NCBI GenBank assembly: GCA_030262855.1
Contig: JAJSZL010000002.1
Coordinates: forward strand, 1,234-65,233
Reading direction: 5' to 3'
Length of the DNA: 64,000 nucleotides
Source of the DNA: Candidatus Desulfofervidaceae bacterium
GTDB taxonomy: Bacteria; Desulfobacterota; Desulfofervidia; Desulfofervidales; Desulfofervidaceae
Shown: positions 1-64,000 of the stretch, in pieces
How positions within the stretch are numbered: position 1 is the stretch's first letter
How the letters are laid out: each line of letters begins with the position of its first letter
Notes under the pieces: model-generated
The model's database searches: none
Told to the model about the DNA's origin: nothing
What the model saw: the letters and a program-made list of their open reading frames with translations, nothing else
Program-made: the position numbers and the translations under genes

Positions 1-873
1 ATCTCTAAAACGGTGGAGAATAAAGTATTTCTCAAATTTTTCCTCGCTTAAATTATTTTCAGTAGCAATTTTACTCATTTCTTCGTTAGATAAACGTAAC
101 AACACATATTTACTCAAGCCATTCTCAGTAGTAATTTTTGTAAGAGAACGACAACTGGAACTGGCTATATAAACAGTAGAAACAAAATCTAAGTGTCTTA
201 AGTATTGAGCAGCAATGATGGCGGCTGTCCTTCTTCCCCCAGCCGTGTGGTGAAAACTGTAATATTCAAAAAACTTCTGCTGAAGTATCTCAGCAAACTT
301 TTCTCCCCTTTCATATAAGTCTTTTGAGATGTAACGTAGGTATTTAGCTAAATCTTCAGCCGCCGCATCAATTGGCCAGTCTATTTTGACACGAAAGTGT
401 GAAAGGGTATAACGGGTACGTTTAACCGAACTATCTTTTTGGATAAGCAAGGCAAAGTCTACAGGTAAAAGCTCTTCTATGAGGCCAAAGAAGTCACTTT
501 GTTCAAAATAACATAGATTCTTAGTGAAATCTTTGTAAAATTTAAAATCAACCAGATATTCTAAGTTTTCCTTAACTAACTTATTAGTTTCAAAAAAACG
601 AATGTAGCGTTTAGCGTAGCTAGGTAAACTCCCTTCTGCAAAAATCACCAAAAATGCATTGTGGAGGGGATATTCCTTTTCAAAGATACGAGCTCTGGGT
701 TTAAGTTCACGTTTATCAACAAAGGGATATTCTAACCCCTGGCGTAAAAAATTGAAGAGTGAATCAATTAAAGCCTTTTTGATCAAAAGACGGTCTAGCT
801 CCTCACGCAGGTATTTATAAATAAATCGCGTGATCCTTTCCTGACAGCTAATTTGTTCTAAGGATAAAACCAT
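1..873 (-). CDS. hypothetical protein, N-terminal ~291 codons only (runs off the left edge of the window)
   Basis: Absent from the ORF track because it has no stop inside the window. My own minus-strand translation from the ATG (complement of 871-873) gives an open frame MVLSLEQISCQERITRFIYKYLREELDRLL...YSFHHTAGGRRTAAIIAAQYL... down to position 1. Its start overlaps the end of the upstream DHH gene by 26 nt. No family recognised. Confidence 0.5.
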   Translation of the reverse strand, partial: MVLSLEQISCQERITRFIYKYLREELDRLLIKKALIDSLFNFLRQGLEYPFVDKRELKPRARIFEKEYPLHNAFLVIFAEGSLPSYAKRYIRFFETNKLVKENLEYLVDFKFYKDFTKNLCYFEQSDFFGLIEELLPVDFALLIQKDSSVKRTRYTLSHFRVKIDWPIDAAAEDLAKYLRYISKDLYERGEKFAEILQQKFFEYYSFHHTAGGRRTAAIIAAQYLRHLDFVSTVYIASSSCRSLTKITTENGLSKYVLLRLSNEEMSKIATENNLSEEKFEKYFILHRFRD

Positions 874-1870
874 TTTCTGACCCCGCTTTTGTAATTTGGT
901 GTAAAAGAAAAGAACGTAAATTTTCTACTGTAAAAGATGCCAACACATTTTCCAGATTGCCAAATGGAATTTCAGCCCTAGCCATTTCTTTATGTCCTCC
1001 TGCCTGTCCGATTTTACCAAAGGCTTTTTCTGCTAGGGAACCGGCATTTTTACGGTATCCATCACTGCGAAAGATAACAATAATTCTATCTTGATAAGTC
1101 CCAGCAACAATACTCCAAGAAATTTCATAGATTCTAAGAAAAAAATCGGCCAAAATTACACAGATGTCTGGATTGTCTATCTCCCCTAGAAAAACAAAAA
1201 TACGATGGTAACGCCAGCTTACCTGCATGGCGTTAAAGGCCTTTTTGAAATAGTGAATATTATCAAGACTGAGTTCAGAGGTCTCTATTTTCCGGATGAG
1301 AGTTTGGTTAATATAATTAAATAAATACCGAAAGGCCTTGATGTCCCTCTCTGTTCCCCGAAGAGCAAAGTTTTGAGTGTCGGTTTTAATTCCATAAAAA
1401 AGGGCAGTAGCTAAATAAGTAGAAGGTTTAATTTTCATTGAACGCAGGTATTCAGTCAAGAGGGTAGCAGTCGCCCCACAATCAGGCTCAATATCTACAA
1501 ATGACGTTTCAATTTTAGACTTTAAAGGGTGGTGATCAATAATAATATCAAAAGATAAACTTTCCAACTCGGGGAAATGGTGAGGTTGTGAATCTACAAT
1601 CGCTAATTTTGTATAGAAAGAAATATCTAAACCGGACAAAGGTTTTAAGGGAATTCTAAGCAATTTAATCATGGCGAGGTTATCTAGCCTTTTTGTCTCC
1701 CGAATAAAGGCAATCGTAATTGTATGCACTTTGCGTGTCAAAAGTCTCTTTAAAGCCCATGCACTAGAAATAGCATCAGGGTCAGGTGAAATAACAATTA
1801 AGAGCTTATCTTTAACATCCAAGATTGAAAGGAGATGTTCCAATTTCTCCTTAGTGGTTCTAAATGACAT
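848..1870 (-). CDS. DHH/DHHA1-family phosphoesterase (NrnA-like oligoribonuclease/pAp phosphatase)
   Basis: 340 aa with DHH-family motifs DPD (SPDPDAISS), IIIDHHP and KTDT, plus the DHHA1 GGH motif (GQAGGHKEMA). Confidence 0.8.
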   Translation of the reverse strand: MSFRTTKEKLEHLLSILDVKDKLLIVISPDPDAISSAWALKRLLTRKVHTITIAFIRETKRLDNLAMIKLLRIPLKPLSGLDISFYTKLAIVDSQPHHFPELESLSFDIIIDHHPLKSKIETSFVDIEPDCGATATLLTEYLRSMKIKPSTYLATALFYGIKTDTQNFALRGTERDIKAFRYLFNYINQTLIRKIETSELSLDNIHYFKKAFNAMQVSWRYHRIFVFLGEIDNPDICVILADFFLRIYEISWSIVAGTYQDRIIVIFRSDGYRKNAGSLAEKAFGKIGQAGGHKEMARAEIPFGNLENVLASFTVENLRSFLLHQITKAGSENGFILRTN

Positions 1871-2447
1871 GGTTTTAGGATAACGATTTTTGGCAAAAAA
1901 TCAACAGGTATTAGTTCTCTATTTTATTGAACACTTGATAATTGTTCTTTGTCTATATATTAACTTTCGCTATTCCTCACGATTTCCCCAAAATCCGCGA
2001 TTGACCTACAAGAAACCACGCAAGTGGGCTATAATAAAGCGATTTTTTAAAAAATACCTTTCATCTAAAAGGTGAAAAAACACTTACAGCGTAAGAACAA
2101 CGATAAAATAAAAAGGCTCTAAAATAAAGCAAACTGTTTTCCCAAAATCTGTGCGCCCATAAAAATGCCTTAAGTAATAAATTTGTAGAGGCCCTTTTCT
2201 TCAAGGCCCAATTTTTGAGGCCAGAAGGAAAAAGGAAAAATTGAGAGGGGATAATTCTGTTGTTCTTTCTTAATTTTTTTCATCTCAAATATCCTTTTCC
2301 AAAAAGAGGTCGCGGATTTTGGGATTTCTATCTACCTTGACCTTTCCTCTCTAAATTGTTACTCTTTGGTAAAGAGTTTGTCCCGGGACTGAGGGGGCAA
2401 AGCAAATACTCAGTCTTACCCAAGGCTTTGGGTAAAGGAAATTAGAG

Positions 2448-4244
2448 GTGAGTCCTACATATAAAAATTTAGCTATTTGGTTGATAATTACAGTATTAAT
2501 GATTCTAACTTTTAATTTTTTCAACCATCCCCAGCCACGGCATCAAACAATCAGCTATAGTGATTTTTTGGATAAAGTGGGACGCGGTGAAGTAGTAAGT
2601 GTTACTTTAAAGGGGAACCTGGTCAAAGGAACCCTCATTACCAATGAGTCGTTTCAAACTTATGTGCCTAAGGATAACCAGTTAATCCCTTTATTGCGTA
2701 AGGAAAAAGTGAGAATACGAGTAGAACCTGAAGAAGACACTCCTTGGTATATGACCGTTCTTATTTCTTGGTTTCCCATGTTATTGTTAATCGGGGTCTG
2801 GATTTTCTTCATGCGACAGATGCAAACAGGAGGAGGTAAAGCCTTTTCTTTTGGACGAAGTCGGGCAAGGTTAATTAGTAACCAAACGAAAAAAATCACT
2901 TTTAAAGATGTTGCTGGTATTGAAGAAGCCAAAGAAGAATTACAAGAAATTATAGAATTTCTAAAAAATCCCCAGAAATTTACCAAACTCGGAGGGAAAA
3001 TCCCTAAGGGTGTTCTATTGGTAGGCCCTCCTGGAACTGGGAAAACCCTCTTGGCAAAGGCGATTGCAGGTGAAGCCGATGTCCCATTTTTCAGTATCAG
3101 CGGGTCAGAATTTGTAGAGATGTTTGTTGGTGTAGGAGCCGCCCGGGTGAGGGATTTGTTTCAGCAGGCTAAAAAGTCTGCCCCCTGCATTATTTTTATC
3201 GATGAGATAGATGCCGTAGGACGTTATCGGGGAGCAGGTTTAGGTGGAGGGCATGACGAAAGAGAACAGACCTTAAACCAGCTTTTGGTAGAAATGGATG
3301 GTTTTGATGCTAGCGACGGCGTAATTTTAGTTGCGGCTACTAACCGCCCTGATGTTCTAGATCCAGCCTTATTGCGACCAGGACGTTTTGACAGGCAGGT
3401 AGTTGTGCCTATGCCGGACGTCAGGGGCAGAGAGGAAATACTAAAGGTTCACACAAAAAAGATACCTCTGGCCGAAGATGTAGATTTGGTCACAATTGCA
3501 AGAGGCACACCGGGATTTTCAGGAGCCGATTTGGCCAATCTGGTCAATGAGGCAGCTTTACTAGCCGCACGCAGAGGAAAGAGTAAAGTAGAAATGGAAG
3601 ACTTTGAAGAAGCGAAAGATAAGGTGCTTATGGGTAAGGAACGGCGGAGTATGGTTATCAGCGATGAAGAAAAGAAACTGACTGCTTACCACGAAGCTGG
3701 CCATGCCTTGGTAGCCAAACTTTTACCTGGCAGCGACCCTGTTCATAAAGTGAGCATTGTCCCCAGGGGACATGCCCTTGGTATTACTCAACAATTACCT
3801 TTGGATGAAAAACATACTTACTCTAAGAAATATCTCATGAATAGACTTGCCATTCTTCTTGGCGGTAGAGTAGCAGAAGAACTGGTCTTTAATGATTGCA
3901 CCACAGGAGCAGGTAACGATCTGGTGCAGGCAACTGAACTGGCAAGAAAGATGGTATGTAACTGGGGTATGAGTGAAACGATAGGTCCTCTTACGTTTGG
4001 GCGCCGAGAAGAACATATTTTTCTAGGAAAAGAAATTGTCCAGGCACGAGATTACAGTGAAGAAACTGCAAAGAAAATTGACGAAGAAGTCAGAAAAATA
4101 GTAGCTCAGAGTTATAATCAGGTAAAAGACTTACTTAAAAAACATATTCATTTGTTACATAATATCGCCCAGGAGCTCCTAGAAAAAGAAACAATAGACG
4201 GGGCCACTTTAGACAAATTAGTAACTGAAGGAATTAATGCGTAA
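2448..4244 (+). CDS. ftsH: ATP-dependent zinc metalloprotease FtsH
   Basis: 598 aa with a GTG start. Has an N-terminal TM pair, AAA+ Walker A GPPGTGKT, Walker B IIFIDEID, an SRH region and the zinc motif HEAGHA. Confidence 0.97.
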
Positions 4245-4313
4245 AAGAGTGGAAGCGTAAATGCGTAAGAAGGGTCAATGCTTAAAATCAACGCATATAT
4301 GCTTAACAATTAA

Positions 4314-5141
4314 ATGCAAAGCTGGGTTGAACTAGACGGAGAACGTCCTCTTTTGATGGGAATACTTAATGTTACGCCTGATTCGTTTTCTGATGGAGGG
4401 CTTTACTTCTCACCTGATAAGGCCATCGCTCACGCCAAAACCTTAGAGGAAGCAGGAGTTGATATCATTGATATTGGAGGAGAATCCTCTCGCCCTTTTT
4501 CACAACCTGTTCCTGTGGAAGAGGAGTTACGTCGTGTTATTCCTGTAATAAAGGCCATTTCTGCCGAAATTAAAATTCCTATATCCATAGATACTTATAA
4601 AGCCAAGGTTGCCCGAGAAGCAATTGAGGCAGGTGCTAAAATCGTAAATGACATTAGTGCTCTGCGTTTTGATAGAGACATGGCTAGGGTGGTGGCAGAT
4701 TATAAAACGCCAGTGGTGCTTATGCATATGAAAGGCACACCTAGGGATATGCAAATTAATCCTCATTACAAAAACGTTTTACAAGAAGTTTATGATTTTT
4801 TGGCAGAACGAATTGATTATGCTCTCAACCAGGGTATAAACGAAAACCAAATTGCCATAGACCTTGGTATTGGTTTCGGTAAACGGTTAGAAGACAATTT
4901 ACGCCTTATTAAACACCTTTCTTTTTTTAAAACCTTAAAAAAACCACTCTTGCTTGGGCCATCACGTAAGACATTTATTGGACAAATTTTAAATATTGAA
5001 ACACCAGCACAAAGAGATATTGGCACCTTGGGCGTAGTAGCCATGGCCACTTTTGAGGAAGTAGATATTATCAGAGTCCACGCAGCAAAAGAAGCAAAAC
5101 AGGTGATAAAAATAGTAAAAAGCATCATGAGCTCTGATTAG
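4314..5141 (+). CDS. folP: dihydropteroate synthase
   Basis: 275 aa with the pterin-binding signature GILNVTPDSFSDGG and IIDIGGESSRP. Sits in the conserved ftsH-folP-glmM synteny. Confidence 0.95.
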   Translation: MQSWVELDGERPLLMGILNVTPDSFSDGGLYFSPDKAIAHAKTLEEAGVDIIDIGGESSRPFSQPVPVEEELRRVIPVIKAISAEIKIPISIDTYKAKVAREAIEAGAKIVNDISALRFDRDMARVVADYKTPVVLMHMKGTPRDMQINPHYKNVLQEVYDFLAERIDYALNQGINENQIAIDLGIGFGKRLEDNLRLIKHLSFFKTLKKPLLLGPSRKTFIGQILNIETPAQRDIGTLGVVAMATFEEVDIIRVHAAKEAKQVIKIVKSIMSSD

Positions 5142-5150
5142 GGGCGAAAA

Positions 5151-6509
5151 ATGGGTAAACTTTTTGGAACCGACGGTGTAAGAGGCAAAGCCAATGTATG
5201 GCCTATGACTACAGAGATTGTAATGCAATTAGGCAGGGCTCTGGCCTATGTAATAAAAAAACGTTCCCACCGTCACAAGGTCGTTGTGGGTAAAGATACA
5301 AGGCTTTCAGGTTATATGATTGAAACGGCGCTCACGGCAGGTATTTGCAGCATGGGCGTGGATGTCTTACTTATTGGCCCATTGCCTACACCAGGAATTG
5401 CCTTTCTCACGACCAATATGCGGGCGGATGCTGGAGTAGTGATTTCAGCCTCTCATAATCCTTATGATGACAACGGCATTAAATTTTTTGGTAGAGATGG
5501 ATGCAAATTGCCTGATGAAACAGAAGCCGAGATAGAAAAATTCGTTTTAGGAGAAAATAATCAGATTGATACTATTCGGCCGGTTGCAACAGAAATTGGC
5601 AAGGCCTTTCGGATAGACGATGCCATCGGTCGGTATGTAGTGTTCTTAAAAAACACCTTTCCTAAAGGCATGCTTTTAGATGGCATTAAAATGGCCATAG
5701 ATTGTGCCCATGGAGCAGCCTACAGGGTAGCACCAACCGTCTTTTCTGAACTGGGGGCAGAGCTATCTCTAATTGGAGTAAAGCCAAATGGAGAAAATAT
5801 CAATCATAACTGTGGTGCACTTCATCCGGAAGTGGTAGCACAACAGGTAAAAACGTCAGGTGCCGATATCGGTCTGGCCCTAGATGGCGACGGTGACAGG
5901 GCCATTTTAGTTGATGAAAGGGGAAACATTGTTGATGGAGATAAAATGCTGGCTATCTGTGCAGATTACATGAAACGGCATGACCAACTTAAAAATAACA
6001 CCGTGGTGGGTACAATCATGTCTAATTTTGGTCTGGAATTATGCCTAAAGGAAAGAAATATCAAGTTATTACGCACACAGGTAGGAGACAGGTATGTAAC
6101 AGAGGCACTACGGCAGGGCTACAGTAATATCGGTGGAGAACCCTCGGGACATATTGTCTTTTTAGATCACCATACTACAGGAGATGGTATTCTTACGGCC
6201 TTACAAATATTAGCGATTATGTTGCGAGAAGGTAAACCCCTCTCAGAGCTGGCAGCTATCATGACACCAGTGCCTCAACAATTGCTAAATGTGCAAGTAA
6301 AAGAAAAACCTCCTTTGGAAAATATACCTGCTGTTAAAACTGCCGTAAAAAAGGCAAAAGATGCCCTTAACGGAAAAGGACGTATCGTCCTACGATATTC
6401 AGGCACAGAACCTGTGGCCAGAATTATGGTAGAAGGAACAAACATGAATTTGGTAGAAAAGCTGGCCGCAGATATCGCCGGAGCTATACAGACAAGTATA
6501 GGAAGTTAA
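5151..6509 (+). CDS. glmM: phosphoglucosamine mutase
   Basis: 452 aa with the active-site serine loop SASHNP, the metal loop LDGDGDR, and GEPSGH. Confidence 0.95.
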
Positions 6510-6511
6510 TA

Positions 6512-7285
6512 ATGTTACTGGCTTTAGATATAGGCAATACTCACATCGTTATGGGGCTTTTTGAAGGGAAAGCCCTAAAAGCCGTTTGGCGAATCCGCAC
6601 TCAGAAAGATTTTACTGCTGATGAGCTGGCAATAAAAATCAAAAATCTGTGTGAGCTGAATAGTTATAAAATGGACTTCATTCAAGATATTGCTGTAGCT
6701 TGTGTAGTTCCCCCCTTGATGAAGGCTGTCTTAAATTTAAGTGAACGTTACTTTCACGCCCAACCACTGGTGGTAGGCCCTGGGATTAAAACAGGTCTTT
6801 CTATCCACTATGACAGTCCCAAAGAGGTAGGAGCAGATAGGATTGCTAATGCCGTTGCTGCCTATGAAAAATATCGTTGTTCTCTGATTATTGTAGATTT
6901 CGGCACTGCTATCACCTTTGAATACGTTACTGCAAAGGGAGAATACAAAGGGGGCATTATTGTCCCAGGCATACAAATAGCAGCTGAAGCCCTCTTTATT
7001 CACGCTTCTAAACTCCCCCATGTGGAAATGTTTATTAAACCTCCCCAGGTTATCAACCGCAATACCATCAGCGCCATGAATGCAGGACTAATCTACGGCT
7101 ATGCTGCTTTAACTGAAGGGCTTTTAAAACGCATTAAACAAGAAATCCCTGAACATCCCCTTGTTATTGCTACAGGAGGTTTTGCCTCTTTGATTGCCTC
7201 TGAAGTAAAGGAAATAGACAAAGTAGAAGAACACCTTGTTTTAGAAGGGTTAAGAATCCTTTATGAAAAAAATAAAAATGGTTAA
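6512..7285 (+). CDS. coaX: type III pantothenate kinase
   Basis: 257 aa with the N-terminal LALDIGNTH motif and the GADR and DFGTA motifs of the ASKHA-fold CoaX family. Confidence 0.9.
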   Translation: MLLALDIGNTHIVMGLFEGKALKAVWRIRTQKDFTADELAIKIKNLCELNSYKMDFIQDIAVACVVPPLMKAVLNLSERYFHAQPLVVGPGIKTGLSIHYDSPKEVGADRIANAVAAYEKYRCSLIIVDFGTAITFEYVTAKGEYKGGIIVPGIQIAAEALFIHASKLPHVEMFIKPPQVINRNTISAMNAGLIYGYAALTEGLLKRIKQEIPEHPLVIATGGFASLIASEVKEIDKVEEHLVLEGLRILYEKNKNG

Positions 7286-7559
7286 TCTTCTGCTTATCCG
7301 ACCAATGCAAGCTTAATTCAGCTCACCGGGTTTATTTTATCAGCAGTTTGTGATTTGTAACTAATCACCAGTTACTAATAACAGCGAAGCGAACAACACC
7401 GAATGACTACTAGGTTTACACATTCACACACATACATACTTAACGTGTGCAATTAAGTTGGGTTTATTTATAACTTATTAGTCATTTGTCACGCAATATC
7501 CAGGCAGTTTTGAACTCCCTGTATATTGACATCCTTTTATTTTTTTGTATGTTGAGTTT

Positions 7560-8720
7560 ATGCGTTTGAAGCTACTTGCCTTTCTCTTCCTCTGTTTCCT
7601 GTTGGGATGCTTACCTGGCAAAAAAATATCTCCGCCTTTAAAGCCCACCAAACACTGGCCTAAATTCACCAAGCCGGTGGACATTGAAACTTTCAACCAG
7701 GCCCTAGCCCGGAGTCTCAACTACTACTCTCGTCTACCTTCTGGCTACACCATGCGGGTAGGCACTATTCCTTATACAGTAGAAGAACTCAAAGAAAGCC
7801 TAAACCTTTTTCAATTTTGTATGCAAGAAAAAAATTTTAACGCTTGTCTCAAGGCCCATTTTGACCTTTATGAAGCCAGCGGACTCAACAAAAAAAAAGA
7901 AGTCCTTTTCACCGGTTACTATCAACCTGTGCTCTACGGCTCCTTTACCCCCACAGAGAGATATCGCTATCCTATCTACCGGCTACCTAATGAGTGGGTA
8001 GAGATTGATTTACGTCGTTTTAATGATCCCGATTTACCACCTAAAGTTCTGATAGGAATGGTTCACCGTCATGAAGTAATTCCTTTTTATACCCGAGAAG
8101 ATATAGATTTTGCCTATAAACTCCAAGGGAAAGGTTACGAACTTGTCTGGGTAGATGACCCAGTTGAACTATTTTTTCTCCATATTCAGGGGTCAGGAAT
8201 TGTTATTTTACCTGATGGGAAACAAATCTACATTCATTATGCGGCTTCTAATGGACGTCCTTATAGAAGCATTGGTCAAGTCATAAAGGCCTGGGAATCG
8301 CTAGAAAACCCTAATGGTTTGAATATTAAGCACTTCTTACGCAACCATCCTGAAAAAATGAAGAAGATATTTTCTGCCAATCCTAGTTATATCTTCTTTA
8401 AAATCGTTGACAAAGGGCCTTTGGGAGCACTAAGTGAATGTTTAACTCCCCTTTATTCTGTAGCCACAGACCCAAGTATCTTCCCTCGTGGGGCCTTATT
8501 ATTTGTTGATACAAAAATTCCTAAAGTAAATGAAAGCCAAGAACTATTAGGTTGGGAACCCTTTTCTTCCTTTGTGCTTAATCAGGATACAGGTGGTGCA
8601 ATTAAGGGACCTGGTAGAGTAGATATTTATTTTGGCACGGGGAGTAAGGCCGAAGCCCAAGCTTGTTATATGGCCCAAAGGGGCAAACTATATCTGCTGG
8701 TAAAAAAGAAAAATGACTGA
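7560..8720 (+). CDS. mltA: membrane-bound lytic murein transglycosylase A (lipoprotein)
   Basis: Lipoprotein-type signal (FLLGC). MltA-like domain order with a C-terminal 3D-domain signature DTGGAIKGPGRVDIYFG. The ORF track starts at TTG 7545; I prefer ATG 7560, so the start is uncertain. Confidence 0.8.
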   Translation: MRLKLLAFLFLCFLLGCLPGKKISPPLKPTKHWPKFTKPVDIETFNQALARSLNYYSRLPSGYTMRVGTIPYTVEELKESLNLFQFCMQEKNFNACLKAHFDLYEASGLNKKKEVLFTGYYQPVLYGSFTPTERYRYPIYRLPNEWVEIDLRRFNDPDLPPKVLIGMVHRHEVIPFYTREDIDFAYKLQGKGYELVWVDDPVELFFLHIQGSGIVILPDGKQIYIHYAASNGRPYRSIGQVIKAWESLENPNGLNIKHFLRNHPEKMKKIFSANPSYIFFKIVDKGPLGALSECLTPLYSVATDPSIFPRGALLFVDTKIPKVNESQELLGWEPFSSFVLNQDTGGAIKGPGRVDIYFGTGSKAEAQACYMAQRGKLYLLVKKKND

Positions 8721-11604
8721 AAGGATTTATAAGTCTCTCTCTAATCATGTCTTGTGGCCTTATGGGGAAAGCGGATTTAAACGGGTATTGGATGTTCAGT
8801 CAGCCGAGGTAATTAGCTTCCTTGATAATCATCCTGATCAGGCTAAACAATTGCTTAAGCTCTGTGTAAGCTGCTCTTACCTGGCCAATTTATTGGTAAG
8901 AAAACCCCATCTGCTCTCCTGGCTTTTTTTAGAGCAGGCCATATCAAAAAGCCGAACTAGAGCCGAATTTCTTGCGCTTTTAAAACCACTTATCCCCCAG
9001 GCTGATTTCCCTAAAAAACTTAGGGAATTTAAGACCAAAGAATACCTACGCATTTGGACAAGGGATGTTAACCAGCTATGTAGCTTGGAAGACTCTTTGG
9101 CTGAATTAAGTGCCCTAGCCGAGGCTTGCATCCAAGCATGTTACGAACATGCATTAATATCTTTATCTCAAACTCCTCCAGCACGTTTTTTTGTTTTAGG
9201 ATTAGGGAAATTAGGTGTAAAGGAACTCAATTTCTATTCCGACATTGATATCGTTTATCTATATGAAGCCCCTTCATCTCTTTCTCCTCAAGAACATGGC
9301 TTTTTCATTAAACTAGCTGAAGCTATCACCAAACTCCTGCAGGACCCTGCTTATGGAGAAATCGTGTTTAAAGTTGACTTAAACCTTCGTCCTGGGGGAA
9401 AAGAAAGTGAAATTGTTCAGTCTACCAGAGCGGTAGAAATCTTTTATGAAAATTTTGGGCGAACATTGGAAAGGCTTGCCTTACTTCGGGCCCGCCCAGT
9501 AGCTGGAGAAATAGAAACAGGAGAGGCGTTTCTCAAAAGCCTTGAGCCGTTTATTTATCGTCGTTATTTGGACTACTCCGGAGTGGAAGAAATCAGAACC
9601 CTGAAAAGGGCATTGGATTTCCAATCACGTCGGCAAAGGGGTATAAATGTCAAATTGGGACAGGGAGGTATCCGTGAATTAGAATTTTTTATCAATACCT
9701 TACAACTCATCTATGGTGGTAAAATTCCCGCCTTGCGTCAGCATCACACCTCTGCCGTCATTGAGGCCCTTAAAACTGCCAAAATTATCAAGCCTGAGGA
9801 CGCCGAGGGACTAAAACGGGGTTACCGTTACTTGAGACGCCTAGAACACCTCTGCCAGATGGCCACCTATCGTCAAACCCACACCCTTCCTTCAGACCAT
9901 ACTGCCCTTCTAAAAATTGTGCGTTTAATGGGCTACGCCCAGAGAGACGAACAGGCAGCTTTAGGAGCGTTTCACCTACATTTACAAAAGACGAGAAGCT
10001 TTGTTCATCGCCTTTTCAAAGAACTTTTATATTCGCCAGAGGAAGAAGACAGAGACAAAACCAAAGCCCTTTTATTAAAGAGCCTCTTTACCGACCTTCT
10101 GTTGGAAGAAGAAGCTATTTCTTATCTGGAACACCTTGGGTTCAAGCGGCCCCAAATGGCATATGAGGCAATTTCTAATTTAAAAGGAGTTTTAAAAACT
10201 CCTCATGCCTCTAGTCAAGCACGGGAGGCTCTTATCTCCCTCTTGCCCAAGCTTCTATTAGAAGCTGCTCAAACACTTGACCCTGACCTCGCGCTGGTTC
10301 ACCTAGAGGAATTTATCACCCGGATAGGCCCTAGGGGAGGCTTTTATGCCCTGTTAAAGGAAAATCCCCATTTAAGAAGACTGATTTTACAAATATTTGG
10401 GGCCAGCAAGTTTCTGTCAAGCCTCTTAATCAAACATTACCAACTATTTGATAACCTCATTTCTGCTTACCAAGCCTTACCAATCAAGACTGAAAAAGAA
10501 CTTAGAGAGACCTTAAACATAGCCATTGAAGATAAAACTGATTTGGAAGAAAGGATGGAAGCACTCCGTTTGTTTAAAAATGAAGAACTTCTCCGAGTTG
10601 GCTTTCACGACTTGGCCGGCAAATTAAATTCCCTTCGTGTTTCCCATCAGTTGAGTCTGGTAGCAGAATTGTGTATTAAACAGGCATTAATCTGGGCCAA
10701 AGAAGAAGTAAATAAAAGTGTATCTCCACTCCACCTTCCTTTTGCCATCCTGGCTTTAGGAAAACTGGGCAGTCAGGAATTGGCCTATCATTCAGACCTG
10801 GATTTGATTTTCATTTATGATTACCCTCCAGACACCGATCTTTCTTTTCAACAAAACGCTCATGTCTATTTTGTTAAAGTGGCTCAACGTCTGATATCTA
10901 TCCTTACCCTCCCCCATGCTGGCGGCCCTGGATATGAAGTAGACACTCGATTGCGACCATCAGGACGCTTTGGCCCTCTGGTTGTCTCACTGGCAGCATT
11001 CAAACACTATCATCAAACCCAGGCCCAACCCTGGGAACACCAAACTTTGTTAAAGGCAAGAGTGGTTACAGGGGAGAAAAAATTAATAGAGGAGTTTGAA
11101 ATTTTCCGCCAGTCCTTACTTTTTGAAAGAAGGAAAGATACTTTCTGGCAAAAAGAAATTAAGGATATGCGCAAACGCATCTTACAAGAACGGGCCAAGG
11201 AAGCAAATGATAAATTTAATCTGAAGCTAGGAAAGGGGGGGCTTATAGAAATAGAATTCCTCACCCAGTATCTCCAGCTCACCTATGGAAAAGATTACCC
11301 TTCTTTGCGCCAGCGTCACACCCTGAAAGTGTTAAAGGCTATAAAAAAAGCAGCTTTATTACCAAAGGAAGAGGCTGACGTCTTGATAGAAGGATATAAT
11401 TTCTATAAGGCTTTAGAACATCGGTTAAATTTACTTTATGACCGTTCTTCAGATAGCTTGCTTACCCTTGAAGCCCTTAAGGAAATATGGGAAAATTGGG
11501 GATTAGGAAAACCTCCCTTTAACATTCCTTCGGATAAAATTGGCACTTATACACAACAATTAAGGAAGAATATCAGAAAAATATGGGAAAAATTTCTAAA
11601 TTGA
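8713..11604 (+). CDS. glnE: bifunctional glutamine synthetase adenylyltransferase/adenylyl-removing enzyme
   Basis: 963 aa with two nucleotidyltransferase repeats (GLGKLGVKELNFYSDIDIVYLY and ALGKLGSQELAYHSDLDLIFIYD), each followed by a DxRLRP motif. Confidence 0.85.
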   Translation: MTERIYKSLSNHVLWPYGESGFKRVLDVQSAEVISFLDNHPDQAKQLLKLCVSCSYLANLLVRKPHLLSWLFLEQAISKSRTRAEFLALLKPLIPQADFPKKLREFKTKEYLRIWTRDVNQLCSLEDSLAELSALAEACIQACYEHALISLSQTPPARFFVLGLGKLGVKELNFYSDIDIVYLYEAPSSLSPQEHGFFIKLAEAITKLLQDPAYGEIVFKVDLNLRPGGKESEIVQSTRAVEIFYENFGRTLERLALLRARPVAGEIETGEAFLKSLEPFIYRRYLDYSGVEEIRTLKRALDFQSRRQRGINVKLGQGGIRELEFFINTLQLIYGGKIPALRQHHTSAVIEALKTAKIIKPEDAEGLKRGYRYLRRLEHLCQMATYRQTHTLPSDHTALLKIVRLMGYAQRDEQAALGAFHLHLQKTRSFVHRLFKELLYSPEEEDRDKTKALLLKSLFTDLLLEEEAISYLEHLGFKRPQMAYEAISNLKGVLKTPHASSQAREALISLLPKLLLEAAQTLDPDLALVHLEEFITRIGPRGGFYALLKENPHLRRLILQIFGASKFLSSLLIKHYQLFDNLISAYQALPIKTEKELRETLNIAIEDKTDLEERMEALRLFKNEELLRVGFHDLAGKLNSLRVSHQLSLVAELCIKQALIWAKEEVNKSVSPLHLPFAILALGKLGSQELAYHSDLDLIFIYDYPPDTDLSFQQNAHVYFVKVAQRLISILTLPHAGGPGYEVDTRLRPSGRFGPLVVSLAAFKHYHQTQAQPWEHQTLLKARVVTGEKKLIEEFEIFRQSLLFERRKDTFWQKEIKDMRKRILQERAKEANDKFNLKLGKGGLIEIEFLTQYLQLTYGKDYPSLRQRHTLKVLKAIKKAALLPKEEADVLIEGYNFYKALEHRLNLLYDRSSDSLLTLEALKEIWENWGLGKPPFNIPSDKIGTYTQQLRKNIRKIWEKFLN

Positions 11605-11868
11605 GTAAATGAGTTAAAATGTTAAAAGTTTAATGCTAAAATATAGCATGTAGAACAGCAAGACAGTGAAGAGGCAAATTTATTTAAAAATTAATGTTTT
11701 ATACATTAAGTTATTTCCAGCTTTCTGCGAAAATCTGTGTCCTCACAACCACTTAACTACTTAGCTACTTTTTATATTTTTCCTGCCTTTTGGCTTTTGA
11801 ACAAAAGTAAATTTTAAGTTGAGAAGAAAGGATTGCAAAGATCAGAATTTTTATATAAAAGCAATTCA

Positions 11869-13221
11869 ATGATGGGTAGAAACCATAAACATTTCACATT
11901 AAGATTAGTCTTTGTTATCCCCTTCTTCACTACAAGCCTAGTGCTCATTACCAGCCTTTGGTTTATCAGAGCATTTCTTACCGAAGCCGGGTTTAAAATG
12001 ATTTTGTTGAGCACAGGTCTTCTTATAGGCATAGCTTTCATTGCAGGCTTAGCTTTGGCAATGGCTATTTCTCGCCCTCTCAAGACCCTGGAAGACAAGG
12101 CTCAGGCCGTTATTCAAGGGGATTTAGCCCAAGAGATAACCCTTCCTCTTCGGGACGAGCTAGGTAGTCTGGGCCATATTTTTAACGAAATGATTGCTGC
12201 ATTTAATAAATATCTCAAAGAAAGCATGGAAGCAGGAGTAGTGGTGATAAACAATAAAGGATTTATTACCAGTACAAACTATGTTGCCAATCAAATTTTT
12301 AACATTCCTCAAGGAGCAATGGAGGGAAAACATTACACCGAAATATTTGCTCCAGTCCCAGAACTCTTATCCTTAATAAAAACGGCCTTGGCTGAACAAA
12401 GGCCTTTTTCTGTTCAGGAAATGAAAATGTCCAAAGAAGAACTTATCTTGAATGTAAGTGTTTCTGTATTTAAAGAACCACAAAATTTATCCCCAGGATT
12501 AGTGATCTTTTTTAGAGAAGTAAGCCAGCTAAAGGAATTCCAACGCCAACTAGCCCATGCAGACCGTTTGGCTTATCTAGGCACCTTAACCGCCGGCCTG
12601 GCTCACGAGATAAGAAATCCTTTAGCAGGCCTGCAAAGTCTGGTAGAATTGGTAGAAACAAATTTGACCAATCCCCAACGCTGTCAGAGATATCTGGAAG
12701 AAATAAATAAGGTAATTACTAGACTCAATTCGTTGGTAACTGATATGCTCGCTTATGCCCATGCAGATCCAGAGGAGTTCAAACCTATAGAAATCAACCA
12801 GCTGTTAGAAAACACATTGACCATGCTGGATTATGAGTTTAATATAAATGAGTTTGAAATAATAAAAGACTTTTCTTCCCAGCCATTAACAATTATGGGA
12901 GATGAAGCAAAACTCATTCAGGCATTTAATAATGTTATTCGTAATAGTTTACAAGCCATGCCCAGCAGAGGGAGGTTAATTATTGCAACCAGCTCTACAT
13001 CCAAAAAGGTAGTGGTGGAAATCACCAATACCGGTTCATATATTCCTCCAGAAAAGCAGGAAGCAATATTCGTCCCCTTTTATACTACTAAATCTAACGG
13101 TACTGGTTTAGGCTTACCCATTGCCAAACGGATTATAGAAAGTCACGGTGGCAAGATAGAGTTAAAAAGTAGCCCAGAAAAAGTTACTACTTTTATAGTG
13201 GAGTTGCCAATTTCAAAATGA
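11869..13221 (+). CDS. sensor histidine kinase (2 TM-HAMP-PAS-HisKA-HATPase), partner of the downstream sigma-54 activator
   Basis: H-box LAHEIRNPL, N-box NVIRNSLQAM and G-box TGLGLPIAKRIIESHGG. Its stop overlaps the start of the next gene by 4 nt. The track starts at TTG 11833; ATG 11869 is preferred. Confidence 0.85.
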   Translation: MMGRNHKHFTLRLVFVIPFFTTSLVLITSLWFIRAFLTEAGFKMILLSTGLLIGIAFIAGLALAMAISRPLKTLEDKAQAVIQGDLAQEITLPLRDELGSLGHIFNEMIAAFNKYLKESMEAGVVVINNKGFITSTNYVANQIFNIPQGAMEGKHYTEIFAPVPELLSLIKTALAEQRPFSVQEMKMSKEELILNVSVSVFKEPQNLSPGLVIFFREVSQLKEFQRQLAHADRLAYLGTLTAGLAHEIRNPLAGLQSLVELVETNLTNPQRCQRYLEEINKVITRLNSLVTDMLAYAHADPEEFKPIEINQLLENTLTMLDYEFNINEFEIIKDFSSQPLTIMGDEAKLIQAFNNVIRNSLQAMPSRGRLIIATSSTSKKVVVEITNTGSYIPPEKQEAIFVPFYTTKSNGTGLGLPIAKRIIESHGGKIELKSSPEKVTTFIVELPISK

Positions 13222-14582
13222 GTTATCGGTTGTTAATTATTGAAGATGATAGTACCATGCGTTTTGCCCTAAGTGAACTGCTTTCTCAAAGGGGTTATGA
13301 AATAGTAGAGGCCGCAGATGCTGAAGCAGGCCTTAAAGTAGTCCAAAAAGAAGAAATTGATTTAGCCATTGTAGATATCAAACTCCCTGGAATGAGTGGC
13401 CTAGAAGCCATTTCACTAATACAGGAAAAAGACGCTTCTTTACCTGTAATTATCATCACTGCCTACGGAGATAAAAAAAAGGCACTTGAAGCTCTGAAAA
13501 AAGGTGCCTACGACTATTTTACCAAACCCTTCAAAATGGAAGAAATTGAAATTGTCATTAAACGAGCCTTGGAAAAGAGACGACTTGAAAAGGAGATACA
13601 GACGTTGAGGCAGCAGATTGAAGTTGGACAGGAATTTAGAGAAATTATCGGCCAGAGTGAAGCCATGAAAAAGCTTTTCAATCTGGTTAAAAAGGTTTTA
13701 GATACAGATGTAACAGTGTTAATTTCAGGAGAAAGCGGAACTGGAAAGGAGCTCGTGGCCTCTGTGCTTCATCACCATAGCCCACGTAAAGACAAACCCT
13801 TTATAAAAATAAACTGCGCTGCCATTCCCGAAACATTATTAGAAAGTGAGCTCTTTGGATACGAAAAGGGAGCCTTTACAGGTGCAATCTCTTCTAAACC
13901 CGGCAAATTTGAGTTAGCCCATGAAGGAACAATATTTCTAGATGAAATTGGAGAAATGCCTCTTTCTATCCAGGCTAAAATTTTGAGAGTGCTTCAGGAG
14001 AAAGAATTTGAACGGGTTGGAGGAACTAAAACGATAAAGGTTGATGTGAGAATTATTGCCTCTACTAATCGGGATTTATGGGAAGCCGTTCAGAGGAAGA
14101 CCTTTCGTGAAGACCTTTATTTCAGGCTAAATGTAATAAACATCCATCTCCCACCTTTAAGGGAAAGAAAAGAAGACATACCCTTGCTAATTGAACACTT
14201 TATAAGAAAATATAATGTAAAATTTAACAAAAAAGTAACTGGCATCTCCCAAGAAGCGTTGGGCTTGCTTTATCAATATCATTGGCCGGGAAATGTACGT
14301 GAATTAGAAAACTATATTGAAAGGGCTGTTCTTTTAGCTCCTAGGAAATTGATTACTTCTAAGGAGTTACCTTATTATCTCCTAGGAACAACTGAGGAAA
14401 TCAGGGAGAAGAATCTGGATGAAATTATAGAGGGAATAGAAAAAAGGCTAATTATTGACGCCTTGAGGAAAACGCACGGTGTACAAACCCGAGCAGCGGA
14501 GATCTTAGGCATTAGTGAGAGGAGTCTCTGGCATCGGGTGAAGAAATATGGTATTAAGGCAAAAGACTTCAAAAATAGGTGA
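13218..14582 (+). CDS. sigma-54-dependent response regulator (NtrC/PilR-like bacterial enhancer-binding protein)
   Basis: REC domain ([10 protein letters not shown]). AAA+ sigma-54 interaction module with Walker A GESGTGKE and the GAFTGA loop. C-terminal Fis-type HTH ([21 protein letters not shown]). Lies immediately upstream of the pilin gene. Confidence 0.9.
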
Positions 14583-14620
14583 CAAATTTTGTAGTTTGAG
14601 CTACAGAGTTTGTTATTATT
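14582..14620 (+). promoter_or_regulatory. candidate enhancer (UAS) for the pilin sigma-54 promoter
   Basis: ACAAATTTTGTAGTTTGAGCTACAGAGTTTGTTATTATT contains the inverted TGTAG-N6-CTACA. It lies 48-86 nt upstream of the -24 element. It aligns without gaps to 29583-29621 with 28/39 identities, and 14/15 over the first 15 nt. Confidence 0.5.
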
Positions 14621-14667
14621 CAGGTCTGGCAAAATTGAAAAAGCCCTGAAATAAGCTAATTTTTGTT

Positions 14668-14683
14668 TGGTATAAAACTTGCA
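14668..14683 (+). promoter_or_regulatory. sigma-54 (-24/-12) promoter of the pilin gene
   Basis: TGGTATAAAACTTGCA has GG and GC at the exact consensus spacing (TGG-N9-TTGCA). It sits about 40 nt upstream of ATG 14724, downstream of a sigma-54 activator gene. Confidence 0.75.
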
Positions 14684-14723
14684 TAATATACTACATCAAA
14701 AACAAGTTGAAGGAGGTAGCTTT

Positions 14724-15161
14724 ATGGCTAAATGGTTATTGAAAAAGAAAAAGGGGTTCACGTTAATTGAATTGTTAGTGGTTTTGGTAATTTTAGCTAT
14801 TCTGGCGGCAGTAGCAGTGCCTCTTTATACAAATTACACCAAAAAGGCCTATTTCAGCGAAGCATCAGGCGTAATCGGGGCGATTGTTCAAGATGCAAGG
14901 GCCTATTATCAAGCTAATGGGAGTTGGCCTCTAGATAGTTGGTTTGTAGAAGGGAATTATGTTGATACTGGCGACCCTAATGTTAATTTTACTTATACTT
15001 ATAGCGGTAACGTAATTACTGCTACTGGAAAAAACAAGCTTGATAGTAGTGACACTATTAGTTACAATTTGAGCACATCTAAATGGACGGGAGCAGGCAT
15101 TTTTGCAAACTTTCCATTTCCTAATCCATCGTCATCATCATCGTCATCATCGTCATCATAA
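14724..15161 (+). CDS. pilA: type IV major pilin (prepilin) with a C-terminal deca-serine tail
   Basis: AGGAGG RBS at 14711-14716. Leader [11 protein letters not shown] followed by [22 protein letters not shown] (class III signal, Glu5). Mature 134 aa with no Cys, ending in [10 protein letters not shown]. The track's longer ORF (14679) would overlap the promoter. Confidence 0.9.
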
Positions 15162-15171
15162 GAAGAAGGTT

Positions 15172-15576
15172 ATGTTTGTTAATCAAAAAGGCTCAACCTT
15201 AGTTGAACTGACGGTTGCGGCCGTGATCCTAGCGGTCATGGCCGTAGCCATTGCTTATATGTTTGGCTTAGGAGGAGGGCGTTTAGAAACTTCTAACCTC
15301 CAACGTAGGTATTTATCATTAGCCGAGAGTAAATTGGAAGAAGTTAAGAAAAATCCTGTTCAGACAGGAGGGCAACAGGTTTTAAATAACCGGGGGACAC
15401 TTGATAATTCAGACGATGACTTAGTTATGGTTTGGACCCCTATCCTAGTAGATGATCCAGCCAATGGGACCAAAAACGGAGAAGTAGATTATTACCTCTG
15501 GACAGTGAAGATAGTGGACAAACTTTCTGAACCCGACAAAGAAATTATAAATATTAAAACCATGGTAGTGCCTTAA
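15172..15576 (+). CDS. minor pilin / pseudopilin (prepilin-type N-terminal cleavage-methylation domain)
   Basis: MFVNQKG followed by STLVELTVAAVILAVMAVAIAYMF. The His/Arg-rich N-terminal extension in the track (15103) is the pilin poly-Ser tract read out of frame. Confidence 0.8.
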   Translation: MFVNQKGSTLVELTVAAVILAVMAVAIAYMFGLGGGRLETSNLQRRYLSLAESKLEEVKKNPVQTGGQQVLNNRGTLDNSDDDLVMVWTPILVDDPANGTKNGEVDYYLWTVKIVDKLSEPDKEIINIKTMVVP

Positions 15577-15594
15577 AATTTAAAAACTACCTTT

Positions 15595-16290
15595 ATGCAA
15601 GCGATGTTTGTCTTTATTAAAAACAGGAATAAAAGATTTAACCTCTATGTTTACAGAACAGCCGGGTTTACTTTAATTGAGTTGTTAGTTACCTGTGTAA
15701 TTGCGGCCTTATTTCTACTGGGACTATCTTATTTTTCAGTCAATTTTAATACCGCTTATGACAAGGATCAAGCCAGAGTAGAACTACACCGGGAGGGGAA
15801 TTTTGCTCTTAATTCGCTGAAATCTTTAAAGAGGCAAGTTAACGGCAGTCTGAAATCCTTCGGTATTTTGGAGGCTAAGGGGGTAGCAATTGAAAGCAAT
15901 AAAACAGGTAGTGATAAAAAGTTGACTGTTCTTCTTTCTGAACCAGATCCTCAAGATAATAGCAGAGAAATTTATTACCTGGCTTATTTTTATCAGGATG
16001 GAAATAGCCTCAAATTTAGGTATAAATATAATGGTGAACTCTCAGAGCCAGAAATAATCATTCCAAGCACTTTTATCCACTATACAGTAGATATTCACTT
16101 TAGTTATCCAGAGAGTAATCAAGAATTAACATCAGAAGAATTAGAAGATGATACCTTGAAAAATTTTTTACAAGCAGAAGGGATTTCTGAAATTCACAAC
16201 GGGGTAAAGATTGATTTAAATCTAGTAAGCCCTTTGGGTCATGATTGTAGCTTTTCATCCTCTATTTACTGTCGGAATTTCGGAGACTAG
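15595..16290 (+). CDS. minor pilin (prepilin-type N-terminal cleavage-methylation domain)
   Basis: The ...RTAG followed by [20 protein letters not shown] motif about 22 residues from the start. 231 aa. Confidence 0.75.
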   Translation: MQAMFVFIKNRNKRFNLYVYRTAGFTLIELLVTCVIAALFLLGLSYFSVNFNTAYDKDQARVELHREGNFALNSLKSLKRQVNGSLKSFGILEAKGVAIESNKTGSDKKLTVLLSEPDPQDNSREIYYLAYFYQDGNSLKFRYKYNGELSEPEIIIPSTFIHYTVDIHFSYPESNQELTSEELEDDTLKNFLQAEGISEIHNGVKIDLNLVSPLGHDCSFSSSIYCRNFGD

Positions 16291-16291
16291 G

Positions 16292-17578
16292 ATGTGGAAG
16301 TTGAATCAAAATGGCATAGCACTCGTTTCTACCCTGAGTATAGGGATAGCCCTGGTGGTACTGGGTTTGCTTCTATTTGCCTTTGCCAGAATAGAAAGCA
16401 ATTTGAGCAAACAAAACCTCACTCAAAGTCAGGCCTTCTGGCAGGCTGAAGCCGGCCTCCAAATGGGACATTGGTGGCTTCAGTATACAGATGTATTGAG
16501 AGAAGATGTAACAGATAAGTCAGTGGTAATAAAGGCTGGAGATGACACTTTTTTACCTATCTTTGATGAACTCCATCCGGCTACAGACAATTGGATTTAT
16601 TTAACCCAAAAAACCGAAGGTGTAACTGAGAAGGGGGGAATCAAGTTTTACTTAATTTCAAAAGCCTCAGTAAGCACTTGTGTGGAGAAAGGCAAAACAA
16701 AAAAACAAACATTAAAAGAAAAAGGAATATTAACACTTCCTGGTTCCTTAGGTCATGGTGTAGCCATTGGGGCAGGGGAAGATATTTACTATGTAGACCC
16801 AACTGGCAGTTATAGATGGGGTAAATGGCACCACAAAAATTGCATCGGTGGTGGTTGTTGTAAGCACCACTATTATTCAGAAACTTTGGCTGAAGTAAAG
16901 GGCGAGGTAGAAATAGGAAACCAAGTTGCTCTTCCGCCTGGGTTATTTGATTCGTTAGATACCTTCAAAGACTATTTTAAAGGTCGTCAAATGGTAATTC
17001 GCAATGAAAGTCAGAGTTTCTATGATGGAACAATACCAAAGGACGAAAAAGGAAACGACGTCAAACTAATTTTTGTAGATGGTGATATTCATCTTTATGG
17101 TAATTGGTCCAATAAAAACATCACCTTTGTTGCCACAGGTTCTATTTATTTAGACACCCAAGTAGAAAAAGGTAGGAAATGCAGATGTAAGAAGAAAAGT
17201 TATGAACCTGTTACTACAGGTGATACAGGTCGATTGACCTTGATTGCTTATAATAAGTATAACAACGATAGTGCTGTTGTTATTACAGGTAGTGATTCTA
17301 GTAATATAATAAATGGGATTATTTGCTGTCGGGGCGATGTTGAGTTCAAAGGTGTAAGTAGCAGCTCTACATGTGGATGTTGGTGTCATCATAAGACAGA
17401 ACCTAGCGGTGGTATCTTTAAGGGCACAATATTAGCCCAAGGAAAAGTAAAATTGGGTGTAAACTGGACTATATATTATGATGCTCAAGTAATCACAGGC
17501 GATATTGTTGAACCTAGATTAGGTCTTTCATATGGTTTTAATTATGACCTAAAAAGAGTTTCCTGGTCTGAACTCTAG
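16292..17578 (+). CDS. large pilus-associated protein with a PilX-type N-terminus and Cys/His clusters
   Basis: ATG 16292 lies directly after the stop of the preceding gene. The N-terminus MWKLNQNGIALVSTLSIGIALVVLGLLLF resembles a PilX N-terminal domain. 428 aa with 11 Cys, mostly in the clusters HHKNCIGGGCCKHH, KCRC, ICC and TCGCWCHH. Confidence 0.7.
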   Translation: MWKLNQNGIALVSTLSIGIALVVLGLLLFAFARIESNLSKQNLTQSQAFWQAEAGLQMGHWWLQYTDVLREDVTDKSVVIKAGDDTFLPIFDELHPATDNWIYLTQKTEGVTEKGGIKFYLISKASVSTCVEKGKTKKQTLKEKGILTLPGSLGHGVAIGAGEDIYYVDPTGSYRWGKWHHKNCIGGGCCKHHYYSETLAEVKGEVEIGNQVALPPGLFDSLDTFKDYFKGRQMVIRNESQSFYDGTIPKDEKGNDVKLIFVDGDIHLYGNWSNKNITFVATGSIYLDTQVEKGRKCRCKKKSYEPVTTGDTGRLTLIAYNKYNNDSAVVITGSDSSNIINGIICCRGDVEFKGVSSSSTCGCWCHHKTEPSGGIFKGTILAQGKVKLGVNWTIYYDAQVITGDIVEPRLGLSYGFNYDLKRVSWSEL

Positions 17579-17730
17579 ATTAAAAAACAGTTTGGCCGAG
17601 TGCTGTGCAAATACTTGCTATACGCTTGATGTGTTAGATAAAATTTGCTTTCTTACTGTCCTGGGTGCTAACTTTGAGCGTTTTAACACTTTTACCCATT
17701 GCTCATTTACATAGCCGCACCTCCACACAC

Positions 17731-18948
17731 TCACCCTCTAACCACCTGCCCTAGTTTAAAGATAGGCAGGAAAATGGATAAAAGAATAAATCCGATAACT
17801 CCTCCTAGAATAATAATCATAACCGGTTCAATCATGGTGGTTAAATTTTTGGCAGCCAGTTTTACCTGATCATCATAAAACCGAGCGACTTTTTCTAACA
17901 TCACATCAAGCATACCCGTTTTTTCACCTGTAGAAGTCATCTGTATAATCAATTCTGGAAAGACTTTGTTTTTTTTCAAGGCATCGGCCAAGGAATCTCC
18001 TTGCTCTACAGCAAAAATGGCCTCATTAAGGGCCATCTCTATAACCTTATTTCGAACTATCTCCCGAGCTAGTTTTAAGGCAGCAATGGCAGGGATTCCA
18101 CTTTTTATAAGAATGCTAAAAGAAGCAGCAAAACGGGCTAAAGTAACTTTTTTAATAAGTGGGCCTATCAAAGGTAGCTTAAGTTTAAGCCTATCTAAAA
18201 CCAAACGGACTTTTTTCGTATTCCTCACTATCAAAAACAAGATAACTAAACTTATTGACATTATCAAAAAAATACCTATGTGCTGCTTAAGGCTGTCACT
18301 TATATAAAGCAATATCCGAGTGGGCAAAGGTAAAGGAACCTTAAATCGGGCATAGATTTTTGCAAAGATAGGAACAATCGTAGTCAACATAAAAATTACA
18401 GCGGTAATAGCAAACAAAATAAGAAAAACGGGGTAGGTAAGAGCTGATTTAATTTGTTGTTTCAAACCATGAACATCCTCTAAATACTTGACCAACTGCC
18501 GTAGGGTAATATCCAGATGCCCGCTGGCTTCACCTGTTTTCACCAAATTAATAACCAGGGGAGTAAAAATTTTAGTTTTTGCCAAGGCATCGGCAAATGT
18601 ATCTCCCTGAGATATATTTTGGGTCACCATGTTCAAAATTTTTTTTAAAGACTTTTTTTCTGATTCTTCAGCTAGACTTTTCAGGGCATCAATTAAAGGG
18701 ATACCCGCTTCCAGCATGGCGGCAAGCTGAGAGAATACTACTAATAAATCACTGGTCTTAATTTTATTTTGCAAAAAAAATAGAGAAATTGAAGAGGCAA
18801 AACTTCTACTTGAACTTGGTTTTACCGAAAGGACAGTAAAACCCTGCTTCTGAAAATTTTCAACCAGCTTTTCCCGACTCTCGGCTTCTATTTCTCCTTG
18901 AAGTTTCCTACCGTGGGTATCAACTATCCTGTATGAAAAAAGAGGCAT
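17731..18948 (-). CDS. pilC: type IV pilus platform protein PilC (GspF family)
   Basis: 405 aa with two T2SS-F repeats and three TM segments. Adjacent to the PilB ATPase. Confidence 0.9.
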   Translation of the reverse strand: MPLFSYRIVDTHGRKLQGEIEAESREKLVENFQKQGFTVLSVKPSSSRSFASSISLFFLQNKIKTSDLLVVFSQLAAMLEAGIPLIDALKSLAEESEKKSLKKILNMVTQNISQGDTFADALAKTKIFTPLVINLVKTGEASGHLDITLRQLVKYLEDVHGLKQQIKSALTYPVFLILFAITAVIFMLTTIVPIFAKIYARFKVPLPLPTRILLYISDSLKQHIGIFLIMSISLVILFLIVRNTKKVRLVLDRLKLKLPLIGPLIKKVTLARFAASFSILIKSGIPAIAALKLAREIVRNKVIEMALNEAIFAVEQGDSLADALKKNKVFPELIIQMTSTGEKTGMLDVMLEKVARFYDDQVKLAAKNLTTMIEPVMIIILGGVIGFILLSIFLPIFKLGQVVRG

Positions 18949-20645
18949 TAGACCACTCTCATTACTTCTTCAAAAGTAGTAATACCTTTCATTACCTTTT
19001 TTATTCCACTCTCCTGAAGCGTTTGCATACCTGTTGCTTTGGCTGCTTGACGGAGCTCTTCTAAGGATGCCTGTTTTAAGATAAGCTCTTTTATCCGTGG
19101 AGTTATTTCTAAAAATTCATAAATAGCTGTCCTCCCCAAATACCCCGTGTAACGGCAACGTGGACATCCCCGCCCCCGATAAAGAGTTATCTTTTTTGCC
19201 GTGTCAAGACCCATATATTCCATTATTTCTGGCTGGGGAGTAAAGGCCTCTTTACAGTCAAAACATATTTTCCGAACCAAACGCTGGGCTACAACCAAAT
19301 TCAAAGAGGCACATACCAAAAAAGGTTCTATACCCATATTGACCAAACGGACAACAGTGCTCACCGCATCATTAGCATGAAGCGTACTCAAAACTAAATG
19401 GCCAGTAAGAGCAGACCGCACAGCCATTTCGGCCGTTTCTAAGTCTCTAATCTCTCCTACCAAGATAATATCTGGGTCCTGACGTAAAATAGTCCGTAAG
19501 CCAGCAGCAAAAGTGAGTCCAATTTTGGGATTGATTTGAACTTGCTCTACGTCCTTTAGCTGATACTCCACCGGGTCCTCTAAAGTAATAATATTTTTTT
19601 CTGGAGATTTGATGAAATTGATAGCTGCATACAGGGTGGTGGTTTTACCACTTCCCGTGGGTCCCGTGAGGAGAATCATTCCATAAGAACGTTTAATCCA
19701 TTTTTTAAATATTTCTACATCTCTTTCATCAAACCCTACTTCTTCCAGTCCTAGAAGTTTATCCTTTTCCAACAAACGAATAACTATCTTCTCTCCAAAA
19801 ATGGTAGGCAAGCTAGAAACCCGCAAATCTACATTTCTGTGTTCATATTCAACAGTAAAACGCCCATCCTGCGGTAACCTTCGTTCCGCAATATCCATAC
19901 CTGCCAAAATTTTAATGCGGGAAATGATAGCATGTTGGACCTCTTTGGGAGGCGAAAGAATTTCATGCAAAACACCATCAATCCGAAACCGAACACTCAT
20001 TCTGTCTTCCCGTGGGGCAATATGAATATCACTCGCCCGCTCCCTGATGGCATTAAAAATTAGCTGATTGACAAATTTTACAACTGGAGCCTTCTCAACC
20101 TGTTCTTTTATAACCTCCAGATTAAGTTCTCCCTCACCTTTTTCCTTGTCTCTCTCTTGCTGGAGTTGAAATAAACCTTCAAGGGCATCAGAAACACTTG
20201 CTTCTTCAGTATAAAAATGAGCAATGACCTGCTTGATCTTTGTCTCAGGGGCAATGTAGGGTATAATTCTTAATTTAGTGATATTTTCAAGGGCTTCAAT
20301 TGCAGTCAAATCAAGCGGGTCAGCCATGACTACATGAAGATGGTCGTCTTCTTTTTTTAACGGAAGGACTACATATCGCTCTGCTAATTCCTTAGGAATC
20401 AAGCGAAAGGTATCTTTATTAACCTTAACTTCTGACAAATCACAATAAGGAATATGAAGCTGGCGACTAAGCACTTTGGCTATATCCTCTTCTTGTAACC
20501 AGCCTAGCTGAGTCAAAACAGCACCCAACCTCTCACCAGTTAATCGCTGACGTTTTAGAGCCCTCTCCAACTGGAGAGAAGTAATCAAACCCTCTTTAAC
20601 TAAAATATCTCCTAACTTTTCTGCACTTAAACGGTATTTTTTCAT
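18948..20645 (-). CDS. pilB: type IV pilus assembly ATPase PilB (GspE family) with an N-terminal MshEN-type domain
   Basis: 565 aa with Walker A GPTGSGKTT, Asp/His boxes and the tetracysteine CFDC...CPRC. The N-terminus carries two 24-residue RLGxxL..G..motifs. Confidence 0.93.
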   Translation of the reverse strand: MKKYRLSAEKLGDILVKEGLITSLQLERALKRQRLTGERLGAVLTQLGWLQEEDIAKVLSRQLHIPYCDLSEVKVNKDTFRLIPKELAERYVVLPLKKEDDHLHVVMADPLDLTAIEALENITKLRIIPYIAPETKIKQVIAHFYTEEASVSDALEGLFQLQQERDKEKGEGELNLEVIKEQVEKAPVVKFVNQLIFNAIRERASDIHIAPREDRMSVRFRIDGVLHEILSPPKEVQHAIISRIKILAGMDIAERRLPQDGRFTVEYEHRNVDLRVSSLPTIFGEKIVIRLLEKDKLLGLEEVGFDERDVEIFKKWIKRSYGMILLTGPTGSGKTTTLYAAINFIKSPEKNIITLEDPVEYQLKDVEQVQINPKIGLTFAAGLRTILRQDPDIILVGEIRDLETAEMAVRSALTGHLVLSTLHANDAVSTVVRLVNMGIEPFLVCASLNLVVAQRLVRKICFDCKEAFTPQPEIMEYMGLDTAKKITLYRGRGCPRCRYTGYLGRTAIYEFLEITPRIKELILKQASLEELRQAAKATGMQTLQESGIKKVMKGITTFEEVMRVV

Positions 20646-20799
20646 GATATTTTTACATTAATTTCATTAAGTATTTGGCCAAAAGGCCATGAGCCCTTTG
20701 CCCTATATACTTTCCCACTGTTCTACGTGCTACATTTTAACTTTGAACATTAGATATTTTAACCTATTTACACATTTACACTTTGACGCCTCTTCACAT

Positions 20800-22665
20800 T
20801 TACTCTCTCAATATTCTAGGCGTAATAAAAATGAGTAACTCCTCATTGCTCTCCAATTTATGCTTACCCCGGAAAAAGTAACCAAATAATGGAATTTTTC
20901 TAAACCAAGGCACAGATTTTTCTTCTTTAGTCCGATTTTCCTTATATAATCCCCCTATAACTACCGTCTCTCCATTTTTCACTAGCAAGGTGGTTTTAGC
21001 TTTCTTTTTGATGATTGTAGGAGCACCCAGGACGGTTTTGGTAAAATCGGCCTCTTCTTTAGAAGCCAAAATATCCATTTTAATCAGACCTGGTGAAACA
21101 ATATGAGGTTTAATTTTTAAACTCAACAAGGCATCAATCCAGGATAAAGTGGGATAGGCCTCCGTCGTCCCAGGAAAGGGTACGAGCTCTTGATAAGGAA
21201 TACGACGGCCGCTTTCTATTACTGCTTCTTTATTATCCATAGTGGCAATTCTGGGGCTGGAAAGGATCTTCACTCTTCCCTGGGATTCCAGGGCAAGTAA
21301 TTTTGCCTCAATATCAAAAGGAGCTCCAGACAGTTTACTAAAGGTCAAACCAAGCCCTCCCGTGGGAGTGCTTTGCGTTGGGAGAGGAATATTAACAATG
21401 GTATTTTCCGCCTCCCCGGAAACTTTTACTGAACCTATTTGCCCTGTAGCTCCCCACTGAATACCCAATTCTTTTTCATAGTCCTCACTCATCTCAACAA
21501 TCCGAGCTTCTATCATGACCTGAGGAATTTTTACATCTAGTTGTTTAATCAGTGCTACTATCTGACGCACATTTTCTTCTACATCGCAAATAATAAGGGC
21601 ATTCTTATCTTTATTCACCTGAATAAAACCATAAGGCTTTCCCTCTAGGTCTCGAGTAAGGTAGGGTTCCAAATTTTTTTTCAATTCTTCTATATCTAAA
21701 TAGTAAACTGGTTGCATCCAGGTCACCAAGGGTTGAGTTATCTTCTGGGCTACCTTTAATTTAGTTCTCAGCTCTACCTTTAGTCTGGCCTCCTGTTCTT
21801 GTTCTTCTAGCTCCATCTTTTTTACTTCTGCCTCTATTCGTCGTAAATTTAGCTCTTTCTTTTTTTCTTTTTCGTAAGTTTCACTTGTAATTACTCGAAT
21901 TAGGTTGTCCATTTGGGTGGCCACTAAACCATGGGAATCTAAAATAGATTGAAAGGCCTTGTCCCAGGGCACATCCACCAAGTGAATTGAGACCCTTCCT
22001 TTCACTTTAGGGCCAAAAATAATATTCAAGCCCGCTTCCTCTGCCATCCACTTTAATATCATCTTTAAATCCGCCTGCTCAAAGTCTAAAGAAACAGGAG
22101 TGCGAGGATAAGCTCTTGTCTTCTTGGATAAAGCAGGCTTAGATGGAGGTTCTTTTCTTTTAGGCAAAGCCTTTTGTTTAACTGGTCCCGGTGTTAAAAC
22201 CCGAGGGGTAATTATAGGAGTAAATACCACCGTTAATCCATTATCTTTAAAATATACATCACGGTGAAGCACTGTTTTTAAGTAAGCCACTAATTGAACC
22301 ATATTATCCTGAGGGAAGGAAATTACCTCAATATTTTTAATACCCCAATTATCTACTTCTAAAGATTTAACTCCTGGACTTAATTCTGCCCCAGGAATTT
22401 CTATGATTAAGCGTAATGGATTTAATAATTCATACACAGTGTAGGTTAAAGGCGCAGTAGAATGAATTGTCCAGAGTATCTTTCTCCCCTTTTCACTATC
22501 CACTTTTATGGATGTAATCCGCGCTTTTTTAGGAGATTGAAGTGATGCTGATGATGGAATAACTGCCTGTTTTGGAGCACAACTTATGAATATACAAAAG
22601 ATAACTCCTAAAAACTTAATTAGATATTTTTTGCCAAGTTTCTTGCACAATTTTCCACTCCCCAT
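20800..22665 (-). CDS. pilQ: type IV pilus secretin PilQ
   Basis: 621 aa with a lipoprotein-like signal (FISC), an AMIN-like N-terminal region, a long K/E coiled linker and a C-terminal secretin domain (VVIGGLYKE...VPWFRKIPLFGYFF). The start may be internal, since it overlaps the upstream gene by 50 nt. Confidence 0.88.
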   Translation of the reverse strand: MGSGKLCKKLGKKYLIKFLGVIFCIFISCAPKQAVIPSSASLQSPKKARITSIKVDSEKGRKILWTIHSTAPLTYTVYELLNPLRLIIEIPGAELSPGVKSLEVDNWGIKNIEVISFPQDNMVQLVAYLKTVLHRDVYFKDNGLTVVFTPIITPRVLTPGPVKQKALPKRKEPPSKPALSKKTRAYPRTPVSLDFEQADLKMILKWMAEEAGLNIIFGPKVKGRVSIHLVDVPWDKAFQSILDSHGLVATQMDNLIRVITSETYEKEKKKELNLRRIEAEVKKMELEEQEQEARLKVELRTKLKVAQKITQPLVTWMQPVYYLDIEELKKNLEPYLTRDLEGKPYGFIQVNKDKNALIICDVEENVRQIVALIKQLDVKIPQVMIEARIVEMSEDYEKELGIQWGATGQIGSVKVSGEAENTIVNIPLPTQSTPTGGLGLTFSKLSGAPFDIEAKLLALESQGRVKILSSPRIATMDNKEAVIESGRRIPYQELVPFPGTTEAYPTLSWIDALLSLKIKPHIVSPGLIKMDILASKEEADFTKTVLGAPTIIKKKAKTTLLVKNGETVVIGGLYKENRTKEEKSVPWFRKIPLFGYFFRGKHKLESNEELLIFITPRILRE

Positions 22666-23824
22666 TTTCCTTTTTTAAACATAAAGTCTTTAACCCTACA
22701 TCTTTATACTGTTCAGTCTGAAAATATTGTTTAAAGGATAGAACAACCCTTTCTCTTTGCTTAGAAAATTGAACATCTTTTAGCTCTAACTTAATCCTCT
22801 GGTAGCGATTAAACAATCCTTTTTTATATCTTCGCCAGGCTTTCCAATCCATTCCCTGATGAGAAAACTGAGATGAGTAACAACTCATATAATTCTCCAG
22901 GTCTTTATTCTCCCAGGTTTTTTCCCAAAAATTAAGAAAGGTCTCTATTTCTTTAGGCAATATCTTCTGCCTTTTTACAATAGTTGCAGTCCCTGGGCGT
23001 AACACAACATACCTTCCATCTTGGGCTAGGATTACCCGGTCTTCTCTGATAAAAGATACTTTATATCCTTTAATAATATCGCCTTCTTTGACAATTTGGT
23101 CATTGATCATGGCTTTATACACATTTTTAAATCGCATAATACCATGAAGGCGGAAAAGTGTCTTTCTACCCGAGGTCGCAGTTTTGGCTCTTGTTGTTAA
23201 AACCGAGGCAGAAAATGGATTGCGCTTTACCCGAGGTAAAGAAGGAGAAGAAAAATTAACTTTTACCTTGGAAAACGTTTGGCCTTTCATCTCAATACTG
23301 CTTAAAACCATTTTAACTTTAGGAAATCTTTGGTCCTTACTTTTTATGATGTTTAAAGTTTCAATGTTAAGGCCTAATGTATATTCTATGTCTTTGATAA
23401 ACCTCAACAATTGAGCATAAGGCGCTTCTGTTTCTAAGACGAATAAAAACTTGGTATAATAAAGATTTTCTTCCTGGGGTAAGAGTTTGACCTGCAACAC
23501 TTTGACTCCTTTAGCACTACTTAACTCAGCTATTTTTTGCAGGAAAAAAGAAGTCTGCTCATGCGATGGAACTTCATGGAGTTGGAAAAAGTTAATCCGA
23601 GCAATTCTTCCCTGCGAAAGGAGCCCTCTTTCTCTTTCAATTTCTTCTTTTATCTCGTTAATCCTTTCACGTAATTGCAAATTGTTTTTAGTCAATTGAG
23701 CCAGTTCACTTTTTTTATGCACTATAAAACCGTAAAAAGCCCCATTGCCGAGCAAAAGGGAAGCAAACAAAAGAAAAAAACAAATATTCCTTTTACGACC
23801 GGACATATTCTCCTGCCAATTCAA
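22616..23824 (-). CDS. PilO/PilP-like pilus alignment protein fused to a C-terminal ~105-aa NTF2/SnoaL-like module
   Basis: N-terminal TM plus coiled coil (PilO-like). A central beta-region LHGIMRFKNVYKAMINDQIVKEGDIIKGYKVSFIREDRVIL is PilP/GspC-like. The C-terminal FLNFWEKTWENKD...CYSSQF...WKIVQETW is paralogous to the C-termini of the ORFs at 26443 and 27960. Confidence 0.65.
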   Translation of the reverse strand: MNWQENMSGRKRNICFFLLFASLLLGNGAFYGFIVHKKSELAQLTKNNLQLRERINEIKEEIERERGLLSQGRIARINFFQLHEVPSHEQTSFFLQKIAELSSAKGVKVLQVKLLPQEENLYYTKFLFVLETEAPYAQLLRFIKDIEYTLGLNIETLNIIKSKDQRFPKVKMVLSSIEMKGQTFSKVKVNFSSPSLPRVKRNPFSASVLTTRAKTATSGRKTLFRLHGIMRFKNVYKAMINDQIVKEGDIIKGYKVSFIREDRVILAQDGRYVVLRPGTATIVKRQKILPKEIETFLNFWEKTWENKDLENYMSCYSSQFSHQGMDWKAWRRYKKGLFNRYQRIKLELKDVQFSKQRERVVLSFKQYFQTEQYKDVGLKTLCLKKENGEWKIVQETWQKISN

Positions 23825-24365
23825 ACATAAATTTATTAGAAGTATGTGGCACTGGCTGAATGCTCCTCAATTCTATCGGTTGAATACCCTGTAAAAACCT
23901 GTCTTCATTATTCAAGCGCCGGATTAAAACGCCCACCGCGTCTGCTGGGTCTTTTCGAGATGAACTCACAACTACACCCTTGATAATCAAAAATCGGGAA
24001 GTAGTCTGCTTTTGTTTATTTTCCTCAACACCTATCTCTGTTAAATAAACTTCAGGGGGTAAGGCCTCCGCCAAAAGAGTAAGTTTCTCTGTCCAGTTAA
24101 ATCTCCCTGCCGCCAAAGCATCTACCACCTCTTTCAAATTAGGAATACGCTCTTTTTCCATAGCACGTAGCTTGACCGTAAGCCGATAGTGTTCATTTCT
24201 GGCCCGCCAGAGTTTACTTTGAAGAGGCATATAGAAACCAAAAAACAGATAAATAGCTTCTACAATCACTACACATAGAAAAGCCGGAATTAGAAAAGAA
24301 GTTTTCGTGAATATTGAAAAATTGCCTTTTTCTCTTGTCAGATTTATCCGATATTTAGTTCCCAT
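23793..24365 (-). CDS. pilN: PilN-like fimbrial assembly protein
   Basis: 190 aa with N-terminal YRINLTRE (the INLL-type PilM-binding peptide) followed by a single TM. Sits directly downstream of pilM. Confidence 0.7.
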   Translation of the reverse strand: MGTKYRINLTREKGNFSIFTKTSFLIPAFLCVVIVEAIYLFFGFYMPLQSKLWRARNEHYRLTVKLRAMEKERIPNLKEVVDALAAGRFNWTEKLTLLAEALPPEVYLTEIGVEENKQKQTTSRFLIIKGVVVSSSRKDPADAVGVLIRRLNNEDRFLQGIQPIELRSIQPVPHTSNKFMFELAGEYVRS

Positions 24366-24366
24366 C

Positions 24367-25413
24367 TTACCTCAATGCCAGCCCTACCGCTATAGCTAAA
24401 CGGGGGGAGTTCTCTTCCACTAATTTTCCATCTAAAAGCGTTTTGTCAACTTGAATATTGTGCCACGGATTAAAAACCTCCACGGGCAACCCTACTTCTT
24501 GTTCAAGATATCCCTTTAAATCAGTATGCCCGTAACAACCACTTAAGACAATCCTGGCGAAACCATTGGGTTTATATTGATCCTCATAATAAGTAAGGGC
24601 ACGTTTGATCTCAAACAAAACACTATTCCAGGCGTTAAGGTCTTTTAACACCTCTTTAGACACAGGTGGTAATGATAAATACCGATTAAATAACGTTCCT
24701 CCCTCTGTATAGATATTAATCATCCCAAGTCTGTCTTCCAAATTTAAAAGCACTATTGTTTCATTTGGGGCAATAGGATAGTTAGCCAGATATGCATTCA
24801 TAAGAGCCAAGGGAGCCACATCGGTAATGTGTAATTTTAATTTGGCACCATAGCACGCATTAAGCAATTTATCTACTATTCCCCTGGGAACAGCTACCAA
24901 CAATATATCACTCACACCTTCTCTCCGTCCCAAAACCTGAAAATCAAAGGTCACAGAGTCCATTTCATATGGAATATGGCGTTTTGCTTCCCAAAAAATA
25001 GCTTCTTTCATTTCCTTCCGGGACAGACCAGGCATCCTAATCTGTCTTATGACCAGACTGGGATTATTTATTCCTACCACCAGTTTATATCTCCCGGTAA
25101 TACCTTCCATTATAGTCTTAATTCCAGTCAAGTAATTGCCTTTTTTGTATTTGACAATTCGGAAACCCAAAAGACGAGACCGGGTAATATTCGTCTCCAA
25201 ACTTACTAATATACAATAACTCTCCGCTATCTCTAAACCTACCTTTACCTGACTTAAAGGGAAAGGACTTTTTCTATCTAAAAAAAGCGAAGATATTTTT
25301 TCCTTTAATGCTACATCATCAAATAACTCTCTCTTAGGAGTTTCTTGCCGAATTACCTCAAGGAGTCTAGCCGTTGCAGCCAAATCTTTTTCTTTTTTAT
25401 CTTTATCTCCCAT
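24367..25413 (-). CDS. pilM: type IV pilus assembly protein PilM (actin-like ATPase fold)
   Basis: 348 aa of PilM size and position, at the head of pilMNO(P)Q. Contains ASKHA-like segments. Confidence 0.8.
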   Translation of the reverse strand: MGDKDKKEKDLAATARLLEVIRQETPKRELFDDVALKEKISSLFLDRKSPFPLSQVKVGLEIAESYCILVSLETNITRSRLLGFRIVKYKKGNYLTGIKTIMEGITGRYKLVVGINNPSLVIRQIRMPGLSRKEMKEAIFWEAKRHIPYEMDSVTFDFQVLGRREGVSDILLVAVPRGIVDKLLNACYGAKLKLHITDVAPLALMNAYLANYPIAPNETIVLLNLEDRLGMINIYTEGGTLFNRYLSLPPVSKEVLKDLNAWNSVLFEIKRALTYYEDQYKPNGFARIVLSGCYGHTDLKGYLEQEVGLPVEVFNPWHNIQVDKTLLDGKLVEENSPRLAIAVGLALR

Positions 25414-25424
25414 TTAACTAACCT

Positions 25425-26321
25425 TTATTTCTGACTCCAAAAATTCATAAAAGGAAAGTGCTTCTTCCCTCTATTGATCCACCTATAAAGAACTCCTTGT
25501 GTCTGTTCTTCTAAAGATTTTACTACGTAACCCACAACTTCTTTATCTACAACCTCTTTTCCTTTAATTAACATAGTAATTAAGGCATGGTGACATAAGG
25601 TAATTATTTTTCTTGGTTTTCCCTGGCTGTAGCGATGAATTTTTTTGAATGCCCCTTTGGTAAACAACTTTTTTCCAGGAGGTAGACCCGCTTTTAACAG
25701 CCGGTATCTAATCATCTCTTCTGTCTCGGTCAAATTAAATGGCTTTAAAGTATAGATAAAATTAGCTCTATCTATAAAATTCTCCAACTTTCTGAGCTTT
25801 TGGAGCAATTCAAGTTGGGCAAAGATAATTATTTGTAATAGTTTACACTCATTTGTTTCATAGTTAAGAAGGTTACGCAAAATTTCTAGAGAATGCATAT
25901 TTAAATTCTGACCTTCATCAATAAAAAGAATCACAATTTTACCTTCATTGACCCCCTTTTGAAATAAATAATGCTGAAGGGCTTCTTTTTGAGAAGACCA
26001 CGAGGGATTATGGCTGTTAATCCCAAAGATATGAAGCAAGTGCCCAAGAAACTCAGCAGGGGTTTTAAAAATAGGGTCTAAAATGAGATGAAATAAAAAG
26101 CGCTCGTTCTCTCTAGAAAACTGCTGAATCAGCAAACGACTAAGGGTTGTTTTTCCTGTGCCCACATCTCCTAAAATTAAATTCAACCCACGCTTGAGAC
26201 GCAAGGATATTTCCAAGTGATATACACATTCTTTTAAATGGGGAGATAAATAAAAAAACTCTGGATTAGGAGAATTGGAAAAAGGCTCCTTTTCTAACCC
26301 TAACAATCTGTAATAGCCCAT
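25425..26321 (-). CDS. ExeA/GspA-like AAA ATPase
   Basis: 298 aa with Walker A GDVGTGKTT and Walker B ILFIDEGQ. The overall ExeA-like layout lacks a peptidoglycan-binding domain. Confidence 0.75.
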   Translation of the reverse strand: MGYYRLLGLEKEPFSNSPNPEFFYLSPHLKECVYHLEISLRLKRGLNLILGDVGTGKTTLSRLLIQQFSRENERFLFHLILDPIFKTPAEFLGHLLHIFGINSHNPSWSSQKEALQHYLFQKGVNEGKIVILFIDEGQNLNMHSLEILRNLLNYETNECKLLQIIIFAQLELLQKLRKLENFIDRANFIYTLKPFNLTETEEMIRYRLLKAGLPPGKKLFTKGAFKKIHRYSQGKPRKIITLCHHALITMLIKGKEVVDKEVVGYVVKSLEEQTQGVLYRWINRGKKHFPFMNFWSQK

Positions 26322-26442
26322 ACACTATTGATAGCACAAAGTAAAGTATGAGCACAAGTTTTTTATAAAGTAGAAATTGTGGAAATGAACTCCTCAATGT
26401 GGAGTAATAGAAAAAATTGTTACATCACCAATTTATCTTAAT

Positions 26443-27876
26443 TTATAAAGGTTCCCAATTTTCCAACAAAATGTGCCAACCAGAATTTTCCCCTTTTTTT
26501 ACCAGAAATAGTGTTTTAAAACCCTCATCTTGATAATTTTCTGATTTATATTTTTGCAAAAATCTTGTCATCACCACCTGACCTAAGTAGGGGTAGCAAT
26601 TGTAAAAATAAATCTCTATGTTATTAAAGCTAACCCGGATATTCTTCCGCCTTTTAGCCAGGTGGCGTTTATGTTCAAGCCAGCTTTTTAAAGTATAACC
26701 CCCAGTGTGAAACTTAGGATGATAACAACTTCCATAGGTATCAAAATCTTTATTCTCCCAGGCCTTCTTCCAGCGTTTTAAAAAAGCATTAATTTCCTTA
26801 CGCCATTTTTGATTTTCCTGAGGACTAATCCATTTAATTTCTTTAGTGATTACTAAAGGTGTCTCATCAAGCCGAATAGCGTGAGAGAGCTCAAGTAAAT
26901 CAGCATTGGTCATCACTATACATCCTCGTGTAGCTTGGGGCAACCAGGGCTTGAAATCATGATTGGTTCCATGTAACCAGATACCATGGCCATCTTTCCC
27001 TAAGAATCGGTCAAACAAATTGGGATAATCCAACACAAAGGCCATATTCCCATAATCATCCCCAAATTTTTTGAGGTCTGTCCCCTCAATCAATCTTTTC
27101 AGAAAATATACCCCTTCAGGTGTATTGTTATCTCCCTCTTTAAACTTATCAAAATGATTTTTCCCCGTTGTGCAGGGGAAAACCTGCTTTAACTGCATTC
27201 CTTTTGGGGTAATAGTGTAAAAAAGCAAGCGCTGTTTTTCCTTATCTACAAGCAAACACACCTTTCCTGGAGGTAAGGCAATTATATTTAACGGAATTTT
27301 ACCTAAGGGAATTTCTAAGAAACCCTCTTCCCAAGAAAACCTCTTTAAAAGCTCCTCCATATACGATGTCTTTATCTTCCCATTTCTTGTCTCTCGCTGC
27401 ATAAGTTCTTCCACTACTTGTTTTGCTTCTTTATACTCACCTCTAGCCTCATGCAGCAGGGCCAGATCTAAAGCTGCATTGGTATAAAGCGGGTCATACT
27501 CAAGGGCCTTTTTAAAACAGTTCAAAGCCATCTCTTGGTCTTTCAACAACCACTCTACCTTACCTAAATAATAAAGAGCAATAGGGTCATTAGGATTAAT
27601 TTCTAGCAGCTGTCTTATCTTTTTTAGATCTTCTGCCGAACCAGTCTTCCATAATTCCTTCACAGCCATGAATAGATATATTCGGGCCAGAGCCCGATTA
27701 ATCTCTTTTGAAGCCGGCCTTTTGCGAGAAATCTCTACTAAATAATCTCTAGCCTTATCAAAACATCCATTTTTTAAATATTGCTCCACTAAAGGAGGAA
27801 GCTCCTCTGCCTTTACATGTGGAATCCAGCTTAATCCAAAAACCAATCCCAATATTATAATCGCTTTTGCTCGCAT
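26443..27876 (-). CDS. secreted TPR + YkuD L,D-transpeptidase + C-terminal NTF2/SnoaL-like module
   Basis: Signal peptide, then TPR repeats. YkuD catalytic motif HGIWLHGTNH...ATRGCIVM. The C-terminal FLKRWKKAWENKDFDTYGSCYHPKF...WHILLENW is paralogous to the ORFs at 22616 and 27960. Confidence 0.8.
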   Translation of the reverse strand: MRAKAIIILGLVFGLSWIPHVKAEELPPLVEQYLKNGCFDKARDYLVEISRKRPASKEINRALARIYLFMAVKELWKTGSAEDLKKIRQLLEINPNDPIALYYLGKVEWLLKDQEMALNCFKKALEYDPLYTNAALDLALLHEARGEYKEAKQVVEELMQRETRNGKIKTSYMEELLKRFSWEEGFLEIPLGKIPLNIIALPPGKVCLLVDKEKQRLLFYTITPKGMQLKQVFPCTTGKNHFDKFKEGDNNTPEGVYFLKRLIEGTDLKKFGDDYGNMAFVLDYPNLFDRFLGKDGHGIWLHGTNHDFKPWLPQATRGCIVMTNADLLELSHAIRLDETPLVITKEIKWISPQENQKWRKEINAFLKRWKKAWENKDFDTYGSCYHPKFHTGGYTLKSWLEHKRHLAKRRKNIRVSFNNIEIYFYNCYPYLGQVVMTRFLQKYKSENYQDEGFKTLFLVKKGENSGWHILLENWEPL

Positions 27877-27959
27877 TCTTATGTTCCTATTTTTGAACTA
27901 TAATATCTATAGGTTTTGAGGGAATTAGTCAATATAAGCTTTTTACCAGTCACTATTTA

Positions 27960-29498
27960 CTAATTACTATTCGCTACTTGAGGATGCCATTCTTCTTTAA
28001 TGATGCGCCAGTCCTTTTGCCATTTTTCCAAATAAAGACACTTCTCCCCTTCGTCTTCGTGTTTATCATCTCGATAATACTGATGAAAACATGCAATTGT
28101 CATCTTGCCTGTGTGATTAATTCTCAAGTCCTTGATCTCTATTTTGATATTATTTCGTTTAGAAAAAATCCTTTGTTTCCAGGCCAACCATGCCTTCAAA
28201 TCCATTTCCTGACTATAAAATCTAGGACTATAACAAGCTGCATAGGCAGCCAAATCTTCATGTTGCCAATAGTTACGCCATTTCTGAATAAAGTCTTTAA
28301 TACTCGTATCTGAAGAAATTTTTGTAGATAGAGGTTTAACTAAAGACAATTTGGTTTTAATTTGATTACCTAAATGAGGATTTAAGGCAAGCACCCGTTC
28401 ATACTCCTGGCGGGCCAGGTCATATTTTCCCATAGCTTCAAAAGTCAGGCCCAAACCATAGTGAATTTGATAATCGTCTTTTAGGGCAAGGGCCTTTTTA
28501 AAGGCACCCATTGCCTTCTCATATTGACCCAGTTGGTAGTAAGTTAAACCCAAATAATGATGGACATAAGCCTGTTCTGGCAAAGCAACAGCCGCTTTTT
28601 TTAACACAGAAAGGGCTTTTATATATTTTTTTAACAAGTAATAAATTTCACCTAAAGTATAATAAATTTCTTTCTTTTCTGGTGCTAAGGCTAAAGCAAT
28701 CTCATAGTTCCGGGCAGCCTTTTCCAATTGTCCATCTTCTTTGGCCATCTGAGCCTGGTGGATAAAAAAAGAAACACCATACTCCTCGTCCAGCCCGGCA
28801 GCCAAACGATACTCGGCTATAGCTTTATTAAAATCGCCTTCCTCTTGATAAAGTTTACCTAGAAGAAAATGTGCCCTGGCACTCTTAGGGTTTACCTGAA
28901 GGATACGTTCATACTCTGCCCGGAGCTCTTCGTTTGTAGGATTTTGCTGATAAAGCTGTTGATACTCTATTATCGCCTTTCCTACATAAAGACGCGCTAG
29001 ATTAAAGCGAGCTATGCTGTAATCAGGCTTTATTTCAATGGCCTTTTTAAAAACGGCCTCAGCCTGCTCAGTCTGACCCTGCACCCAGTAAATCACCCCT
29101 AAAGTATTATAGGCCTTCACTTCGTGAGGGAAATCTTTGATAATTGTCTTTAAATGTAAAATGGCCTTATCATATTCTTTTTTATCAATATATGCCCGAA
29201 TAAGATTATACCGTGCGGTAAGGAAATTAGGATTTAAAGAAAGGGCCTTAAGCCACAGTTTTACTGCTTTATCTAGCTCGCCTATTTTCACATAAACCAT
29301 GCCTAAATCATTATATACTTCTACCGCCTTTGGTGCTTGGGTAAGGATTTTTTCAAAGACACGCTGGGCTTGCTTATATTGACCTGCTTGGAAATAAGTC
29401 AGGCCCACCTGGCGGTCTTTTTCTAAAGCAGGGGTAAGGGCATAACTAAAAATAGACCAAAAACTCAAAAAAAACAGGCAAGATAAAATACGTTTCAT
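27960..29498 (-). CDS. secreted multi-TPR protein (PilF/PilW-like candidate) with the same C-terminal NTF2/SnoaL-like module
   Basis: 512 aa with a signal peptide and about 10 TPR repeats. C-terminal FIQKWRNYWQHEDLAAYAACYSPRF...WRIIKEEW. Confidence 0.75.
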   Translation of the reverse strand: MKRILSCLFFLSFWSIFSYALTPALEKDRQVGLTYFQAGQYKQAQRVFEKILTQAPKAVEVYNDLGMVYVKIGELDKAVKLWLKALSLNPNFLTARYNLIRAYIDKKEYDKAILHLKTIIKDFPHEVKAYNTLGVIYWVQGQTEQAEAVFKKAIEIKPDYSIARFNLARLYVGKAIIEYQQLYQQNPTNEELRAEYERILQVNPKSARAHFLLGKLYQEEGDFNKAIAEYRLAAGLDEEYGVSFFIHQAQMAKEDGQLEKAARNYEIALALAPEKKEIYYTLGEIYYLLKKYIKALSVLKKAAVALPEQAYVHHYLGLTYYQLGQYEKAMGAFKKALALKDDYQIHYGLGLTFEAMGKYDLARQEYERVLALNPHLGNQIKTKLSLVKPLSTKISSDTSIKDFIQKWRNYWQHEDLAAYAACYSPRFYSQEMDLKAWLAWKQRIFSKRNNIKIEIKDLRINHTGKMTIACFHQYYRDDKHEDEGEKCLYLEKWQKDWRIIKEEWHPQVANSN

Positions 29499-29582
29499 GA
29501 GTTTTTTTTAACCAAAAAAGGTGGGGTTGGCAAGAATGTCTGCAGAAGGCTGCGTCCTGATTTTATAATTTCTCAAATTCCA

Positions 29583-29621
29583 ACAAATTTTGTCGTTCAA
29601 ATGACAAAATTTGTCAATTTT
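29583..29621 (+). promoter_or_regulatory. candidate enhancer (UAS): perfect 10-bp inverted repeat plus a third half-site
   Basis: AAATTTTGTC (29585-29594), an 8-nt spacer, then GACAAAATTT (29603-29612), followed by an overlapping TTTGTCA. Lies 71-110 nt upstream of the -24 element. Homologous to 14582-14620. Confidence 0.6.
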
Positions 29622-29691
29622 AGAAGAGGTAAAGGGCATTATTTAAAGCTGGCCTTCTCACAAGTTCCGAAACATTCAAATTTTTCCAAAA

Positions 29692-29707
29692 TGGCACATT
29701 TTTTGCT
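29692..29707 (+). promoter_or_regulatory. sigma-54 (-24/-12) promoter of the cytochrome operon
   Basis: TGGCACATTTTTTGCT is an exact match to TGGCAC-N5-TTGCT. It sits about 135 nt upstream of ATG 29843, which has an AAGGAGGT RBS. Confidence 0.8.
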
Positions 29708-29842
29708 CCTTTGTTAAATAGGGAGAGTTGGGTTGTAAAATGGTAAGAAATAATTTGACAAAATATTTTATAATTGACATTTTAAGCATAAATGATTATT
29801 TTTTAAAAAAGGGTTAAGGTTTAAGAAAGGAGGTAAATAGAA

Positions 29843-30982
29843 ATGCGAAAATGGAGTTTAATTCTGGTGCTTATTGTAGGGTTAGTTGGCCTTTATGGGG
29901 TGGCACAGGCAAAGGTAAGCGGCCCGTGTGCAAATTGTCATACCATGCATTATAGTCAAAGTCCTTGGCCTTCGGAGTGGCCATCAAGTTCACCCTCAGG
30001 GGTGTCTGGTCCTTATAAAGCATTAACTACTAGCGACTGTGTCGGCTGTCATAGTGGAAGTAGCGCAACAAAAGCAGGTGGCACTATTCCAGTAGTAAAT
30101 ATGACAACAAAACCTACTGGTACTGGTCCAGAAAAATCTTTAGCTGGTGGTAATTTTTATTGGGTAGCTACAAATGGTGGTAATGATTCCACGAAGGGAC
30201 ATAATGTAAAGTATCTAGCTGCGGTGGATTCAAATCTTAATTATGACCCACCTGGTTGGGATCCAAATGCTACGAGTGGTTTTACCTTTGGTCAGGTGGC
30301 TGGTGGAGCAGCTAATTGGGGAAGCAATCAACTGACCTGTGCTGGTACCTACGGTTGCCACGGCGACCACAGCCAAGCAGATGACTTTGCGGCTATTTAT
30401 GGCTCACACCATACTGACGACAGTGTGCTTAAAGCCGCTACGCTAGACGAAACTGCTCAGGGAACAAGTGTAGGAACAAGCTATAGATTTTTGGCCGGTA
30501 TTCATGGTATTGAAGACTCTGATTGGGAATATTCTGCTACAGATGGTACCACCGATCACAACGAATACAAAGGAGCTAGTTCAAATCAAGATTATGCGGA
30601 TAAAACTACCATCAGTTATCTCTGTGCCGAGTGCCATGGTTACTTTCACAGTGAAATCGGTGGCACTTCTCATCCATGGTTAAGACACCCGACTGATATT
30701 GTCTTGCCGGCTGCTGGTGAATACCAATATTATAATGGAAACACTACTGGCGGTGGGAGTGCTAGTGATTATAGCATTGTAGCTCCTGTTGGAATGGCAA
30801 CTTTATCTTCCCGCTCAACTGCTACTCCTGGTACAAGTGATGCAATTGTCCTTTGTATCTCCTGTCATCGGGCTCACGGCTCAGAGTATCCCGATTTGTT
30901 AAGATGGGATTACAGCACAATGGAAGCTGGCGGAGGAGCTGGCAATGTGGGTTGCTTCATCTGCCATACGCAGAAGGATTAA
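29843..30982 (+). CDS. secreted OmcS-family multihaem c-type cytochrome (5 CXXCH + 1 CX5CH)
   Basis: Sec signal ending AQA. Haem motifs are CANCH, CVGCH, CAGTYGCH, CAECH, CISCH and CFICH. The blocks CxxCHTMH, GGNFYWV, KGHN, LRHP, CISCHRAHGS and C-terminal CHTQKD parallel my recollection of Geobacter OmcS (CEGCHTMHN, GGDFGWV, KGHNI, LRHP, CLSCHRAHAS, CNKCHAKD). Confidence 0.8.
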   Translation: MRKWSLILVLIVGLVGLYGVAQAKVSGPCANCHTMHYSQSPWPSEWPSSSPSGVSGPYKALTTSDCVGCHSGSSATKAGGTIPVVNMTTKPTGTGPEKSLAGGNFYWVATNGGNDSTKGHNVKYLAAVDSNLNYDPPGWDPNATSGFTFGQVAGGAANWGSNQLTCAGTYGCHGDHSQADDFAAIYGSHHTDDSVLKAATLDETAQGTSVGTSYRFLAGIHGIEDSDWEYSATDGTTDHNEYKGASSNQDYADKTTISYLCAECHGYFHSEIGGTSHPWLRHPTDIVLPAAGEYQYYNGNTTGGGSASDYSIVAPVGMATLSSRSTATPGTSDAIVLCISCHRAHGSEYPDLLRWDYSTMEAGGGAGNVGCFICHTQKD

Positions 30983-31051
30983 TCGGATCAACAATATGAA
31001 AGTAAAAAGCCCGGTATCCCCCGGACTTTTTTAAACTTCAGGGTGTAAAAA

Positions 31052-32107
31052 ATGATGTCGAGCAGAAACTATAATCTTCGGATTTTCGGCTTGTTTTTAG
31101 GACTAATCTTTCTTTTTCCTCTCTTTGTTCATGCCAGGGTTACGGGCGTGTGTTCAAACTGTCATACCATGCATTATAGTCAAAATGGAGGACAACTTAG
31201 CTCATGGGGTAGCAATGGACCTTATCGGGCCTTATTAGTCAATGACTGTGTGGGCTGTCACACAGGCACAAATACTGGCAGTAATACTACACCTTATGTC
31301 TTTTCTGAAAGTGAACCAACTTATGGAACAAATACCCTTGCAGGTGGAAATTTTTATTGGGTAGCTCATGGGTGTGATGAATGTGGTCACAATGTAACTG
31401 CTATTCCTGGTGTAAATCAAGATAGCAATTTTACTCAAACTCCTGGTTTTGTGAGTGGTAAAACCTGCAGTAGTTGTCATGGTAGTGGCAATATGGTACT
31501 TACTAAATGTGTCTTTTGTCATAATCCAAAACATCATGCAGATGATAGTGGCCCAGTTGTAGGTGATGATGAAGAGGTTAAGTATAGGTTTTTAAGCCTT
31601 GACTTTTTCCACCCATCTACTTTTCAGGAAGGTACATATAATTTTTATGGGGTTGCAGGTATAGAAGATGATGATTGGGAATATACTGTAAGTTCAAGTG
31701 ACCATAATGAATATTGTGGTGCTACTAGTTCAGAGGATTATTCAGATGCTTCTCATTCTATAAGTAGATTTTGTGCTGCCTGTCATTGGGGATTTTATGG
31801 AGAGAATACCGGGCATTGGAAAAGGCATCCATCAGATTATGCCTTACCAAATAGTGGTGAATATGCAAATTATACAACATATAATCCTTTAGCTCCTATA
31901 GCTAGACTTGAAAGCACTTTAACAGGTATGACAGGACCAAGCTCAACTGTAACACCAGGACAGGACCAAGTTTCCTGTCTTTCCTGCCATCGTCCACACG
32001 GCTCACCCTATCCAGATATGTTGCGTTGGGACTATAACACCTGTCAGGCTGGCACAGCTAATTCTAATTGCGGTTGTTTTGTCTGTCATACAAAGAAAGA
32101 TGAATAA
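31052..32107 (+). CDS. secreted OmcS-family multihaem c-type cytochrome paralogue (7 CXXCH)
   Basis: Signal peptide ending VHA. Haem motifs are CSNCH, CVGCH, CSSCH, CVFCH, CAACH, CLSCH and CFVCH. It shares with the upstream paralogue the blocks CHTMHYSQ, GPY.AL...DCVGCH, LAGGNFYWVA, GIEDDDWEY, DHNEY, RHP.D, SCHR.HGS.YPD.LRWDY and CHT.KD. Confidence 0.8.
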   Translation: MMSSRNYNLRIFGLFLGLIFLFPLFVHARVTGVCSNCHTMHYSQNGGQLSSWGSNGPYRALLVNDCVGCHTGTNTGSNTTPYVFSESEPTYGTNTLAGGNFYWVAHGCDECGHNVTAIPGVNQDSNFTQTPGFVSGKTCSSCHGSGNMVLTKCVFCHNPKHHADDSGPVVGDDEEVKYRFLSLDFFHPSTFQEGTYNFYGVAGIEDDDWEYTVSSSDHNEYCGATSSEDYSDASHSISRFCAACHWGFYGENTGHWKRHPSDYALPNSGEYANYTTYNPLAPIARLESTLTGMTGPSSTVTPGQDQVSCLSCHRPHGSPYPDMLRWDYNTCQAGTANSNCGCFVCHTKKDE

Positions 32108-32133
32108 ATGAGGTAAACTTCTCATTTTAAAAA

Positions 32134-32168
32134 GGCGGTAGGCAAAATTTTCATGCCTGCTGCCTTTT
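32134..32168 (+). terminator. rho-independent terminator after the cytochrome operon
   Basis: GGCGGTAGGCA / loop / TGCCTGCTGCC forms an 11-bp stem (2 G-U pairs) followed by TTTT. Confidence 0.6.
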
Positions 32169-32344
32169 AATTTTGCATTAATATCAAAGGATAAACCTTA
32201 AATATCAAATCAATCTAAAAGGATAAAGGCAGGTTAAAAGATTAGAAACTAAGGAACCGGAAAATTAAAGATTCCAAACCTCAATAATTATAGTCCCCTG
32301 AATAACATGTAAATTACTAATAATGGACAATCACTTCTAAGCAT

Positions 32345-35023
32345 TTAATATCCTGACTTTTGACTTCTGACTCCGGACTCCGTGTTTTTGACATTAGCAA
32401 TAATATCATAAACGGCTTTAAGGGCCTGAGGCAACTTGTCTGGCAATTTCCCTCCAGCCTGAGCCATATCAGGACGGCCACCACCCCCGCCACCGATGAC
32501 TGGGGCAATTTGTTTAATAATGTCTCCAGCCTTGATATGAGAGGTCAAATCCTTTGTCACCATCGCCAGTAACATGGCTTTCCCGTCAGCACGACTACCA
32601 AGCACAATAACACCACTTTTGAGTCTGTCCCTGAGTTTGTCACCCATCTCCCGTAAGGCCCTGGCATCAGCATCAGGTACTTCTGTCGCCAATACAGCTA
32701 TGTTATTAATATATTTTACGGCATCTAAAAGCTTCTCTGACTGTTTTGCTGTAAGTCGGGCCTTTAAAGTAGCAATTTCTTTTTCTTGAGTTTTGAGCTC
32801 CTGAAGAAGTTTTTCTACCCGAGAGAAAATATCTGCTGGTTTAACTTTTAATGCCCGTGCAAGTTTTTCCCATACCTGTTCTTTCTCCTGAACATATTGC
32901 ACCGCTGTCTCAGCCGTTACGGCCTCAATCCGACGCACCCCGGCAGCTACACCGGACTCAGAAAGAATCTTAAAATAGCCAATATCTCCTGTCCTTTTGA
33001 CATGAGTGCCTCCACAAAGTTCTTTACTCCACCCGGGAATAGAGACCACCCGGACCACATCTGCATATTTCTCTTCAAAAATAGCAATGGCTCCAGCCTT
33101 AATGGCATCCACCAGGGACATTTCTTGCACTTCTACTGGCTGATTATCACGTATGGCCTCATTGACCAACGTTTCTATCTTTTCCAGTGTGTCTGTATCC
33201 AAACTGGCAAAGTGAGTAAAATCAAAACGCAAACGTTCCGGAGCCACCAGTGATCCGGCTTGTTTAACATGGCTACCCAATATTTTCCTTAAAGCGGCTT
33301 GCAAAAGATGGGTGCTGGTGTGATTACAAGCAATTGCCTGACGCCTTCCGGCATCTACTTTTAAAGTAACTTCATCACCTAGATGAAACTCTCCTTCAGT
33401 TACCTCTACTAAATGCACCACCAGATTGCCAGCCTTTTGAGTATCAACTACACGTGCCCTGCCCTGTGGAGCAATAATGATACCCGTATCTCCTACCTGA
33501 CCGCCTGATTCACCATAAAAGGGTGTCTCTGCGACAACCAGCTCGCATTTATCGCCGGACTTAACACTTTTTATCTCTTCACCAGCTTTAATAAGATGAG
33601 TAATCTTAGAACGTGTCTCCAGGGTTTGATAACCTAAAAAAGCGGTTTTTTCTCCCTGATAGGTAAGGTCGGCATAAATATCAATACCACTAAGGAGATG
33701 ACCTGTGGCCTTTCTGGCCTCACGGGCACGACTTTTTTGTTGCGCCATAGCCCTTTCAAAGGCCAGCATGTCAACAGAAAGGTTCATTTCTTTGGTTATA
33801 TCATTGATAATATCTACAGGAAATCCATAAGTATCATAAAGTTTGAAGGCTATTTCTCCTGGCAAAACCTGAATGTGTTTTTGTTTAAGCTTTTCTATTT
33901 CTTCCGTTAAAAGTTTTAATCCAAAATCCAGGGTTTCTAAAAAGCGCTCTTCTTCCCTTTGTGTAATTTCCCTAATAAGAAGACGGACATCTTGAAGCTC
34001 TGGATAGACATTACCCATATAATCCACAACAATCTCTACCAAACGATATAAAAATGGCTCTTTAAGTCCAAGGGTACGCCCATAGCGGACGGCCCTTCTT
34101 AAAATACGACGGAGGACATATCCCCGGCCCTCGTTGGAAGGCAGAATTCCATCAGCGATAATAAAAGCAATTGCCCGGCTGTGGTCAGCAATGACCCGAA
34201 AGGAAAGGGCCTGAGGATGGTCGTGGGTATAGACAATACCCGTCATTTCCGCCAGCTTATCTAAAACAGGCCTGAATAAATCAGTTTCATAGTTTGACCT
34301 TACCCCCTGCATAACCATCGCGATTCTTTCTAACCCCATGCCTGTATCAATGCAGGGGTTGGGTAAAGGAGTAAGTTTTCCTTCGCTGTCACGGTTGTAT
34401 TGCATGAAAACAAGATTCCAGATCTCCAGATACCTATCACAATCACAGCCCACCGCGCATGCTGGACGATTACAACCGAACTCTTCGCCCAAATCGATGA
34501 GGATCTCTGAACAAGGGCCACAGGGACCGGTATCACCCATGGACCAGAAGTTATCCTTCTCGCCCATACGCACGATACGGTCAGTGGGAATACCTATTTT
34601 TTTGTGCCAGATATTATAAGCTTCGTCGTCGTCTTGAAAGACGGTAATCCACAGTTTCTCTTTAGGTAAACCAAATTCTTTTATCAAAAGTTCCCAGGCA
34701 AAGACAATTGCTTCTTCTTTAAAATAATCGCCAAAGGAAAAATTGCCTAACATTTCAAAGAAAGTATGATGACGAATGGTCTGCCCTACATTTTCCAAGT
34801 CATTATGTTTCCCACCGGCACGAAGGCACTTTTGACAACTGGTAGCACGGGTGTAACTGCGTTTTTCCTCACCCAAAAATACCCGCTTAAATTGCACCAT
34901 ACCTGCGTTGGTAAAAAGCAGTGTAGGATCTCCAGGGGGAATTAATGGGCAACTAGGTACAATGGTATGTCCCTGTCTTTTAAAATAATTAAGAAATCGC
35001 GCACGTATCTCCGAAGAAAGCAT
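32345..35023 (-). CDS. alaS: alanine--tRNA ligase
   Basis: 892 aa with a class II catalytic core, editing-domain HTSTHLL...CGGTH motifs and a C-terminal DHHA1-like GGGGGGRPDMAQAGG. Confidence 0.96.
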   Translation of the reverse strand: MLSSEIRARFLNYFKRQGHTIVPSCPLIPPGDPTLLFTNAGMVQFKRVFLGEEKRSYTRATSCQKCLRAGGKHNDLENVGQTIRHHTFFEMLGNFSFGDYFKEEAIVFAWELLIKEFGLPKEKLWITVFQDDDEAYNIWHKKIGIPTDRIVRMGEKDNFWSMGDTGPCGPCSEILIDLGEEFGCNRPACAVGCDCDRYLEIWNLVFMQYNRDSEGKLTPLPNPCIDTGMGLERIAMVMQGVRSNYETDLFRPVLDKLAEMTGIVYTHDHPQALSFRVIADHSRAIAFIIADGILPSNEGRGYVLRRILRRAVRYGRTLGLKEPFLYRLVEIVVDYMGNVYPELQDVRLLIREITQREEERFLETLDFGLKLLTEEIEKLKQKHIQVLPGEIAFKLYDTYGFPVDIINDITKEMNLSVDMLAFERAMAQQKSRAREARKATGHLLSGIDIYADLTYQGEKTAFLGYQTLETRSKITHLIKAGEEIKSVKSGDKCELVVAETPFYGESGGQVGDTGIIIAPQGRARVVDTQKAGNLVVHLVEVTEGEFHLGDEVTLKVDAGRRQAIACNHTSTHLLQAALRKILGSHVKQAGSLVAPERLRFDFTHFASLDTDTLEKIETLVNEAIRDNQPVEVQEMSLVDAIKAGAIAIFEEKYADVVRVVSIPGWSKELCGGTHVKRTGDIGYFKILSESGVAAGVRRIEAVTAETAVQYVQEKEQVWEKLARALKVKPADIFSRVEKLLQELKTQEKEIATLKARLTAKQSEKLLDAVKYINNIAVLATEVPDADARALREMGDKLRDRLKSGVIVLGSRADGKAMLLAMVTKDLTSHIKAGDIIKQIAPVIGGGGGGRPDMAQAGGKLPDKLPQALKAVYDIIANVKNTESGVRSQKSGY

Positions 35024-35035
35024 GTTTCCTCCAAC

Positions 35036-36082
35036 TTATTTTTTCTCCGAACTCTGCGTTGGTCTCGGTGGAGTTTCTGTCTTTTTTTCTTTAGACAATC
35101 CGCACTTCTCTTTAATCTTTCTTTCTACTTCTGCCATAATTTCAGGGTGTCCTTTTAAGTAGCGTTTGGCATTCTCGCGTCCTTGTCCCAAGCGCTCATT
35201 TTGGTAAGCATACCAGGCCCCACTTTTTTCTATTATGCCATAATTTACTCCTAAGTCCAGGATATTACCTTCTTTAGAAATTCCTTCACCATAGATAATA
35301 TCAAATTCTGCTTCTTTAAAAGGAGGAGCAATCTTATTTTTTACCACCTTTACCCGCGTTCTATTGCCAACCATTTGGTCTCCCTCCTTAATAGGACCAA
35401 TGCGGCGAATATCAATGCGCATGGTAGCATAAAATTTCAGGGCATTGCCACCGGTGGTAGTTTCAGGATTACCAACAAACATGCCAATTTTAGTCCGAAT
35501 CTGGTTGATAAAAATTAAAGCTGTCTGGGACTTACTCACAATCCCGGTAAGTTTACGGAGGGCCTGTGACATAAGTCGGGCCTGAAGCCCCATATGGGCA
35601 TCACCCATATCTCCCTCTAATTCTGCTTTAGGCACCAGGGCAGCTACTGAATCAACCACTACCACATCGACCGCTCCACTCCGCACCAATACTTCAGCTA
35701 TTTCCAGTGCCTGCTCACCATAATCTGGTTGAGAAACAAGAAGTTCATCTGTATTTACACCGAGTTTTTTCGCATAATGCACATCAAAGGCATGTTCGGC
35801 ATCAATAAAAGCAGCCACACCCCCCTGTTTTTGGGCTTCAGCAATAACATGAAGGGCAATCGTGGTCTTACCTGAAGACTCAGGACCAAATATTTCTACC
35901 ACCCGGCCTTTAGGTATCCCGCCTATCCCAGTGGCAATGTCTAAAGAAAGAGCTCCTGTAGGGATGACAGGAATATCAAAGGCTTGAGGTTGGCTACCAA
36001 GGCGCATAATCGCCCCTTTGCCAAATTGCCGTTCTATCTGGCCAATAGCGGTTTGCAAAACTTGCTGTTTTTGGTTACTCAT
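35036..36082 (-). CDS. recA: recombinase RecA
   Basis: 348 aa with Walker [10 protein letters not shown] and the canonical RecA L1/L2 regions. Confidence 0.97.
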
Positions 36083-36123
36083 TTAAATACTCCTTTAACT
36101 AGTTTTATTTTTTTATAATTATC

Positions 36124-36696
36124 TCATTCATTACCCATTCCCAGTTCCACCCTTTCTAAGGCCGTATATCTTGCCCCCTGTGGATGGAGGTTACTTTTAA
36201 ATAATACTATTTCTTTTACCGTAAAGGAAGAGGTAGAAAAAGCTTGATACCGCTGGATGGCCTCTAAAAGTAATTTAGAACTAGCCCCTGTCTTTATTCG
36301 GCCCAAGGTAAGATGGGGCTGGAAACGCCGTTTTTCTTCAGGAAAACCTATTTGAGCCAACCGCTTTTCCAAGGCAAAATATATTTTTTCCAATAAATCA
36401 GTTTCCCCACAAACTCCAGTCCATATTACCCGGGCACGTTTTACATTTGGAAACACACCTAAACCATGTCCTTGCAAGGAAAAGGAAGAAACATCTCTAC
36501 AACTTTCAACTATCACCCGCTTTATCTGGGTAATTTGGTCCTCCCGAATATTCCCTAGAAATTTAAGGGTTAAATGCATATTTTCAAGTTTTACCCAGTT
36601 AATTTTGGGGAAAATGGGCCTTAATGCCTGCACTAATCCAGCTAGGGCCTTTTTTACCTCTTCGGGCAAAGGAATAGCAATAAAACTCCTGATCAT
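36124..36696 (-). CDS. thpR: RNA 2',3'-cyclic phosphodiesterase (2H family)
   Basis: 190 aa with two HxT motifs, HLTLKF and HLTLGR. Confidence 0.85.
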   Translation of the reverse strand: MIRSFIAIPLPEEVKKALAGLVQALRPIFPKINWVKLENMHLTLKFLGNIREDQITQIKRVIVESCRDVSSFSLQGHGLGVFPNVKRARVIWTGVCGETDLLEKIYFALEKRLAQIGFPEEKRRFQPHLTLGRIKTGASSKLLLEAIQRYQAFSTSSFTVKEIVLFKSNLHPQGARYTALERVELGMGNE

Positions 36697-37910
36697 GAAA
36701 GTAAGTATCTCCTTATTTTATCTAGGGCAGTCATGGCAGTAATAATCTTCACTTCTTCCCTATTTCCTTCAAAATGGTATGAAGAAACCTTTGTCCTTCT
36801 CTGGGTAGCCAGAGCGATAAACACTGTCCCCACCGGCGCCTCTGGTCCTCCGGTAGGTCCGGCGTAACCGGTCACGGCTACGGCAATATCACTCTGGGCC
36901 AGCCGACGTATCCCTTCGGCCATATACCTGGCCGTGGGTTCACTTACCGCTCCGTAAGTAGCAATAATCTCTGCCGGCACACCTAGAATTTCTATTTTGG
37001 CCTCATTGCTATAAGTTACGACCCCCCTTTCAAAATACGCTGAACTTCCCGCTACTTCTGTAATAAGATGACTAATAAGTCCCCCAGTTAAAGACTCAGC
37101 CGTCGCCAGTTTGTAGCCTTTTTGGAGAAGCAACTTCCCCACTACCTCTGCCATTGTTTCTGTATCTTCTCCAAAAATATTGTTACCTAAAATTGCTTTC
37201 ACTTCTTTAACTATTTGCTGTAAAACCGCCTCCTTTTCTGTGCGCAAAACCAGATGAACCTCCGGAAAATGGGGAAGAGAACTTACTTTTACTTCAGGAA
37301 ATCTGCTCAGCACCGTTTCAATCTTTGCTTGCACCTCGCTCTCTGATATACCAAAAACGCGCAAGGTCTTTTTAAACAAGATAGAACGGTGCAGGAATCT
37401 CCCTTTCAAATCAGGCAAGACTTGTTCTTGCAAAATCTGGCGCATTTGCTTAGGCACTCCTGGCAAAAAATACAAAATCTTATTTTGATAAAGTAGCTTG
37501 AAACCGCAAGCATGAAAGGCAATACCAATTGGCTGGCTACCTTTAGGCAAAAGGGCCATCTTTTCATGGCCTGGTAAAAACTGCAGTCCCTGTCTCTCTA
37601 GATGTTCTTTTAAATGAGCATAGGTCTGCTCATTAATCTCTAAAGGCAAACCCAAGGCATCTGCAACTGCTTTAACAGTCTTATCATCCCAAGTCGGTCC
37701 TAATCCTCCAGTAAGCACAATTAAATCTGCTCGCTTTAAGGCAGTGGCTAATACTTCCTGGATAGCTGCTTTATTATCTCCTACGGCTGTAATTTGGGTA
37801 ATGTTAAAACCAGCATCAGCCAGTTCCCGGGCTAGTTCAAAACTATTGGTATCCAACACCTCTCCGGTTAGAATTTCATCGCCAACAATAATAATCTCAC
37901 CACAAGGCAT
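36693..37910 (-). CDS. cinA: competence/damage-inducible protein CinA (MoCF-like N-domain + PncC-type NMN deamidase)
   Basis: 405 aa of two-domain CinA architecture, in the conserved pgpA-cinA-thpR-recA neighbourhood. Confidence 0.85.
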   Translation of the reverse strand: MPCGEIIIVGDEILTGEVLDTNSFELARELADAGFNITQITAVGDNKAAIQEVLATALKRADLIVLTGGLGPTWDDKTVKAVADALGLPLEINEQTYAHLKEHLERQGLQFLPGHEKMALLPKGSQPIGIAFHACGFKLLYQNKILYFLPGVPKQMRQILQEQVLPDLKGRFLHRSILFKKTLRVFGISESEVQAKIETVLSRFPEVKVSSLPHFPEVHLVLRTEKEAVLQQIVKEVKAILGNNIFGEDTETMAEVVGKLLLQKGYKLATAESLTGGLISHLITEVAGSSAYFERGVVTYSNEAKIEILGVPAEIIATYGAVSEPTARYMAEGIRRLAQSDIAVAVTGYAGPTGGPEAPVGTVFIALATQRRTKVSSYHFEGNREEVKIITAMTALDKIRRYLLS

Positions 37911-37931
37911 AATAACACCTTTATTGCAAAT

Positions 37932-38402
37932 TTATTTTTGCAAAAATATCCTCCCTAGATGATACAATTTTAATAAACCTAAGCTATAAATGCCGGCAAG
38001 CAGATCATCTAACATGATACCTGTTCCCCCCTTTATTTTTTCTGCCTGTTTGAGGGGAAATGGTTTTACTATATCAAAAAATCGGAATAAAATAAAACCC
38101 CAGGTAATATTTAACCAGGTTGGAGGTAAGGTCCACATTGTTAACCAAAATCCTGCCATCTCATCAATTACCACCTGAGAGGGATCTGGTTTCCGAAAGT
38201 GTTTTGCTGCCTGCGAGGACGCATAGACACCTGCCAAAGTAATCATTAGGAGAAAAAGCAGATATTTAACTGGATCTTTAGGCAAAAAATAATAAATTGC
38301 TACTGCTAATAATGTGCCACAGGTGCCAGGAGCTCCAGGAAGATAACCAACCCCTACTCCTGTAGCCAGCCCCAAACATAATCTTTTTATTATCTCTCGC
38401 AT
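37932..38402 (-). CDS. pgpA: phosphatidylglycerophosphatase A
   Basis: 156-aa membrane protein with GxPGTxGT (GAPGTCGTL) and the DDLLAG motif. Confidence 0.85.
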   Translation of the reverse strand: MREIIKRLCLGLATGVGVGYLPGAPGTCGTLLAVAIYYFLPKDPVKYLLFLLMITLAGVYASSQAAKHFRKPDPSQVVIDEMAGFWLTMWTLPPTWLNITWGFILFRFFDIVKPFPLKQAEKIKGGTGIMLDDLLAGIYSLGLLKLYHLGRIFLQK

Positions 38403-38708
38403 AAAGGCATCTTAAAAGGGAAATTATTGAAGAATAATTTCAAGCCTTCTATTTTTAGCTTGTCCCCCCGGGGTAGAATTATCTGCTATGGGTTGGCTTC
38501 CACCGTAACCTACAATGACCAATTAATTTTAAAGGCAATAGAATAATAGTAAAATTTTAAAAAATAGTAAACCCAAAATTTTAAATTCTACCGGTTAATA
38601 TAGTAATTGCAGTCTTTTGTTTAATAAAAAGAAAGGTAAAACCTAGGGAAAAGAGCTTGATTTTTTTCTTGACACCCCTAGATAACAGTGCTATTTTCAG
38701 TATAGCTC

Positions 38709-39860
38709 ATGCTTCGGTTGTGTGTTACAGCTATATTTATATATTTTTTTGTTTTTTCAGCAGTAGTCTTCGCATATGACCCTGGTATTACAGATACACA
38801 GATAGTAATAGGCACTTCTGCCGCCTTAACTGGACATGCCGCTTTTTTAGGCAAAAATATAGTCTATGGACTTCGCACTTATTTTAACTATATCAACGAT
38901 AGAGGTGGAATTTATGGTCGTAAAATTGTTCATATCGCTTATGACGATGATTATAATCCACCCCTTATGATCAGCAATGTAAGGCGTCTAATCCATAAAG
39001 ACCATATTTTTGCTTTAATGGGTTTGGTTGGCACCCCTACAACGCTGGCTGTTCTTAAAATTGTGGAAGAAAGCAAAATTCCCTTGCTATGTCCCTTTAC
39101 TGGAGCCCAGCAACTCCGCTATCCGTTTAAAAAGTATGTGATAAATTTGCGGGCTAGCTATTGGGATGAATGTGCAGCCGCGGTAGATTATTTTGTTAAA
39201 CATGGGAAGCGGCGCTTTGCTGTCTTTTATCAACAGGATGCCTACGGTCTTAACGGAAGACAGGGAGTAGATCGTCGGCTAATAAAATACGACCTCAGAC
39301 TAGTAGGAGAGGCCACTTATACCCGAGGTTGTACGGATGTGCGAAAGCAGGTAGCCATGCTTAAACAATTCAATCCAGATGCTATTGCCATGATTGGCAC
39401 TTATGATGCGTGTGCAGCCTTCATTAAAGAAGCTGTCAACCAGGGGATGGGGAATGTCTGGTTTTTCAATGTCTCTTTTGTGGGTAGTGATAAACTGGCC
39501 GCTTTGCTCAAAGACACAAAAGCAACTGTGTTTGTTACACAGGTAGTACCCTTTCCTACTGATAACTCGTTACCAGCCGTGAGAGAATATCAAGAATTAT
39601 TAAACATTTACTTCCCAAGAGTGAAACCTAACTTTACCTGTCTTGAAGGTTTTTTAGATGCCAAGTTGTTTGTAGAAGCCTTAAAAAGAGCAGGGCCTGC
39701 TCTTACCCGGGAGAATCTCATCAAGGCTATTGAAAGTATGCATAACCTTGATCTTGGTATTGGTGAAAAGGTCAATTTTGGCTCTGCTGATCATCAAGGA
39801 TTAAGTAAAGTATATATAACTCAGATAAAACATGGTCAAATTATTCCTGTCTCGGATTAA
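38709..39860 (+). CDS. periplasmic solute-binding protein (Leu/Ile/Val-binding, type 1 PBP family)
   Basis: 383 aa with a signal peptide. LivK-like motifs: IGTSAALTGHAAFLG and GLVGTPT. Confidence 0.75.
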   Translation: MLRLCVTAIFIYFFVFSAVVFAYDPGITDTQIVIGTSAALTGHAAFLGKNIVYGLRTYFNYINDRGGIYGRKIVHIAYDDDYNPPLMISNVRRLIHKDHIFALMGLVGTPTTLAVLKIVEESKIPLLCPFTGAQQLRYPFKKYVINLRASYWDECAAAVDYFVKHGKRRFAVFYQQDAYGLNGRQGVDRRLIKYDLRLVGEATYTRGCTDVRKQVAMLKQFNPDAIAMIGTYDACAAFIKEAVNQGMGNVWFFNVSFVGSDKLAALLKDTKATVFVTQVVPFPTDNSLPAVREYQELLNIYFPRVKPNFTCLEGFLDAKLFVEALKRAGPALTRENLIKAIESMHNLDLGIGEKVNFGSADHQGLSKVYITQIKHGQIIPVSD

Positions 39861-41961
39861 AAGCCTTTTTCAGCTTAGAAGCCCTTTCCGGTTTACACGG
39901 GTCTTTGCAATTAAGATGTTTCCTTTGTCTTTACTGGTTGGTCTCTTTATTTGTGTAGCTATTCCTTCCAGTTATTATTTCATCAGGACAGAAGACTTAA
40001 AAAAACAAGCTGCAGTGCATGCCGATTATCTAGCTTCCATTTTTAAAGAAGTGGTAGAAACTACCCCGGAAACTTGGGAAAAAGGAATTAAATCTTACAT
40101 TTCCCGCACTAATATTGCCTTCGTGAAAATATTTGACCGTAACCATAATCTAGTTTCAGAGATATCCTCAGCCTCTTTTTCTCGTCCTAGCTCGCTGGTA
40201 ACAGCGGAACGAGAGGCCCTTTACGCAGGAAAAACCTACGCCTTCGTTTTGGTAGGCATTTCTCTGAAAGAAACAAAAGCAGAAACTTTTAGATTATTAG
40301 TCTATTCCTCGTTGGCCGGAACCTTTATAGGTATTTTCCTTTTTCTCCTTCCAGTCTTGGAAATTTACCAGGTGGAAGAGAAAGTAAATGAATCTAGGCA
40401 GCAATTATTAGAAGAACAAGAAAAATTAAAATTTTCTGAAGAAAAATACAGGGCCTTATTTGAATTCGCCCCTGATGGTATCGTCATCTCAACTACTAGT
40501 GGGAGAATTGTTTCTTGGAACCAATCTTTTTTAGATATGTTCAATTTAGATAAAAAGAAAATCCCACAACTCAATATGGAAAACCTGTATGCAAATCCTA
40601 AAACAAGAAATAAAATAATGGCTGAACTTCACAAGCAGGGATATGTACAAAATAAAGAAATTGTTTTAAAAAGAACTGACGGAACAGAAATGCCTGCCTT
40701 AGTCTCATTGAAGTTGATAAGCTGTCGTTTAATAGCTGATGAAGTGTGCACAGAAGATAATCACCAGATGCTAATTGAAAACATCATTAGGGATATCAGT
40801 GAACAGAAAAAAATAGAACAACAGCTCATTCAGGCGCAAAAAATGGAAAGCATTGGTGTCTTGGCAGGAGGTGTTGCCCACGATTTTAACAACCTTCTAG
40901 CAGGTATTTTGGGATATGCAAATCTAATTAAAGTGGAAGTCAGTGAAGATACTTCTCTTTACCGGTATGCAGAAGTAATTGAGCGTTCAGCCACACGGGC
41001 TTCTGAATTGACGCAAAAGCTATTGGCATTTGCTCGTGGTGGTAAATACAAGGTAGAAGTAATAAATCTAAACGAAATTGTTGAGGAAGTGGTGGCCCTT
41101 TTAAGTCGGACTATTGAAAAAACCATTGCCATCCACAGGGAGCTTGCTTCTGACTTATTTCTAGTAGAGGTAGATCCTTCTCAGATGACTCAGACTTTAC
41201 TTAACATTTGCATCAATTCCCGAGATGCAATGCCCAATGGTGGCACTTTAACAATCAAGACTTTTAATACTTATTTAGAAGAAAGGTTTTTCCCCACCGG
41301 TGATCGTAGTAGACCCGGGAATTATGTAGCCGTTTCGGTAAGTGATACGGGAACAGGTATAGATGAAGCTACAAAGCAGCGCATTTTTGAACCTTTCTTT
41401 ACAACAAAAGAAAAGGGAAAAGGGACAGGATTAGGTCTTTCTATGGTCTATGGTATTGTAAGAAATCATGATGGGTATATAGATGTGAAAAGCAGGCTAG
41501 GTCAAGGCACCACCTTCATCATTTATCTACCAGCAGCAGAAAAAAAAGAACAAAGACAAATTGAGAAGGAAGAAGTTGAAATCTTAGGAGGAAGTGAAAC
41601 AATTTTATTAATAGATGACGAAGAAGTAGTTCGCAATTTGGTTAAAGATATTCTAGAAGGGAACGGTTATAAGGTCTTGCTAGCAAAAGACGGTGAAGAA
41701 GGTCTCTCTGTCTATCAAGCTTGCAAAGATCAAATTAATTTGGTGCTTTTAGATATGATTATGCCTAAAAAAAGTGGAACAGAAGTCTTTAAGACACTCA
41801 AGTCCGTCAACCCAAACGTAAAGGTGTTGCTTGTTACTGGATACAGTCTTAATGAACAGGCCCAGGCGATACTTCATAACGGAGCATTAGGCTTTATTCA
41901 GAAACCCTATCAAGTCAAAGAACTTCTGAAAACTATCAGAAAGGTCTTAGATAAAAAATAG
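39832..41961 (+). CDS. hybrid sensor histidine kinase/response regulator (TM-coiled coil-PAS-HisKA-HATPase-REC)
   Basis: H-box VAHDFNNLL, G-box GTGLGLSMVYGIV and a C-terminal REC (LVLLDMIMPKKSG). The start is uncertain: ATG 39832 overlaps the SBP gene, and ATG 39916 is the alternative. Confidence 0.85.
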   Translation: MVKLFLSRIKSLFQLRSPFRFTRVFAIKMFPLSLLVGLFICVAIPSSYYFIRTEDLKKQAAVHADYLASIFKEVVETTPETWEKGIKSYISRTNIAFVKIFDRNHNLVSEISSASFSRPSSLVTAEREALYAGKTYAFVLVGISLKETKAETFRLLVYSSLAGTFIGIFLFLLPVLEIYQVEEKVNESRQQLLEEQEKLKFSEEKYRALFEFAPDGIVISTTSGRIVSWNQSFLDMFNLDKKKIPQLNMENLYANPKTRNKIMAELHKQGYVQNKEIVLKRTDGTEMPALVSLKLISCRLIADEVCTEDNHQMLIENIIRDISEQKKIEQQLIQAQKMESIGVLAGGVAHDFNNLLAGILGYANLIKVEVSEDTSLYRYAEVIERSATRASELTQKLLAFARGGKYKVEVINLNEIVEEVVALLSRTIEKTIAIHRELASDLFLVEVDPSQMTQTLLNICINSRDAMPNGGTLTIKTFNTYLEERFFPTGDRSRPGNYVAVSVSDTGTGIDEATKQRIFEPFFTTKEKGKGTGLGLSMVYGIVRNHDGYIDVKSRLGQGTTFIIYLPAAEKKEQRQIEKEEVEILGGSETILLIDDEEVVRNLVKDILEGNGYKVLLAKDGEEGLSVYQACKDQINLVLLDMIMPKKSGTEVFKTLKSVNPNVKVLLVTGYSLNEQAQAILHNGALGFIQKPYQVKELLKTIRKVLDKK

Positions 41962-41986
41962 AAAACCTCGAGTCTCGCTTAGGTCC

Positions 41987-42016
41987 TTGACAGGAAGAAA
42001 AAATTAAGTTTAAAAT
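41987..42016 (+). promoter_or_regulatory. possible sigma-70 promoter of tRNA-Lys
   Basis: TTGACA-N18-TAAAAT ends about 20 nt before the tRNA 5' end. Confidence 0.4.
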
Positions 42017-42036
42017 GCAACTGCTCAATCCGAAGT

Positions 42037-42112
42037 GGGCCGTTGGCTCAACTGGCAGAGCAACGGACTCTTAATCCGTAGGTTGCAGGTTCGAGTCCTG
42101 CACGGCCCACCA
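42037..42112 (+). tRNA. tRNA-Lys (anticodon CTT), CCA encoded
   Basis: Acceptor stem GGGCCGT/ACGGCCC. Anticodon arm ACGGA-CTCTTAA-TCCGT. T-arm GCAGGTTCGAGTCCTGC. Discriminator A plus CCA. Confidence 0.93.
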
Positions 42113-42131
42113 GTAAAAAGAAAAGATTTAA

Positions 42132-42166
42132 GGCCAGTTAGGGAAGTAACCTAGCTGGCCTTTTTA
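42132..42166 (+). terminator. rho-independent terminator after tRNA-Lys
   Basis: GGCCAGTTAGG / 7-nt loop / CCTAGCTGGCC forms an 11-bp stem followed by TTTTT. Confidence 0.8.
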
Positions 42167-42180
42167 TTTAATAATTTTAG

Positions 42181-42202
42181 TAGTGGACAATTAGTGGACA
42201 AT
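42181..42202 (+). repeat. perfect tandem 11-mer x2 (TAGTGGACAAT)
   Basis: Read directly from the sequence. It is paralogous in position to the tandem at 44471-44492. Confidence 0.9.
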
Positions 42203-42347
42203 TAATCCAGTTTTACCTATAGGCCAAGAGCAAGACAAATTGACACTTGCCATGTACCCGAAAAGGGAAAAAGGTTGACAAAAGGGAACAAATTGAGTTA
42301 CTAGAAATATAAAGATATAATTAAAGAATAATTGGGAGTAATAAAAA

Positions 42348-42686
42348 ATGGCTATTATCAAAGCAGCCGAAATAGAAAACAAGCATCCTGGCACAGGAAG
42401 AATGATAGGGAGAATAATGGCTGATTATGTTTCTCGTGGGGATACAATTGATTTTGCAGGTTTTGAATCTTTCAGTAATTCCTTTGCTGATGAGTTTGTA
42501 AAAACCTTTATAGAAAAATATGGGAAAGAAGCCTTTCAGGAATTGAATTTTGTAAATACTAGTGAACTGCTTAAAACACTTCTCAAGCGGGCATTTGTCA
42601 GGAGAACTCTTGATGATAAAAGAGAAAAAAGTCCAATTGACTTTACACGGTGGGAACAGCTTAGAGTTTCTTCGTTGTTTGCTTGA
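42348..42686 (+). CDS. STAS-like (DUF4325-type) small protein
   Basis: 112 aa with a GGGAG RBS. The core GDTIDFAGFESFSNSFADEFV is typical of STAS-like/anti-anti-sigma-like domains. Its 3' end overlaps the next gene by 74 nt. Confidence 0.6.
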   Translation: MAIIKAAEIENKHPGTGRMIGRIMADYVSRGDTIDFAGFESFSNSFADEFVKTFIEKYGKEAFQELNFVNTSELLKTLLKRAFVRRTLDDKREKSPIDFTRWEQLRVSSLFA

Positions 42687-43461
42687 GTCTGAGATCGAAT
42701 GGGAATCTTCTTGCCCTAAAATTCTTGATCTTTCCCAGGTATTTTTTGTTACTCCGATAGTATGTGTATGGGTGAAATATTTTACCATCAAAAACTGGAA
42801 AACTCTTAAACCCTACAGTTATGAAGCTTCCCAATATTTAGAATGGATGAATATCTATGCGAATCAGAACTATGGAGACCAGAGATATATACCAACATTT
42901 CACCTGGTTGATGCAAGTGAGACCAACGAGGTAAGAAAAAGATTACTGGACATTTTCAAGAATTGGATGAATAAGGAAACCAGAGAATTTTTAAGTTACT
43001 CAATAAGCGAATTGATGGAAAATGTTTTTTTTCATGCTAAGTCTGAAGAAGGCTTGGTAATTCATGTTCAAAAATATGGAGCTTTTGACAATAGAATAGA
43101 AGCCTGTATAGTAGATTTTGGACAGGGAATAGCTAACTCCATGGCTGAAAATCCTGAATTTAGAGAGCGACCAGAAGAACAAAGATTTATAGCAGGGTTG
43201 ACACCTAGATGTACTTCCAAACCAGGCAGGCATACAGGAGAGGGATTAAGCTCTGTTCTTGAGTGGATTAAGCAAAATGATGATGCCCAAGGAGTGATTA
43301 TTTCTCAAAATTGTGTTTGGGGTAAACTTAAAAGAAAAGACGAAAAATGGTTGAAATACAATCTACCTAAATGGCCAGGTACTTTGATCTGGATGTCATT
43401 TCCTCGGGATTCCAGATTATCTCTTAATTCTGTGTGGGAAAAATTGGGATTTTCACTATAA
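42613..43461 (+). CDS. GHKL (histidine kinase/SpoIIAB-like) ATPase with an N-terminal STAS-like region
   Basis: ATG 42613 with a GGAGA RBS. N-box ELMENVFFH, G1 DFGQGI and G2 GEGLSS. The N-terminal ILDLSQVFFVTP is STAS-like. The track's longer start (42562) is unlikely. Confidence 0.65.
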   Translation: MIKEKKVQLTLHGGNSLEFLRCLLESEIEWESSCPKILDLSQVFFVTPIVCVWVKYFTIKNWKTLKPYSYEASQYLEWMNIYANQNYGDQRYIPTFHLVDASETNEVRKRLLDIFKNWMNKETREFLSYSISELMENVFFHAKSEEGLVIHVQKYGAFDNRIEACIVDFGQGIANSMAENPEFRERPEEQRFIAGLTPRCTSKPGRHTGEGLSSVLEWIKQNDDAQGVIISQNCVWGKLKRKDEKWLKYNLPKWPGTLIWMSFPRDSRLSLNSVWEKLGFSL

Positions 43462-43773
43462 TTGACAATCATAAAAAATGTCATTTCACCGCTGCGGCCT
43501 TGCGGCAATAATTTTGTCAAATGAATCCACAAGCACATTGACTAGCTGGGTGATTTTAGCAAGGTTGTTGGAAAAATGCGGTGCAGTTTATAAGGGAGAA
43601 ATAAAAAATGTCTCTAAAAACGGAAAAGGACAATCCGAATTGGCCTAAAACGATAGACGAGGTAGCTGAGAGAAACTCCTTGTTAAACTGTCTGAAAAAG
43701 AAACAGAAGTTATTTTATACAACTAAATAGCCAGCGGCTTGTTTAAGAAAACAAATAAGTAAAAGTAGATAAA

Positions 43774-44349
43774 ATGGACACAAGGATAAAGGAATGGAGT
43801 AAATTAAAGTTTTGTGATCCCGCTAAAGCTCTGCCAAAAATACGAAAATGGCAGGAGTTTATTGCGGCTAGTAATCTTGACGATAAAATTAAAAATTTAA
43901 GAACTCGAAAATTAAGAAAACATCTAGAAAAACGAATAGCCTCTTTATTTTGTTATGGAATGGGTATTTACCTTAATAAAACAATCTTTTTCGCACCAGC
44001 ACCAAACGATAATTCAGATTATGATGCTGTAGCAAAACGTATAGAAGGTAGTGAAATACATTATACACCTATACAAATTAAAGAAGTTGTACCAGAAAGG
44101 TTAAATCCAAAAACAGATATCAACCAAGAAATTGCCAAGTTATGTCGGTATCCCGTATCTAATGATACCGTTGTTGTAATGCACATCAATCGAGCTGGGC
44201 TATTAAATTTGTCATCTATAAAGCTGCCTGAATTGAATATTGCAGAATTGTGGTTACTGGGAGCTTCTAGCCCAGATCAGAATAAATGGTTTATTGCAGG
44301 CAACTTATTAGATAAACCTGCAATATTTGAATTTAATTATCCAGTCTAA
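43774..44349 (+). CDS. hypothetical protein, possible PD-(D/E)xK nuclease fold
   Basis: 191 aa. The DYDAV...IQIKEV spacing resembles the D...(E/Q)xK restriction-endonuclease-like core. This is a weak motif-level call only. Confidence 0.45.
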   Translation: MDTRIKEWSKLKFCDPAKALPKIRKWQEFIAASNLDDKIKNLRTRKLRKHLEKRIASLFCYGMGIYLNKTIFFAPAPNDNSDYDAVAKRIEGSEIHYTPIQIKEVVPERLNPKTDINQEIAKLCRYPVSNDTVVVMHINRAGLLNLSSIKLPELNIAELWLLGASSPDQNKWFIAGNLLDKPAIFEFNYPV

Positions 44350-44420
44350 CAAAAATCAGCAGAAAATCAGGAGGTCAGGGGTTTAATTCCCTGCTGGCTT
44401 CAGAAAAAATGAGAAGTAAT

Positions 44421-44455
44421 GGCCAATTAGGTTGACCAGCCGATTGGCCTTTTTC
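44421..44455 (+). terminator. rho-independent terminator
   Basis: GGCCAAT / loop / ATTGGCC followed by TTTTT. The stem sequence is related to that of the 42132 terminator. Confidence 0.7.
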
Positions 44456-44470
44456 TTTTAGTAGTAGTTT

Positions 44471-44492
44471 TAGTCACCTATTAGTCACCAAT
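44471..44492 (+). repeat. tandem 11-mer x2 (TAGTCACCTAT TAGTCACCAAT)
   Basis: Read directly from the sequence; the two units share 10/11 identity. Confidence 0.85.
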
Positions 44493-44870
44493 TTGCATAA
44501 AATCAATTTAGCCCTCAGCTAATAAAGCCACCAGTCTTTAAGGTTGTTGATTATAGAAAAACTAGAAGAGGTATTTAAAAAGGCTAAGGATGGCGGTGGA
44601 GAAGTATGGGCTAACTATTTTTATAATTACACCAGATATGATAAACTTACTTCAAAAGTAAGGAGCTAAAATGATTTTATTCCAAAACTGGCCAAAATAC
44701 TTTGGGGTTAGCGAAGAAGGTCAGAGAAAACTAAATGATACTTTTTCTTATGCACAGATAATCAGGCAAATGACGGACTAGGAATACCAGGAATTTCTTA
44801 ATAAGCCTAAGTTCAAAAAATAGAAAGACAATTTCAGAAATCTAAGAATCAGGGAAAACTAGTTAACTTG

Positions 44871-45746
44871 CTAGATTATAAATGGGTCTATACCAAGGAA
44901 ACGCTCATGTTGGCTGCGATTTTGCAGAGGATGATAAATTACGCCATTCCAATCCCAAATAACCTTATTTCGGTATCTAATTTTTGTCGCGCACAGACGC
45001 TTTAAGAAAAGACGCCAAATAGAGATATAAGGATTAGAACAGCAATCCGCCTCATTACAGTCTCGTTCAGAACAGTCGTCACCGTTATTAAAATAATACT
45101 CACAACAAACTCTTGTGACGCCAGCAAATAAATCCACTATTTTTACCGAAGTGGCTAATTCTTTTCTTAAAGGGTCATGTTCCTTTTTGGAAATAAAATG
45201 AGGTCCAGACAGTTTTACTTGGTTAGTTCGAGCTAATTTTAAAATGGAGTCCCTAATCTGCTTTTCCCTAGAGATATTCCTATCTAAATACCATTTCAAA
45301 GAAGGAGCAGTAGGATATCTTCTTAGAACATAGTGACACCTCTTTGTAAAAGCAAAAATTCTCTTAAAACATAGCTCGTATCCCTGCCAGATATACCGTT
45401 CAAGTACGCTTTTATCTAATCCTGGATTTGTTCCAGTTTCTATTTTCTTTTTATCAAGGAAAAAAAAGGAAAAGATTAAAAAGCGGGTCTTTTCGAAAAA
45501 ATTGTCAATAGTATTAGCATAGAACTGATGTAAAAGTGAAGGATTACGTTTAACCGACCCTTTTAAATCAGACCACTTTCTCAATTGGGACTTCAAATAT
45601 GGCCTTGAAAAACGGCGGGCAATGTCATTCAATTCTTTTAAATCATTTTCGTCCCTGACAATTGCTATCGCTGATACAAAACTTCTTGTGCCTCCTCTGT
45701 AGGATACTCCAGTGTCTCCTGCTTCGTCTGAAATAGCAACGAACAT
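44871..45746 (-). CDS. DUF3800-family protein with a Cys-rich C-terminal region
   Basis: The start MFVAISDEAGDTG is typical of DUF3800 (xxxDESG). The C-terminal VCCEYYFNNGDDCSERDCNEADCCSNPY carries 7 Cys. The track's longer start (45821) would read through a GC-rich structured element. Confidence 0.6.
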   Translation of the reverse strand: MFVAISDEAGDTGVSYRGGTRSFVSAIAIVRDENDLKELNDIARRFSRPYLKSQLRKWSDLKGSVKRNPSLLHQFYANTIDNFFEKTRFLIFSFFFLDKKKIETGTNPGLDKSVLERYIWQGYELCFKRIFAFTKRCHYVLRRYPTAPSLKWYLDRNISREKQIRDSILKLARTNQVKLSGPHFISKKEHDPLRKELATSVKIVDLFAGVTRVCCEYYFNNGDDCSERDCNEADCCSNPYISIWRLFLKRLCATKIRYRNKVIWDWNGVIYHPLQNRSQHERFLGIDPFII

Positions 45747-46200
45747 AAAAACACCTCTGAATAAAAAAATGCCGCGTTTGCATCCCCCTCTGGGGATTGC
45801 GTCCCGACGCAGGCGGGACACGCGCGGCTTATTTATTTAATAATGCAGTTTAGCTTTTTTGTCAAGCACTTTTTACACAATGGGTAAAACCCTTGTTTTG
45901 AGTAGCCTGTCGTTTTTGTGCTTTATTCGTAAAGGGTGTAATGGCCGGACAGGTAGATTGACAGGTCTGTTGGCCTGTTAATCAAAAGGCTTGGCTGGTA
46001 GAAACAAGACATGATGGCCATAAATTACCAACACCATAGAAACACCTTTTAATTAACTTACTCAAATACCCGACGCTGTTATAAACCGTTCTGGGCAATA
46101 AAGAGGATATTAGGTGTAGATTATAAAGGATAATTATAGCAAGAATAGATTTTTTTTCTTGACAGAAAAAAGCGAGAGTGATAGGAGGTTAAAAAGAAAA

Positions 46201-46992
46201 ATGGTGCTAGAGAATAAAAGGAAGTTAGACAGTATTATGATATATCCTCAAATAGTTGATCTACCATTACTAGTTGATGCAACTAATTGGAGCTGGAGTA
46301 AAATGCAAGACACTAATTTCTGGATAGGTCATGAAATAAATGGAACAAAGTGGTTAGTGAAAGGACGAGGTAGCTTTTATGCCCTGAGAGAAAGGGCAGC
46401 TGCTTATTTGTTGCAAACAGTGGGTATAAATAGCCAGTCATCATCTTTTGTCATTCTTCCAGATAATTCTTTGCCTGTTGCAGAAAAGCCCGATATAGAA
46501 CGGTATCAGTTGGCTATTTGTTACATTGATGAGCATGTCGGCGATTGCGTAGATGGTGATAACTGTCCACTAAACAAACTGAATGAGCAATTCGATAACA
46601 CTTCGAAAAAAGTTTCTTTTTTAGAGACATGTTCTGTTAGTAATATAATTGATTGGGTCAAGTCAGAGGTGATGGCATACTTGTGTGGTGCTCATGAGCC
46701 ACCAGATAGATTATTTTCAAAAGACCACAGAATGTATGTAATCGATAATGAACAAATGTTCTCTACTAAACCGAGCAACCCTATAAAATGTACTTGGTTT
46801 GAGGAAGAATACGATGCAACTATGAATTTGACATTGGACCTCTGTGAACGGTTATCTAAAATAAATAAACGAGATATTCAGCTTTTCACAGCTATTCCAG
46901 ATGGATATGTTGTTGATAAATTATGGTCAATAACAGAGTTAATGGAGTCCACTGTGCAGTACGCAAAAGACTTTCTCAAGCAATATGGATAA
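46201..46992 (+). CDS. cassette 1: hypothetical protein, weakly HipA/lipid-kinase-like
   Basis: AGGAGG RBS at 46184-46189 with ATG 46201. The segments KWLVKG, ERAAAYLLQTVGI and GAHEPPDRLF...YVIDNEQMF are reminiscent of kinase catalytic/Mg loops. The functional call is low confidence. Confidence 0.55.
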   Translation: MVLENKRKLDSIMIYPQIVDLPLLVDATNWSWSKMQDTNFWIGHEINGTKWLVKGRGSFYALRERAAAYLLQTVGINSQSSSFVILPDNSLPVAEKPDIERYQLAICYIDEHVGDCVDGDNCPLNKLNEQFDNTSKKVSFLETCSVSNIIDWVKSEVMAYLCGAHEPPDRLFSKDHRMYVIDNEQMFSTKPSNPIKCTWFEEEYDATMNLTLDLCERLSKINKRDIQLFTAIPDGYVVDKLWSITELMESTVQYAKDFLKQYG

Positions 46993-47006
46993 TAAGGATA
47001 AAAAAT

Positions 47007-47075
47007 GTCTAACAAATCGCTCCACCTGACCGCTATTCTACTGTCCATAACGGCAGGTGAACTTAGTTGTTCAGC
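47007..47075 (+). repeat. attC-like site 1 (69 bp)
   Basis: R'' is GTCTAAC. Arms are CACCTGACCGCTAT / ATAACGGCAGGTG with an unpaired A. There are 9-nt spacers on both sides. R' is GTTCAGC. Confidence 0.75.
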
Positions 47076-47098
47076 AACAGATTGAAAATAGAGAGTAG

Positions 47099-48259
47099 AT
47101 GAGTATGAGTTTTGAAATTAATCTATGGAAAGAAGTTCTAGAGAAGAAAGCTTTCGACAATAATTATTTAAAGAATCTTGAAAATGAAATTGAAAAATCT
47201 TTATCATTTAGGTTAATTTCAAGGAAACAGCAACTAGAAAAACTAATAGAAGCCTATCAAAATGAACAACTTGTCTTAGTTCTTGGAGCAGGAGTATCAG
47301 TAGAATATGGTTTGCCGAATTGGGATGCACTGCTACAAAATCTTTTATTAACGAGTTTCAAAACAGAAACACAGCAACCACCTGAGAAATCTTTAATTCT
47401 TGCTAAATTATTTACGAAATTATTTTCGCCGAACCCTCTAATTGCGGCTAGATATTTGCGCAATTATTATAAACAAAACAAAAATACTTCAGTAAAAAAA
47501 TTTGAACAAGCAATTCGTGACACATTATATAAGCATTTAAATGAAAAAAAGAAATCTAATATTTTGTCTGAAATAATACAATTATGTGTTGCTCCTGGAA
47601 AAAGCCCAAACTTGGATAGTATTATAACATTCAATTATGATGACATTTTAGAGTCACATTTATCTCAATTAAACATTGAAATACCTTTTAAAACTATTTC
47701 GAAAGTTGGACAACGTCCGAAGCCAGGGGAGTTACCAATATACCATGTACATGGGTTTCTTCCCAGAGATGGTGATATTAGTGAAGATATTCAAATTACT
47801 CTTAGTGAGGATATATATCACCAACAATATAACAATATATATAGCTGGAACAATATTATACAACTAAATAAATATAGAGATAATGTATGTCTGTTTATAG
47901 GAATTTCGCTGTCTGATCCAAATTTAAGAAGATTGTTAGATATTGCTAAAGTTCAAAGAGGGAATGATGATCCAATTCATTTTATTATCCGTAAAAAATA
48001 TAATTCTTCTTTATTAGAAAATAATCTATCACAGATTCTTGATCAAAATCCAGATCTTTTAGATGAAAAGTCAAAAGCCAATCTTAAGCTTGATGAATCT
48101 GTAAAATATTTAGTAAGAGTTATGGAGAAGTTTGAAACACAAGATGATTTATCTTTTGGTATTAATACAATATGGGTTAACGACTATGAAGAAATTCCGT
48201 CTATTTTAAAATCGATTAGGAAAAGAGAACCAATAATTGGAAAGAATAAGCATAGCTGA
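47099..48259 (+). CDS. cassette 2: SIR2-like (SIR2_2 family) putative NAD+-hydrolase
   Basis: 386 aa with LVLGAGVSVEYGLPNW (dinucleotide loop), ITFNYDD (catalytic Asn) and IYHVHGF (catalytic His). The stop TGA lies inside the attC2 inverse core. Confidence 0.8.
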   Translation: MSMSFEINLWKEVLEKKAFDNNYLKNLENEIEKSLSFRLISRKQQLEKLIEAYQNEQLVLVLGAGVSVEYGLPNWDALLQNLLLTSFKTETQQPPEKSLILAKLFTKLFSPNPLIAARYLRNYYKQNKNTSVKKFEQAIRDTLYKHLNEKKKSNILSEIIQLCVAPGKSPNLDSIITFNYDDILESHLSQLNIEIPFKTISKVGQRPKPGELPIYHVHGFLPRDGDISEDIQITLSEDIYHQQYNNIYSWNNIIQLNKYRDNVCLFIGISLSDPNLRRLLDIAKVQRGNDDPIHFIIRKKYNSSLLENNLSQILDQNPDLLDEKSKANLKLDESVKYLVRVMEKFETQDDLSFGINTIWVNDYEEIPSILKSIRKREPIIGKNKHS

Positions 48260-48327
48260 ACAAGTTGCTCCACCTGACCGCTATTCCGCTGGCGCTCCAT
48301 AGCGGCAGGTGAGCTTGGTCTTTGGGC
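48255..48327 (+). repeat. attC-like site 2 (73 bp)
   Basis: R'' GCTGAAC is the exact complement of the GTTCAGC at the start of this cassette. Arms are GCTCCACCTGACCGCTAT / ATAGCGGCAGGTGAGC with unpaired C and A. The R' position reads TTTGGGC. Confidence 0.75.
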
Positions 48328-48338
48328 AGCAAAAAAGT

Positions 48339-49238
48339 ATGAATAAACTATATCTTTCGCCAAATAGTGTATCCAAGTTGTTATCAGATGAATCATGGGT
48401 AGAAACCTATTTCAAATTTTTTGAAGAAGCGGTTAATCATTTAGAAACCTGTAAATTCCCAGATAATGATCTTTTAAAAATACGCATTCTTGACCCCATG
48501 GGCCTGCGTTATTTGGACTATAGGAGTGAATTCCAGAGATGGATGTTGATAGCATACTACAAAAATAAAGGTTTGCTCAAAGCTTTCCATGATTTGGATA
48601 ATGACTTGAAATTGCACGATATGGCAAAGTCAAAATATGATGGAATTGAACTAGGACCAATTCCAGAAGATATCGCCCAGAATTTAAATGAAAAAGATCT
48701 TGATACGATAAGGAAAGCCAACATTATATTAGGCTACACAAAAATATCTATATTAAATACCTGCGGTCATTTTATTTCAGAATTATTCTTTTCATTTGAA
48801 GCAATGTGCAGAGTAATATGCATGTCTTCATGCCTTGAAATATTTTTAAAAACAATTACTCCAAATATCTCATTGCAACATCAGGATATATCAAAAGCTT
48901 TAAATCGTTTATCAAATCCTGAAAGAGATCGCGTTTTATGTAAAATGTGTAAAGCTGATTCTGTGTGTAAAAGTTATCCGGTTTTTCGATATTTAGCTGA
49001 TTTCTATTTGTTACTATATCATATGCGGATTATTCGAGATTATCGTAAAGAGTATTTTTTGACAGAAGGTTTAGCTAACAGACTTATTAATACATTTCTA
49101 TTGTATGGTTTCAGGGCAGTCTGTAAAGCTGAAAAGATCATGGGAAAATCAATTGGAAATAGAATGAGGTTTCCATTGTCTCTTTCTGAAGAAAAAGAAA
49201 ATGTTGAAATTATCTTATCCAAACTAAGACAGGTGTAG
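48339..49238 (+). CDS. cassette 3: hypothetical helical protein, no recognisable domain
   Basis: 299 aa from ATG 48339. The track's GTG 48309 lies inside attC2. Confidence 0.6.
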   Translation: MNKLYLSPNSVSKLLSDESWVETYFKFFEEAVNHLETCKFPDNDLLKIRILDPMGLRYLDYRSEFQRWMLIAYYKNKGLLKAFHDLDNDLKLHDMAKSKYDGIELGPIPEDIAQNLNEKDLDTIRKANIILGYTKISILNTCGHFISELFFSFEAMCRVICMSSCLEIFLKTITPNISLQHQDISKALNRLSNPERDRVLCKMCKADSVCKSYPVFRYLADFYLLLYHMRIIRDYRKEYFLTEGLANRLINTFLLYGFRAVCKAEKIMGKSIGNRMRFPLSLSEEKENVEIILSKLRQV

Positions 49239-49250
49239 TCTTATGACAAT

Positions 49251-49333
49251 GCCCAACAAGTTAGTGCACCAGACCGCCAACCCGCTGCGCCTTCGGCTTG
49301 CGGTTGTCGGTTAGGCTAGCTTTTGCGTTAGGA
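49251..49333 (+). repeat. attC-like site 3 (83 bp)
   Basis: R'' GCCCAAC is a perfect RYYYAAC and complements the TTGGGC at the cassette start. Arms are CACCAGACCGCCAACC / GGTTGTCGGTTAGG. R' is GTTAGGA. Confidence 0.7.
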
Positions 49334-49367
49334 AGAAATGTAGAAAAAAGAAAGTTAAGGAGAACGG

Positions 49368-49724
49368 ATGACATATTTCATAATTTCACTGATTTTCATG
49401 TTAGTAGGACGCAAACTTGGATGGTTTTTCAGTAAACGACTTTATACCACTTCATTCACAAGTATAGTTATTTTTGGTCTTATATGGGGAATTGTCGTGG
49501 CGGTAATAGTACGCAGTTTTATCATCTGGCAAAAACCAAGTTTGATTGTTCGATGGATTATGGGATTTGCCCTCGGAGCTTATGTTTCTATTCCAAATTT
49601 TGGACTTATGAACGAAGATAATATTTCAGATGAAATCATACGTGAACATGTTTTACTAAAGACAATCCCTGAAGTTACTTACATAATCGGATCGATTATC
49701 TTGGCTTATTTTGTGAAAATATAA
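49368..49724 (+). CDS. cassette 4: small integral membrane protein (3-4 TM)
   Basis: 118 aa with a GGAGAA RBS. The sequence is hydrophobic throughout. Confidence 0.6.
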   Translation: MTYFIISLIFMLVGRKLGWFFSKRLYTTSFTSIVIFGLIWGIVVAVIVRSFIIWQKPSLIVRWIMGFALGAYVSIPNFGLMNEDNISDEIIREHVLLKTIPEVTYIIGSIILAYFVKI

Positions 49725-49846
49725 GTGTTGTGAAAAAAGAGTGAAATGGGTCGAATTTTTATGGGCTGTTGCCTAAATCAAATCTTGGGTATTTTAGGGT
49801 TGTTGAGGTCAGGTCTTGAATTGTGAATTAGATAAAGAAAACAAAT

Positions 49847-49895
49847 TCCCAACAAACCGACCGATAAACGGCGCCGCTGAAATTGGGCGTTATGT
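49847..49895 (+). repeat. attC-like site 4 (short or partly degenerate)
   Basis: R'' TCCCAAC complements the TTAGGA at the cassette start at 5/6 positions. R' is GTTATGT. The internal arms are poor and it is only 49 bp. Confidence 0.4.
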
Positions 49896-50001
49896 ATACC
49901 TAAAAGGAAGCACCAATGGAAATTGACGAAGGAATAAAAAGGAAGTTTGAGATCTGATAAACATAGGCGATCAGCTAAAACATGGAAATGAGCATGGGCA
50001 A

Positions 50002-50577
50002 GTGCGCAGCGAGGCACATCGACAGGAGTGTATTGGCTGGCTTGCGTCAGCCCAAAACGTCGTCCATTTAGTTATAACAAACCCAAGTAATCCGTACAGG
50101 ACATGGGTAGATAAGATATGTAGCTCGGATCGAGGTTATTGTGTCCAAAAGTCGGTAGGCGAAGTCATCATGATCCTGAGGTTACTACTGCAAGATATCG
50201 AATCGGGCTTGTTGGCATCTATAGAGGATCAAACCAGGGCTTCTGTTTTTGATGATTTCTTAGATCATGCAAAAGAATACTTAAAACACAAGCGTAAGAA
50301 TGAAGCTGGTGTGATTGCTGGTGTTGTTTTTGAAGACACTTTACGGAGAATCTGCCGAAACGCGGGTATTACGGAAAAAGGTAAGAAACTAGACATATTG
50401 ATTGACAAGCTTGTAAAGGCGGGAATATTGACCCAGGTAAAAGCAAAGTGGGCTAAGGCCGCTGCACACGTCCGCACGAAGGCAACACACGCTCAATGGG
50501 ATGAATTCGAACTAGAGGACGTCAATACGACGATCAGTTTTACTGAAGAGCTAATACGCAAACATCTAAAACACTAA
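50002..50577 (+). CDS. cassette 5: HEPN-like (DUF4145-type) protein with an Rx4H motif
   Basis: C-terminal AAHVRTKATHAQW, where R158-x4-H163 is encoded at 50473-50490, preceded by helical repeats (VIAGVVFEDTLRRICRNAGI). The start is uncertain: GTG 50002 or ATG 50170. Confidence 0.55.
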   Translation: MRSEAHRQECIGWLASAQNVVHLVITNPSNPYRTWVDKICSSDRGYCVQKSVGEVIMILRLLLQDIESGLLASIEDQTRASVFDDFLDHAKEYLKHKRKNEAGVIAGVVFEDTLRRICRNAGITEKGKKLDILIDKLVKAGILTQVKAKWAKAAAHVRTKATHAQWDEFELEDVNTTISFTEELIRKHLKH

Positions 50578-50578
50578 T

Positions 50579-50632
50579 GTATAACAAGCAGCTTAACACG
50601 GACTAGCCAACCGGTTAGCCGTAGCGTTAGGC
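50579..50632 (+). repeat. attC-like site 5
   Basis: The outer inverse core GTATAAC pairs with the GTTATGT at the cassette start (5 W-C + 2 G-T). A nested GCTTAAC is also present. Arms are CTAGCCAACC / GGTTAGCCGTAG. R' GTTAGGC is a perfect GTTRRRY. Confidence 0.55.
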
Positions 50633-50677
50633 ACATAAACATGGTTTCATAAATTGATTGTTCTCGGAGGAGGAAAT

Positions 50678-50929
50678 ATGGACAAGTATACGAAATTTGT
50701 TCTTTCTGTAATTGCCATTTGCTTGATTGCGATAGTGATTAAGCTTTGGGAACCCAGACCTGTTTATAGTGGTTTTATGGATAAGGGGCCTACAATTGGT
50801 GATTTGATGAATCTTAGGAATCTAAAAGGCGCAAATCTAAAAAAAGAGAGAGAAAGAATTATAAGAAGCATTCCTATTGTGAAAGTATATGGGACCGTTG
50901 ATGTGTCAGGATCCGTATACTGCTATTGA
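50678..50929 (+). CDS. cassette 6: small single-TM protein
   Basis: GGAGGAGG RBS with ATG 50678. 83 aa containing one TM helix. Confidence 0.55.
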   Translation: MDKYTKFVLSVIAICLIAIVIKLWEPRPVYSGFMDKGPTIGDLMNLRNLKGANLKKERERIIRSIPIVKVYGTVDVSGSVYCY

Positions 50930-50950
50930 TGTCGAAAGAAATGAACCGTA

Positions 50951-51013
50951 GCATAACCAGCTGCTGAAGTCGGACTGGCAAATCCGCTGCGCTCCGTTGC
51001 CAACCGGTTACCC
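50951..51013 (+). repeat. attC-like site 6 (right boundary unresolved)
   Basis: R'' GCATAAC complements the TTAGGC at the cassette start at 5/6 positions. Arms are GTCGGACTGGCAA / TTGCCAACCGG. The R' candidates are GTTACCC (51007-51013) or GTATAAT (51016-51022). Confidence 0.5.
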
Positions 51014-51033
51014 GTGTATAATCATAGCCTGGT

Positions 51034-51063
51034 CAAAATAGCCCAAAATAGACCAAAATGACA
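51034..51063 (+). repeat. three tandem 10-mers (CAAAATAGCC CAAAATAGAC CAAAATGACA)
   Basis: Read directly from the sequence. Confidence 0.85.
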
Positions 51064-51396
51064 CCCAATTTGCATCCAGCTTTTAAGGTAAAAGTCGTTA
51101 GATCAAAAAGGTAAGTCAGATCCACTAGCCGCTTAGATTTCAGTTAGAAAAAGCTAGAAAAAGTGTGTTAGATGACTGCCTATTTCCTGCGTTTCCACAA
51201 CAACATGATAAGAAATAAAAGAGTGAGAAAAACAATGACAACACTTATGGCCAGGCTTTTAGGATCGTTTGAGGGGTTAGCGTGGGTTATCGTATGAAGA
51301 ATATAACTGTAGGGCAGATAAGGAAGTAATTCCATTTAGGGTATCAAAAGGAGCAAGCATATCCTCTTTTTTCATACCTGGCTCCTTATAAGTCAA

Positions 51397-51771
51397 TTAA
51401 ATGCCGATCTCCAGTGTTATCTTGCCATAATCCACGGTGGGAACCGTTCTTTTTCTATCGGTTTTTATCTTCTCTAATTTCACAAAACCCAAATCTGCCA
51501 GCAGTTTAACATCATCATTCACATTTTTTAAGTCTCTGCCAAGGATTTTAGCCAATTCATAGATAGAAGCGGGTTTATGTTTTCTAATAGCCCTTAACAC
51601 CTCAAGTCTTTTATCAGTCAGCACAGCCTTCAAAGCATCAATATTTTCAAAATAGACAGCTTCATGTCTTTTAACCTTCTCTCCCTTTTCCAATTTTTTC
51701 CAGGTAAGGGCAAACTCATTAAGGCTATCTTCTAGAGATTTAATGCCTATTTTAATATTTTTTACTTTCAT
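51397..51771 (-). CDS. winged-helix DNA-binding antitoxin candidate (TumA/HVO_A0114-like)
   Basis: 124 aa. RLEVLRAIRKHKPASIYELAKILGRDLKNVNDDVKLL is a wHTH. It overlaps the upstream toxin-like ORF by 4 nt. Confidence 0.6.
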   Translation of the reverse strand: MKVKNIKIGIKSLEDSLNEFALTWKKLEKGEKVKRHEAVYFENIDALKAVLTDKRLEVLRAIRKHKPASIYELAKILGRDLKNVNDDVKLLADLGFVKLEKIKTDRKRTVPTVDYGKITLEIGI

Positions 51772-52055
51772 AATTCACCTCTCTTTGCCCTTTTTACATC
51801 TTCCAAAAAATCCTTCACCAATTTATCTATGCTTTCAAATGAATAAGGTAATTCCTTATCAAAATAATGCTTATGATCCCCTTTCCCTTCAGCGTTATCA
51901 TAACCCACTATCCTCTGGCCATTCTCAATATAAACCAGAGAATATTTCAGCCCATGCGGTTTATCTTCAGTCCTTTTAACCTGCCAGATTTTCATTTCCA
52001 CAATGTTGCCCTGATTATCCACATTTTTAACATGAAAAACTAACCTGGCTTTCAT
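51768..52055 (-). CDS. TumE-family (DUF6516-like) toxin candidate
   Basis: About 95 aa from MKARLVFHV. The motifs EMKIWQV, GLKYSLVY, GYDNAEGKGDHKHY resemble the TumE family as I remember it. The track's longer start (52091) is unlikely. Confidence 0.55.
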   Translation of the reverse strand: MKARLVFHVKNVDNQGNIVEMKIWQVKRTEDKPHGLKYSLVYIENGQRIVGYDNAEGKGDHKHYFDKELPYSFESIDKLVKDFLEDVKRAKRGEL

Positions 52056-52361
52056 ATAAGGTATGATATACCAAAAGAGAATAAAAGGCAATAAAAAGTA
52101 TTTGCCCCTGAGGAGAAACAGAGCGGATATATCCGAAGGGTCTATTTTGTTTAGTTTGCACTAAAAAGGTAGACCCCCAAAAACACCTTTTTTTAAACTT
52201 TCTCAAGCGCAAAAACGGCAGGGCAGAGCGTATAATCCCGATAAAAGACAGCCTGGTAGCCGAGATAAGCACCTATACGCTTAAAAAGTGCTTCTCAGCG
52301 GAGGACAGACTATTTAAATTCAGTCGGTTCAGGGTGTGGATTTTTCTTTGGCACAATCCTG

Positions 52362-54170
52362 TTAATCTCCATAGCAGGCCAAACCGCAATTCAGGCATCT
52401 TTCTGCTTCTTCTAACGCCATTTCTTCTGTAAAGCCAAGCTCTACTTCTTGAAAGTCTTTTATTCTTTCAGAAACCGGTCTTTCAGGCATCTGGTGGCGT
52501 GGTTTTAGTGGCACTTTGTTTTTATCTATTACTGGCTCAGGCAAAAATGTTTTAAGCATCCGTTCCGGCGGTGTCACCTTACCCTTTTTAAGATAAAGGT
52601 GAATACTGCGGGCGGCCAATCTGGCTGTACCAATGGCATCCACTACCCGCTTTGGTCCCAAAACAACATCGCCAGCGGCAAAAATATAAGGAATGTTTGT
52701 CTGATAAGTTTCTGGATTGACTATAAGCGTGCCCCGTCTGGAAATCTCTAACTCTTTACCAATCGGGTCATTTTTGAAAAAGTCGGTCTCTGGACACTGA
52801 CCTATGGCTAAAATAACCGTATCCACACTCATGCGGGTTTCTGTCCCGGCTACAGGCACCGGACATCTGCGTCCACTCGCATCTGGTTCACCCAATTCCG
52901 TTTTAATGTATTCCACCTCTTTTAACACTCCATCTTTGCCAATGAAACACAACGGATTGGCAAGAAAGAAAAATCTTATTCCCTCTGCTTCAGCCGCTTC
53001 AATTTCTTCAGATAATGCAGGCATTTCTGCACGGCTGCGTCTGTAAATAATACATACTTCCTTTACACCCAAACGTATGGCTGTCCGGGCTGCATCCATG
53101 GCTACATTACCACCTCCCACTACCATTACCCGTGGGCCAATCTCAGGACGCTTACCTTCTGCTACCTCCCGGAGGAATTCTACCCCAGAGATAACGCCTT
53201 CTAAACCTTCTCCTTCTATCTTCAGATCCCGGGCATTCCAGGCCCCAGTAGCAATAAAAACGGCCTCATATCCTTTATCACGCAAATCTTGAAGAGTAAA
53301 TTCTTTGCCCAAGGCTGTGCTGGTGTGAGCCTCTATACCCAAACGCAAGATACCTTCTATTTCCCAGTCTAATACTTCCTGAGATAAACGATAATCAGGA
53401 ATACCATACCGCAGCATCCCACCTAACTTAGGCATGGCCTCAAAAATTGTCACCTGATGTCCTAACCGCCTCAAGAAATAGGCACAGGCTAGACCTCCAG
53501 GACCACCGCCAATAACGGCCACTTTATGTCCACTATCAGGTGCGACAAATAGAGACAAACGCTGGCCATTACGCCATTCATAATCAGCCACAAAGCGTTT
53601 TAAAAAGTTAATGGCCACAGCTTCATCTACCTGCCTGCGCCGACACCGTTCTTCACAGGGTCTAGGACAAACTCTCCCTAGAGTTAAAGGCATGGGCGTG
53701 TGTTCTTTAATAATCAACAGGGCTTCTTGGTGTCTCCTTTGTTTAATCTTTTGCACAAAGCGGGGGATATCTATTTGTGCTGGACAGGCCTGTTGACAAG
53801 GAGCCAAACAGTCATCTGTGCGATTAAATCGTAAAATGGGCGAAATGGGAGAAACAAGCTCCAACACATTTTGAGGACAAGCCTTAACGCACTTGCCACA
53901 ACCGATACAATTTTCTATGTCTATAATCGGCAAACCCTGCTCTCCTATGGTAATAGCCTCTTGCGGACAGACCTGCACACAGGAGCCCAAGCCAAGACAG
54001 CCAATCTTACAAAGCAAATTAATGCCGTATTTTTCTACTGCTTCTTTACAGTCTTTAACCCCATCAGGATAAAAAAAAGCGCGGGGCGCTCGTTTGCCAC
54101 CGCGACATTTTACAAAAGCATGCCTGGGAACTTTTTTCTTTTTCTTCTTGGGTTTAGCTTGTGTTGGCAT
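52362..54170 (-). CDS. Fe-S flavoprotein: N-terminal 2x[4Fe-4S] ferredoxin domain + GltD/NfnB-like NAD(P)H-dependent oxidoreductase
   Basis: 602 aa with CxxCxxCxxxCP x2, dinucleotide folds VIGGGPGGLA and VVGGGNVAMD, and an overall glutamate synthase small-subunit-like layout. Confidence 0.8.
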   Translation of the reverse strand: MPTQAKPKKKKKKVPRHAFVKCRGGKRAPRAFFYPDGVKDCKEAVEKYGINLLCKIGCLGLGSCVQVCPQEAITIGEQGLPIIDIENCIGCGKCVKACPQNVLELVSPISPILRFNRTDDCLAPCQQACPAQIDIPRFVQKIKQRRHQEALLIIKEHTPMPLTLGRVCPRPCEERCRRRQVDEAVAINFLKRFVADYEWRNGQRLSLFVAPDSGHKVAVIGGGPGGLACAYFLRRLGHQVTIFEAMPKLGGMLRYGIPDYRLSQEVLDWEIEGILRLGIEAHTSTALGKEFTLQDLRDKGYEAVFIATGAWNARDLKIEGEGLEGVISGVEFLREVAEGKRPEIGPRVMVVGGGNVAMDAARTAIRLGVKEVCIIYRRSRAEMPALSEEIEAAEAEGIRFFFLANPLCFIGKDGVLKEVEYIKTELGEPDASGRRCPVPVAGTETRMSVDTVILAIGQCPETDFFKNDPIGKELEISRRGTLIVNPETYQTNIPYIFAAGDVVLGPKRVVDAIGTARLAARSIHLYLKKGKVTPPERMLKTFLPEPVIDKNKVPLKPRHQMPERPVSERIKDFQEVELGFTEEMALEEAERCLNCGLACYGD

Positions 54171-54702
54171 TTTTCACTCCTGATTTCAGATAATTCTCTG
54201 TATACTGAATATAATTTTTAGCCGCTTGCTTAATATATTCTATCTCTGCTTCATTCAGTTCCCTTTTTACCTTGGCTGGAACTCCAACAACTAAAGTGCG
54301 TTGAGGGACAACCATATTGGGAGGCACTAAGGCTCCAGCACCAACGATACATTCCTCGTTCAGTATTGCCCCATCTAGAACAATCGCTCCCATACCGATT
54401 AAAACCCTATCCTTTACCGTACAACCGTGTAAAATGACACCGTGGCCAATCGTCACTTCGTTACCAATAATGAGGGGATGGGTATCGTGGGTTACATGCA
54501 ACAAAGCTCCATCCTGCACATTGGTGCGTTCGCCAATCCTGATATAGTGAACATCACCCCGGACAACGGCTTTAAACCAGACGCTGCTTTTTGCTCCAAT
54601 GGTTACATCACCAATAATGTCTGCACTCTCAACGATAAAGGCAGTAGGATGAATTTGGGGAATTTTACCTAAATAGGGAAGAATCACGTCTGTCCTCCTC
54701 AT
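54154..54702 (-). CDS. gamma-class carbonic anhydrase-like left-handed beta-helix protein
   Basis: 182 aa with hexapeptide repeats and His ligands in the [15 protein letters not shown]...GHGVILHG context. Confidence 0.8.
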
Positions 54703-54763
54703 CTGTAATGAGCAATGTGCAATTAGTAAGACTCGTCACCCATTACCCGTCGCTGGTCACAAA

Positions 54764-55642
54764 TTACAACCCCATTACCTCTTTCACTGTCTGTCCCAAG
54801 GTACCCAGATCTTCAGCTACAAAAATACCTGCTTCCCTTAGTGCAGCCATTTTGCTTTCTGCAGTTCCCTGTCCACCAGAGATGATCGCCCCAGCATGTC
54901 CCATGCGTTTACCGGGAGGAGCCGTGCGTCCAGCAATAAAGGCGACGACGGGCTTTTTGAAATGGGCTTTTATCCATTCTGCCGCCTCTTCTTCGGCCGT
55001 ACCTCCAATTTCTCCAACCATCACCACCCCTTTTGTTTCTTCATCCTCATTAAAGTGTTTGAGTAAATCTATAAAGTTAGTGCCAGGAACAGGATCACCA
55101 CCAATACCAATACAGGTGGTTTGGCCCAGGCCAGCTAATGTCAGTTGATAATCTACTTCATAAGTCAATGTGCCACTGCGAGAAATAACCCCAATGGGAC
55201 CTGGGGTATGGATATGTCCTGGCATAATACCCATTTTGCACTTAAAAGGGGGACAAATTAACCCTGGACAATTAGGACCGATAACTACCACATCAGGATG
55301 CTCTTCCAGATATCGCTTGACTTTCATCATATCTAAAGTAGGAATACCTTCGGTGATGCAAACGACCAGCTTGATGCCAGCCGCTACGGCTTCATAAATG
55401 GCATCAGAAGCAAAGGCCGCCGGCACAAATATGACTGAAGCGTTAGCTTCTGTTTCTTTGACCGCCTCTTCTACGGTATTAAACACGGGCACCCCTTCTA
55501 CCGTTTGACCACCTTTACCAGGGGTAACGCCAGCAACTACTTTGGTGCCATAGGCAAGCATTTGTTTGGTATGGAAAGCACCTTCTTTTCCTGTAATACC
55601 CTGAACCAGTATTCTTGTATTTTCATTTATTAATATGGCCAT
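54764..55642 (-). CDS. sucD: succinyl-CoA synthetase alpha subunit
   Basis: 292 aa with the CoA-binding VQGITGKEG and the phosphohistidine loop MGHAGAII. Confidence 0.95.
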
Positions 55643-55653
55643 GACCTACTCCT

Positions 55654-56805
55654 TTATCCCAAAATCTCCACAATTTTCTTCGCCGCATCGCTGATGTCTT
55701 TAGCAACCACAAAATTAAGCCCAGACGCTGCCAGCATTTCTCGCCCTTTTTCTACGTTTGTCCCTTCAAGTCTGACTAACACCGGTACCGTGATATCTAC
55801 CTGTTTAGCCGCTTCTATTACCCCCTGGGCCAGAACATCGCAGCGGAGAATGCCACCAAAAATATTGATGAAAATCAGTTTTACATTGGGATCTGAAAGC
55901 AAAATCTTAAATCCCTGTGTAATCATTTCTACATTTGCACCACCACCAACATCCAGAAAGTTAGCTGGTTCTGCCCCGGCCAGTTTAATCACATCCATGG
56001 TAGCCATGGCCAGACCAGCTCCGTTGACCATAATACCCACATTTCCTTCTAAACGCACATAATTAAGTCGATATTTAGAGGCCTCGTATTCCAAGGGATC
56101 AAGCTCTTCCGGATCAAGCATTTCTTTGACATCAGGATGCCGATAGAGACCGCTGTCATCAAAGTTCAGTTTGGCATCAATGGCCAATAATTCACCTTCT
56201 TCAGTTAATATTAACGGGTTGATTTCGGCCAAAGAACAATCATAGCTAACAAACAGCCGATACAGGGCGGAAAGAATCTTGGTCGCCCCCCGGATATCGG
56301 ACACCCCCAGTTTAAATGCCAACATCCTCCCCTGATAGGGCAAGAAACCTAAAAAGGGGTCAATCGCTTCTTTAAAAATCAATTCTGGCTTTTCTTTAGC
56401 CAGTTCTTCTATTTCCATACCACCGGCTGGGCTAACCATCACCACCGGACGAGAGCAACTTCTATCTATGACTAGACCAACATAATATTCTTTTTGTATA
56501 GACGCCGCCTTTTCCACCAATACCTTCCTTACAATTTTTCCCTGGCCACCAGTCTGATGTGTCACCAGCGGTTTGCCCAGCATATTTTGGGCAATTTCTT
56601 CTGCCTCTTCTAAAGTCTTTGCCAATTTAACTCCTCCAGCCTTCCCTCGACCTCCAGCCTGCACCTGCGCCTTTATGACCACTGGCAACCCCAGCGCTTG
56701 AGCAGCCTCTTTTGCCTCTTCTACTGAGGTAGCTAATTTGCCTTCGGGTACAGGAATACCAAACTTTCTAAACAATTCTTTGGCTTGATATTCGTGGATT
56801 TTCAT
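55654..56805 (-). CDS. sucC: succinyl-CoA synthetase beta subunit (ATP-grasp)
   Basis: 383 aa beginning MKIHEYQAKELF, with an ATP-grasp fold and GGGA...NIFGGI motifs. Confidence 0.95.
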   Translation of the reverse strand: MKIHEYQAKELFRKFGIPVPEGKLATSVEEAKEAAQALGLPVVIKAQVQAGGRGKAGGVKLAKTLEEAEEIAQNMLGKPLVTHQTGGQGKIVRKVLVEKAASIQKEYYVGLVIDRSCSRPVVMVSPAGGMEIEELAKEKPELIFKEAIDPFLGFLPYQGRMLAFKLGVSDIRGATKILSALYRLFVSYDCSLAEINPLILTEEGELLAIDAKLNFDDSGLYRHPDVKEMLDPEELDPLEYEASKYRLNYVRLEGNVGIMVNGAGLAMATMDVIKLAGAEPANFLDVGGGANVEMITQGFKILLSDPNVKLIFINIFGGILRCDVLAQGVIEAAKQVDITVPVLVRLEGTNVEKGREMLAASGLNFVVAKDISDAAKKIVEILG

Positions 56806-56828
56806 TTCTTACTCCTTAAAGTGCTTTT

Positions 56829-58493
56829 TCAATCTAACGCTCCCTTGGCCTTTACTTCCGGGTTGCGATAATCGGGCAAAATAATGGGTGTTTTTTGCTT
56901 AGGCTCAATCTTCTCTTTCTTTAAGGCCTTTAAATAAGCTTCTAAATGTTTCAAGGTCAGCGCCTTCATTTTCCCTCTCTGTCTGGCAAATTCTGCTGCT
57001 TTCATGCCTGCCCGTCGACCAAAGACATTGATGTCCAGAAGTGAGTTGCCCATCAAGCGATTATCCCCGTGAACACCACCTGAGACTTCACCGGCAGCAA
57101 AGAGGCCAGGAATGGTCGTTTCTCCCCATTCATTAATAGCCAAGCCACCATTTTGATAATGTAGAGTGGGAAAGACAAGCAAGGGTTCTTTGGCAATGTC
57201 TATACCGTAGCGTTTAAATTGCAAATATTTTCCGGCCAACGCCTTTTCTACCGTACCTCTTCCCCAAATCATATCAATCATGGGTGAGTCAAGCCACACA
57301 CCCACTCTACCTGTAGGCGTAATTACCCCTTTGCTTTTTTCTAGGCATTCCCGAATAATTAAGGCCGCTTCTACATCTCTGGGTTCAAGAGGGTGACAGA
57401 AACGTTCACCTTCACAGTTGATAGGTTCGGCACCTAAAGTTCGCACTTTTTCCGTAATCAACATACCAGCACATTGTTCTGGAAAGGCCGCCCCAGTAGG
57501 ATGAAATTGGGCATATTTTAAATTGCGCAATGGCACTCCTAGGCGATACCCCAATACCAATCCATCTCCTGTAGCACCGTAGTGGTTGGTTGTGGCAAAA
57601 CCATGAAGATGCAAACGGCCATAGCCACCTGTAGCCAGGATCACAGCCTTGGCCTTAACCACCAGAAACTCCTGGTTATCCATATCATATAAAACCGCTC
57701 CCCCAATGGCACCAGTTTCATCCAATAACAACTCCACGGCCGGACAAAATTCCAGAATTCTAATTTTATCTGGCCGGTTACGGACCTCATCCCGCAGTAC
57801 TCGCATAATCTCTGAACCGGTCATATCGGCTGATGAGTGCATCCGCCGCCGACACAATCCTCCCCCTTTTAATTCCTTCATGGTACCATCAGGCTCTTTA
57901 TCAAACATCACACCGAGGTCTTCTAGCCACTTAATTACAATGGGAGCGTCCATAACCAAGGCACGGACTAATCTCTTATCGTTAGTGAAATGACCACCAC
58001 CAATAGTATCTAAAAAATGATAGTAAGGGGAATCATAGGGTAAATCTGCTGCCTGAATACCTCCTTCGGCCATGATGGTATTGGCATCGCCATGCCGTAG
58101 TTTTGTTGCCAGAATCACCTGGCACCCTTGCTCTGAAGCTAATAAGGCGGCAGAACTTCCGGCCCCACCTCCGCCAATAACCAGCATGTCAGTATTAAAA
58201 TCAGGTGATTTTAATCTTTCGCTAAAGGAAGCAGGATCGATCCAGGGTCTGCCCTGTAAAATCTCAATTAGTTCTGGCTGCAAAAGCTCTCCTTTATTTG
58301 GCCCGACACGGAGAGGCTTACGACCTTCAGGTTTGTAATCTGGGTGGTATTTTTGCAGGACTTCTTCGTACTGATCAGGCGAAAGTTTAGAATAATATTG
58401 TTGCTTCTTGGCTTGTTTCAAACGTTGGGGTCTAGTCTCTTCTACTTTAGCTAGGCTCTCCTGTAAACTTTCTGGATAACCAGATTTCTCCAT
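56829..58493 (-). CDS. fumarate reductase/succinate dehydrogenase-type flavoprotein (soluble type, ~100-aa N-terminal extension)
   Basis: 554 aa with FAD motifs DMLVIGGGGAGSSAA and the DT..GG, R..H..ADMTG, HPTG and GE..GG.HG.NRL blocks of SdhA/FrdA. Confidence 0.8.
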   Translation of the reverse strand: MEKSGYPESLQESLAKVEETRPQRLKQAKKQQYYSKLSPDQYEEVLQKYHPDYKPEGRKPLRVGPNKGELLQPELIEILQGRPWIDPASFSERLKSPDFNTDMLVIGGGGAGSSAALLASEQGCQVILATKLRHGDANTIMAEGGIQAADLPYDSPYYHFLDTIGGGHFTNDKRLVRALVMDAPIVIKWLEDLGVMFDKEPDGTMKELKGGGLCRRRMHSSADMTGSEIMRVLRDEVRNRPDKIRILEFCPAVELLLDETGAIGGAVLYDMDNQEFLVVKAKAVILATGGYGRLHLHGFATTNHYGATGDGLVLGYRLGVPLRNLKYAQFHPTGAAFPEQCAGMLITEKVRTLGAEPINCEGERFCHPLEPRDVEAALIIRECLEKSKGVITPTGRVGVWLDSPMIDMIWGRGTVEKALAGKYLQFKRYGIDIAKEPLLVFPTLHYQNGGLAINEWGETTIPGLFAAGEVSGGVHGDNRLMGNSLLDINVFGRRAGMKAAEFARQRGKMKALTLKHLEAYLKALKKEKIEPKQKTPIILPDYRNPEVKAKGALD

Positions 58494-58503
58494 CCTTGAC
58501 TCC

Positions 58504-59283
58504 TTAATCTTCTACAATCAAATATTTAGTTTCTTGCGGCTTCCAGTTAGGATCGTATGGCTCTGGCTCCCATTCCCTTTCAGCATAGCGTTTTCTCAAT
58601 TCCTTCTCAGACAATTTCACCAACTCGTCTAACATCCAATCAAATTTACCTGCCTTAATCTGCTCTACCCGTTTAGCCAGATGCTTCGCCCTAGGCTGTA
58701 AATATCTACCGTAAAGACGACGTGCTAACATAGCCACATGGAAGTGCTGAATCTCTGCTGGACAACGTAAACTACACATACCACACATAATACAGCTATG
58801 TGATATTTCAGCCGCTGCTTTGATATCTCCTTTGATTAAGGCCTGAATATAGTCCATGACTGGGATATCCATAGGACAGGCCTTAGTGCAAGTATTACAG
58901 GCAAGACAGCGAAAGGTTTCTGGATAGAGTTTCTCTATCGTGCCAATGTCAGGGGTAAGTTCGTCTAAATTATAGACGGCTTTATTTGCTGGCACAAAGG
59001 GAACCTGAGCCAGATACATATCTGGTTGAACAGTGGTCTGACAAGCAAGCCCAAATCGCAGACGGTAATCATCTGCCAACCGATAGACTGTAACACAAGC
59101 CCCACAAATCCCTGCCCGACATCCACAACCCCTTATTACACGGAATCCCGCATATTCTAAAGCCTTAAGAATGGTCAACCCTTCTGGCACTTCGTAACGC
59201 TTTCCCATAACAAAAATGGGAATCATCTTTGTTCCAGATGGAACAATTGTCTTATCTCCGACTGTATATTGAAATTCTGCCAT
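58504..59283 (-). CDS. fumarate reductase/succinate dehydrogenase-type iron-sulfur subunit
   Basis: 259 aa with a [2Fe-2S] motif CRAGICGAC and two ferredoxin-type motifs, CLACNTCTKACP and CIMCGMCSLRCP. Confidence 0.8.
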   Translation of the reverse strand: MAEFQYTVGDKTIVPSGTKMIPIFVMGKRYEVPEGLTILKALEYAGFRVIRGCGCRAGICGACVTVYRLADDYRLRFGLACQTTVQPDMYLAQVPFVPANKAVYNLDELTPDIGTIEKLYPETFRCLACNTCTKACPMDIPVMDYIQALIKGDIKAAAEISHSCIMCGMCSLRCPAEIQHFHVAMLARRLYGRYLQPRAKHLAKRVEQIKAGKFDWMLDELVKLSEKELRKRYAEREWEPEPYDPNWKPQETKYLIVED

Positions 59284-59340
59284 TTCGGCCTCCTCATTCC
59301 GTTATGCATAATGAGTAATATGTAGTTTCCTTATTATCCC

Positions 59341-60801
59341 TTACTCCTCTCCCCTCTTCAGCTTCTCCCCGTATGTATATCCCGCCTCAAAGGCCTTTAA
59401 ATTAAATTCCTCTGTTCCTTTTGGCACGGACATTTTTAAGGCAGATTTCACTGCCTCTAAACTAAAGTAGTCCGTCAGGGAGGAAATAAAACCTAACATG
59501 ACAATATTGGCCACCACTTTCCGTCCCACCTGCTCGGCCAAACGGGTGGCAGGAACCGCGTAAACCTGAACCCCTTCTGGCAAATCGTACGGCTTCACCA
59601 AATCTTTATCTATGAATAAAATGCTGTTGGGCTGAACTTCCTTTCTGTATTTTCTAAAGGCCCCCTGGGCCATAACAACCATAACATCCGGATTTTTAAT
59701 ATAAGGAAAATCTATTTTCCCCGAAGAAATAATTACGCTAGAAGCAGAAGCACCGCCTCTTGCTTCCGCCCCATATTCTTGAGAATAAACGGCTTGGTTG
59801 CCATCAAAAATACAGGCCGCTCGGCCCATAATCAAACCTAACAAAGCAATACCTTGGCCTCCAATTCCAGCCAGTTTAATCTTTACCTCTTCTACCTTTT
59901 TGGGCCTTTCTACTGTTTTTTGGAGCTTTTCTTCTGTCTCTGGCAATTCAACTTTACCATCTCCTCTGAATACATCTATTCCTACTCTTTGGGAAAGTCT
60001 TTCACGCATCGCCCGTAAATAGCCTGGTTTATCCTTATTGGCAAAAACACCGCATAAAATAGGAGTATCCATCTGAATAAGGGCCTCGGCCGGGTCGGGA
60101 TTTTCTTTTATTTCCGTGTGATCTAAAAAGAACTTCACCATATCTTTACCTGTCCGCAGTTTATTTCTTCGGCCCCAATTGATAGGACAGGCAGAAATAA
60201 CTTCAATAAAACAAAAACCTTCTTTCTCTAACGCCTCCAGGAACGACTTCTTAATGTAATGGGAATGAGCAGACGTCCACCTGGCCACATAATTGGCACC
60301 ACAAGCAGTAAGCAACAAAGGAAGATTAAAAGGCATCTCATAGTTGCCATATACAGAAGTAGTCGTCCAGGTGCCGGTAGGGGTAGTACCTCCCATTTGT
60401 CCCCCGGTCATGCCATAATTAAAATTATTAATACATATCACAATCATATCCATATTGCGCCGTGCGGCGTGAATTAGGTGGTTACCACCAATTGTGGTCA
60501 AATCTCCGTCACCACTAAAGACTATAACAGTTAAATCTGGATTGGTAAGTTTTAAACCCGTGGCAAAGGCAATAGGACGACCGTGCGTAGTATGAAATCC
60601 ATCCAGTTTAAAGTAACCTGCCGCCCGTCCTGAACAGCCTATCCCAGAAACCACGGACACCTTATCGGGATCCAGACTACTTTCTAATAAAGCTTCAGCT
60701 ATATTGCTGATGGTAGCACCTATACCGCATCCTGGGCAAAATATATGTGGCATACGGTCTTCCCGAATTAAAACACCCATTGGATGTCTCTTCTGTCCCA
60801 T
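59341..60801 (-). CDS. korB: 2-oxoacid:ferredoxin oxidoreductase beta (TPP) subunit fused to the gamma subunit; probably 2-oxoglutarate-specific
   Basis: 486 aa. The N-terminal half has FCPGCG and GDGD...GGNH TPP motifs. The C-terminal half (IKLAGIGGQGIALLG...) is gamma-subunit-like. Confidence 0.8.
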   Translation of the reverse strand: MGQKRHPMGVLIREDRMPHIFCPGCGIGATISNIAEALLESSLDPDKVSVVSGIGCSGRAAGYFKLDGFHTTHGRPIAFATGLKLTNPDLTVIVFSGDGDLTTIGGNHLIHAARRNMDMIVICINNFNYGMTGGQMGGTTPTGTWTTTSVYGNYEMPFNLPLLLTACGANYVARWTSAHSHYIKKSFLEALEKEGFCFIEVISACPINWGRRNKLRTGKDMVKFFLDHTEIKENPDPAEALIQMDTPILCGVFANKDKPGYLRAMRERLSQRVGIDVFRGDGKVELPETEEKLQKTVERPKKVEEVKIKLAGIGGQGIALLGLIMGRAACIFDGNQAVYSQEYGAEARGGASASSVIISSGKIDFPYIKNPDVMVVMAQGAFRKYRKEVQPNSILFIDKDLVKPYDLPEGVQVYAVPATRLAEQVGRKVVANIVMLGFISSLTDYFSLEAVKSALKMSVPKGTEEFNLKAFEAGYTYGEKLKRGEE

Positions 60802-60845
60802 TGTCTACTCCCTGTTTAATATTGGTGATCTATGACTGGTGTTTT

Positions 60846-62006
60846 TTACTCCACTAGCCCACTAACAATTTGTTTAACCTCGGCAAATACCTCATCCGGA
60901 TCGTGAACCGCTCCACCTGCATTAGGGATTAAAAATGTCTTACACCGTTCTTTGACTATCCTTTCCATCTCTATGGCCACCTGCCCCAAATTGATTTCCA
61001 CCGTGACGAAGGCTTTTATTTTTTGAGCCAATGCCATTATGCGCTTTTCCGGAAAGGGCCAAATTGTAATCAGCCGGAATAAACCCACTTTCAGCCCTTC
61101 TGCCCGGGCCCGCTTAATCACATCCCGGCAGATACGAGTAGAAATACCAAAGGTAACCAATATTACTTCAGCGTCTTCGGTAAAAAGTTCTTCATACTCT
61201 ACAATTTTATCTGCATTTTTTCTTATCTTGTTTACTAAGCGAGGCACCAATTTATTGTGGACCTTAGCACTCAAATCAGGGTAACCCTTTTCATTATGGG
61301 TCAAACCGGTTACATGAACGCGATAGCCTTCACCAGCAATTGGCATCTCTGGTACTAAATCAGACCCTGGTTTAAAGGGTAAAAATTTTTCTGGAGGCAC
61401 ACTAGGTCTTTTTCTAGTAACTAATTTAATTTCTTCTTTAGGTGGAATAACTACCCTCTCGGAAAGATGAGCTACACTTTCGTCACTTAGAAAGATTACT
61501 GGCACCCGCCAGATTTCAGCTAGATTAAAGGCCTTGATTATAAAGTCAAAACATTCTTGAGGGGAAGATGGGGCCAGAGCAATAATCTCGTAATCCCCGT
61601 GACTGCCCCATCGGGCCTGCATTACATCTGCCTGTCCTACTAAAGTAGGCAAACCTGTAGAAGGACTCCCCCTTTGCACATCTACAACAACGCAAGGTGA
61701 TTCTGTCATGACGGCCAAGCCTATATTTTCTTGCATAAGGCTGAGTCCTGGACCCGATGTAGCGGTCATGGGCTTGGCACCACCCCAAGAAGCACCTACT
61801 AATGCCGCCATAGAAGCAAGTTCATCTTCCATTTGGATATAAATACCGCCTACCTGTGGCAGTCTTACAGACATACGTTCAGCAATTTCATTAGAAGGGG
61901 TAATAGGATAACCCGCATAGAAACGACATCCAGCCGCAATTGCCCCTTCAACACAGGCATGGTTTCCACTCAAAAAATGCACACCTGTCAAAACATCTTT
62001 ACCCAT
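60846..62006 (-). CDS. korA: 2-oxoacid:ferredoxin oxidoreductase alpha subunit
   Basis: 386 aa of typical KorA/PorA layout (GYPITPSNEI, TATSGPGLSLM). Confidence 0.85.
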   Translation of the reverse strand: MGKDVLTGVHFLSGNHACVEGAIAAGCRFYAGYPITPSNEIAERMSVRLPQVGGIYIQMEDELASMAALVGASWGGAKPMTATSGPGLSLMQENIGLAVMTESPCVVVDVQRGSPSTGLPTLVGQADVMQARWGSHGDYEIIALAPSSPQECFDFIIKAFNLAEIWRVPVIFLSDESVAHLSERVVIPPKEEIKLVTRKRPSVPPEKFLPFKPGSDLVPEMPIAGEGYRVHVTGLTHNEKGYPDLSAKVHNKLVPRLVNKIRKNADKIVEYEELFTEDAEVILVTFGISTRICRDVIKRARAEGLKVGLFRLITIWPFPEKRIMALAQKIKAFVTVEINLGQVAIEMERIVKERCKTFLIPNAGGAVHDPDEVFAEVKQIVSGLVE

Positions 62007-62009
62007 ATT

Positions 62010-62270
62010 TCACTCCTCTTTTTCACTAAAAATAGCAAAGTCAGGGCATATTTCTTGGCAAAACAAACAAAAAATACACTCATTTTCCATGCCAGCCTTT
62101 ACAACGGGATAATGGAAGCCTTTCTCATTATAATCCTCAGAGTATTCCAAAATCTGTTTGGGACAGTACTCAATACATAAACCGCATTCCTTACATCGTT
62201 CGGCCAAAACAATCACTCTGCCTTTGGGAACCTTGAATTTAGCTAAATTTAACGGTTTCCTAACCACCAT
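62010..62270 (-). CDS. korD: 2-oxoacid:ferredoxin oxidoreductase delta subunit (2x[4Fe-4S] ferredoxin)
   Basis: 86 aa with CKECGLCIEYCP and CIFCLFCQEICP. Confidence 0.8.
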   Translation of the reverse strand: MVVRKPLNLAKFKVPKGRVIVLAERCKECGLCIEYCPKQILEYSEDYNEKGFHYPVVKAGMENECIFCLFCQEICPDFAIFSEKEE

Positions 62271-64000
62271 TTATTCATCCTCTAACAATGCTTTCACTTG
62301 GGCAGACAACTGGTCATAAGTAAATCCTGCCACATTGATCGCCTTCTTCTCGCAAATAGCCATACAGACCCCACATCCTTGACATACCGCCTCTTCCACT
62401 TTGGCGTATCTTCTTCTCTTTTTGCCTTCCCTTTTTTCCTCTCTTACCATGGTAATTGCCTTAAATGGACACGCCTTCCAACAAAGCCCACATCCTATAC
62501 ATAACTCTTTATCTACATGGGCAACAATTGGCTCCAACGTGGCCTTCTTTTGGGAAAGAAGGCTTAAAACTTTACTTGCAGCGGCACTTGCCTGGGCTGC
62601 AGTTTCAGAAATATCCTTTGGGGCTTGAGCTGCACCAGCCAGATAAACACCTGGACTTACCGATTCCACAGGTCTTAATTTGGGATGGACTTCACTTAAA
62701 AATCCGAATTCATCTACAGAGACTTTAAGAAGTTTAGCCAAATCAGCCGTTCCTTTGCTAGGAACTACAGCTGGAGCCAATACAACCATATCCGCTTCTA
62801 TTTCTACTGCCATTCCACTTATTGTATCTGCCCCCCAAACCACAAGTTTATCTTCTCGTTGAAATACCTTGGAGACTTTACCCCGCAGGTATACTATCCT
62901 TTCCTCTCCCATTACCCGCTGCACAAATTCTTCATAGCGTTTACCGGCCGCCCTGACATCAATAAAAAACACATATGCCTCACCATCAGGCACTGCGTGT
63001 TTGTAAAGTAATGCTTGCTTGGCCGTGTACATGCAACAAATTTTGGAACAATAGGGACACCCATGTTCCGGATCCCTTGAACCCGCACACTGAATGAAAA
63101 CCACCCTTTTGGGAATTTTACCATCTGAAGGCCGTCTTACAACGCCCCCAGTAGGTCCAGAAGCAGAAAGGAGTCTTTCAAACTCCAAACCTGTAACCAC
63201 ATCTGGGTATTTTCCACCCCCGTATTCTTTTAAGTTTTCTATTGGTAGCAAATCAAAACCTGTCGCTATTACAACCGCACCTACTTCTATTTCTATCTCC
63301 TGCGGTTCCATCAAATAATTAATGGCTCTAGGACCGCAGGCTTTATAACACTGCTCACAGACCACCATTTTTTGAGTATTCAGGCAGTTTTCTAAATCAA
63401 GGGTGTAAACCAGCGGCACGGCCTGGGGAAAAGGCACATAAATCGCCTTTCGTGCTCCCAAACCTTGGTCAAACTCATTAGGCACTATTACCGGGCAAAC
63501 ATCCATACAATCACCACAACCGGTGCATTTTTCCGGAATAACATACCGAGGTTTTTTTTCAATGGTGACCTTAAAATTACCTATTATTCCTTTTATATTC
63601 TTTACTTCCGCATAGGTGATTACATGGATATTCTTATGATGAGCTGCCTCCACCATTAAAGGAGTTAAAATACAAGCAGAGCAGTCCAAAGTAGGAAAGG
63701 TCTCACTTAACTGGGCCATGTGCCCACCTAGAGAGGGAGTTCTTTCTACCAAATAGACTTCAAAGCCTCCATTAGCAATGTCTAAGGCTGTCCGGATACC
63801 AGCAATACCACCACCAATAACCAAAACCTTCCTGGTCAATGGCACTTTAATCGGCTCTAATGGCTCAGCCAGTCTTACTTTAGCAACCGCAGCTTTGATT
63901 AACCTAAATGCCTTCTCCGTAGCTATCTCGGGTTTGTCATGATGCACCCAAGAACAGTGTTCTCTGATATTGGCAATCTCTAGCAAATAGGGATTAAGAC
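62271..64000 (-). CDS. HdrA-like FAD/Fe-S oxidoreductase, N-terminus beyond the right edge of the window
   Basis: ANIREHCSWVH, VIGGGIAGI, several CxxCxxCxxxCP motifs and a C-terminal ferredoxin domain. The frame stays open upstream of the track's TTG at 63986 through to position 64000. Its stop abuts the korD start. Confidence 0.8.
   Translation of the reverse strand, partial: LNPYLLEIANIREHCSWVHHDKPEIATEKAFRLIKAAVAKVRLAEPLEPIKVPLTRKVLVIGGGIAGIRTALDIANGGFEVYLVERTPSLGGHMAQLSETFPTLDCSACILTPLMVEAAHHKNIHVITYAEVKNIKGIIGNFKVTIEKKPRYVIPEKCTGCGDCMDVCPVIVPNEFDQGLGARKAIYVPFPQAVPLVYTLDLENCLNTQKMVVCEQCYKACGPRAINYLMEPQEIEIEVGAVVIATGFDLLPIENLKEYGGGKYPDVVTGLEFERLLSASGPTGGVVRRPSDGKIPKRVVFIQCAGSRDPEHGCPYCSKICCMYTAKQALLYKHAVPDGEAYVFFIDVRAAGKRYEEFVQRVMGEERIVYLRGKVSKVFQREDKLVVWGADTISGMAVEIEADMVVLAPAVVPSKGTADLAKLLKVSVDEFGFLSEVHPKLRPVESVSPGVYLAGAAQAPKDISETAAQASAAASKVLSLLSQKKATLEPIVAHVDKELCIGCGLCWKACPFKAITMVREEKREGKKRRRYAKVEEAVCQGCGVCMAICEKKAINVAGFTYDQLSAQVKALLEDE

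Follow-up and report, generated by a model that had tools for sequence, protein, structure and literature searches.

The window analysed here is a stretch of 64,000 nucleotides from a Candidatus Desulfofervidaceae metagenome-assembled genome (GCA_030262855.1, contig JAJSZL010000002.1, positions 1,234-65,233, forward strand), an uncultured relative of HotSeep-1, the heat-loving sulfate reducer that partners ANME, the methane-eating archaea. The block under study, at window positions 11,869-32,168, is a type IVa pilus locus that in this lineage is joined to a tandem pair of secreted OmcS-family cytochromes (Table 1). On the plus strand, a PilS/PilR-like pair of kinase and sigma-54 activator is followed by a pilin, two minor pilins and a 445-aa protein, while the minus strand carries the assembly genes from PilC to PilM and three envelope accessories, with the two multihaem cytochromes lying beyond. 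Every gene named in the initial annotation was found, at coordinates that were exact or off by a few bases. Pfam scans and synteny with the related locus L010 likewise bear out its statement that neither pilD nor pilT occurs, none being present among the larger ORFs of the window.

Table 1. Features of the block, in window positions
Feature	Position	Strand	Evidence or remarks
PilS-like sensor histidine kinase	11869..13221	+	Pfam HAMP, PAS_4, HisKA, HATPase_c
PilR-like sigma-54 enhancer-binding response regulator	13218..14582	+	Pfam Response_reg, Sigma54_activat (E = 1e-76), AAA_lid_14, HTH_8
Putative upstream activator site, pilin operon	14582..14613	+	ACAAATTTTGT-N10-ACAGAGTTTGT, core TGTA-N8-TACA
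Sigma-54 (-24/-12) promoter, pilin operon	14668..14682	+	TGGTATAAAACTTGC; GG-N10-GC kept
Major pilin	14724..15161	+	Class III signal peptide, poly-Ser tail; Pfam N_methyl E = 1e-10
Minor pilin 1	15172..15576	+	Pfam N_methyl; ATG within ORF 15103-15576; conserved in L011-L013
Minor pilin 2	15595..16290	+	Pfam N_methyl; NCBIfam pseudopilin-like N-terminus; conserved in L011-L013
Large pilus-associated protein	16241..17578	+	445-aa ORF, likely start ATG 16292
PilC/GspF platform protein	17731..18948	-	Pfam T2SSF E = 2e-57; NCBIfam GspF and PilC matches under cutoffs
PilB-type assembly ATPase with N-terminal MshEN c-di-GMP-binding module	18948..20645	-	Pfam T2SSE E = 9e-144, MshEN
PilQ secretin with AMIN domain	20800..22665	-	Pfam Secretin, AMIN, STN
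PilO/GspM-like alignment protein	22616..23824	-	C-terminal NTF2-like domain, Pfam Cds6_C E = 2e-18
PilN-like protein	23793..24365	-	Position and one transmembrane segment only
PilM	24367..25413	-	Pfam PilM_2 E = 1e-24; NCBIfam pilM 111.5 bits (cutoff 133)
ExeA/GspA/MshM-like AAA ATPase	25425..26321	-	Pfam AAA_22; NCBIfam pepcterm_ATPase E = 4e-46, under cutoff
TPR, YkuD L,D-transpeptidase and NTF2-like protein	26443..27876	-	Pfam YkuD, TPR, Cds6_C
Periplasmic TPR and NTF2-like protein	27960..29498	-	Pfam TPR, Cds6_C; divergent from cytochromes
Putative upstream activator site, cytochrome operon	29583..29614	+	ACAAATTTTGT-N10-ACAAAATTTGT, core TGTC-N8-GACA
Sigma-54 promoter, cytochrome operon	29692..29706	+	TGGCACATTTTTTGC; sole perfect -24/-12 consensus match in 64 kb
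Sigma-70-like promoter	29774..29802	+	TTGACA-17-TATTTT; between sigma-54 promoter and cytochrome start codon
OmcS-family cytochrome 1	29843..30982	+	Signal peptide; five CXXCH and one CX5CH
Palindromic hairpin, flanking A and T runs	31004..31031	.	Between cytochrome genes; possible partial terminator
OmcS-family cytochrome 2	31052..32107	+	Signal peptide; seven CXXCH; paralogue, 47-48% identical to cytochrome 1
Intrinsic terminator	32134..32174	+	After cytochrome 2; 11-bp stem then TTTTAATTTT; read from sequence

Proteins of the pilus and cytochrome blocks

Among the assembly proteins, PilQ exceeds the cutoff of its NCBIfam model (IV_pilus_PilQ, 320.8 bits; cutoff 284.35), and PilB reaches 648.8 bits against type_IV_pilB (cutoff 675.65) and carries the c-di-GMP motif (E = 6e-19). 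The gene first described as a pilO/P fusion retains a weak PilO/GspM-like match (T2SSM_b, with T2SSB and CdsD_C also weak), and its remainder is better described as a small GspB/CdsD_C-like stretch followed by the NTF2-like domain; an orthologue is present in L009. The gene annotated as pilN is present between the PilM and PilO-like genes, an order also seen in L009; its product has no match in Pfam or NCBIfam and owes its name to this position and its transmembrane segment.

The mature pilin has 134 residues, of which 14.2% are F, Y or W, and no Cys, a composition that agrees with its earlier description as aromatic-rich and Cys-free. Its aromatic residues include mature positions 1, 24, 27, 32, 33, 50, 51 and 57, and its closest match among pilins of solved structure is to Geobacter "geopilin domain 1" chains (E = 1e-10). 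The 445-aa protein combines a hydrophobic N-terminal segment with Cys/His-rich clusters and has no family match in Pfam or NCBIfam; its gene always lies 3' of the minor pilins in L011-L013, a position that suggests a tip or PilX/PilY1-like protein.

The activator gene is directly upstream of the pilin, as are its orthologues with 85%, 73% and 62% identity, and in the related loci compared the pilin always has an activator gene immediately 5'. Kinase orthologues in turn sit 5' of the activator gene in L011, L012, L013 and L095. The kinase ORF of the window opens at TTG 11833, and its first ATG start given here is at 11869.

The L,D-transpeptidase, with orthologues in L008, L009, L010 and L094, has a domain set that we take to be that of Helicobacter Csd6. 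Its NTF2-like C-terminal domain recurs in the PilO-like protein and in the TPR protein, the latter being 30-35% identical to the other two in this domain; the TPR protein also has a PilW/Tgl-like TPR match under cutoff.

Cytochrome 1 is 100% identical to the NCBI protein LWW94_00580. Pairwise searches with the cytochromes found nothing, and it was family profiles searched against the PDB that returned OmcS as the sole match (E = 1.3e-19 and 2.3e-20, covering OmcS residues 8-348). The AlphaFold model is confident (pLDDT 85.4), and its sole Foldseek match is OmcS (6ef8, prob 0.98). The assignment to the OmcS family is thus supported by profile and structure, as distant membership of the superfamily.

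Promoters and the shared upstream site

The consensus-spaced -24/-12 promoters and the shared operator-like sequence that the initial annotation had reported upstream of the pilin and cytochrome operons are both present. Each site consists of two 11-mer boxes 21 bp apart, with the common pattern TTTGT-N10-ACA-N3-TTTGT. With one mismatch allowed, this pattern has four matches in the window, namely the two sites on both strands, against 0.34 expected. It contains a TGT-N10-ACA core, which is common to enhancer-binding proteins. Across 95 related loci, the two-box site was found only 5' of pilins (L011, L012, L013, L095) and of OmcS-like genes (L001-L005, L015, L049, L071), accompanied by a sigma-54 promoter in every case read, and it is retained even where pilin and cytochrome genes sit on separate contigs. 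The pilin promoter has equivalents in L012 (TGGCATAGAAATTGC), L011 (TGGTATAAATTTTGC) and L095 (TGGCACAAAAATTGC); that of the cytochrome operon is conserved in L004, L005, L049 and L071, with one-mismatch forms in L001 and L003. Since the sigma-54 type and the two-box site are common to both operons, and their pairing recurs in several related lineages, they constitute good cis evidence for one regulon, and co-regulation of the two operons is probable.

Alternatively, two separate regulons may be involved, with the cytochrome site bound by a paralogous sigma-54 activator encoded elsewhere and the likeness of the sites explained solely by related DNA-binding domains. The inner bases do differ by class, symmetrically and across lineages: pilin sites read TGTA-N8-TACA in four of four lineages, and all six distinct cytochrome sequences read TGTC-N8-GACA (AACA in L049/L071), so that two paralogous activators, or differing affinity, could read the two classes. 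The genomes of relatives also carry further sigma-54 activators, such as the 334-aa one adjoining a multihaem cytochrome gene in L008, and some OmcS-like genes of other phyla are preceded immediately by a kinase-activator pair of their own (L026, L042, L048). Given these pairs and the frequency of sigma-54-like promoters in the cytochrome family (24 of 79 first-in-row genes), a sigma-54 promoter alone does not establish a tie to PilR. However, the outer 11-mer ACAAATTTTGT, the box spacing and the placement relative to the promoter are identical in both classes, the exact 11-mer has no further copy in 64 kb, and in four Desulfofervidaceae contexts the cytochrome pair comes without an activator gene, with no dedicated one flanking it in L001, L003 or L004. 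Separate regulons are considered unlikely, and a single activator at both operons remains the preferred reading.

The sigma-70-like promoter downstream of the sigma-54 promoter, with TTGACA-containing stretches at the equivalent place in L004, L003 and L001, indicates that the cytochrome operon may have two promoters and could be expressed independently of the activator.

Adjacency in relatives and cytochrome export

The initial annotation envisaged a hard-wired pilus-cytochrome module, and this is not borne out by the relatives. In the closest ones, the regulator-pilin-PilCBQ segment (L012/L013), the LDT-ExeA-PilMNO-PilQ segment (L009) and the TPR-cytochrome segment (L004/L005) occupy separate contigs with other neighbours. 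GCA_027038965.1 likewise carries the cytochrome pair, the LDT gene and the regulator-pilin block apart from one another, and in a Ca. D. auxilii MAG no pil gene neighbours the pair. Of the metagenomic loci of the cytochrome family, 36 were informative; among these, a PilB-like gene lies within 10 kb only in L048 and an ExeA-like gene nearby only in L069. A neighbourhood that is not conserved is among the findings that the annotation had itself named as counting against its proposal. What is conserved is the regulatory link; the side-by-side placement of these blocks, which relatives carry apart, is specific to this lineage.

These observations bear on a further possibility, which would extend the co-regulated pilus and cytochromes rather than exclude them, namely that the pilus machine exports or assembles the cytochromes. 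The pilin would then form a short pseudopilus, as has been proposed for Geobacter PilA-N/C, and PilQ would serve as the exit through the outer membrane; cytochrome subunits would be linked to the machine by the NTF2-domain proteins (PilO-like, transpeptidase and TPR), and the OmcS-like proteins would polymerise outside the cell. In this genome the cytochrome operon borders on the assembly genes, both promoters have the common site, PilT is absent from the window, and the cytochromes have no porin-like gene beside them. Additionally, in L004/L005, where pil genes are lacking nearby, a TPR-NTF2 orthologue (70% identical) stays beside the cytochromes, yet the C-terminal domain of this protein is shared with those of the pil cluster. 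Such a role for Geobacter pili was proposed by Gu et al. 2021, as cited in PMC9539880 and in bioRxiv 10.1101/2025.10.22.684050. On the other hand, the adjacency is not conserved, and in L094 a TPR-NTF2 gene adjoins the LDT gene beside a Tad pilus cluster, which suggests general rather than cytochrome-specific envelope accessories. The full-length pilin has a globular part and poly-Ser tail, as fits a real surface pilus, and a porin-like pathway for OmcS is now also favoured in the field (Shen et al. 2025, according to the same preprint). Export through the pilus machine is regarded as doubtful.

Proposed role of the locus

On another reading, considered quite improbable, the two blocks adjoin by chance, and the cytochromes form no nanowires, have no functional tie to the pilus and simply carry electrons as monomers at the outer surface or in the periplasm. 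This reading draws on the modest fold similarity to OmcS (TM 0.40, 22% identity), on the seven haem motifs of cytochrome 2, which differ from OmcS, and on the free shuffling of blocks in relatives, as in L010, where the transpeptidase gene alone lies between glnE and alaS; sequence by itself, moreover, cannot reveal filament formation. Against it, the upstream site is conserved at unlinked genes in several lineages, and 116 family members invariantly hold C-x2-CHTMH and a CxSCH haem-5 motif, which align to OmcS H16 and C328-H332, the histidine and its target haem. Haem-stained intercellular filaments have also been imaged in HotSeep-1 consortia (PMC5947290). The cytochromes may form filaments and take part in electron transfer.

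The explanation that we favour, including regulation and assembly, is held with slightly better than even confidence. The PilS-like kinase would phosphorylate the PilR-like activator, which would bind the two-box site about 85-110 bp upstream of the -24/-12 promoter, once per operon, so that pilus filaments and extracellular cytochromes are switched on together. PilB (probably c-di-GMP-responsive), PilC, PilM, PilN, the PilO-like protein and PilQ would build the pilus, with the ExeA-like ATPase, L,D-transpeptidase and TPR protein as presumed envelope accessories. The most plausible purpose of joint switching would be contact between cells and the direct uptake of electrons from ANME partners.

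The novelty first claimed for the locus was overstated. HotSeep-1 in consortia is already known to express pilA and OmcS-like cytochromes strongly while methane is oxidised (PMC5947290, PMC10553843; also PMC9539880 for high expression), and the known PilR regulon of Geobacter takes in pilA and several c-type cytochromes (bioRxiv 10.1101/319194, citing Juarez 2009). The present genome offers a PilR-like activator with pilin and OmcS-like genes that have a common site; judged from these cis elements, the locus is probably a variant on the known theme of pilus and cytochromes under PilR-type control.

Promoters and a shared upstream site

The pilin gene and the cytochrome operon are each preceded by a -24/-12 promoter and, further upstream, by a common operator-like sequence; the initial annotation had proposed both, and both are present at the two operons and kept in relatives. 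Each site comprises two 11-mer boxes 21 bp apart, lies 86 bp (pilin) or 109 bp (cytochrome operon) upstream of the -24 element, and includes a TGT-N10-ACA core of the kind that enhancer-binding proteins typically recognise. The exact 11-mer is absent from the window outside these two sites, and the pattern TTTGT-N10-ACA-N3-TTTGT is likewise found in the window only there, with 0.34 occurrences expected. Two caveats apply. First, the inner bases differ consistently by class, being TGTA-N8-TACA at the pilin and TGTC-N8-GACA at the cytochromes (AACA in the metagenomic loci L049 and L071); this difference, at two symmetric positions of the site, distinguishes it from known PilS-PilR systems. Second, the cytochrome start is preceded by a sigma-70-like promoter, placed downstream of the sigma-54 one. 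For the divergent TPR-NTF2 gene, reading of 29499-29582 showed no sigma-54 promoter on the minus strand.

Positions of the genes and regulatory elements discussed, in window coordinates
Feature	Position	Strand	Sequence or remark
PilS-like kinase	11869-13221	+	
PilR-like activator	13218-14582	+	
Two-box site, pilin	14582-14613	+	ACAAATTTTGT-AGTTTGAGCT-ACAGAGTTTGT
Sigma-54 promoter, pilin	14668-14682	+	TGGTATAAAACTTGC
Pilin	14724-15161	+	
Serine-rich end of pilin	15132-15161	+	
445-aa protein	16241-17578	+	end of pilin operon
PilB	18948-20645	-	
PilO-like protein	22616-23824	-	
L,D-transpeptidase (LDT)	26443-27876	-	TPR-YkuD-NTF2
TPR-NTF2 protein	27960-29498	-	divergent from cytochromes
Two-box site, cytochrome operon	29583-29614	+	ACAAATTTTGT-CGTTCAAATG-ACAAAATTTGT
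Sigma-54 promoter, cytochrome operon	29692-29706	+	TGGCACATTTTTTGC, sole perfect consensus in the window
Cytochrome 1	29843-30982	+	
Cytochrome 2	31052-32107	+	
Peripla_BP_6 protein and hybrid kinase	38709-41961		
tRNA-Lys(CTT)	42037-42112		
Region with low-GC stretch	42037-50600		
SIR2_2-domain protein	47099-48259		

Among the 95 related loci fetched for comparison, the site pattern occurs only before pilins and before OmcS-like genes. It precedes the pilin in L012 and L013 (activator 85% identical), L011 (73%) and L095 (62%), and OmcS-like genes in L004/L005, L001/L002, L003 (a Ca. D. auxilii MAG), L015, L049 and L071, with a sigma-54 promoter downstream in every case read. Because pilin and cytochrome genes are unlinked in several of these site-bearing lineages, the sharing of the site is not a by-product of adjacency, and its comparative occurrence is the strongest result of the analysis. 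In the 80 metagenomic loci of the cytochrome family (L014-L093), a consensus-like -24/-12 element lies at most 350 nt upstream of 24 of the 79 first-in-row cytochrome genes (about 30%), against 0 of 110 in the antisense-strand control; judged from these sequences, control by sigma-54 seems to be a general trait of this OmcS-like family and to span phyla. A kinase-activator pair stands directly upstream of OmcS-like genes in L026, L042 and L048.

The activator, which with its kinase adjoins the pilA-type gene, shares both this kinase-activator-pilin order and its domains (receiver, sigma-54 AAA+, Fis-type HTH) with the PilS-PilR systems of Geobacter sulfurreducens, Pseudomonas aeruginosa and Myxococcus xanthus; no NCBIfam model calls it PilR, the best matches being AtoC and NtrC, under their cutoffs. 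Geobacter pilA also has a -24/-12 promoter, used by RpoN, with PilR just upstream (PMC2725144). Geobacter PilR controls at least 44 genes, c-type cytochromes included (bioRxiv 10.1101/319194), whereas here the cytochrome target can be recognised straight from an upstream site that is shared and phylogenetically conserved; compared with OmcS, the window cytochromes are preceded by a sigma-54 promoter and an upstream site of PilR type. On balance, we lean towards a PilSR/sigma-54 programme that would co-activate the type IVa pilus and the OmcS-family cytochromes, to serve contact with syntrophic partners and the uptake of electrons.

Relation of the cytochromes to OmcS

Cytochrome 1 is NCBI protein LWW94_00580 (100% identity). 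Its family has at least 3,917 matches among the 8,000 candidates that were scored; these proteins are about 380 aa long and come from Desulfobacterota, Nitrospirota and Thermosulfidibacteraceae. Pairwise phmmer searches with both cytochromes against PDB sequences returned no OmcS, OmcE or OmcZ match; profiles built from 30 and from 116 members of the family matched OmcS (6ef8/6nef) alone in the PDB (E = 1.3e-19 and 2.3e-20), across OmcS residues 8-348. A first AlphaFold model, from a shallow alignment of 30 sequences, had a pLDDT of 58.7 and no Foldseek match, and the model from 116 sequences, a single chain without haems, reached pLDDT 85.4 and pTM 0.85, with 6ef8_A as its sole Foldseek match in the PDB (E = 3.9e-4, prob 0.98, TM 0.40/0.37, 405 aligned columns), a modest fold likeness at about 22% sequence identity. 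Profile and structure comparison thus agree with the OmcS-family assignment made initially, as a distant relation in which OmcS is the only match.

All six haem sites of cytochrome 1 (C29xxCH, C66xxCH, C166x5CH, C261xxCH, C338xxCH and C371xxCH) are invariant in the 116 sequences. The CX5CH variant at haem 3, and the seventh CXXCH motif among the seven of cytochrome 2, set the window proteins apart from OmcS. Kept from OmcS are the N-terminal CxxCHTMH, also invariant, whose second His (H36) aligns to OmcS H16, and the invariant haem-5 motif (CLSCHRAH in OmcS), in which C338-S-C-H342 aligns to the OmcS CLSCH ending at H332. In OmcS, His16 reportedly ligates haem 5 (the His332 motif) of the neighbouring subunit. 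We take both cytochromes to be distant OmcS superfamily members in which the sequence features needed for polymerisation are kept. Like OmcS and the OmcS-like proteins of the HotSeep-1 HS1_000170 type, they are predicted to be secreted, about 350-380 aa long and mostly coil, with six ordered haem sites, and they are tandem paralogues, as are omcS and omcT. Geobacter omcS has a GEMM-I riboswitch; a search for one in the cytochrome leader gave noise alone (E > 5).

In a close relative, L049 (480-1700) and L071 (2640-3915) carry a lone gene with 80-82% identity to cytochrome 2, and the promoter region immediately before it is almost the same as that of the window's cytochrome 1; in L071 this gene also begins with a cytochrome-1-like signal peptide. 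The arrangement suggests a product of recombination or deletion between tandem paralogues.

The surroundings of the genes also appear to differ from those described for OmcS. Murali et al. 2023 place OmcS-like genes (e.g. HotSeep-1 HS1_000170) in oet cassettes 'or elsewhere', and the passages of that paper on OmcS, pili and pilA draw no link to pil genes or PilR; the window genes lie outside any oet cassette. Large beta-barrel genes occur in most OmcS and OmcE regions, according to bioRxiv 10.1101/2025.10.22.684050, which summarises Shen et al. 2025. Pfam scans of the 64-kb window turned up no porin-like gene, and the neighbours of the cytochrome pair are the TPR-NTF2 gene and alaS.

Pilus genes and their order in relatives

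Every gene named in the initial annotation is found in the window. The plus strand encodes a HAMP-PAS kinase, the activator (receiver, sigma-54 and HTH_8 domains), three prepilins and a 445-aa protein without family match; the minus strand then encodes PilC, PilB, PilQ, a PilO/GspM-like protein, a PilN-sized protein, PilM, an ExeA/MshM-like ATPase, the LDT and the TPR-NTF2 protein, and beyond this block the plus strand resumes with the two cytochromes, both with signal peptides. The block is flanked on the left by mltA and glnE and on the right by alaS, recA, ligT and cinA, followed by rTCA-type genes.

Compared with the type IVa machinery (PilBCMNOPQ), PilB, PilC, PilM and PilQ are recognisable, through T2SSE, T2SSF, PilM and Secretin domains in Pfam. 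PilQ, which has an AMIN domain, scores above the NCBIfam TIGR02515 cutoff; PilB (648.8 against 675.65) and PilC fall just under their NCBIfam equivalog cutoffs, and the GspE and GspF models score comparably. PilN is named from position, the protein being of PilN size and without family match. Of the supposed pilO/P fusion, the PilO/GspM-like part stands as a weak match (E = 5e-4); it is fused to an NTF2-like domain, and neither Pfam nor NCBIfam reveals a separate PilP in the cluster. PilT retraction ATPase and PilD prepilin peptidase, already reported missing, are absent from the 64-kb window by domain scans and synteny, a further difference from type IVa systems, and may be encoded elsewhere in the genome. 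Additions to the type IVa set are the ExeA/MshM-like ATPase, an LDT of Csd6 domain type and TPR proteins with an NTF2-like domain. An MshEN-type c-di-GMP-binding motif at the PilB N-terminus (NCBIfam NF053729, E = 6e-19) suggests that pilus assembly is probably gated by c-di-GMP.

The pilin carries a class III signal peptide (Pfam N_methyl, E = 1e-10; cleavage context KKKKG|FTLIE) and, as first described, is aromatic-rich and Cys-free: the mature 134 residues hold no Cys and 14.2% F/Y/W, with aromatics at positions 1, 24, 27, 32, 33, 50, 51 and 57 and a longest aromatic-free run of 22 residues. The sequence criteria for aromatic-dense e-pilins in bioRxiv 10.1101/668343 ask for at least 9.8% aromatics, no aromatic-free gap longer than 22 aa, and aromatics at 1, 24, 27, 50/51 and 32/57; by sequence, this pilin falls within those limits. 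Among solved pilins its N-terminus is nearest to Geobacter geopilin, with the same aromatic positions; it is a single full-length protein, unlike the split Geobacter PilA-N/C. HotSeep-1 pilin expressed in Geobacter gave low conductivity, as mentioned in PMC5947290 with reference to Walker 2018. Ten consecutive Ser close the protein after a Pro/Phe-rich stretch and may form a glycosylation tail. The 445-aa protein has 11 Cys in clusters beside His (GGGCCKHH, CRCKKK, CGCWCHHK), none of them a CXXCH haem motif, and these clusters may bind a metal.

Synteny was built from contigs encoding homologues of window proteins; a genome-contig search with the LDT as query gave two distant loci only (L006 and L007) and no Desulfofervidaceae genome. 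The notion of a conserved pilus-cytochrome neighbourhood failed in this comparison, the blocks lying apart in relatives. L012 and L013 (FORT17 and JGI samples) reproduce the window's left side, mltA-glnE-kinase-activator-pilins-438 aa-PilC-PilB-PilQ, and L004 and L005, from the same two samples, hold LptFG, TPR-NTF2 and two cytochromes with no pil genes. L009 has PilQ-PilO-like-PilN-PilM-ExeA-LDT, followed by unrelated redox genes. In GCA_027038965.1, the kinase-activator-pilin operon adjoins alaS-recA without PilBCQ (L011), the LDT adjoins polysaccharide genes on the same contig (L008), and the cytochrome pair is on a different contig (L001). Among 36 metagenomic cytochrome loci flanked by 5 kb or more of sequence, a pil-type gene lies near the cytochromes in two, L048 (PilB-kinase-kinase-activator-S8 peptidase-cytochrome) and L069 (an ExeA-like gene). 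The window's contiguous locus is one arrangement among many. The integrated locus first proposed thus stands as an observation, and its interpretation stands in part: the OmcS relation and the shared site hold, and the conserved adjacency does not.

Misassembly of the contig was set aside, since every junction is repeated in some independent relative: L004/L005 have cytochrome-TPR, L094 has TPR-LDT, L009 has LDT-ExeA-PilM, and L012/L013 have glnE-kinase-activator-pilins-PilCBQ. As each recurs at least once, the contig is credible.

Other relatives add further arrangements. In L010 (3902-10862), the LDT (83% identical) stands alone between alaS and glnE, so the window's 20-kb block fills a gap that is prone to rearrangement, with conserved housekeeping genes on both sides. 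In L094 (1-11395), TPR-NTF2 and LDT-NTF2 genes come after a cluster for a Tad (type IVc) pilus (secretin, TadE, CpaE-like, TadA, TadB/C), and a 431-aa multihaem cytochrome gene lies about 4 kb beyond the LDT. A Peripla_BP_6 periplasmic binding protein and a hybrid PAS kinase-receiver protein form a pair 6.6 kb from the window's cytochromes; in GCA_027038965.1 (L001, 12400-15694) the same pair directly follows the cytochromes. These two genes may be left over from an earlier synteny or provide a second sensory input.

Possible export of the cytochromes, and other features

Three envelope proteins that otherwise differ, the PilO-like protein, the LDT and the cytochrome-adjacent TPR protein, have paralogous NTF2-like domains at their C-termini (Pfam Cds6_C, 30-35% identity), found among the fetched loci almost only in Desulfofervidaceae, with one exception, a weak match in the distant L006. 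The name 'Cds6' we take to mean Helicobacter Csd6, an L,D-carboxypeptidase with an NTF2-like C-terminal domain; a literature search on the Pfam name was uninformative. The TPR-NTF2 gene accompanies cytochromes in L004 and the LDT gene in L094. The shared domain is suggestive of a physical link from the pil cluster to the cytochromes, and is not decisive.

Geobacter PilA-N/C pili have been proposed as a secretion pseudopilus (Gu et al. 2021), and export of OmcS is debated between such a pseudopilus and a porin-like machine (bioRxiv 10.1101/2025.10.22.684050). The pilus may export the window's cytochromes, though this seems rather unlikely. A fuller scheme for Desulfofervidaceae, in which one PilS/PilR pair directly co-activates the pilin and OmcS-like genes and the pilus machine with its NTF2 accessories both exports and assembles cytochrome filaments wiring the bacterium to ANME, seems to us improbable; if it were true, the contiguous locus would offer a naturally occurring minimal set of parts with which to reconstitute pilus-dependent secretion of cytochrome nanowires. 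Contiguity is weak evidence for mechanical coupling, since relatives do not conserve the adjacency; the locus is also a convenient cloning unit.

Desulfofervidaceae, the family of the MAG that holds the window, include Ca. Desulfofervidus auxilii (HotSeep-1), the thermophilic sulfate-reducing partner of ANME-1. In its consortia, expression of one pilA and of OmcS-like cytochromes by HotSeep-1 is high, and filaments stained for haem fill the space between cells (PMC5947290, PMC9539880, PMC10553843). With this expression, the Geobacter PilR regulon and the export debate on record, the theme claimed as novel is already known; what is new is a conserved activator site in the ANME-partner lineage, shared by both operons and legible straight from the sequence, and one genome with all parts contiguous. 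The findings suggest that pilus and cytochromes are deployed as one programme, and they bear on how cytochrome nanowires are regulated and exported, by pseudopilus or porin-like pathway, and on whether pili, cytochromes or both carry current in methane-oxidising consortia.

Elsewhere in the window, a stretch of low GC content (33-37%; about 40-45% outside it) comes after the tRNA-Lys(CTT) gene and holds ORFs lacking Pfam matches and a SIR2_2-domain protein; the region looks like an integrated island, possibly with a role in defence.

Follow-up and report, generated by a model that had tools for sequence, protein, structure and literature searches.

The intergenic region upstream of two multihaem cytochrome genes in a Candidatus Desulfofervidaceae bacterium raises the question of how these genes are controlled, and whether they share a regulator with the type IV pilin operon found on the same stretch of DNA. 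That stretch, 64 kb of the source genome, is referred to here as the window, and both the activator and the motif searches of the source genome covered it. A preliminary description had proposed that the pilin and the cytochromes form one regulon, and this proposal gained support from the conservation of motif and promoter, the rarity of the motif, its occurrence at unlinked loci and the presence of similar boxes in other phyla. Judged from the sequence, it is likely that a PilS/PilR sigma-54 regulon covers both the pilin and the extracellular cytochromes in this bacterium, with PilR as the predicted binding protein.

The first cytochrome gene (29843-30982, forward strand) encodes, by translation, a six-haem c-type cytochrome with a signal peptide, five CXXCH motifs and one CX4CH motif, and its product was 100% identical to P0001 from a Candidatus Desulfofervidaceae MAG. 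The second (31052-32107, forward strand) encodes, by translation and family alignment, a multihaem paralogue 41% identical to the first, and between the two genes lies an unstranded G+C-rich hairpin with A-run and T-run flanks (31004-31031) that is a possible partial terminator. The label OmcS-like, already applied to these proteins, was borne out by a family profile, which aligned with PDB 6ef8 at an E-value of 1.4e-19 (positions 28-343 of 365 against residues 8-347 of 407 of 6ef8_A), and the cysteine and histidine columns were invariant in the alignment of the OmcS-like family. A single-sequence PDB search with cytochrome 1 gave no match, and its relationship to OmcS is therefore distant.

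Pattern scanning and conservation both identified a sigma-54 promoter of the cytochrome pair, TGGCACATTTTTTGCT, at 29692-29707 on the forward strand. As previously described, it matches TGGCAC-N5-TTGCT exactly, and it was the only sequence in the window, on either strand, to match TGGCAC-N5-TTGCW with no mismatches; its GG and GC dinucleotides are exactly 10 bp apart, the spacing by which sigma-54 promoters are recognised. The start site of the cytochrome operon would lie near 29718. The promoter was kept as TGGCACATTTTTTGCT, TGGAACGCTTTTTGCA and TGGCATAAATCTTGCG in relatives, occupying the same position with a drifting sequence in the related loci L001, L003 and L005, and a sigma-54 promoter also preceded the cytochromes in L094, L161 and others. 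More widely, the stringent pattern was found upstream of 22/70 metagenomic OmcS-like genes, about a third of these family members thus having a strong -24/-12 promoter, with 23 matches in 30.3 kb of upstream DNA on the sense strand and 1 on the antisense strand, compared with 5 matches in 139.5 kb of coding sequence with both strands counted. A search of the window for an RpoN box gave no match, the rpoN gene not lying in these 64 kb, and no IHF consensus was found between enhancer and promoter in the window with up to one mismatch allowed. The stretch 29701-29718 is complementary to the ribosome-binding site over 18 nt, and translational control was considered on this ground, but the idea was dropped, as the 5' arm covers part of the -12 element and would lie upstream of the predicted start.

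Downstream of the sigma-54 promoter, the leader contains two TTGACA hexamers (29755-29760 and 29774-29779) within a proposed proximal sigma-70-type promoter (29754-29802, forward strand), for which a promoter scan returned TTGACA-17-TATTTT at 29774-29802. A further copy of the motif, TTTGACAAAAT, had been placed at about 29752-29762; it is present, but 2 nt away, at 29754-29764. It was considered as an extra box and rejected, not being a full one, and is more likely a sigma-70 -35 element, since TTGACA recurs with -10-like hexamers 17-18 bp further on, downstream of the sigma-54 promoter, in L003, L005/L094, L117 and L104. The leader segment from about 29725 to 29840 was missing from the homologous promoter of L161. 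A riboswitch or structured leader was also considered and rejected, as there was no Rfam match and the fold z-score of -0.44 was not significant.

The region upstream of the promoter had been described as a perfect 10-bp inverted repeat with an 8-nt spacer, and this repeat was found as described (AAATTTTGTC at 29585-29594, gttcaaat, GACAAAATTT at 29603-29612), as was the overlapping TTTGTCA half-site (29610-29616). The distance given for it, 71-110 nt upstream, was approximately right, the measured values for repeat and half-site together being 107 nt (start) and 76 nt (end) before the first base of the promoter. The repeat, however, extends to 15-nt arms (29583-29597 and 29600-29614) that are complementary at 14/15 positions across a 2-nt spacer and that amount to two direct copies 21 bp apart. 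The 10-bp palindrome is therefore probably the junction of two tandem 15-bp boxes, formed by their inner halves, rather than a functional unit in itself. Box 1, CAACAAATTTTGTCG, spans 29581-29595 and was kept in L001, L003, L005 and L161, while box 2, TGACAAAATTTGTCA, is a perfect 15-bp palindrome at 29602-29616, neither box being assigned to a strand. Both share the core ACA-N5-TGT, with the box consensus [T/C][G/T/A]ACA-N5-TGT[C/A][A/G], and as their centres are 21 bp apart the two boxes lie on one face of the helix. Such dyad-symmetric paired sites on one helix face, 70-200 bp upstream of a -24/-12 promoter (the centre here being about -118 from the predicted start), have the arrangement of an upstream activating sequence, or enhancer, and the element reads as this rather than as the operator it had been called. 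The boxes are accordingly described here as a candidate enhancer for an activator of the NtrC/PilR type, PilR being the predicted binder.

The same arrangement was present upstream of the pilin. Pilin box 1, TGACAAATTTTGTAG (14580-14594, kept in L086, L088, L090 and L171), and box 2, CTACAGAGTTTGTTA (14601-14615), both unstranded, are again 21 bp apart, a spacing kept in relatives, so that a 32-bp two-box layout is common to the pilin (14580-14615) and cytochrome sites. Pilin box 1 opens with the TGA stop codon of pilR, and in five lineages the pilin site either adjoins the end of pilR or overlaps it. A sigma-54 promoter identified by scan and conservation, TGGTATAAAACTTGCA, follows at 14668-14683 on the forward strand; it has 2 mismatches to TGGCAC-N5-TTGCW with GG and GC intact, takes the forms TGGCATAGAAATTGCT, TGGTATAAATTTTGCA, TGGCACAAAAATTGCT and TGGCACAAATTTTGCA in relatives, and would place the enhancer centre at about -95 from the predicted start site. 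The gene behind it (14724-15161, forward strand) encodes a type IV pilin with an N-terminal methylation motif, as seen with Pfam N_methyl and in the translation, and is the first of a pilin/minor-pilin operon that extends to about 17578. Direct comparison of the two regions reproduced the 28/39 identity reported between 29583-29621 and 14582-14620, as well as the 14/15 identity of the first 15 nt. No other ungapped offset between the two intergenic regions did better than 28/39, a value reached in 0/200 shuffles, the maximum of which was 25.

The window was also examined for a protein able to act at both sites. Only one protein with a GAFTGA motif was found on the two strands, in agreement with the preliminary description of a single enhancer-binding protein nearby. 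It is encoded at 13218-14582 on the forward strand, was identified through Pfam and NCBIfam as a PilR-like sigma-54 enhancer-binding response regulator (receiver, AAA+ Sigma54_activat and Fis-type HTH_8 domains; PF00072, PF00158, PF25601 and PF02954), and carries GAFTGA at 13869. The start of its gene is overlapped by the gene for a PilS-like sensor histidine kinase (11833-13221, forward strand; HAMP, PAS, HisKA and HATPase_c domains by Pfam). The activator thus has a PilS-type kinase partner, and its gene directly precedes that of a sigma-54-dependent type IV pilin, which is the context of the PilR family, and the order kinase-activator-pilin was repeated in L086, L088, L090 and L171. The NCBIfam scan gave AtoC, NtrC and the PEP-CTERM regulator as best models, all below their cut-offs, and none of the 25 NCBIfam models listed was named PilR; the closest PDB relatives were Aquifex NtrC4 and NtrC1 (best 4l4u, E 1.6e-117). 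An 18-residue segment of the activator is common to a large activator family, 3/3 sampled distant members of which lie in type IV pilus clusters. Comparison of the C-termini of 120 homologues from the full activator search placed the helix-turn-helix in a family found in type IV pilus clusters, while a homologue search with the 62-residue DNA-binding tail alone returned no candidates. The putative assignment as PilR is based on gene context and helix-turn-helix family.

Taken together, the best explanation is that an enhancer and its promoter here form the control region of a sigma-54-dependent operon for two OmcS-like extracellular multihaem cytochromes. In the mechanism proposed, the PilS-like kinase would phosphorylate the PilR-like activator, two dimers of which would bind the two boxes with their Fis-type helix-turn-helix domains and seed an AAA+ ring. 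The AT-rich DNA between enhancer and promoter would then loop, and ATP hydrolysis would open the closed complex of the sigma-54 holoenzyme. The sigma-70-type promoter of the leader may provide basal, activator-independent expression of the cytochromes. PilR as the binder, the two-dimer stoichiometry, the start sites, the looping and the sigma-70 promoter are what we infer from the arrangement. With PilR at both enhancers, the pilin and the cytochromes would be induced together, as one regulon.

The specificity of the shared motif was assessed by its frequency. The composite ACA-N5-TGT-N10-ACA-N5-TGT matched perfectly at the pilin and cytochrome sites and nowhere else in the 64-kb window, against an expected count of 0.08 even when one mismatch is allowed; as the composite was derived from these same two sites its rarity in the window is partly circular, which does not hold for the tests on relatives and unrelated loci. 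Across about 194 kb of related DNA, the composite (up to 1 mismatch) was confined to the regions upstream of pilins and cytochromes, with the one exception of a 1-mismatch match inside cytochrome 2, and no match was found in 526 kb of unrelated activator loci. A weight-matrix scan of the window gave no further intergenic site; one match, at 63034, falls inside a minus-strand coding region (62271-63986) with a bottom-range score and was attributed to chance. Neither ACAAWWWTTGT nor the 15-mer with 3 mismatches was enriched in the window, and the two-box composite was the only motif scored there that had discriminating power. The shared site is real and goes beyond chance.

Comparison with relatives extended this result. 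Boxes and sigma-54 promoter were found upstream of orthologous cytochrome pairs in three lineages (80, 69 and 62% identity) and upstream of pilins in four other lineages (PilR identity 85, 73, 62 and 58%). In genome GCA_027038965.1 both operons were present on different contigs (L003 and L088), each with its site, so that the association persists where pilin and cytochrome operons are unlinked. The only long runs of invariant alignment columns were the boxes, the promoter (in the pilin set) and the ribosome-binding site, and the boxes were kept at 62-69% protein identity while their flanks diverged. The distance from enhancer to promoter varied from 70 to 143 bp across lineages, and in L003 the boxes are spaced by 32 bp instead of 21 bp, with a half-site between them.

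It was also possible that another sigma-54 activator, such as a PilR paralogue encoded elsewhere and having a closely related helix-turn-helix, acts at a genuine cytochrome enhancer, in which case there would be separate regulons with look-alike sites. The inner half-sites are TGTAG/CTACA at all five pilin sites, whereas those at the cytochromes are TGTC(G/A)/(C/T/G)GACA, a systematic difference that could reflect two related binding proteins. In addition, many OmcS-like genes elsewhere have sigma-54 promoters without PilR-type boxes, the OmcS-like gene of L143 has its own activator gene immediately upstream, and the activator search extended over 64 kb of the genome. The objection is weakened, however, by hybrid boxes in both the pilin and cytochrome sets (TGACA...TGTAG in pilin box 1 of the window, CTACA...TGTCA in L088 and CTACA...TGTCC in L161). 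Furthermore, the pilin-linked activators of Acidobacteriota and Aminicenantes are associated with TGACA-N5-TGTCA boxes, often in tandem, before sigma-54 promoters, which is the TGTCA type and the same form as cytochrome box 2; this comparison comprised five loci with the pilin just downstream of the activator, the activators being at most 50% identical among the matches listed. The one Desulfuromonas pilR-pilin spacer examined (L075) was without ACA-N5-TGT boxes. Both operons share the AAATTT-type spacer and 21-bp two-box layout, identical in kind, and the list of activator homologues falls from three orthologues at 85, 73 and 62% to entries at or below 59%, with no other entry labelled Desulfofervidaceae, although this gap is weak evidence, most entries being without an organism name. 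A separate activator for the cytochromes is considered unlikely, and control of both operons by PilR is preferred.

A further alternative was that the palindrome serves as the operator of a conventional dimeric regulator, either a repressor or a sigma-70 activator, acting on the TTGACA-type promoter in the leader or on the divergent TPR gene (27960-29498, minus strand), with the likeness to the pilin site incidental. The site does lie between two divergent genes, at 83-118 bp from the start codon of the TPR gene. In L003 and L005, however, other genes lie upstream, and the boxes have nevertheless remained together with the cytochrome pair and the sigma-54 promoter, no minus-strand sigma-54 match was found within 29499-29580, and the composite occurs at the pilin in five lineages, far beyond chance, all of which makes an operator of this kind quite improbable. 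Least probable, and already disfavoured, is that an AT-rich palindrome arose here by chance, or that the site is a hairpin or terminator without regulatory role: with 40% G+C the window is AT-rich, it shows no enrichment of the 8-mer ATTTTGTC (6 seen, 4.2 expected) and the pilin copy is located where pilR ends, a possible place for a terminator, but no gene ends before the cytochrome site, as the upstream gene is divergent, and neither the retention of the boxes between diverged flanks nor their absence from the unrelated loci fits such an origin.

Ca. Desulfofervidus lives in syntrophy with archaea that oxidise methane or alkanes. Electron transfer from archaeon to Desulfofervidus in thermophilic methane-oxidising consortia is thought to proceed via pili and extracellular cytochromes (PMC5947290, PMC10553843), OmcS-like cytochromes have been described in syntrophic sulfate reducers (PMC10553843), and in HotSeep-1 consortia both these and pilA rank among the partner's genes with the highest expression (PMC10553843, PMC5947290). 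A shared PilR-type enhancer offers a concrete candidate explanation for the joint induction of pili and cytochromes and, if it operates, both components would be adjusted to a single input, the signal that the kinase PilS senses. On a broader view, which we rate as plausible but a little short of even, PilS/PilR may be a master switch of the direct interspecies electron-transfer apparatus (pili and OmcS-like nanowires) in the Desulfofervidaceae partners of these archaea, and control by sigma-54 and enhancer-binding proteins may be widespread and possibly ancestral in OmcS-family genes, with lineages using different activators. The sigma-54 promoters across the family suggest that nanowire genes are generally gated by signal-dependent activators, which bears on the interpretation of metatranscriptomes and on the heterologous expression of cytochrome nanowires, and the two-box motif provides a tool for defining the remaining regulon in complete genomes. 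A literature search brought up no account of OmcS-like cytochrome genes being controlled by sigma-54 or PilR.

Several known systems resemble parts of the one described here. The cytochromes share with OmcS (PDB 6ef8/6nef) six haem-binding motifs and secretion, the profile alignment extending over about 320 positions, and the paired paralogous genes resemble omcS-omcT; OmcS is a nanowire cytochrome, of which the present proteins are distant relatives. At NtrC-type enhancers, two adjacent dimer sites nucleate the AAA+ oligomer. The activator has the receiver, AAA+ and Fis-type helix-turn-helix architecture of NtrC and Aquifex NtrC4 (4l4u), and its sites, like those of NtrC, are two dyad-symmetric elements on one helix face, 70-170 bp upstream of a -24/-12 promoter, but the recognition sequence and targets are different; the oligomerisation mechanism is assumed by analogy with NtrC. 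In P. aeruginosa, PilR likewise binds as a sigma-54 activator upstream of the pilin promoter, at sites with a NifA-like TGT-N11-AGA hallmark and GTCT/TGTC elements (Jin et al. 1994, as summarised in PMC6058289). The site described here reads TGT-N10-ACA in its inner part, with TGTC/GACA, but consists of two clearly delimited palindromic boxes of 15 bp at a spacing of 21 bp. The activators differ in the recognition helix as well, which is SERSLWHR here and SFRS(F/L)RY in the pilin-linked activators of other phyla, and the regulon partner in P. aeruginosa is the flagellar genes rather than cytochromes. A close parallel is Geobacter sulfurreducens, in which PilR activates an RpoN-dependent pilA promoter adjoining pilR (PMC2725144). 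The accounts of its regulon by Juarez et al. 2009 and Krushkal et al. 2010, as relayed in PMC2725144, PMC6058289 and bioRxiv 10.1101/319194, describe the same order of pilS, pilR and pilin with the RpoN-dependent promoter directly after pilR, and further reported targets that include c-type cytochromes needed for extracellular electron transfer; at least 44 genes, several c-type cytochromes included, are given as PilR-controlled in bioRxiv 10.1101/319194, citing Juarez 2009. PilR control of pilA and several cytochromes is thus already known from Geobacter, and the present case would be a further instance, in which the host is a Desulfofervidaceae bacterium and the cytochrome target is an OmcS-family pair bearing the two-box enhancer of the pilin, kept across lineages.

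The type IV pilus cluster (11.8-29.5 kb), whose first listed gene encodes a PilS-like kinase (11833-13221), continues with a sigma-54 enhancer-binding response regulator, PilR (13218-14582), the pilin (14724-15161) and minor pilins, after which pilC, pilB, a secretin, pilM and three TPR/Cds6_C proteins are encoded on the opposite strand. The C-terminal Cds6_C NTF2-like domain of the last three (22616-23824, 26443-27876 and 27960-29498, minus strand, between pilM and the cytochromes) is accompanied by TPR repeats in two, one of which also has a YkuD L,D-transpeptidase domain. At its C-terminus the pilin has ten consecutive serines (15120-15161). As the frame of the following ORF reads as a His/Arg-rich stretch where it overlaps the pilin end (15103-15170), the true start of this minor pilin is probably further downstream, near MFVNQKGSTLVEL. 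Beyond the cluster, the plus strand encodes two paralogous six-haem cytochromes (29843-30982 and 31052-32107) and then alaS. Cytochrome 1 matches database protein P0001 (locus tag LWW94_00580), from a Candidatus Desulfofervidaceae MAG, at 100% identity. A PDB search with cytochrome 1 as a single sequence gave no match; a profile from 34 family members matched OmcS (6ef8) over almost its full length (E 1.4e-19), and the name "OmcS-like" is thus justified as distant homology.

The promoter reported upstream of the cytochromes, TGGCACATTTTTTGCT at 29692-29707, was an exact sigma-54 match and the sole perfect TGGCAC-N5-TTGCW across the 64 kb. Two more matches, each with one mismatch, are TGGCACATTATTAGCA (38304-38319, minus strand) and TGACACCCAATTTGCA (51059-51074, plus strand). 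All sequences in the preliminary description were found in the window, with small corrections of place: TTTGACAAAAT lies at 29754-29764, and the palindromic region is indeed upstream of the promoter, at a distance of 76-107 nt. The 10-bp palindrome with an 8-nt spacer is real as sequence but combines the right half of one box with the left half of the next; the inverted repeat is longer, with arms at 29583-29597 and 29600-29614 (14/15 complementary, 2-nt spacer), and is equivalent to two direct copies of ACAAA(A/T)TTTGTC 21 bp apart. The pilin spacer site (ACAAATTTTGTAGTT-tg-AGCTACAGAGTTTGT) and the cytochrome spacer site (ACAAATTTTGTCGTT-ca-AATGACAAAATTTGT) have the same 32-bp geometry, and their 28/39 identity, noted for 14582-14620, was the highest at any offset of one spacer against the other and was equalled in 0 of 200 shuffles.

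The most fitting description of each site is a pair of 15-bp boxes, each with an ACA-N5-TGT core, whose centres are 21 bp apart (29581-29595 and 29602-29616 at the cytochromes, 14580-14594 and 14601-14615 at the pilin); cytochrome box 2, TGACAAAATTTGTCA, is a perfect palindrome. Alternatively, the unit may be the central TGT-N10-ACA, which all eight Desulfofervidaceae-type sites retain, that of the cytochrome locus L003 included, and which resembles, without being identical to, the NifA-like TGT-N11-AGA hallmark of P. aeruginosa PilR sites (PMC6058289). Pilin-linked activators of other phyla favour the box reading, with TGACAAGGATTGTCA in an Aminicenantes spacer and TGACAGATTTTGTCA and TGACAGGAATTGTCA in Vicinamibacterales spacers between activator and pilin; a second, weaker copy often lies 23 bp upstream, and a sigma-54 promoter always follows.

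Short pieces of the motif showed no enrichment in the window. The composite ACA-N5-TGT-N10-ACA-N5-TGT was discriminating: its only perfect matches in the window were the pilin and cytochrome sites, and one mismatch added a single match inside cytochrome 2, against an expected count of 0.08 even with one mismatch allowed. Across ~194 kb of window and related loci (≤1 mismatch), only pilin and cytochrome upstream regions were matched, save that in cytochrome 2, and 526 kb of unrelated activator loci gave no match. Scanning with a weight matrix of 16 boxes recovered the four boxes and one bottom-range match inside a coding region, nothing else, and no box occurred among the pilus-assembly genes that separate the two operons.

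Boxes and sigma-54 promoter were both retained at orthologous cytochrome pairs in the relative loci L001 (80% protein identity; boxes ACAAATTTTGTCGcttaaaCGACAAAATTTGTC, promoter TGGCACATTTTTTGCT), L003 (69%; ACAAAAAATGTCgaaacTTTGTCAtttataTGACAAAATTTGTCG, TGGAACGCTTTTTGCA) and L005, from a Ca. D. auxilii MAG (62%; ACACTTTTTGTCAtagaatGGACAAATTTTGT, TGGCATAAATCTTGCG). As the flanking genes of L003 and L005 are unlike those of the window, the element moves with the cytochromes, independently of the pilus cluster and of the divergent TPR gene. Likewise, loci with PilR orthologues (L086, L088 and L090; 85, 73 and 62%) and a 58% relative (L171) had both boxes where pilR ends, followed by a sigma-54 promoter and then a pilin. 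L003 and L088 are separate contigs of GCA_027038965.1, so within one organism the motif lies at two unlinked operons. Long invariant runs in multiple alignments were confined to boxes, pilin promoter and ribosome-binding site.

PilR was, as previously noted, the sole activator found in the window. Its recognition region is common to ~100 of the 120 closest database relatives listed, all three of the more distant carriers sampled lie within pilus clusters, and pilin-linked activators of other phyla have a related SFRS(F/L)RY helix. This family, together with the pilin site at PilR's own 3' end, points to PilR as the likeliest protein to bind both sites. From the sequence evidence, PilR is probably the activator shared by pilin and cytochromes, while enhancer and promoter are very likely functional. 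The main caveat on one shared binder is that pilins and cytochromes consistently have different inner half-sites (TGTAG/CTACA and TGTC/GACA, respectively); part of this difference is explained by pilin box 1 encoding the PilR C-terminus: in several lineages it supplies the last pilR codons and stop (CTA CAA AAT TTG TAA/TAG, LQNL-stop). Hybrid boxes occur in both sets. At L090 (3035-3049) and L171 (4381-4395), CTACAA(A/G)ATTTGTA(A/G) encodes LQ(N/D)L plus stop; in the window, the TGA of pilin box 1 (14580-14594) is the pilR stop codon, and among the 120 closest family members listed, about a dozen have LQNL, LQNA or LQDL at the C-terminus. The DNA-binding site appears to shape its activator's own C-terminus.

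The leader segment (~29725-29840) contains two TTGACA hexamers, and in cytochrome loci of relatives (L003, L005/L094, L117 and L104) the sigma-54 promoter is likewise followed closely by TTGACA and, 17-18 bp further on, a -10-like hexamer. Given this recurrence, TTTGACAAAAT, formerly taken for a third half-site, is read as part of a putative proximal sigma-70-type promoter and not as a PilR site. Neither an Rfam match nor a significant fold was obtained for the leader. At L161, the homologous promoter has no such leader, and the start codon lies 46 nt after it. This locus (470-1697) joins a cytochrome 2 orthologue (81%) to the signal peptide, enhancer and promoter of cytochrome 1, lacks the ~115-nt leader and cytochrome 1, and has a third box upstream (compared with 29560-29735 and 31052-32107); the arrangement suggests that a deletion or recombination took place between the paralogues, or else that the contig is an assembly chimera. 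A stretch of 18 nt (29701-29718) that overlaps the -12 element is 83% complementary to the cytochrome 1 ribosome-binding region (29820-29837), which would be relevant only to transcripts starting upstream of the sigma-54 promoter. A G+C-rich hairpin between the cytochrome genes (31004-31031), flanked by AAAAA and TTTTTT, could act as a partial terminator, raising cytochrome 1 over cytochrome 2.

The best PDB matches to PilR were NtrC4 and NtrC1, and its domain content agrees with NtrC-type activators, the established model for sigma-54 activation on which the proposed mechanism is patterned. Phosphorylated PilR dimers would occupy both boxes on one helical face, assemble an AAA+ ring, contact the sigma-54 holoenzyme at -24/-12 by looping and then open the complex. 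The enhancer centre lies at ~-118 at the cytochromes, ~-95 at the pilin and about -94 to -167 in relatives; no IHF consensus was found between enhancer and promoter.

A search of diverse metagenomes with the cytochrome family (OmcS-like loci L091-L170) yielded 70 loci with upstream DNA. A stringent sigma-54 pattern matched the sense strand in 22 of these, about a third (23 matches in 30.3 kb), compared with 1 match on the antisense strand and 5 in 139.5 kb of coding DNA, counting both strands. In these 22 a strong consensus lies within 450 nt upstream of the OmcS-family gene, for example at ~1415 in L166, ~1407 in L143 and ~1403 in L140. PilR-type boxes (ACAAAWTYTGT) were present in only five loci (L094, L159, L104, L117 and L161); most sigma-54-bearing OmcS-like loci, from other lineages, had none, and in L143 a different activator gene ends immediately upstream of the OmcS-like gene.

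Overall, the shared upstream motif of the preliminary description was confirmed, and conserved boxes and promoters across lineages, at unlinked operons, support its proposal of one regulon under PilR, with two boxes in place of the 10-bp palindrome. PilR control of a sigma-54 pilA promoter adjoining pilR is textbook (PMC2725144, PMC6058289), and pilA and OmcS-like cytochromes are highly expressed in HotSeep-1 consortia (PMC5947290, PMC10553843). The literature search found no report of PilR or sigma-54 control of Desulfofervidus pilA or OmcS-like genes, nor any linking either to omcS-family genes generally. In G. sulfurreducens, PilR is reported to regulate 44 or more genes, several c-type cytochromes among them (bioRxiv 10.1101/319194, citing Juarez 2009), and many PilR sites were predicted there by a genome survey (Krushkal 2010, cited in PMC6058289). 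The regulon is therefore of an already-known kind, to which the Desulfofervidaceae case adds a new member with a clear, conserved cis-element.

Follow-up and report, generated by a model that had tools for sequence, protein, structure and literature searches.

Two tandem OmcS-family multihaem cytochromes in a Desulfofervidaceae bacterium and their putative filament formation

OmcS and OmcT of Geobacter sulfurreducens are close paralogues with six canonical haem sites each, and Wang et al. reportedly identified, in 2019, His16 as the inter-subunit ligand of OmcS. In OmcS, the neighbouring subunit supplies haem 5 with one of its axial ligands (Filman et al. 2019, PMC6584659), and all of the axial ligands (12/12) are histidines (PMC6584659; PMC9473688); OmcT is one of the related cytochromes with six haems named in PMC6584659. 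OmcS-like cytochromes are the leading candidate 'wires' that connect methane-oxidising archaea to their sulfate-reducing partners, and the electron transfer between the two limits the release of methane from the sea floor. What cytochrome filaments do physiologically is itself in dispute (PMC11077965).

The two genes considered here have been catalogued before. In S6 Table of Murali et al. 2023 (PLoS Biol 21:e3002292), LWW94_00580 (hereafter ORF A) of Desulfofervidaceae sp. PB11946 FWG155 is entered with 5 haems and LWW94_00585 (hereafter ORF B) of the same organism with 7, both as putative filament formers resembling OmcS. Those authors propose that such proteins form filaments and serve in DIET, and they report that OmcS-like genes rank with the most strongly expressed genes of ANME-1/HotSeep-1 consortia. 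The filament interpretation of the pair is thus already published and, since both proteins are already catalogued as bona fide family members, the finding raises no new question. From the five haems given for ORF A, a CX5CH site in that protein appears to have gone uncounted, and the parts of the paper that were consulted make no mention of an A-type/B-type split or of regulatory elements. Our additions are the invariant CX5CH motif of the A-type clade (homologues of ORF A), the distinct distal-histidine set of the B-type clade (homologues of ORF B), the recurrent A-then-B gene order, a predicted sigma-54-type promoter with a palindrome, a hairpin between the two genes, and the observation that an adjacent pilus cluster is not conserved.

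The gene pair and its relationship to OmcS

Within the window, which is the whole 64-kb stretch of DNA that was analysed, a sequence-only reading had described two tandem ORFs coding for OmcS-family cytochromes with Sec signals, and both were found exactly where it had placed them (Table 1). No other ORF of 80 aa or more in the window carries a CXXCH motif. ORF A is 100% identical to its NCBI entry, from a Candidatus Desulfofervidaceae MAG, and the two products are tandem paralogues (41% identity, E 3e-73) whose termini, at 59% and 66% identity, are the most conserved regions, against 23-29% in the centre. Signal peptides were recognised in both; judged by eye, cleavage falls between MRKWSLILVLIVGLVGLYGVAQA and KVSGPC in ORF A and between ...FLFPLFVHA and RVTGVC in ORF B, and in the AF2 models residues 2-20 of ORF A and 5-21 of ORF B form an N-terminal helix.

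Table 1. Features of the cytochrome gene pair, in window coordinates
Feature	Position	Strand	Description
Inverted repeat	29588..29616	+	TTTGTC-N8-GACAAA, then another TTTGTC; candidate activator-binding site
Sigma-54-type -24/-12 element	29692..29706	+	TGGCACATTTTTTGC; consensus match, predicted
Ribosome-binding site	29827..29834	+	AAGGAGGT; 8 nt before ORF A ATG
ORF A (LWW94_00580)	29843..30982	+	379 aa; A-type OmcS-like cytochrome, putatively hexahaem
ORF A signal peptide	29843-29911	+	aa 1-23
ORF A haem-1 site and following His	29927..29950	+	C29-ANC-H33-TM-H36
ORF A third haem site	30338..30361	+	C166-AGTYG-C172-H173 (CAGTYGCH, CX5CH); non-canonical
A-B intergenic hairpin and T-run	31004..31032	+	terminator-/attenuator-like
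ORF B (LWW94_00585)	31052..32107	+	351 aa; B-type OmcS-like cytochrome, putatively heptahaem
ORF B signal peptide	31052-31135	+	aa 1-28
ORF B haem-1 site and following His	31151..31174	+	C34-SNC-H38-TM-H41
ORF B central haem-site pair	31466..31522	+	C139-SSC-H143 and C153-VFC-H157; single site here in OmcS
Intrinsic terminator after ORF B	32130..32176	+	predicted, strong; 15-bp stem, then U-tract

Pairwise BLASTP aligned both proteins collinearly with OmcS over ~360 residues at 24-26% identity (E 4e-12 for ORF A and 1e-9 for ORF B). When profiles of the two clades were searched against the PDB, OmcS (6ef8_A) was the sole significant match of either, at E 9.9e-20 for the A-type profile (next match, 0.053) and 5.8e-24 for the B-type profile (next match above 0.05); with so wide a gap between OmcS and the next structure, the profile likeness of the ORF A clade to OmcS is far beyond chance. 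Foldseek searches of the PDB with haem-free AF2 models (pLDDT 86.4 for ORF A and 70.5 for ORF B) also returned only 6ef8_A, with probabilities of 0.99 (A) and 1.00 (B) at low TM-scores of 0.38 (A) and 0.48 (B). Single-sequence phmmer searches of the PDB with ORF A and ORF B did not find OmcS; as BLASTP, the profiles and Foldseek each find it, we regard this as a failure of sensitivity and not as evidence against homology. In Pfam and NCBIfam no OmcS-specific family matched either protein, only the generic Paired_CXXCH_1 in the C-terminal part.

The conserved blocks that the sequence-only reading had attributed to OmcS were each present and collinear in the true OmcS sequence (PDB 6EF8_A), and alignment and profile search found them homologous, contrary to the concern that they might not be. 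The N-terminal CEGCHTMH of OmcS corresponds to CANCHTMH in ORF A and CSNCHTMH in ORF B, GGDFGWV to GGNFYWV, KGHN to KGHN (A) and CGHN (B), LRHP to LRHP (A) and KRHP (B), CLSCHRAH to CISCHRAH (A) and CLSCHRPH (B), and the C-terminal CNKCHAKD to CFICHTQKD (A) and CFVCHTKKDE (B). Together these comparisons of sequences and models support the membership of ORF A and ORF B in the OmcS family, as had been claimed.

Haem sites and distal histidines

The haem sites of ORF A (residues 29, 66, 166, 261, 338 and 371) and of ORF B (34, 66, 139, 153, 241, 309 and 342; seven sites against six in OmcS) follow the collinear, OmcS-like order that had been reported for them, the OmcS sites lying at 9, 47, 140, 239, 328 and 400. 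The description of ORF A as having six sites like OmcS holds only when the CX5CH motif at residue 166 is counted, its canonical CXXCH motifs numbering five; for ORF B, the motif count agreed with the seven canonical sites described, CVFCH included. As predicted from these motifs, ORF A would bind six haems, five at CXXCH and one at CX5CH, and ORF B seven.

The CX5CH motif aligns with C140-SSC-H144 of OmcS and forms a beta-hairpin in the AF2 model (strands 165-167 and 171-173). Its residues C166, G168, G171, C172 and H173 are invariant in an A-type alignment of 114 homologues, and the pattern CxGxxGCH occurs in all close homologues of ORF A (119/119) and in 117 of 132 family representatives. 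A literature search for 'CX5CH' returned no match, which other notations may explain. Since the dominant environmental clade carries this third site, simple CXXCH counts would come out one haem short. In ORF B, both motifs of the central pair are invariant in a B-type alignment of 99 homologues; seven CXXCH motifs are present in about two-thirds (75/114) of the full-length B-type homologues.

The haem-1 site of ORF A aligns with C9-EGC-H13-TM-H16 of OmcS. The CxxCHTMH motif to which the earlier reading drew attention is present in both proteins, and its second histidine is invariant in both clades, as are C29, C32, H33 and M35 alongside H36 among the 114 A-type homologues, and C34, C37 and H38 alongside H41 among the 99 B-type homologues. 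The TMH histidine recurs, however, in 124 of 132 diverse family representatives (~94%); being near-universal, CxxCH-TMH is a hallmark of the family and nothing specific to ORF A or ORF B, and for the same reason it cannot tell polymerising from non-polymerising members. The ligand that joins neighbouring OmcS subunits had been named as His16; of this claim, it is the supply of one haem 5 axial ligand by the neighbouring subunit that PMC6584659 confirms.

Six non-motif histidines of ORF A (H36, H120, H176, H269, H282 and H345) align with H16, H110, H147, H247, H257 and H335 of OmcS, and the A-type clade has three further invariant histidines (H189, H190 and H239) with no OmcS counterpart. ORF B keeps four OmcS-equivalent distal histidines (H41, H113, H259 and H316) and, in place of counterparts of H147 and H247, has the conserved H161, H162 and H218, giving seven conserved distal histidines for seven haems; this different set suggests that its central haems are probably packed unlike those of OmcS. 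Those who express or model A-type proteins should take into account the CX5CH third site, the three histidines absent from OmcS, and the seven-haem paralogue that usually lies downstream.

Regulatory elements and recurrence of the pair

When the A-type upstream regions of the window and of two related loci, L001 and L003, were aligned, the inverted repeat, a candidate activator-binding site, was the best-conserved block. An NtrC-type regulator is also encoded in the window (13218-14582). The sigma-54-type element is the single exact match to TGGCAC-N5-TTGC on both strands of the window; no exact consensus was found in the related loci. Ahead of the A-type genes of L001 and L003 there is in each case a single element of this type, a GG-N10-GC with one mismatch in the corresponding place. 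The GGAGG of the ribosome-binding site is kept in both loci, as is a comparable GC hairpin with a U-tract after the A-type gene. The z-scores of these hairpins are modest (-1.3 to -1.9), and the terminator predicted after ORF B folds at -30.4 kcal/mol (z = -5.36; 0/200 shuffles as stable). Transcription would probably start from the sigma-54-type promoter, and the hairpin may leave ORF A as an abundant product and ORF B as a lower-level, read-through one.

The pair itself is kept in L001 and L003, and among 23 classified multi-copy loci, from several phyla, the arrangement seen most often (13 loci) is an A-type gene with a B-type gene after it in the same orientation; the A-type clade is widespread, occurring in Thermodesulfobacteriota, Nitrospirota, Aquificota and others. 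In the window, the pair is flanked by a type IV pilus-like cluster and by alaS/recA. The former, an MSHA-like type IV pilus/T2SS cluster (14679-29498), was considered as a dedicated cytochrome exporter and rejected as a conserved linkage, because it is absent beside the pair in L001, L003 and L004 and because just 2 of 80 loci have a GspE, GspF or secretin homologue less than 10 kb away. Neither OmcX nor an OetABI porin-cytochrome conduit was found beside the pair, and the window as a whole codes for no such conduit and no further cytochrome. In Ca. Desulfofervidus auxilii, an 81%-identical relative of ORF B sits among several multihaem cytochrome genes, an arrangement that resembles the cytochrome-porin (oet) cluster described by Murali et al. 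2023, who also note that such genes may sit elsewhere in the genome; the closest ORF B relatives of this organism lie apart from its closest ORF A relative.

Proposed function and comparison with OmcS, OmcT and OmcZ

We propose, with moderate confidence, that Sec exports these two OmcS-family multihaem cytochromes, that they are extracellular, and that each probably polymerises head to tail. By homology with OmcS, both would most likely lie outside the cell of their host, a Desulfofervidaceae bacterium related to the thermophilic syntrophs that partner ANME-1 archaea, where they may take part in interspecies electron uptake, with electrons passing down a closely packed series of bis-His haems. 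H36 of ORF A and H41 of ORF B, three residues past the first haem motif, would each provide the CxSCH haem in the next subunit with its sixth ligand. The best-conserved parts of the two proteins, their termini, are the same regions that form the protomer interface in OmcS. Points against the proposal are the family-wide spread of TMH, the low TM-scores of the haem-free models, the altered distal-histidine set of ORF B, the three A-type histidines that OmcS lacks, the lack of a conduit or any further cytochrome in the window, and the dispute over what cytochrome filaments do.

This proposal must be weighed against the less probable, though quite conceivable, reading that neither protein polymerises and that both act as monomeric or loosely associated electron carriers of the periplasm or cell surface, the TMH histidine being a same-chain ligand or one haem being ligated by His and water; the same state may hold for OmcS paralogues such as OmcT. 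Polymerisation has been demonstrated solely for OmcS itself, and no solved filament structure was found for the family beyond G. sulfurreducens OmcS, the PDB matches being 6ef8/6nef only. With 922 clusters at 50% identity and no fewer than 504 loci in GTDB species, the family is moreover very large, filament formation need not extend to all of its members, and the pair lacks the adjoining secretion and anchor genes typical of nanowire clusters. Against this reading, the histidine is invariant and stands, as in OmcS, where the mature chain begins, ORF A keeps the full OmcS distal-histidine set, and the interface-forming termini are the best-conserved parts between the two proteins.

If filaments do form, ORF A and ORF B might co-assemble into a single heteropolymer, with ORF B perhaps as a minor, capping or branching subunit. 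The prevalence of the A-then-B order, its retention in L001 and L003, the 59-66% identity of the terminal interface regions and an attenuator-like hairpin that suggests unequal stoichiometry are all consistent with such a filament; nevertheless the tandem omcS-omcT genes of G. sulfurreducens give filaments of OmcS alone (PMC6584659), the relatives of the two proteins are separated in Ca. D. auxilii, and ORF A and ORF B are unlike in haem number and ligand set, so that we consider co-assembly very improbable. Also unlikely is a broader proposal in which the A-type clade is a structurally distinct OmcS-like nanowire, marked by the CX5CH hairpin and extra histidines, that works with its conserved downstream seven-haem B-type partner. 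Were it true, the third A-type haem would be held by a new kind of motif, the surplus histidines would make up an additional site for a metal or for ligand switching, and the B-type partner would be a heteropolymer component or dedicated adaptor, making a two-component wire unlike the Geobacter model.

Compared with OmcS (GSU2504; PDB 6EF8/6NEF), both proteins share the CxxCH-TMH motif right after signal-peptide cleavage and the blocks GGxFxWV, KGHN, LRHP, CxSCHRxH and C-terminal CxxCHxKD, and both lack the ~50-residue insertion that precedes the last haem site of OmcS. All six OmcS distal-histidine positions are kept in ORF A, which differs in having CX5CH where the third OmcS site is CXXCH and in its three extra invariant histidines, whereas ORF B differs in having seven sites against six and in lacking the H147 and H247 counterparts. 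For a nanowire-cytochrome haem motif with extra residues between the cysteines, haem 1 of OmcZ offers a precedent (PMC9473688), although the sequence and fold of OmcZ are unrelated, its spacer runs to 14 residues, and it shows no inter-subunit His ligation. The omcS-omcT genes are likewise two adjacent same-strand paralogues of the OmcS family (Murali et al. 2023); in contrast to them, ORF A and ORF B are 41% identical, belong to separate, widely distributed subclades, and carry six and seven sites.

Two tandem cytochromes of the OmcS family

Among all open reading frames of 80 aa or more in the 64-kb window, only two contain a CXXCH motif, and these, ORF A (LWW94_00580) and ORF B (LWW94_00585), lie in tandem exactly where the sequence-only reading had placed them. 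They share 41% identity (E 3e-73), and each starts with a typical Sec signal peptide, as had been claimed; cleavage is likely between AQA and K in ORF A and between VHA and R in ORF B, and both N-termini are helices in AlphaFold2 models.

Alignment to OmcS, the hexahaem nanowire cytochrome of Geobacter sulfurreducens, and profile searches both supported the proposed homology. By BLASTP, A and B were collinear with OmcS over about 360 residues (26% identity, E 4e-12, and 24% identity, E 1e-9, respectively). Single-sequence phmmer searches of A and B against the PDB did not find OmcS; profiles built from A plus 113 homologues and from B plus 98 homologues retrieved it at E 9.9e-20 and 5.8e-24, the next PDB match being above 0.05 in each case. 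The AlphaFold2 models (mean pLDDT 86.4 for A and 70.5 for B) gave 6ef8_A as their sole significant Foldseek match, with probabilities of 0.99 and 1.00; the TM-scores were low (0.38 and 0.48), which is to be expected when a protein poor in secondary structure is modelled without its haems. The conserved blocks named in the sequence-only reading were compared with the true OmcS sequence (PDB 6EF8_A), and all are present and collinear: CxxCHTMH, GG(N/D)F(Y/G)WV, (K/C)GHN, (L/K)RHP, C(I/L)SCHR(A/P)H and the C-terminal CxxCHxKD are common to A, B and OmcS. Membership of both proteins in the OmcS family is near certain; the original observation is real and its interpretation correct.

The haem-site counts required one amendment. 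ORF B has the seven canonical CXXCH motifs attributed to it, and ORF A does have six sites, but only five are canonical, the sixth being a CX5CH motif (C166-AGTYG-C172-H173) that falls within a β-hairpin of the AlphaFold2 model. This composition separates two subclades: A-type proteins have five CXXCH plus CxGxxGCH, the latter in 119/119 close homologues and 117 of 132 representatives, whereas B-type proteins lack CxGxxGCH and about two-thirds (75/114) have seven CXXCH. HMMER placed CAGxYGCHG onto CSSCHDPHG of OmcS without a gap; the CX5CH site may have arisen either by a three-residue insertion within CXXCH or by movement of the second Cys and His onto the position of OmcS H147.

The family is very large: at E ≤ 1e-3 it forms 922 clusters when grouped at 50% identity, and GTDB species representatives hold no fewer than 504 confirmed loci, in Thermodesulfobacteriota, Nitrospirota, Aquificota and Thermosulfidibacter, including the cultured Thermodesulfobacterium hydrogeniphilum and Malonomonas rubra. 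CxxCH-TMH occurs in 124 of 132 full-length representatives, with xMH in most others, and is therefore a hallmark of the OmcS family rather than particular to ORFs A and B.

Haem ligands and polymerisation

The inter-subunit ligand in OmcS is reportedly His16, which corresponds to H36 in A and H41 in B. All 12 axial ligands in OmcS are histidines, one haem 5 ligand coming from the neighbouring molecule (Filman et al. 2019, PMC6584659), and inter-subunit ligation is likewise stated for OmcS and OmcE (Wang et al. 2022, PMC9473688). Besides the six histidines of its haem motifs, OmcS has eleven others. In the A-type alignment nine non-motif histidines are invariant or nearly so, of which H36, H120, H176, H269, H282 and H345 of A align with OmcS H16, H110, H147, H247, H257 and H335; as the only non-motif OmcS histidines common to the clade, these six are natural candidates for the distal ligands. 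The other three, surplus to six haems, are missing from OmcS yet invariant across 114 A-type homologues (H189, H190 and H239; window 30407-30412 and 30557-30559). The B-type clade has exactly seven conserved non-motif histidines for its seven CXXCH (H41, H113, H161, H162, H218, H259 and H316). Nothing in ORF B corresponds to OmcS H147 or H247, so its central haem arrangement probably differs from that of OmcS. Both proteins are very likely secreted and very likely carry six or seven bis-His haems in covalent linkage.

Of the 19 cysteines in ORF B, 14 belong to the seven CXXCH; the remaining five (C107, C110, C222, C331 and C340) may take part in disulfides or in a metal site. Residues 107-112 (window 31370-31387) read CDECGH, where A and OmcS have (S/E)xxKGH; the closest Ca. 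D. auxilii relatives share CDECGH, with CDGCGH in one.

Head-to-tail polymerisation of A and B through H36/H41 is the best-supported model, and we favour it with some reserve. Its basis is the homology to OmcS, the invariance of this histidine, which fits an essential ligand role, and the fact that A and B resemble each other most at their termini, with identities of 59% and 66% there but 23-29% in the centre. The main rival, in which these proteins are non-polymerising carriers, is appreciably less probable; the TMH motif cannot tell polymerising from non-polymerising family members, and PDB profile searches returned no solved filament structure of an OmcS homologue other than OmcS itself. 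That A and B together build a heteropolymer seems improbable. What cytochrome filaments do physiologically is itself a matter of debate (PMC11077965).

Regulatory elements and genomic neighbourhood

Features of the window and of related loci
Feature	Position	Location	Details
Histidine kinase and sigma-54 NtrC/PilR-type regulator	11833-14582	beside pseudopilin genes	
MSHA-like type IV pilus/T2SS cluster	14679-29498	both strands; upstream of cytochrome pair, divergently transcribed	also GspF, GspE with MshEN domain, secretin with AMIN domain, PilM, AAA_22 ATPase, TPR proteins with YkuD and Cds6_C domains
Pseudopilins	14679-17578	pilus cluster	three or four, with N_methyl motifs
Three proteins, each ending in a Cds6_C NTF2-like domain	22616-23824, 26443-27876, 27960-29498		one also YkuD L,D-transpeptidase
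Palindrome TTTGTC-N8-GACAAA	29588-29616	~100 nt upstream of -24/-12 element	best-conserved block among three loci
Sigma-54-type -24/-12 element TGGCAC-N5-TTGC	29692-29706	137 nt 5' of ORF A ATG	sole exact match in window
ORF A	29843-30982	same strand as B	379 aa
ORF B	31052-32107	same strand as A	351 aa
alaS, recA, other housekeeping genes		downstream of cytochrome pair	
Corresponding promoter/palindrome regions	L001 ~9780-9920; L003 ~9760-9910	Desulfofervidaceae relatives	three genomes including window

In the two Desulfofervidaceae relatives, the region upstream of the A-type gene contains no GG-N10-GC element other than a version of the -24/-12 element with one mismatch. ORF A is followed by a hairpin and T-run, as the A-type gene is by a similar hairpin in each relative, and a strong terminator (z = -5.4) lies 3' of ORF B. 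Together, promoter, palindrome, hairpin and terminator suggest that transcription depends on sigma-54 and yields more A than B; the NtrC/PilR-type regulator is a candidate for acting at these elements.

The idea that the pilus cluster is a dedicated export system was tested and rejected as a conserved linkage: the cluster is not kept beside the pair in three related loci, and only 2 of 80 loci have GspE, GspF or secretin homologues within 10 kb. Tandem paralogues, by contrast, are common, 40 of these 80 loci holding between two and four OmcS-like genes. Among classified orders, an A-type gene followed by a B-type gene on one strand is the most frequent (13 loci), and the two Desulfofervidaceae relatives share it.

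Elsewhere, OmcS-like genes adjoin a recurring set (L006 13010-20694, from Ca. D. auxilii CP013015, and L004 1-7615) consisting of a beta-propeller protein (YNCE/NHL), proteins of ~690-930 aa without Pfam match and a SurA-like PPIase, with a small LpoB/CsgG-like lipoprotein additionally in L006 and L007. This set, absent from the window, might serve in assembly or secretion as a module. The window has what looks like a mobile or defence island at ~42500-51800, where GC content falls to 33-37% (about 40-45% elsewhere); its ORFs include some that match no Pfam family, one with a SIR2_2 domain (47099-48259) and one for a DUF4145 protein.

Relation to published systems

ORF A matches LWW94_00580, from a Candidatus Desulfofervidaceae MAG, with 100% identity. 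Murali et al. 2023 (PLoS Biol 21:e3002292) treat the same genome as Desulfofervidaceae sp. PB11946 FWG155, give 5 haems for LWW94_00580 and 7 for LWW94_00585, and place OmcS-like genes among the highest expressed in ANME-1/HotSeep-1 consortia; OmcS homologues are widespread (Portela et al. 2024). The OmcS-like interpretation of these very genes is thus already in the literature. What remains new is the CX5CH site, apparently uncounted in the published table, the surplus A-type histidines, the recurrent A-then-B gene pair and the regulatory elements.

Near-identical copies of the Ca. D. auxilii B-type cytochrome (P0273, P0288) have been deposited on contigs of 2.5 Mb under the name 'Candidatus Methanoperedenaceae archaeon GB37/GB50'; the genome of the bacterial partner has probably been given the wrong taxonomic label here. 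The closest Ca. D. auxilii relatives of B are 81% identical to it; the gene for one such relative has several other multihaem cytochrome genes around it, and this region resembles the oet/DIET porin-cytochrome gene cluster of Murali et al.
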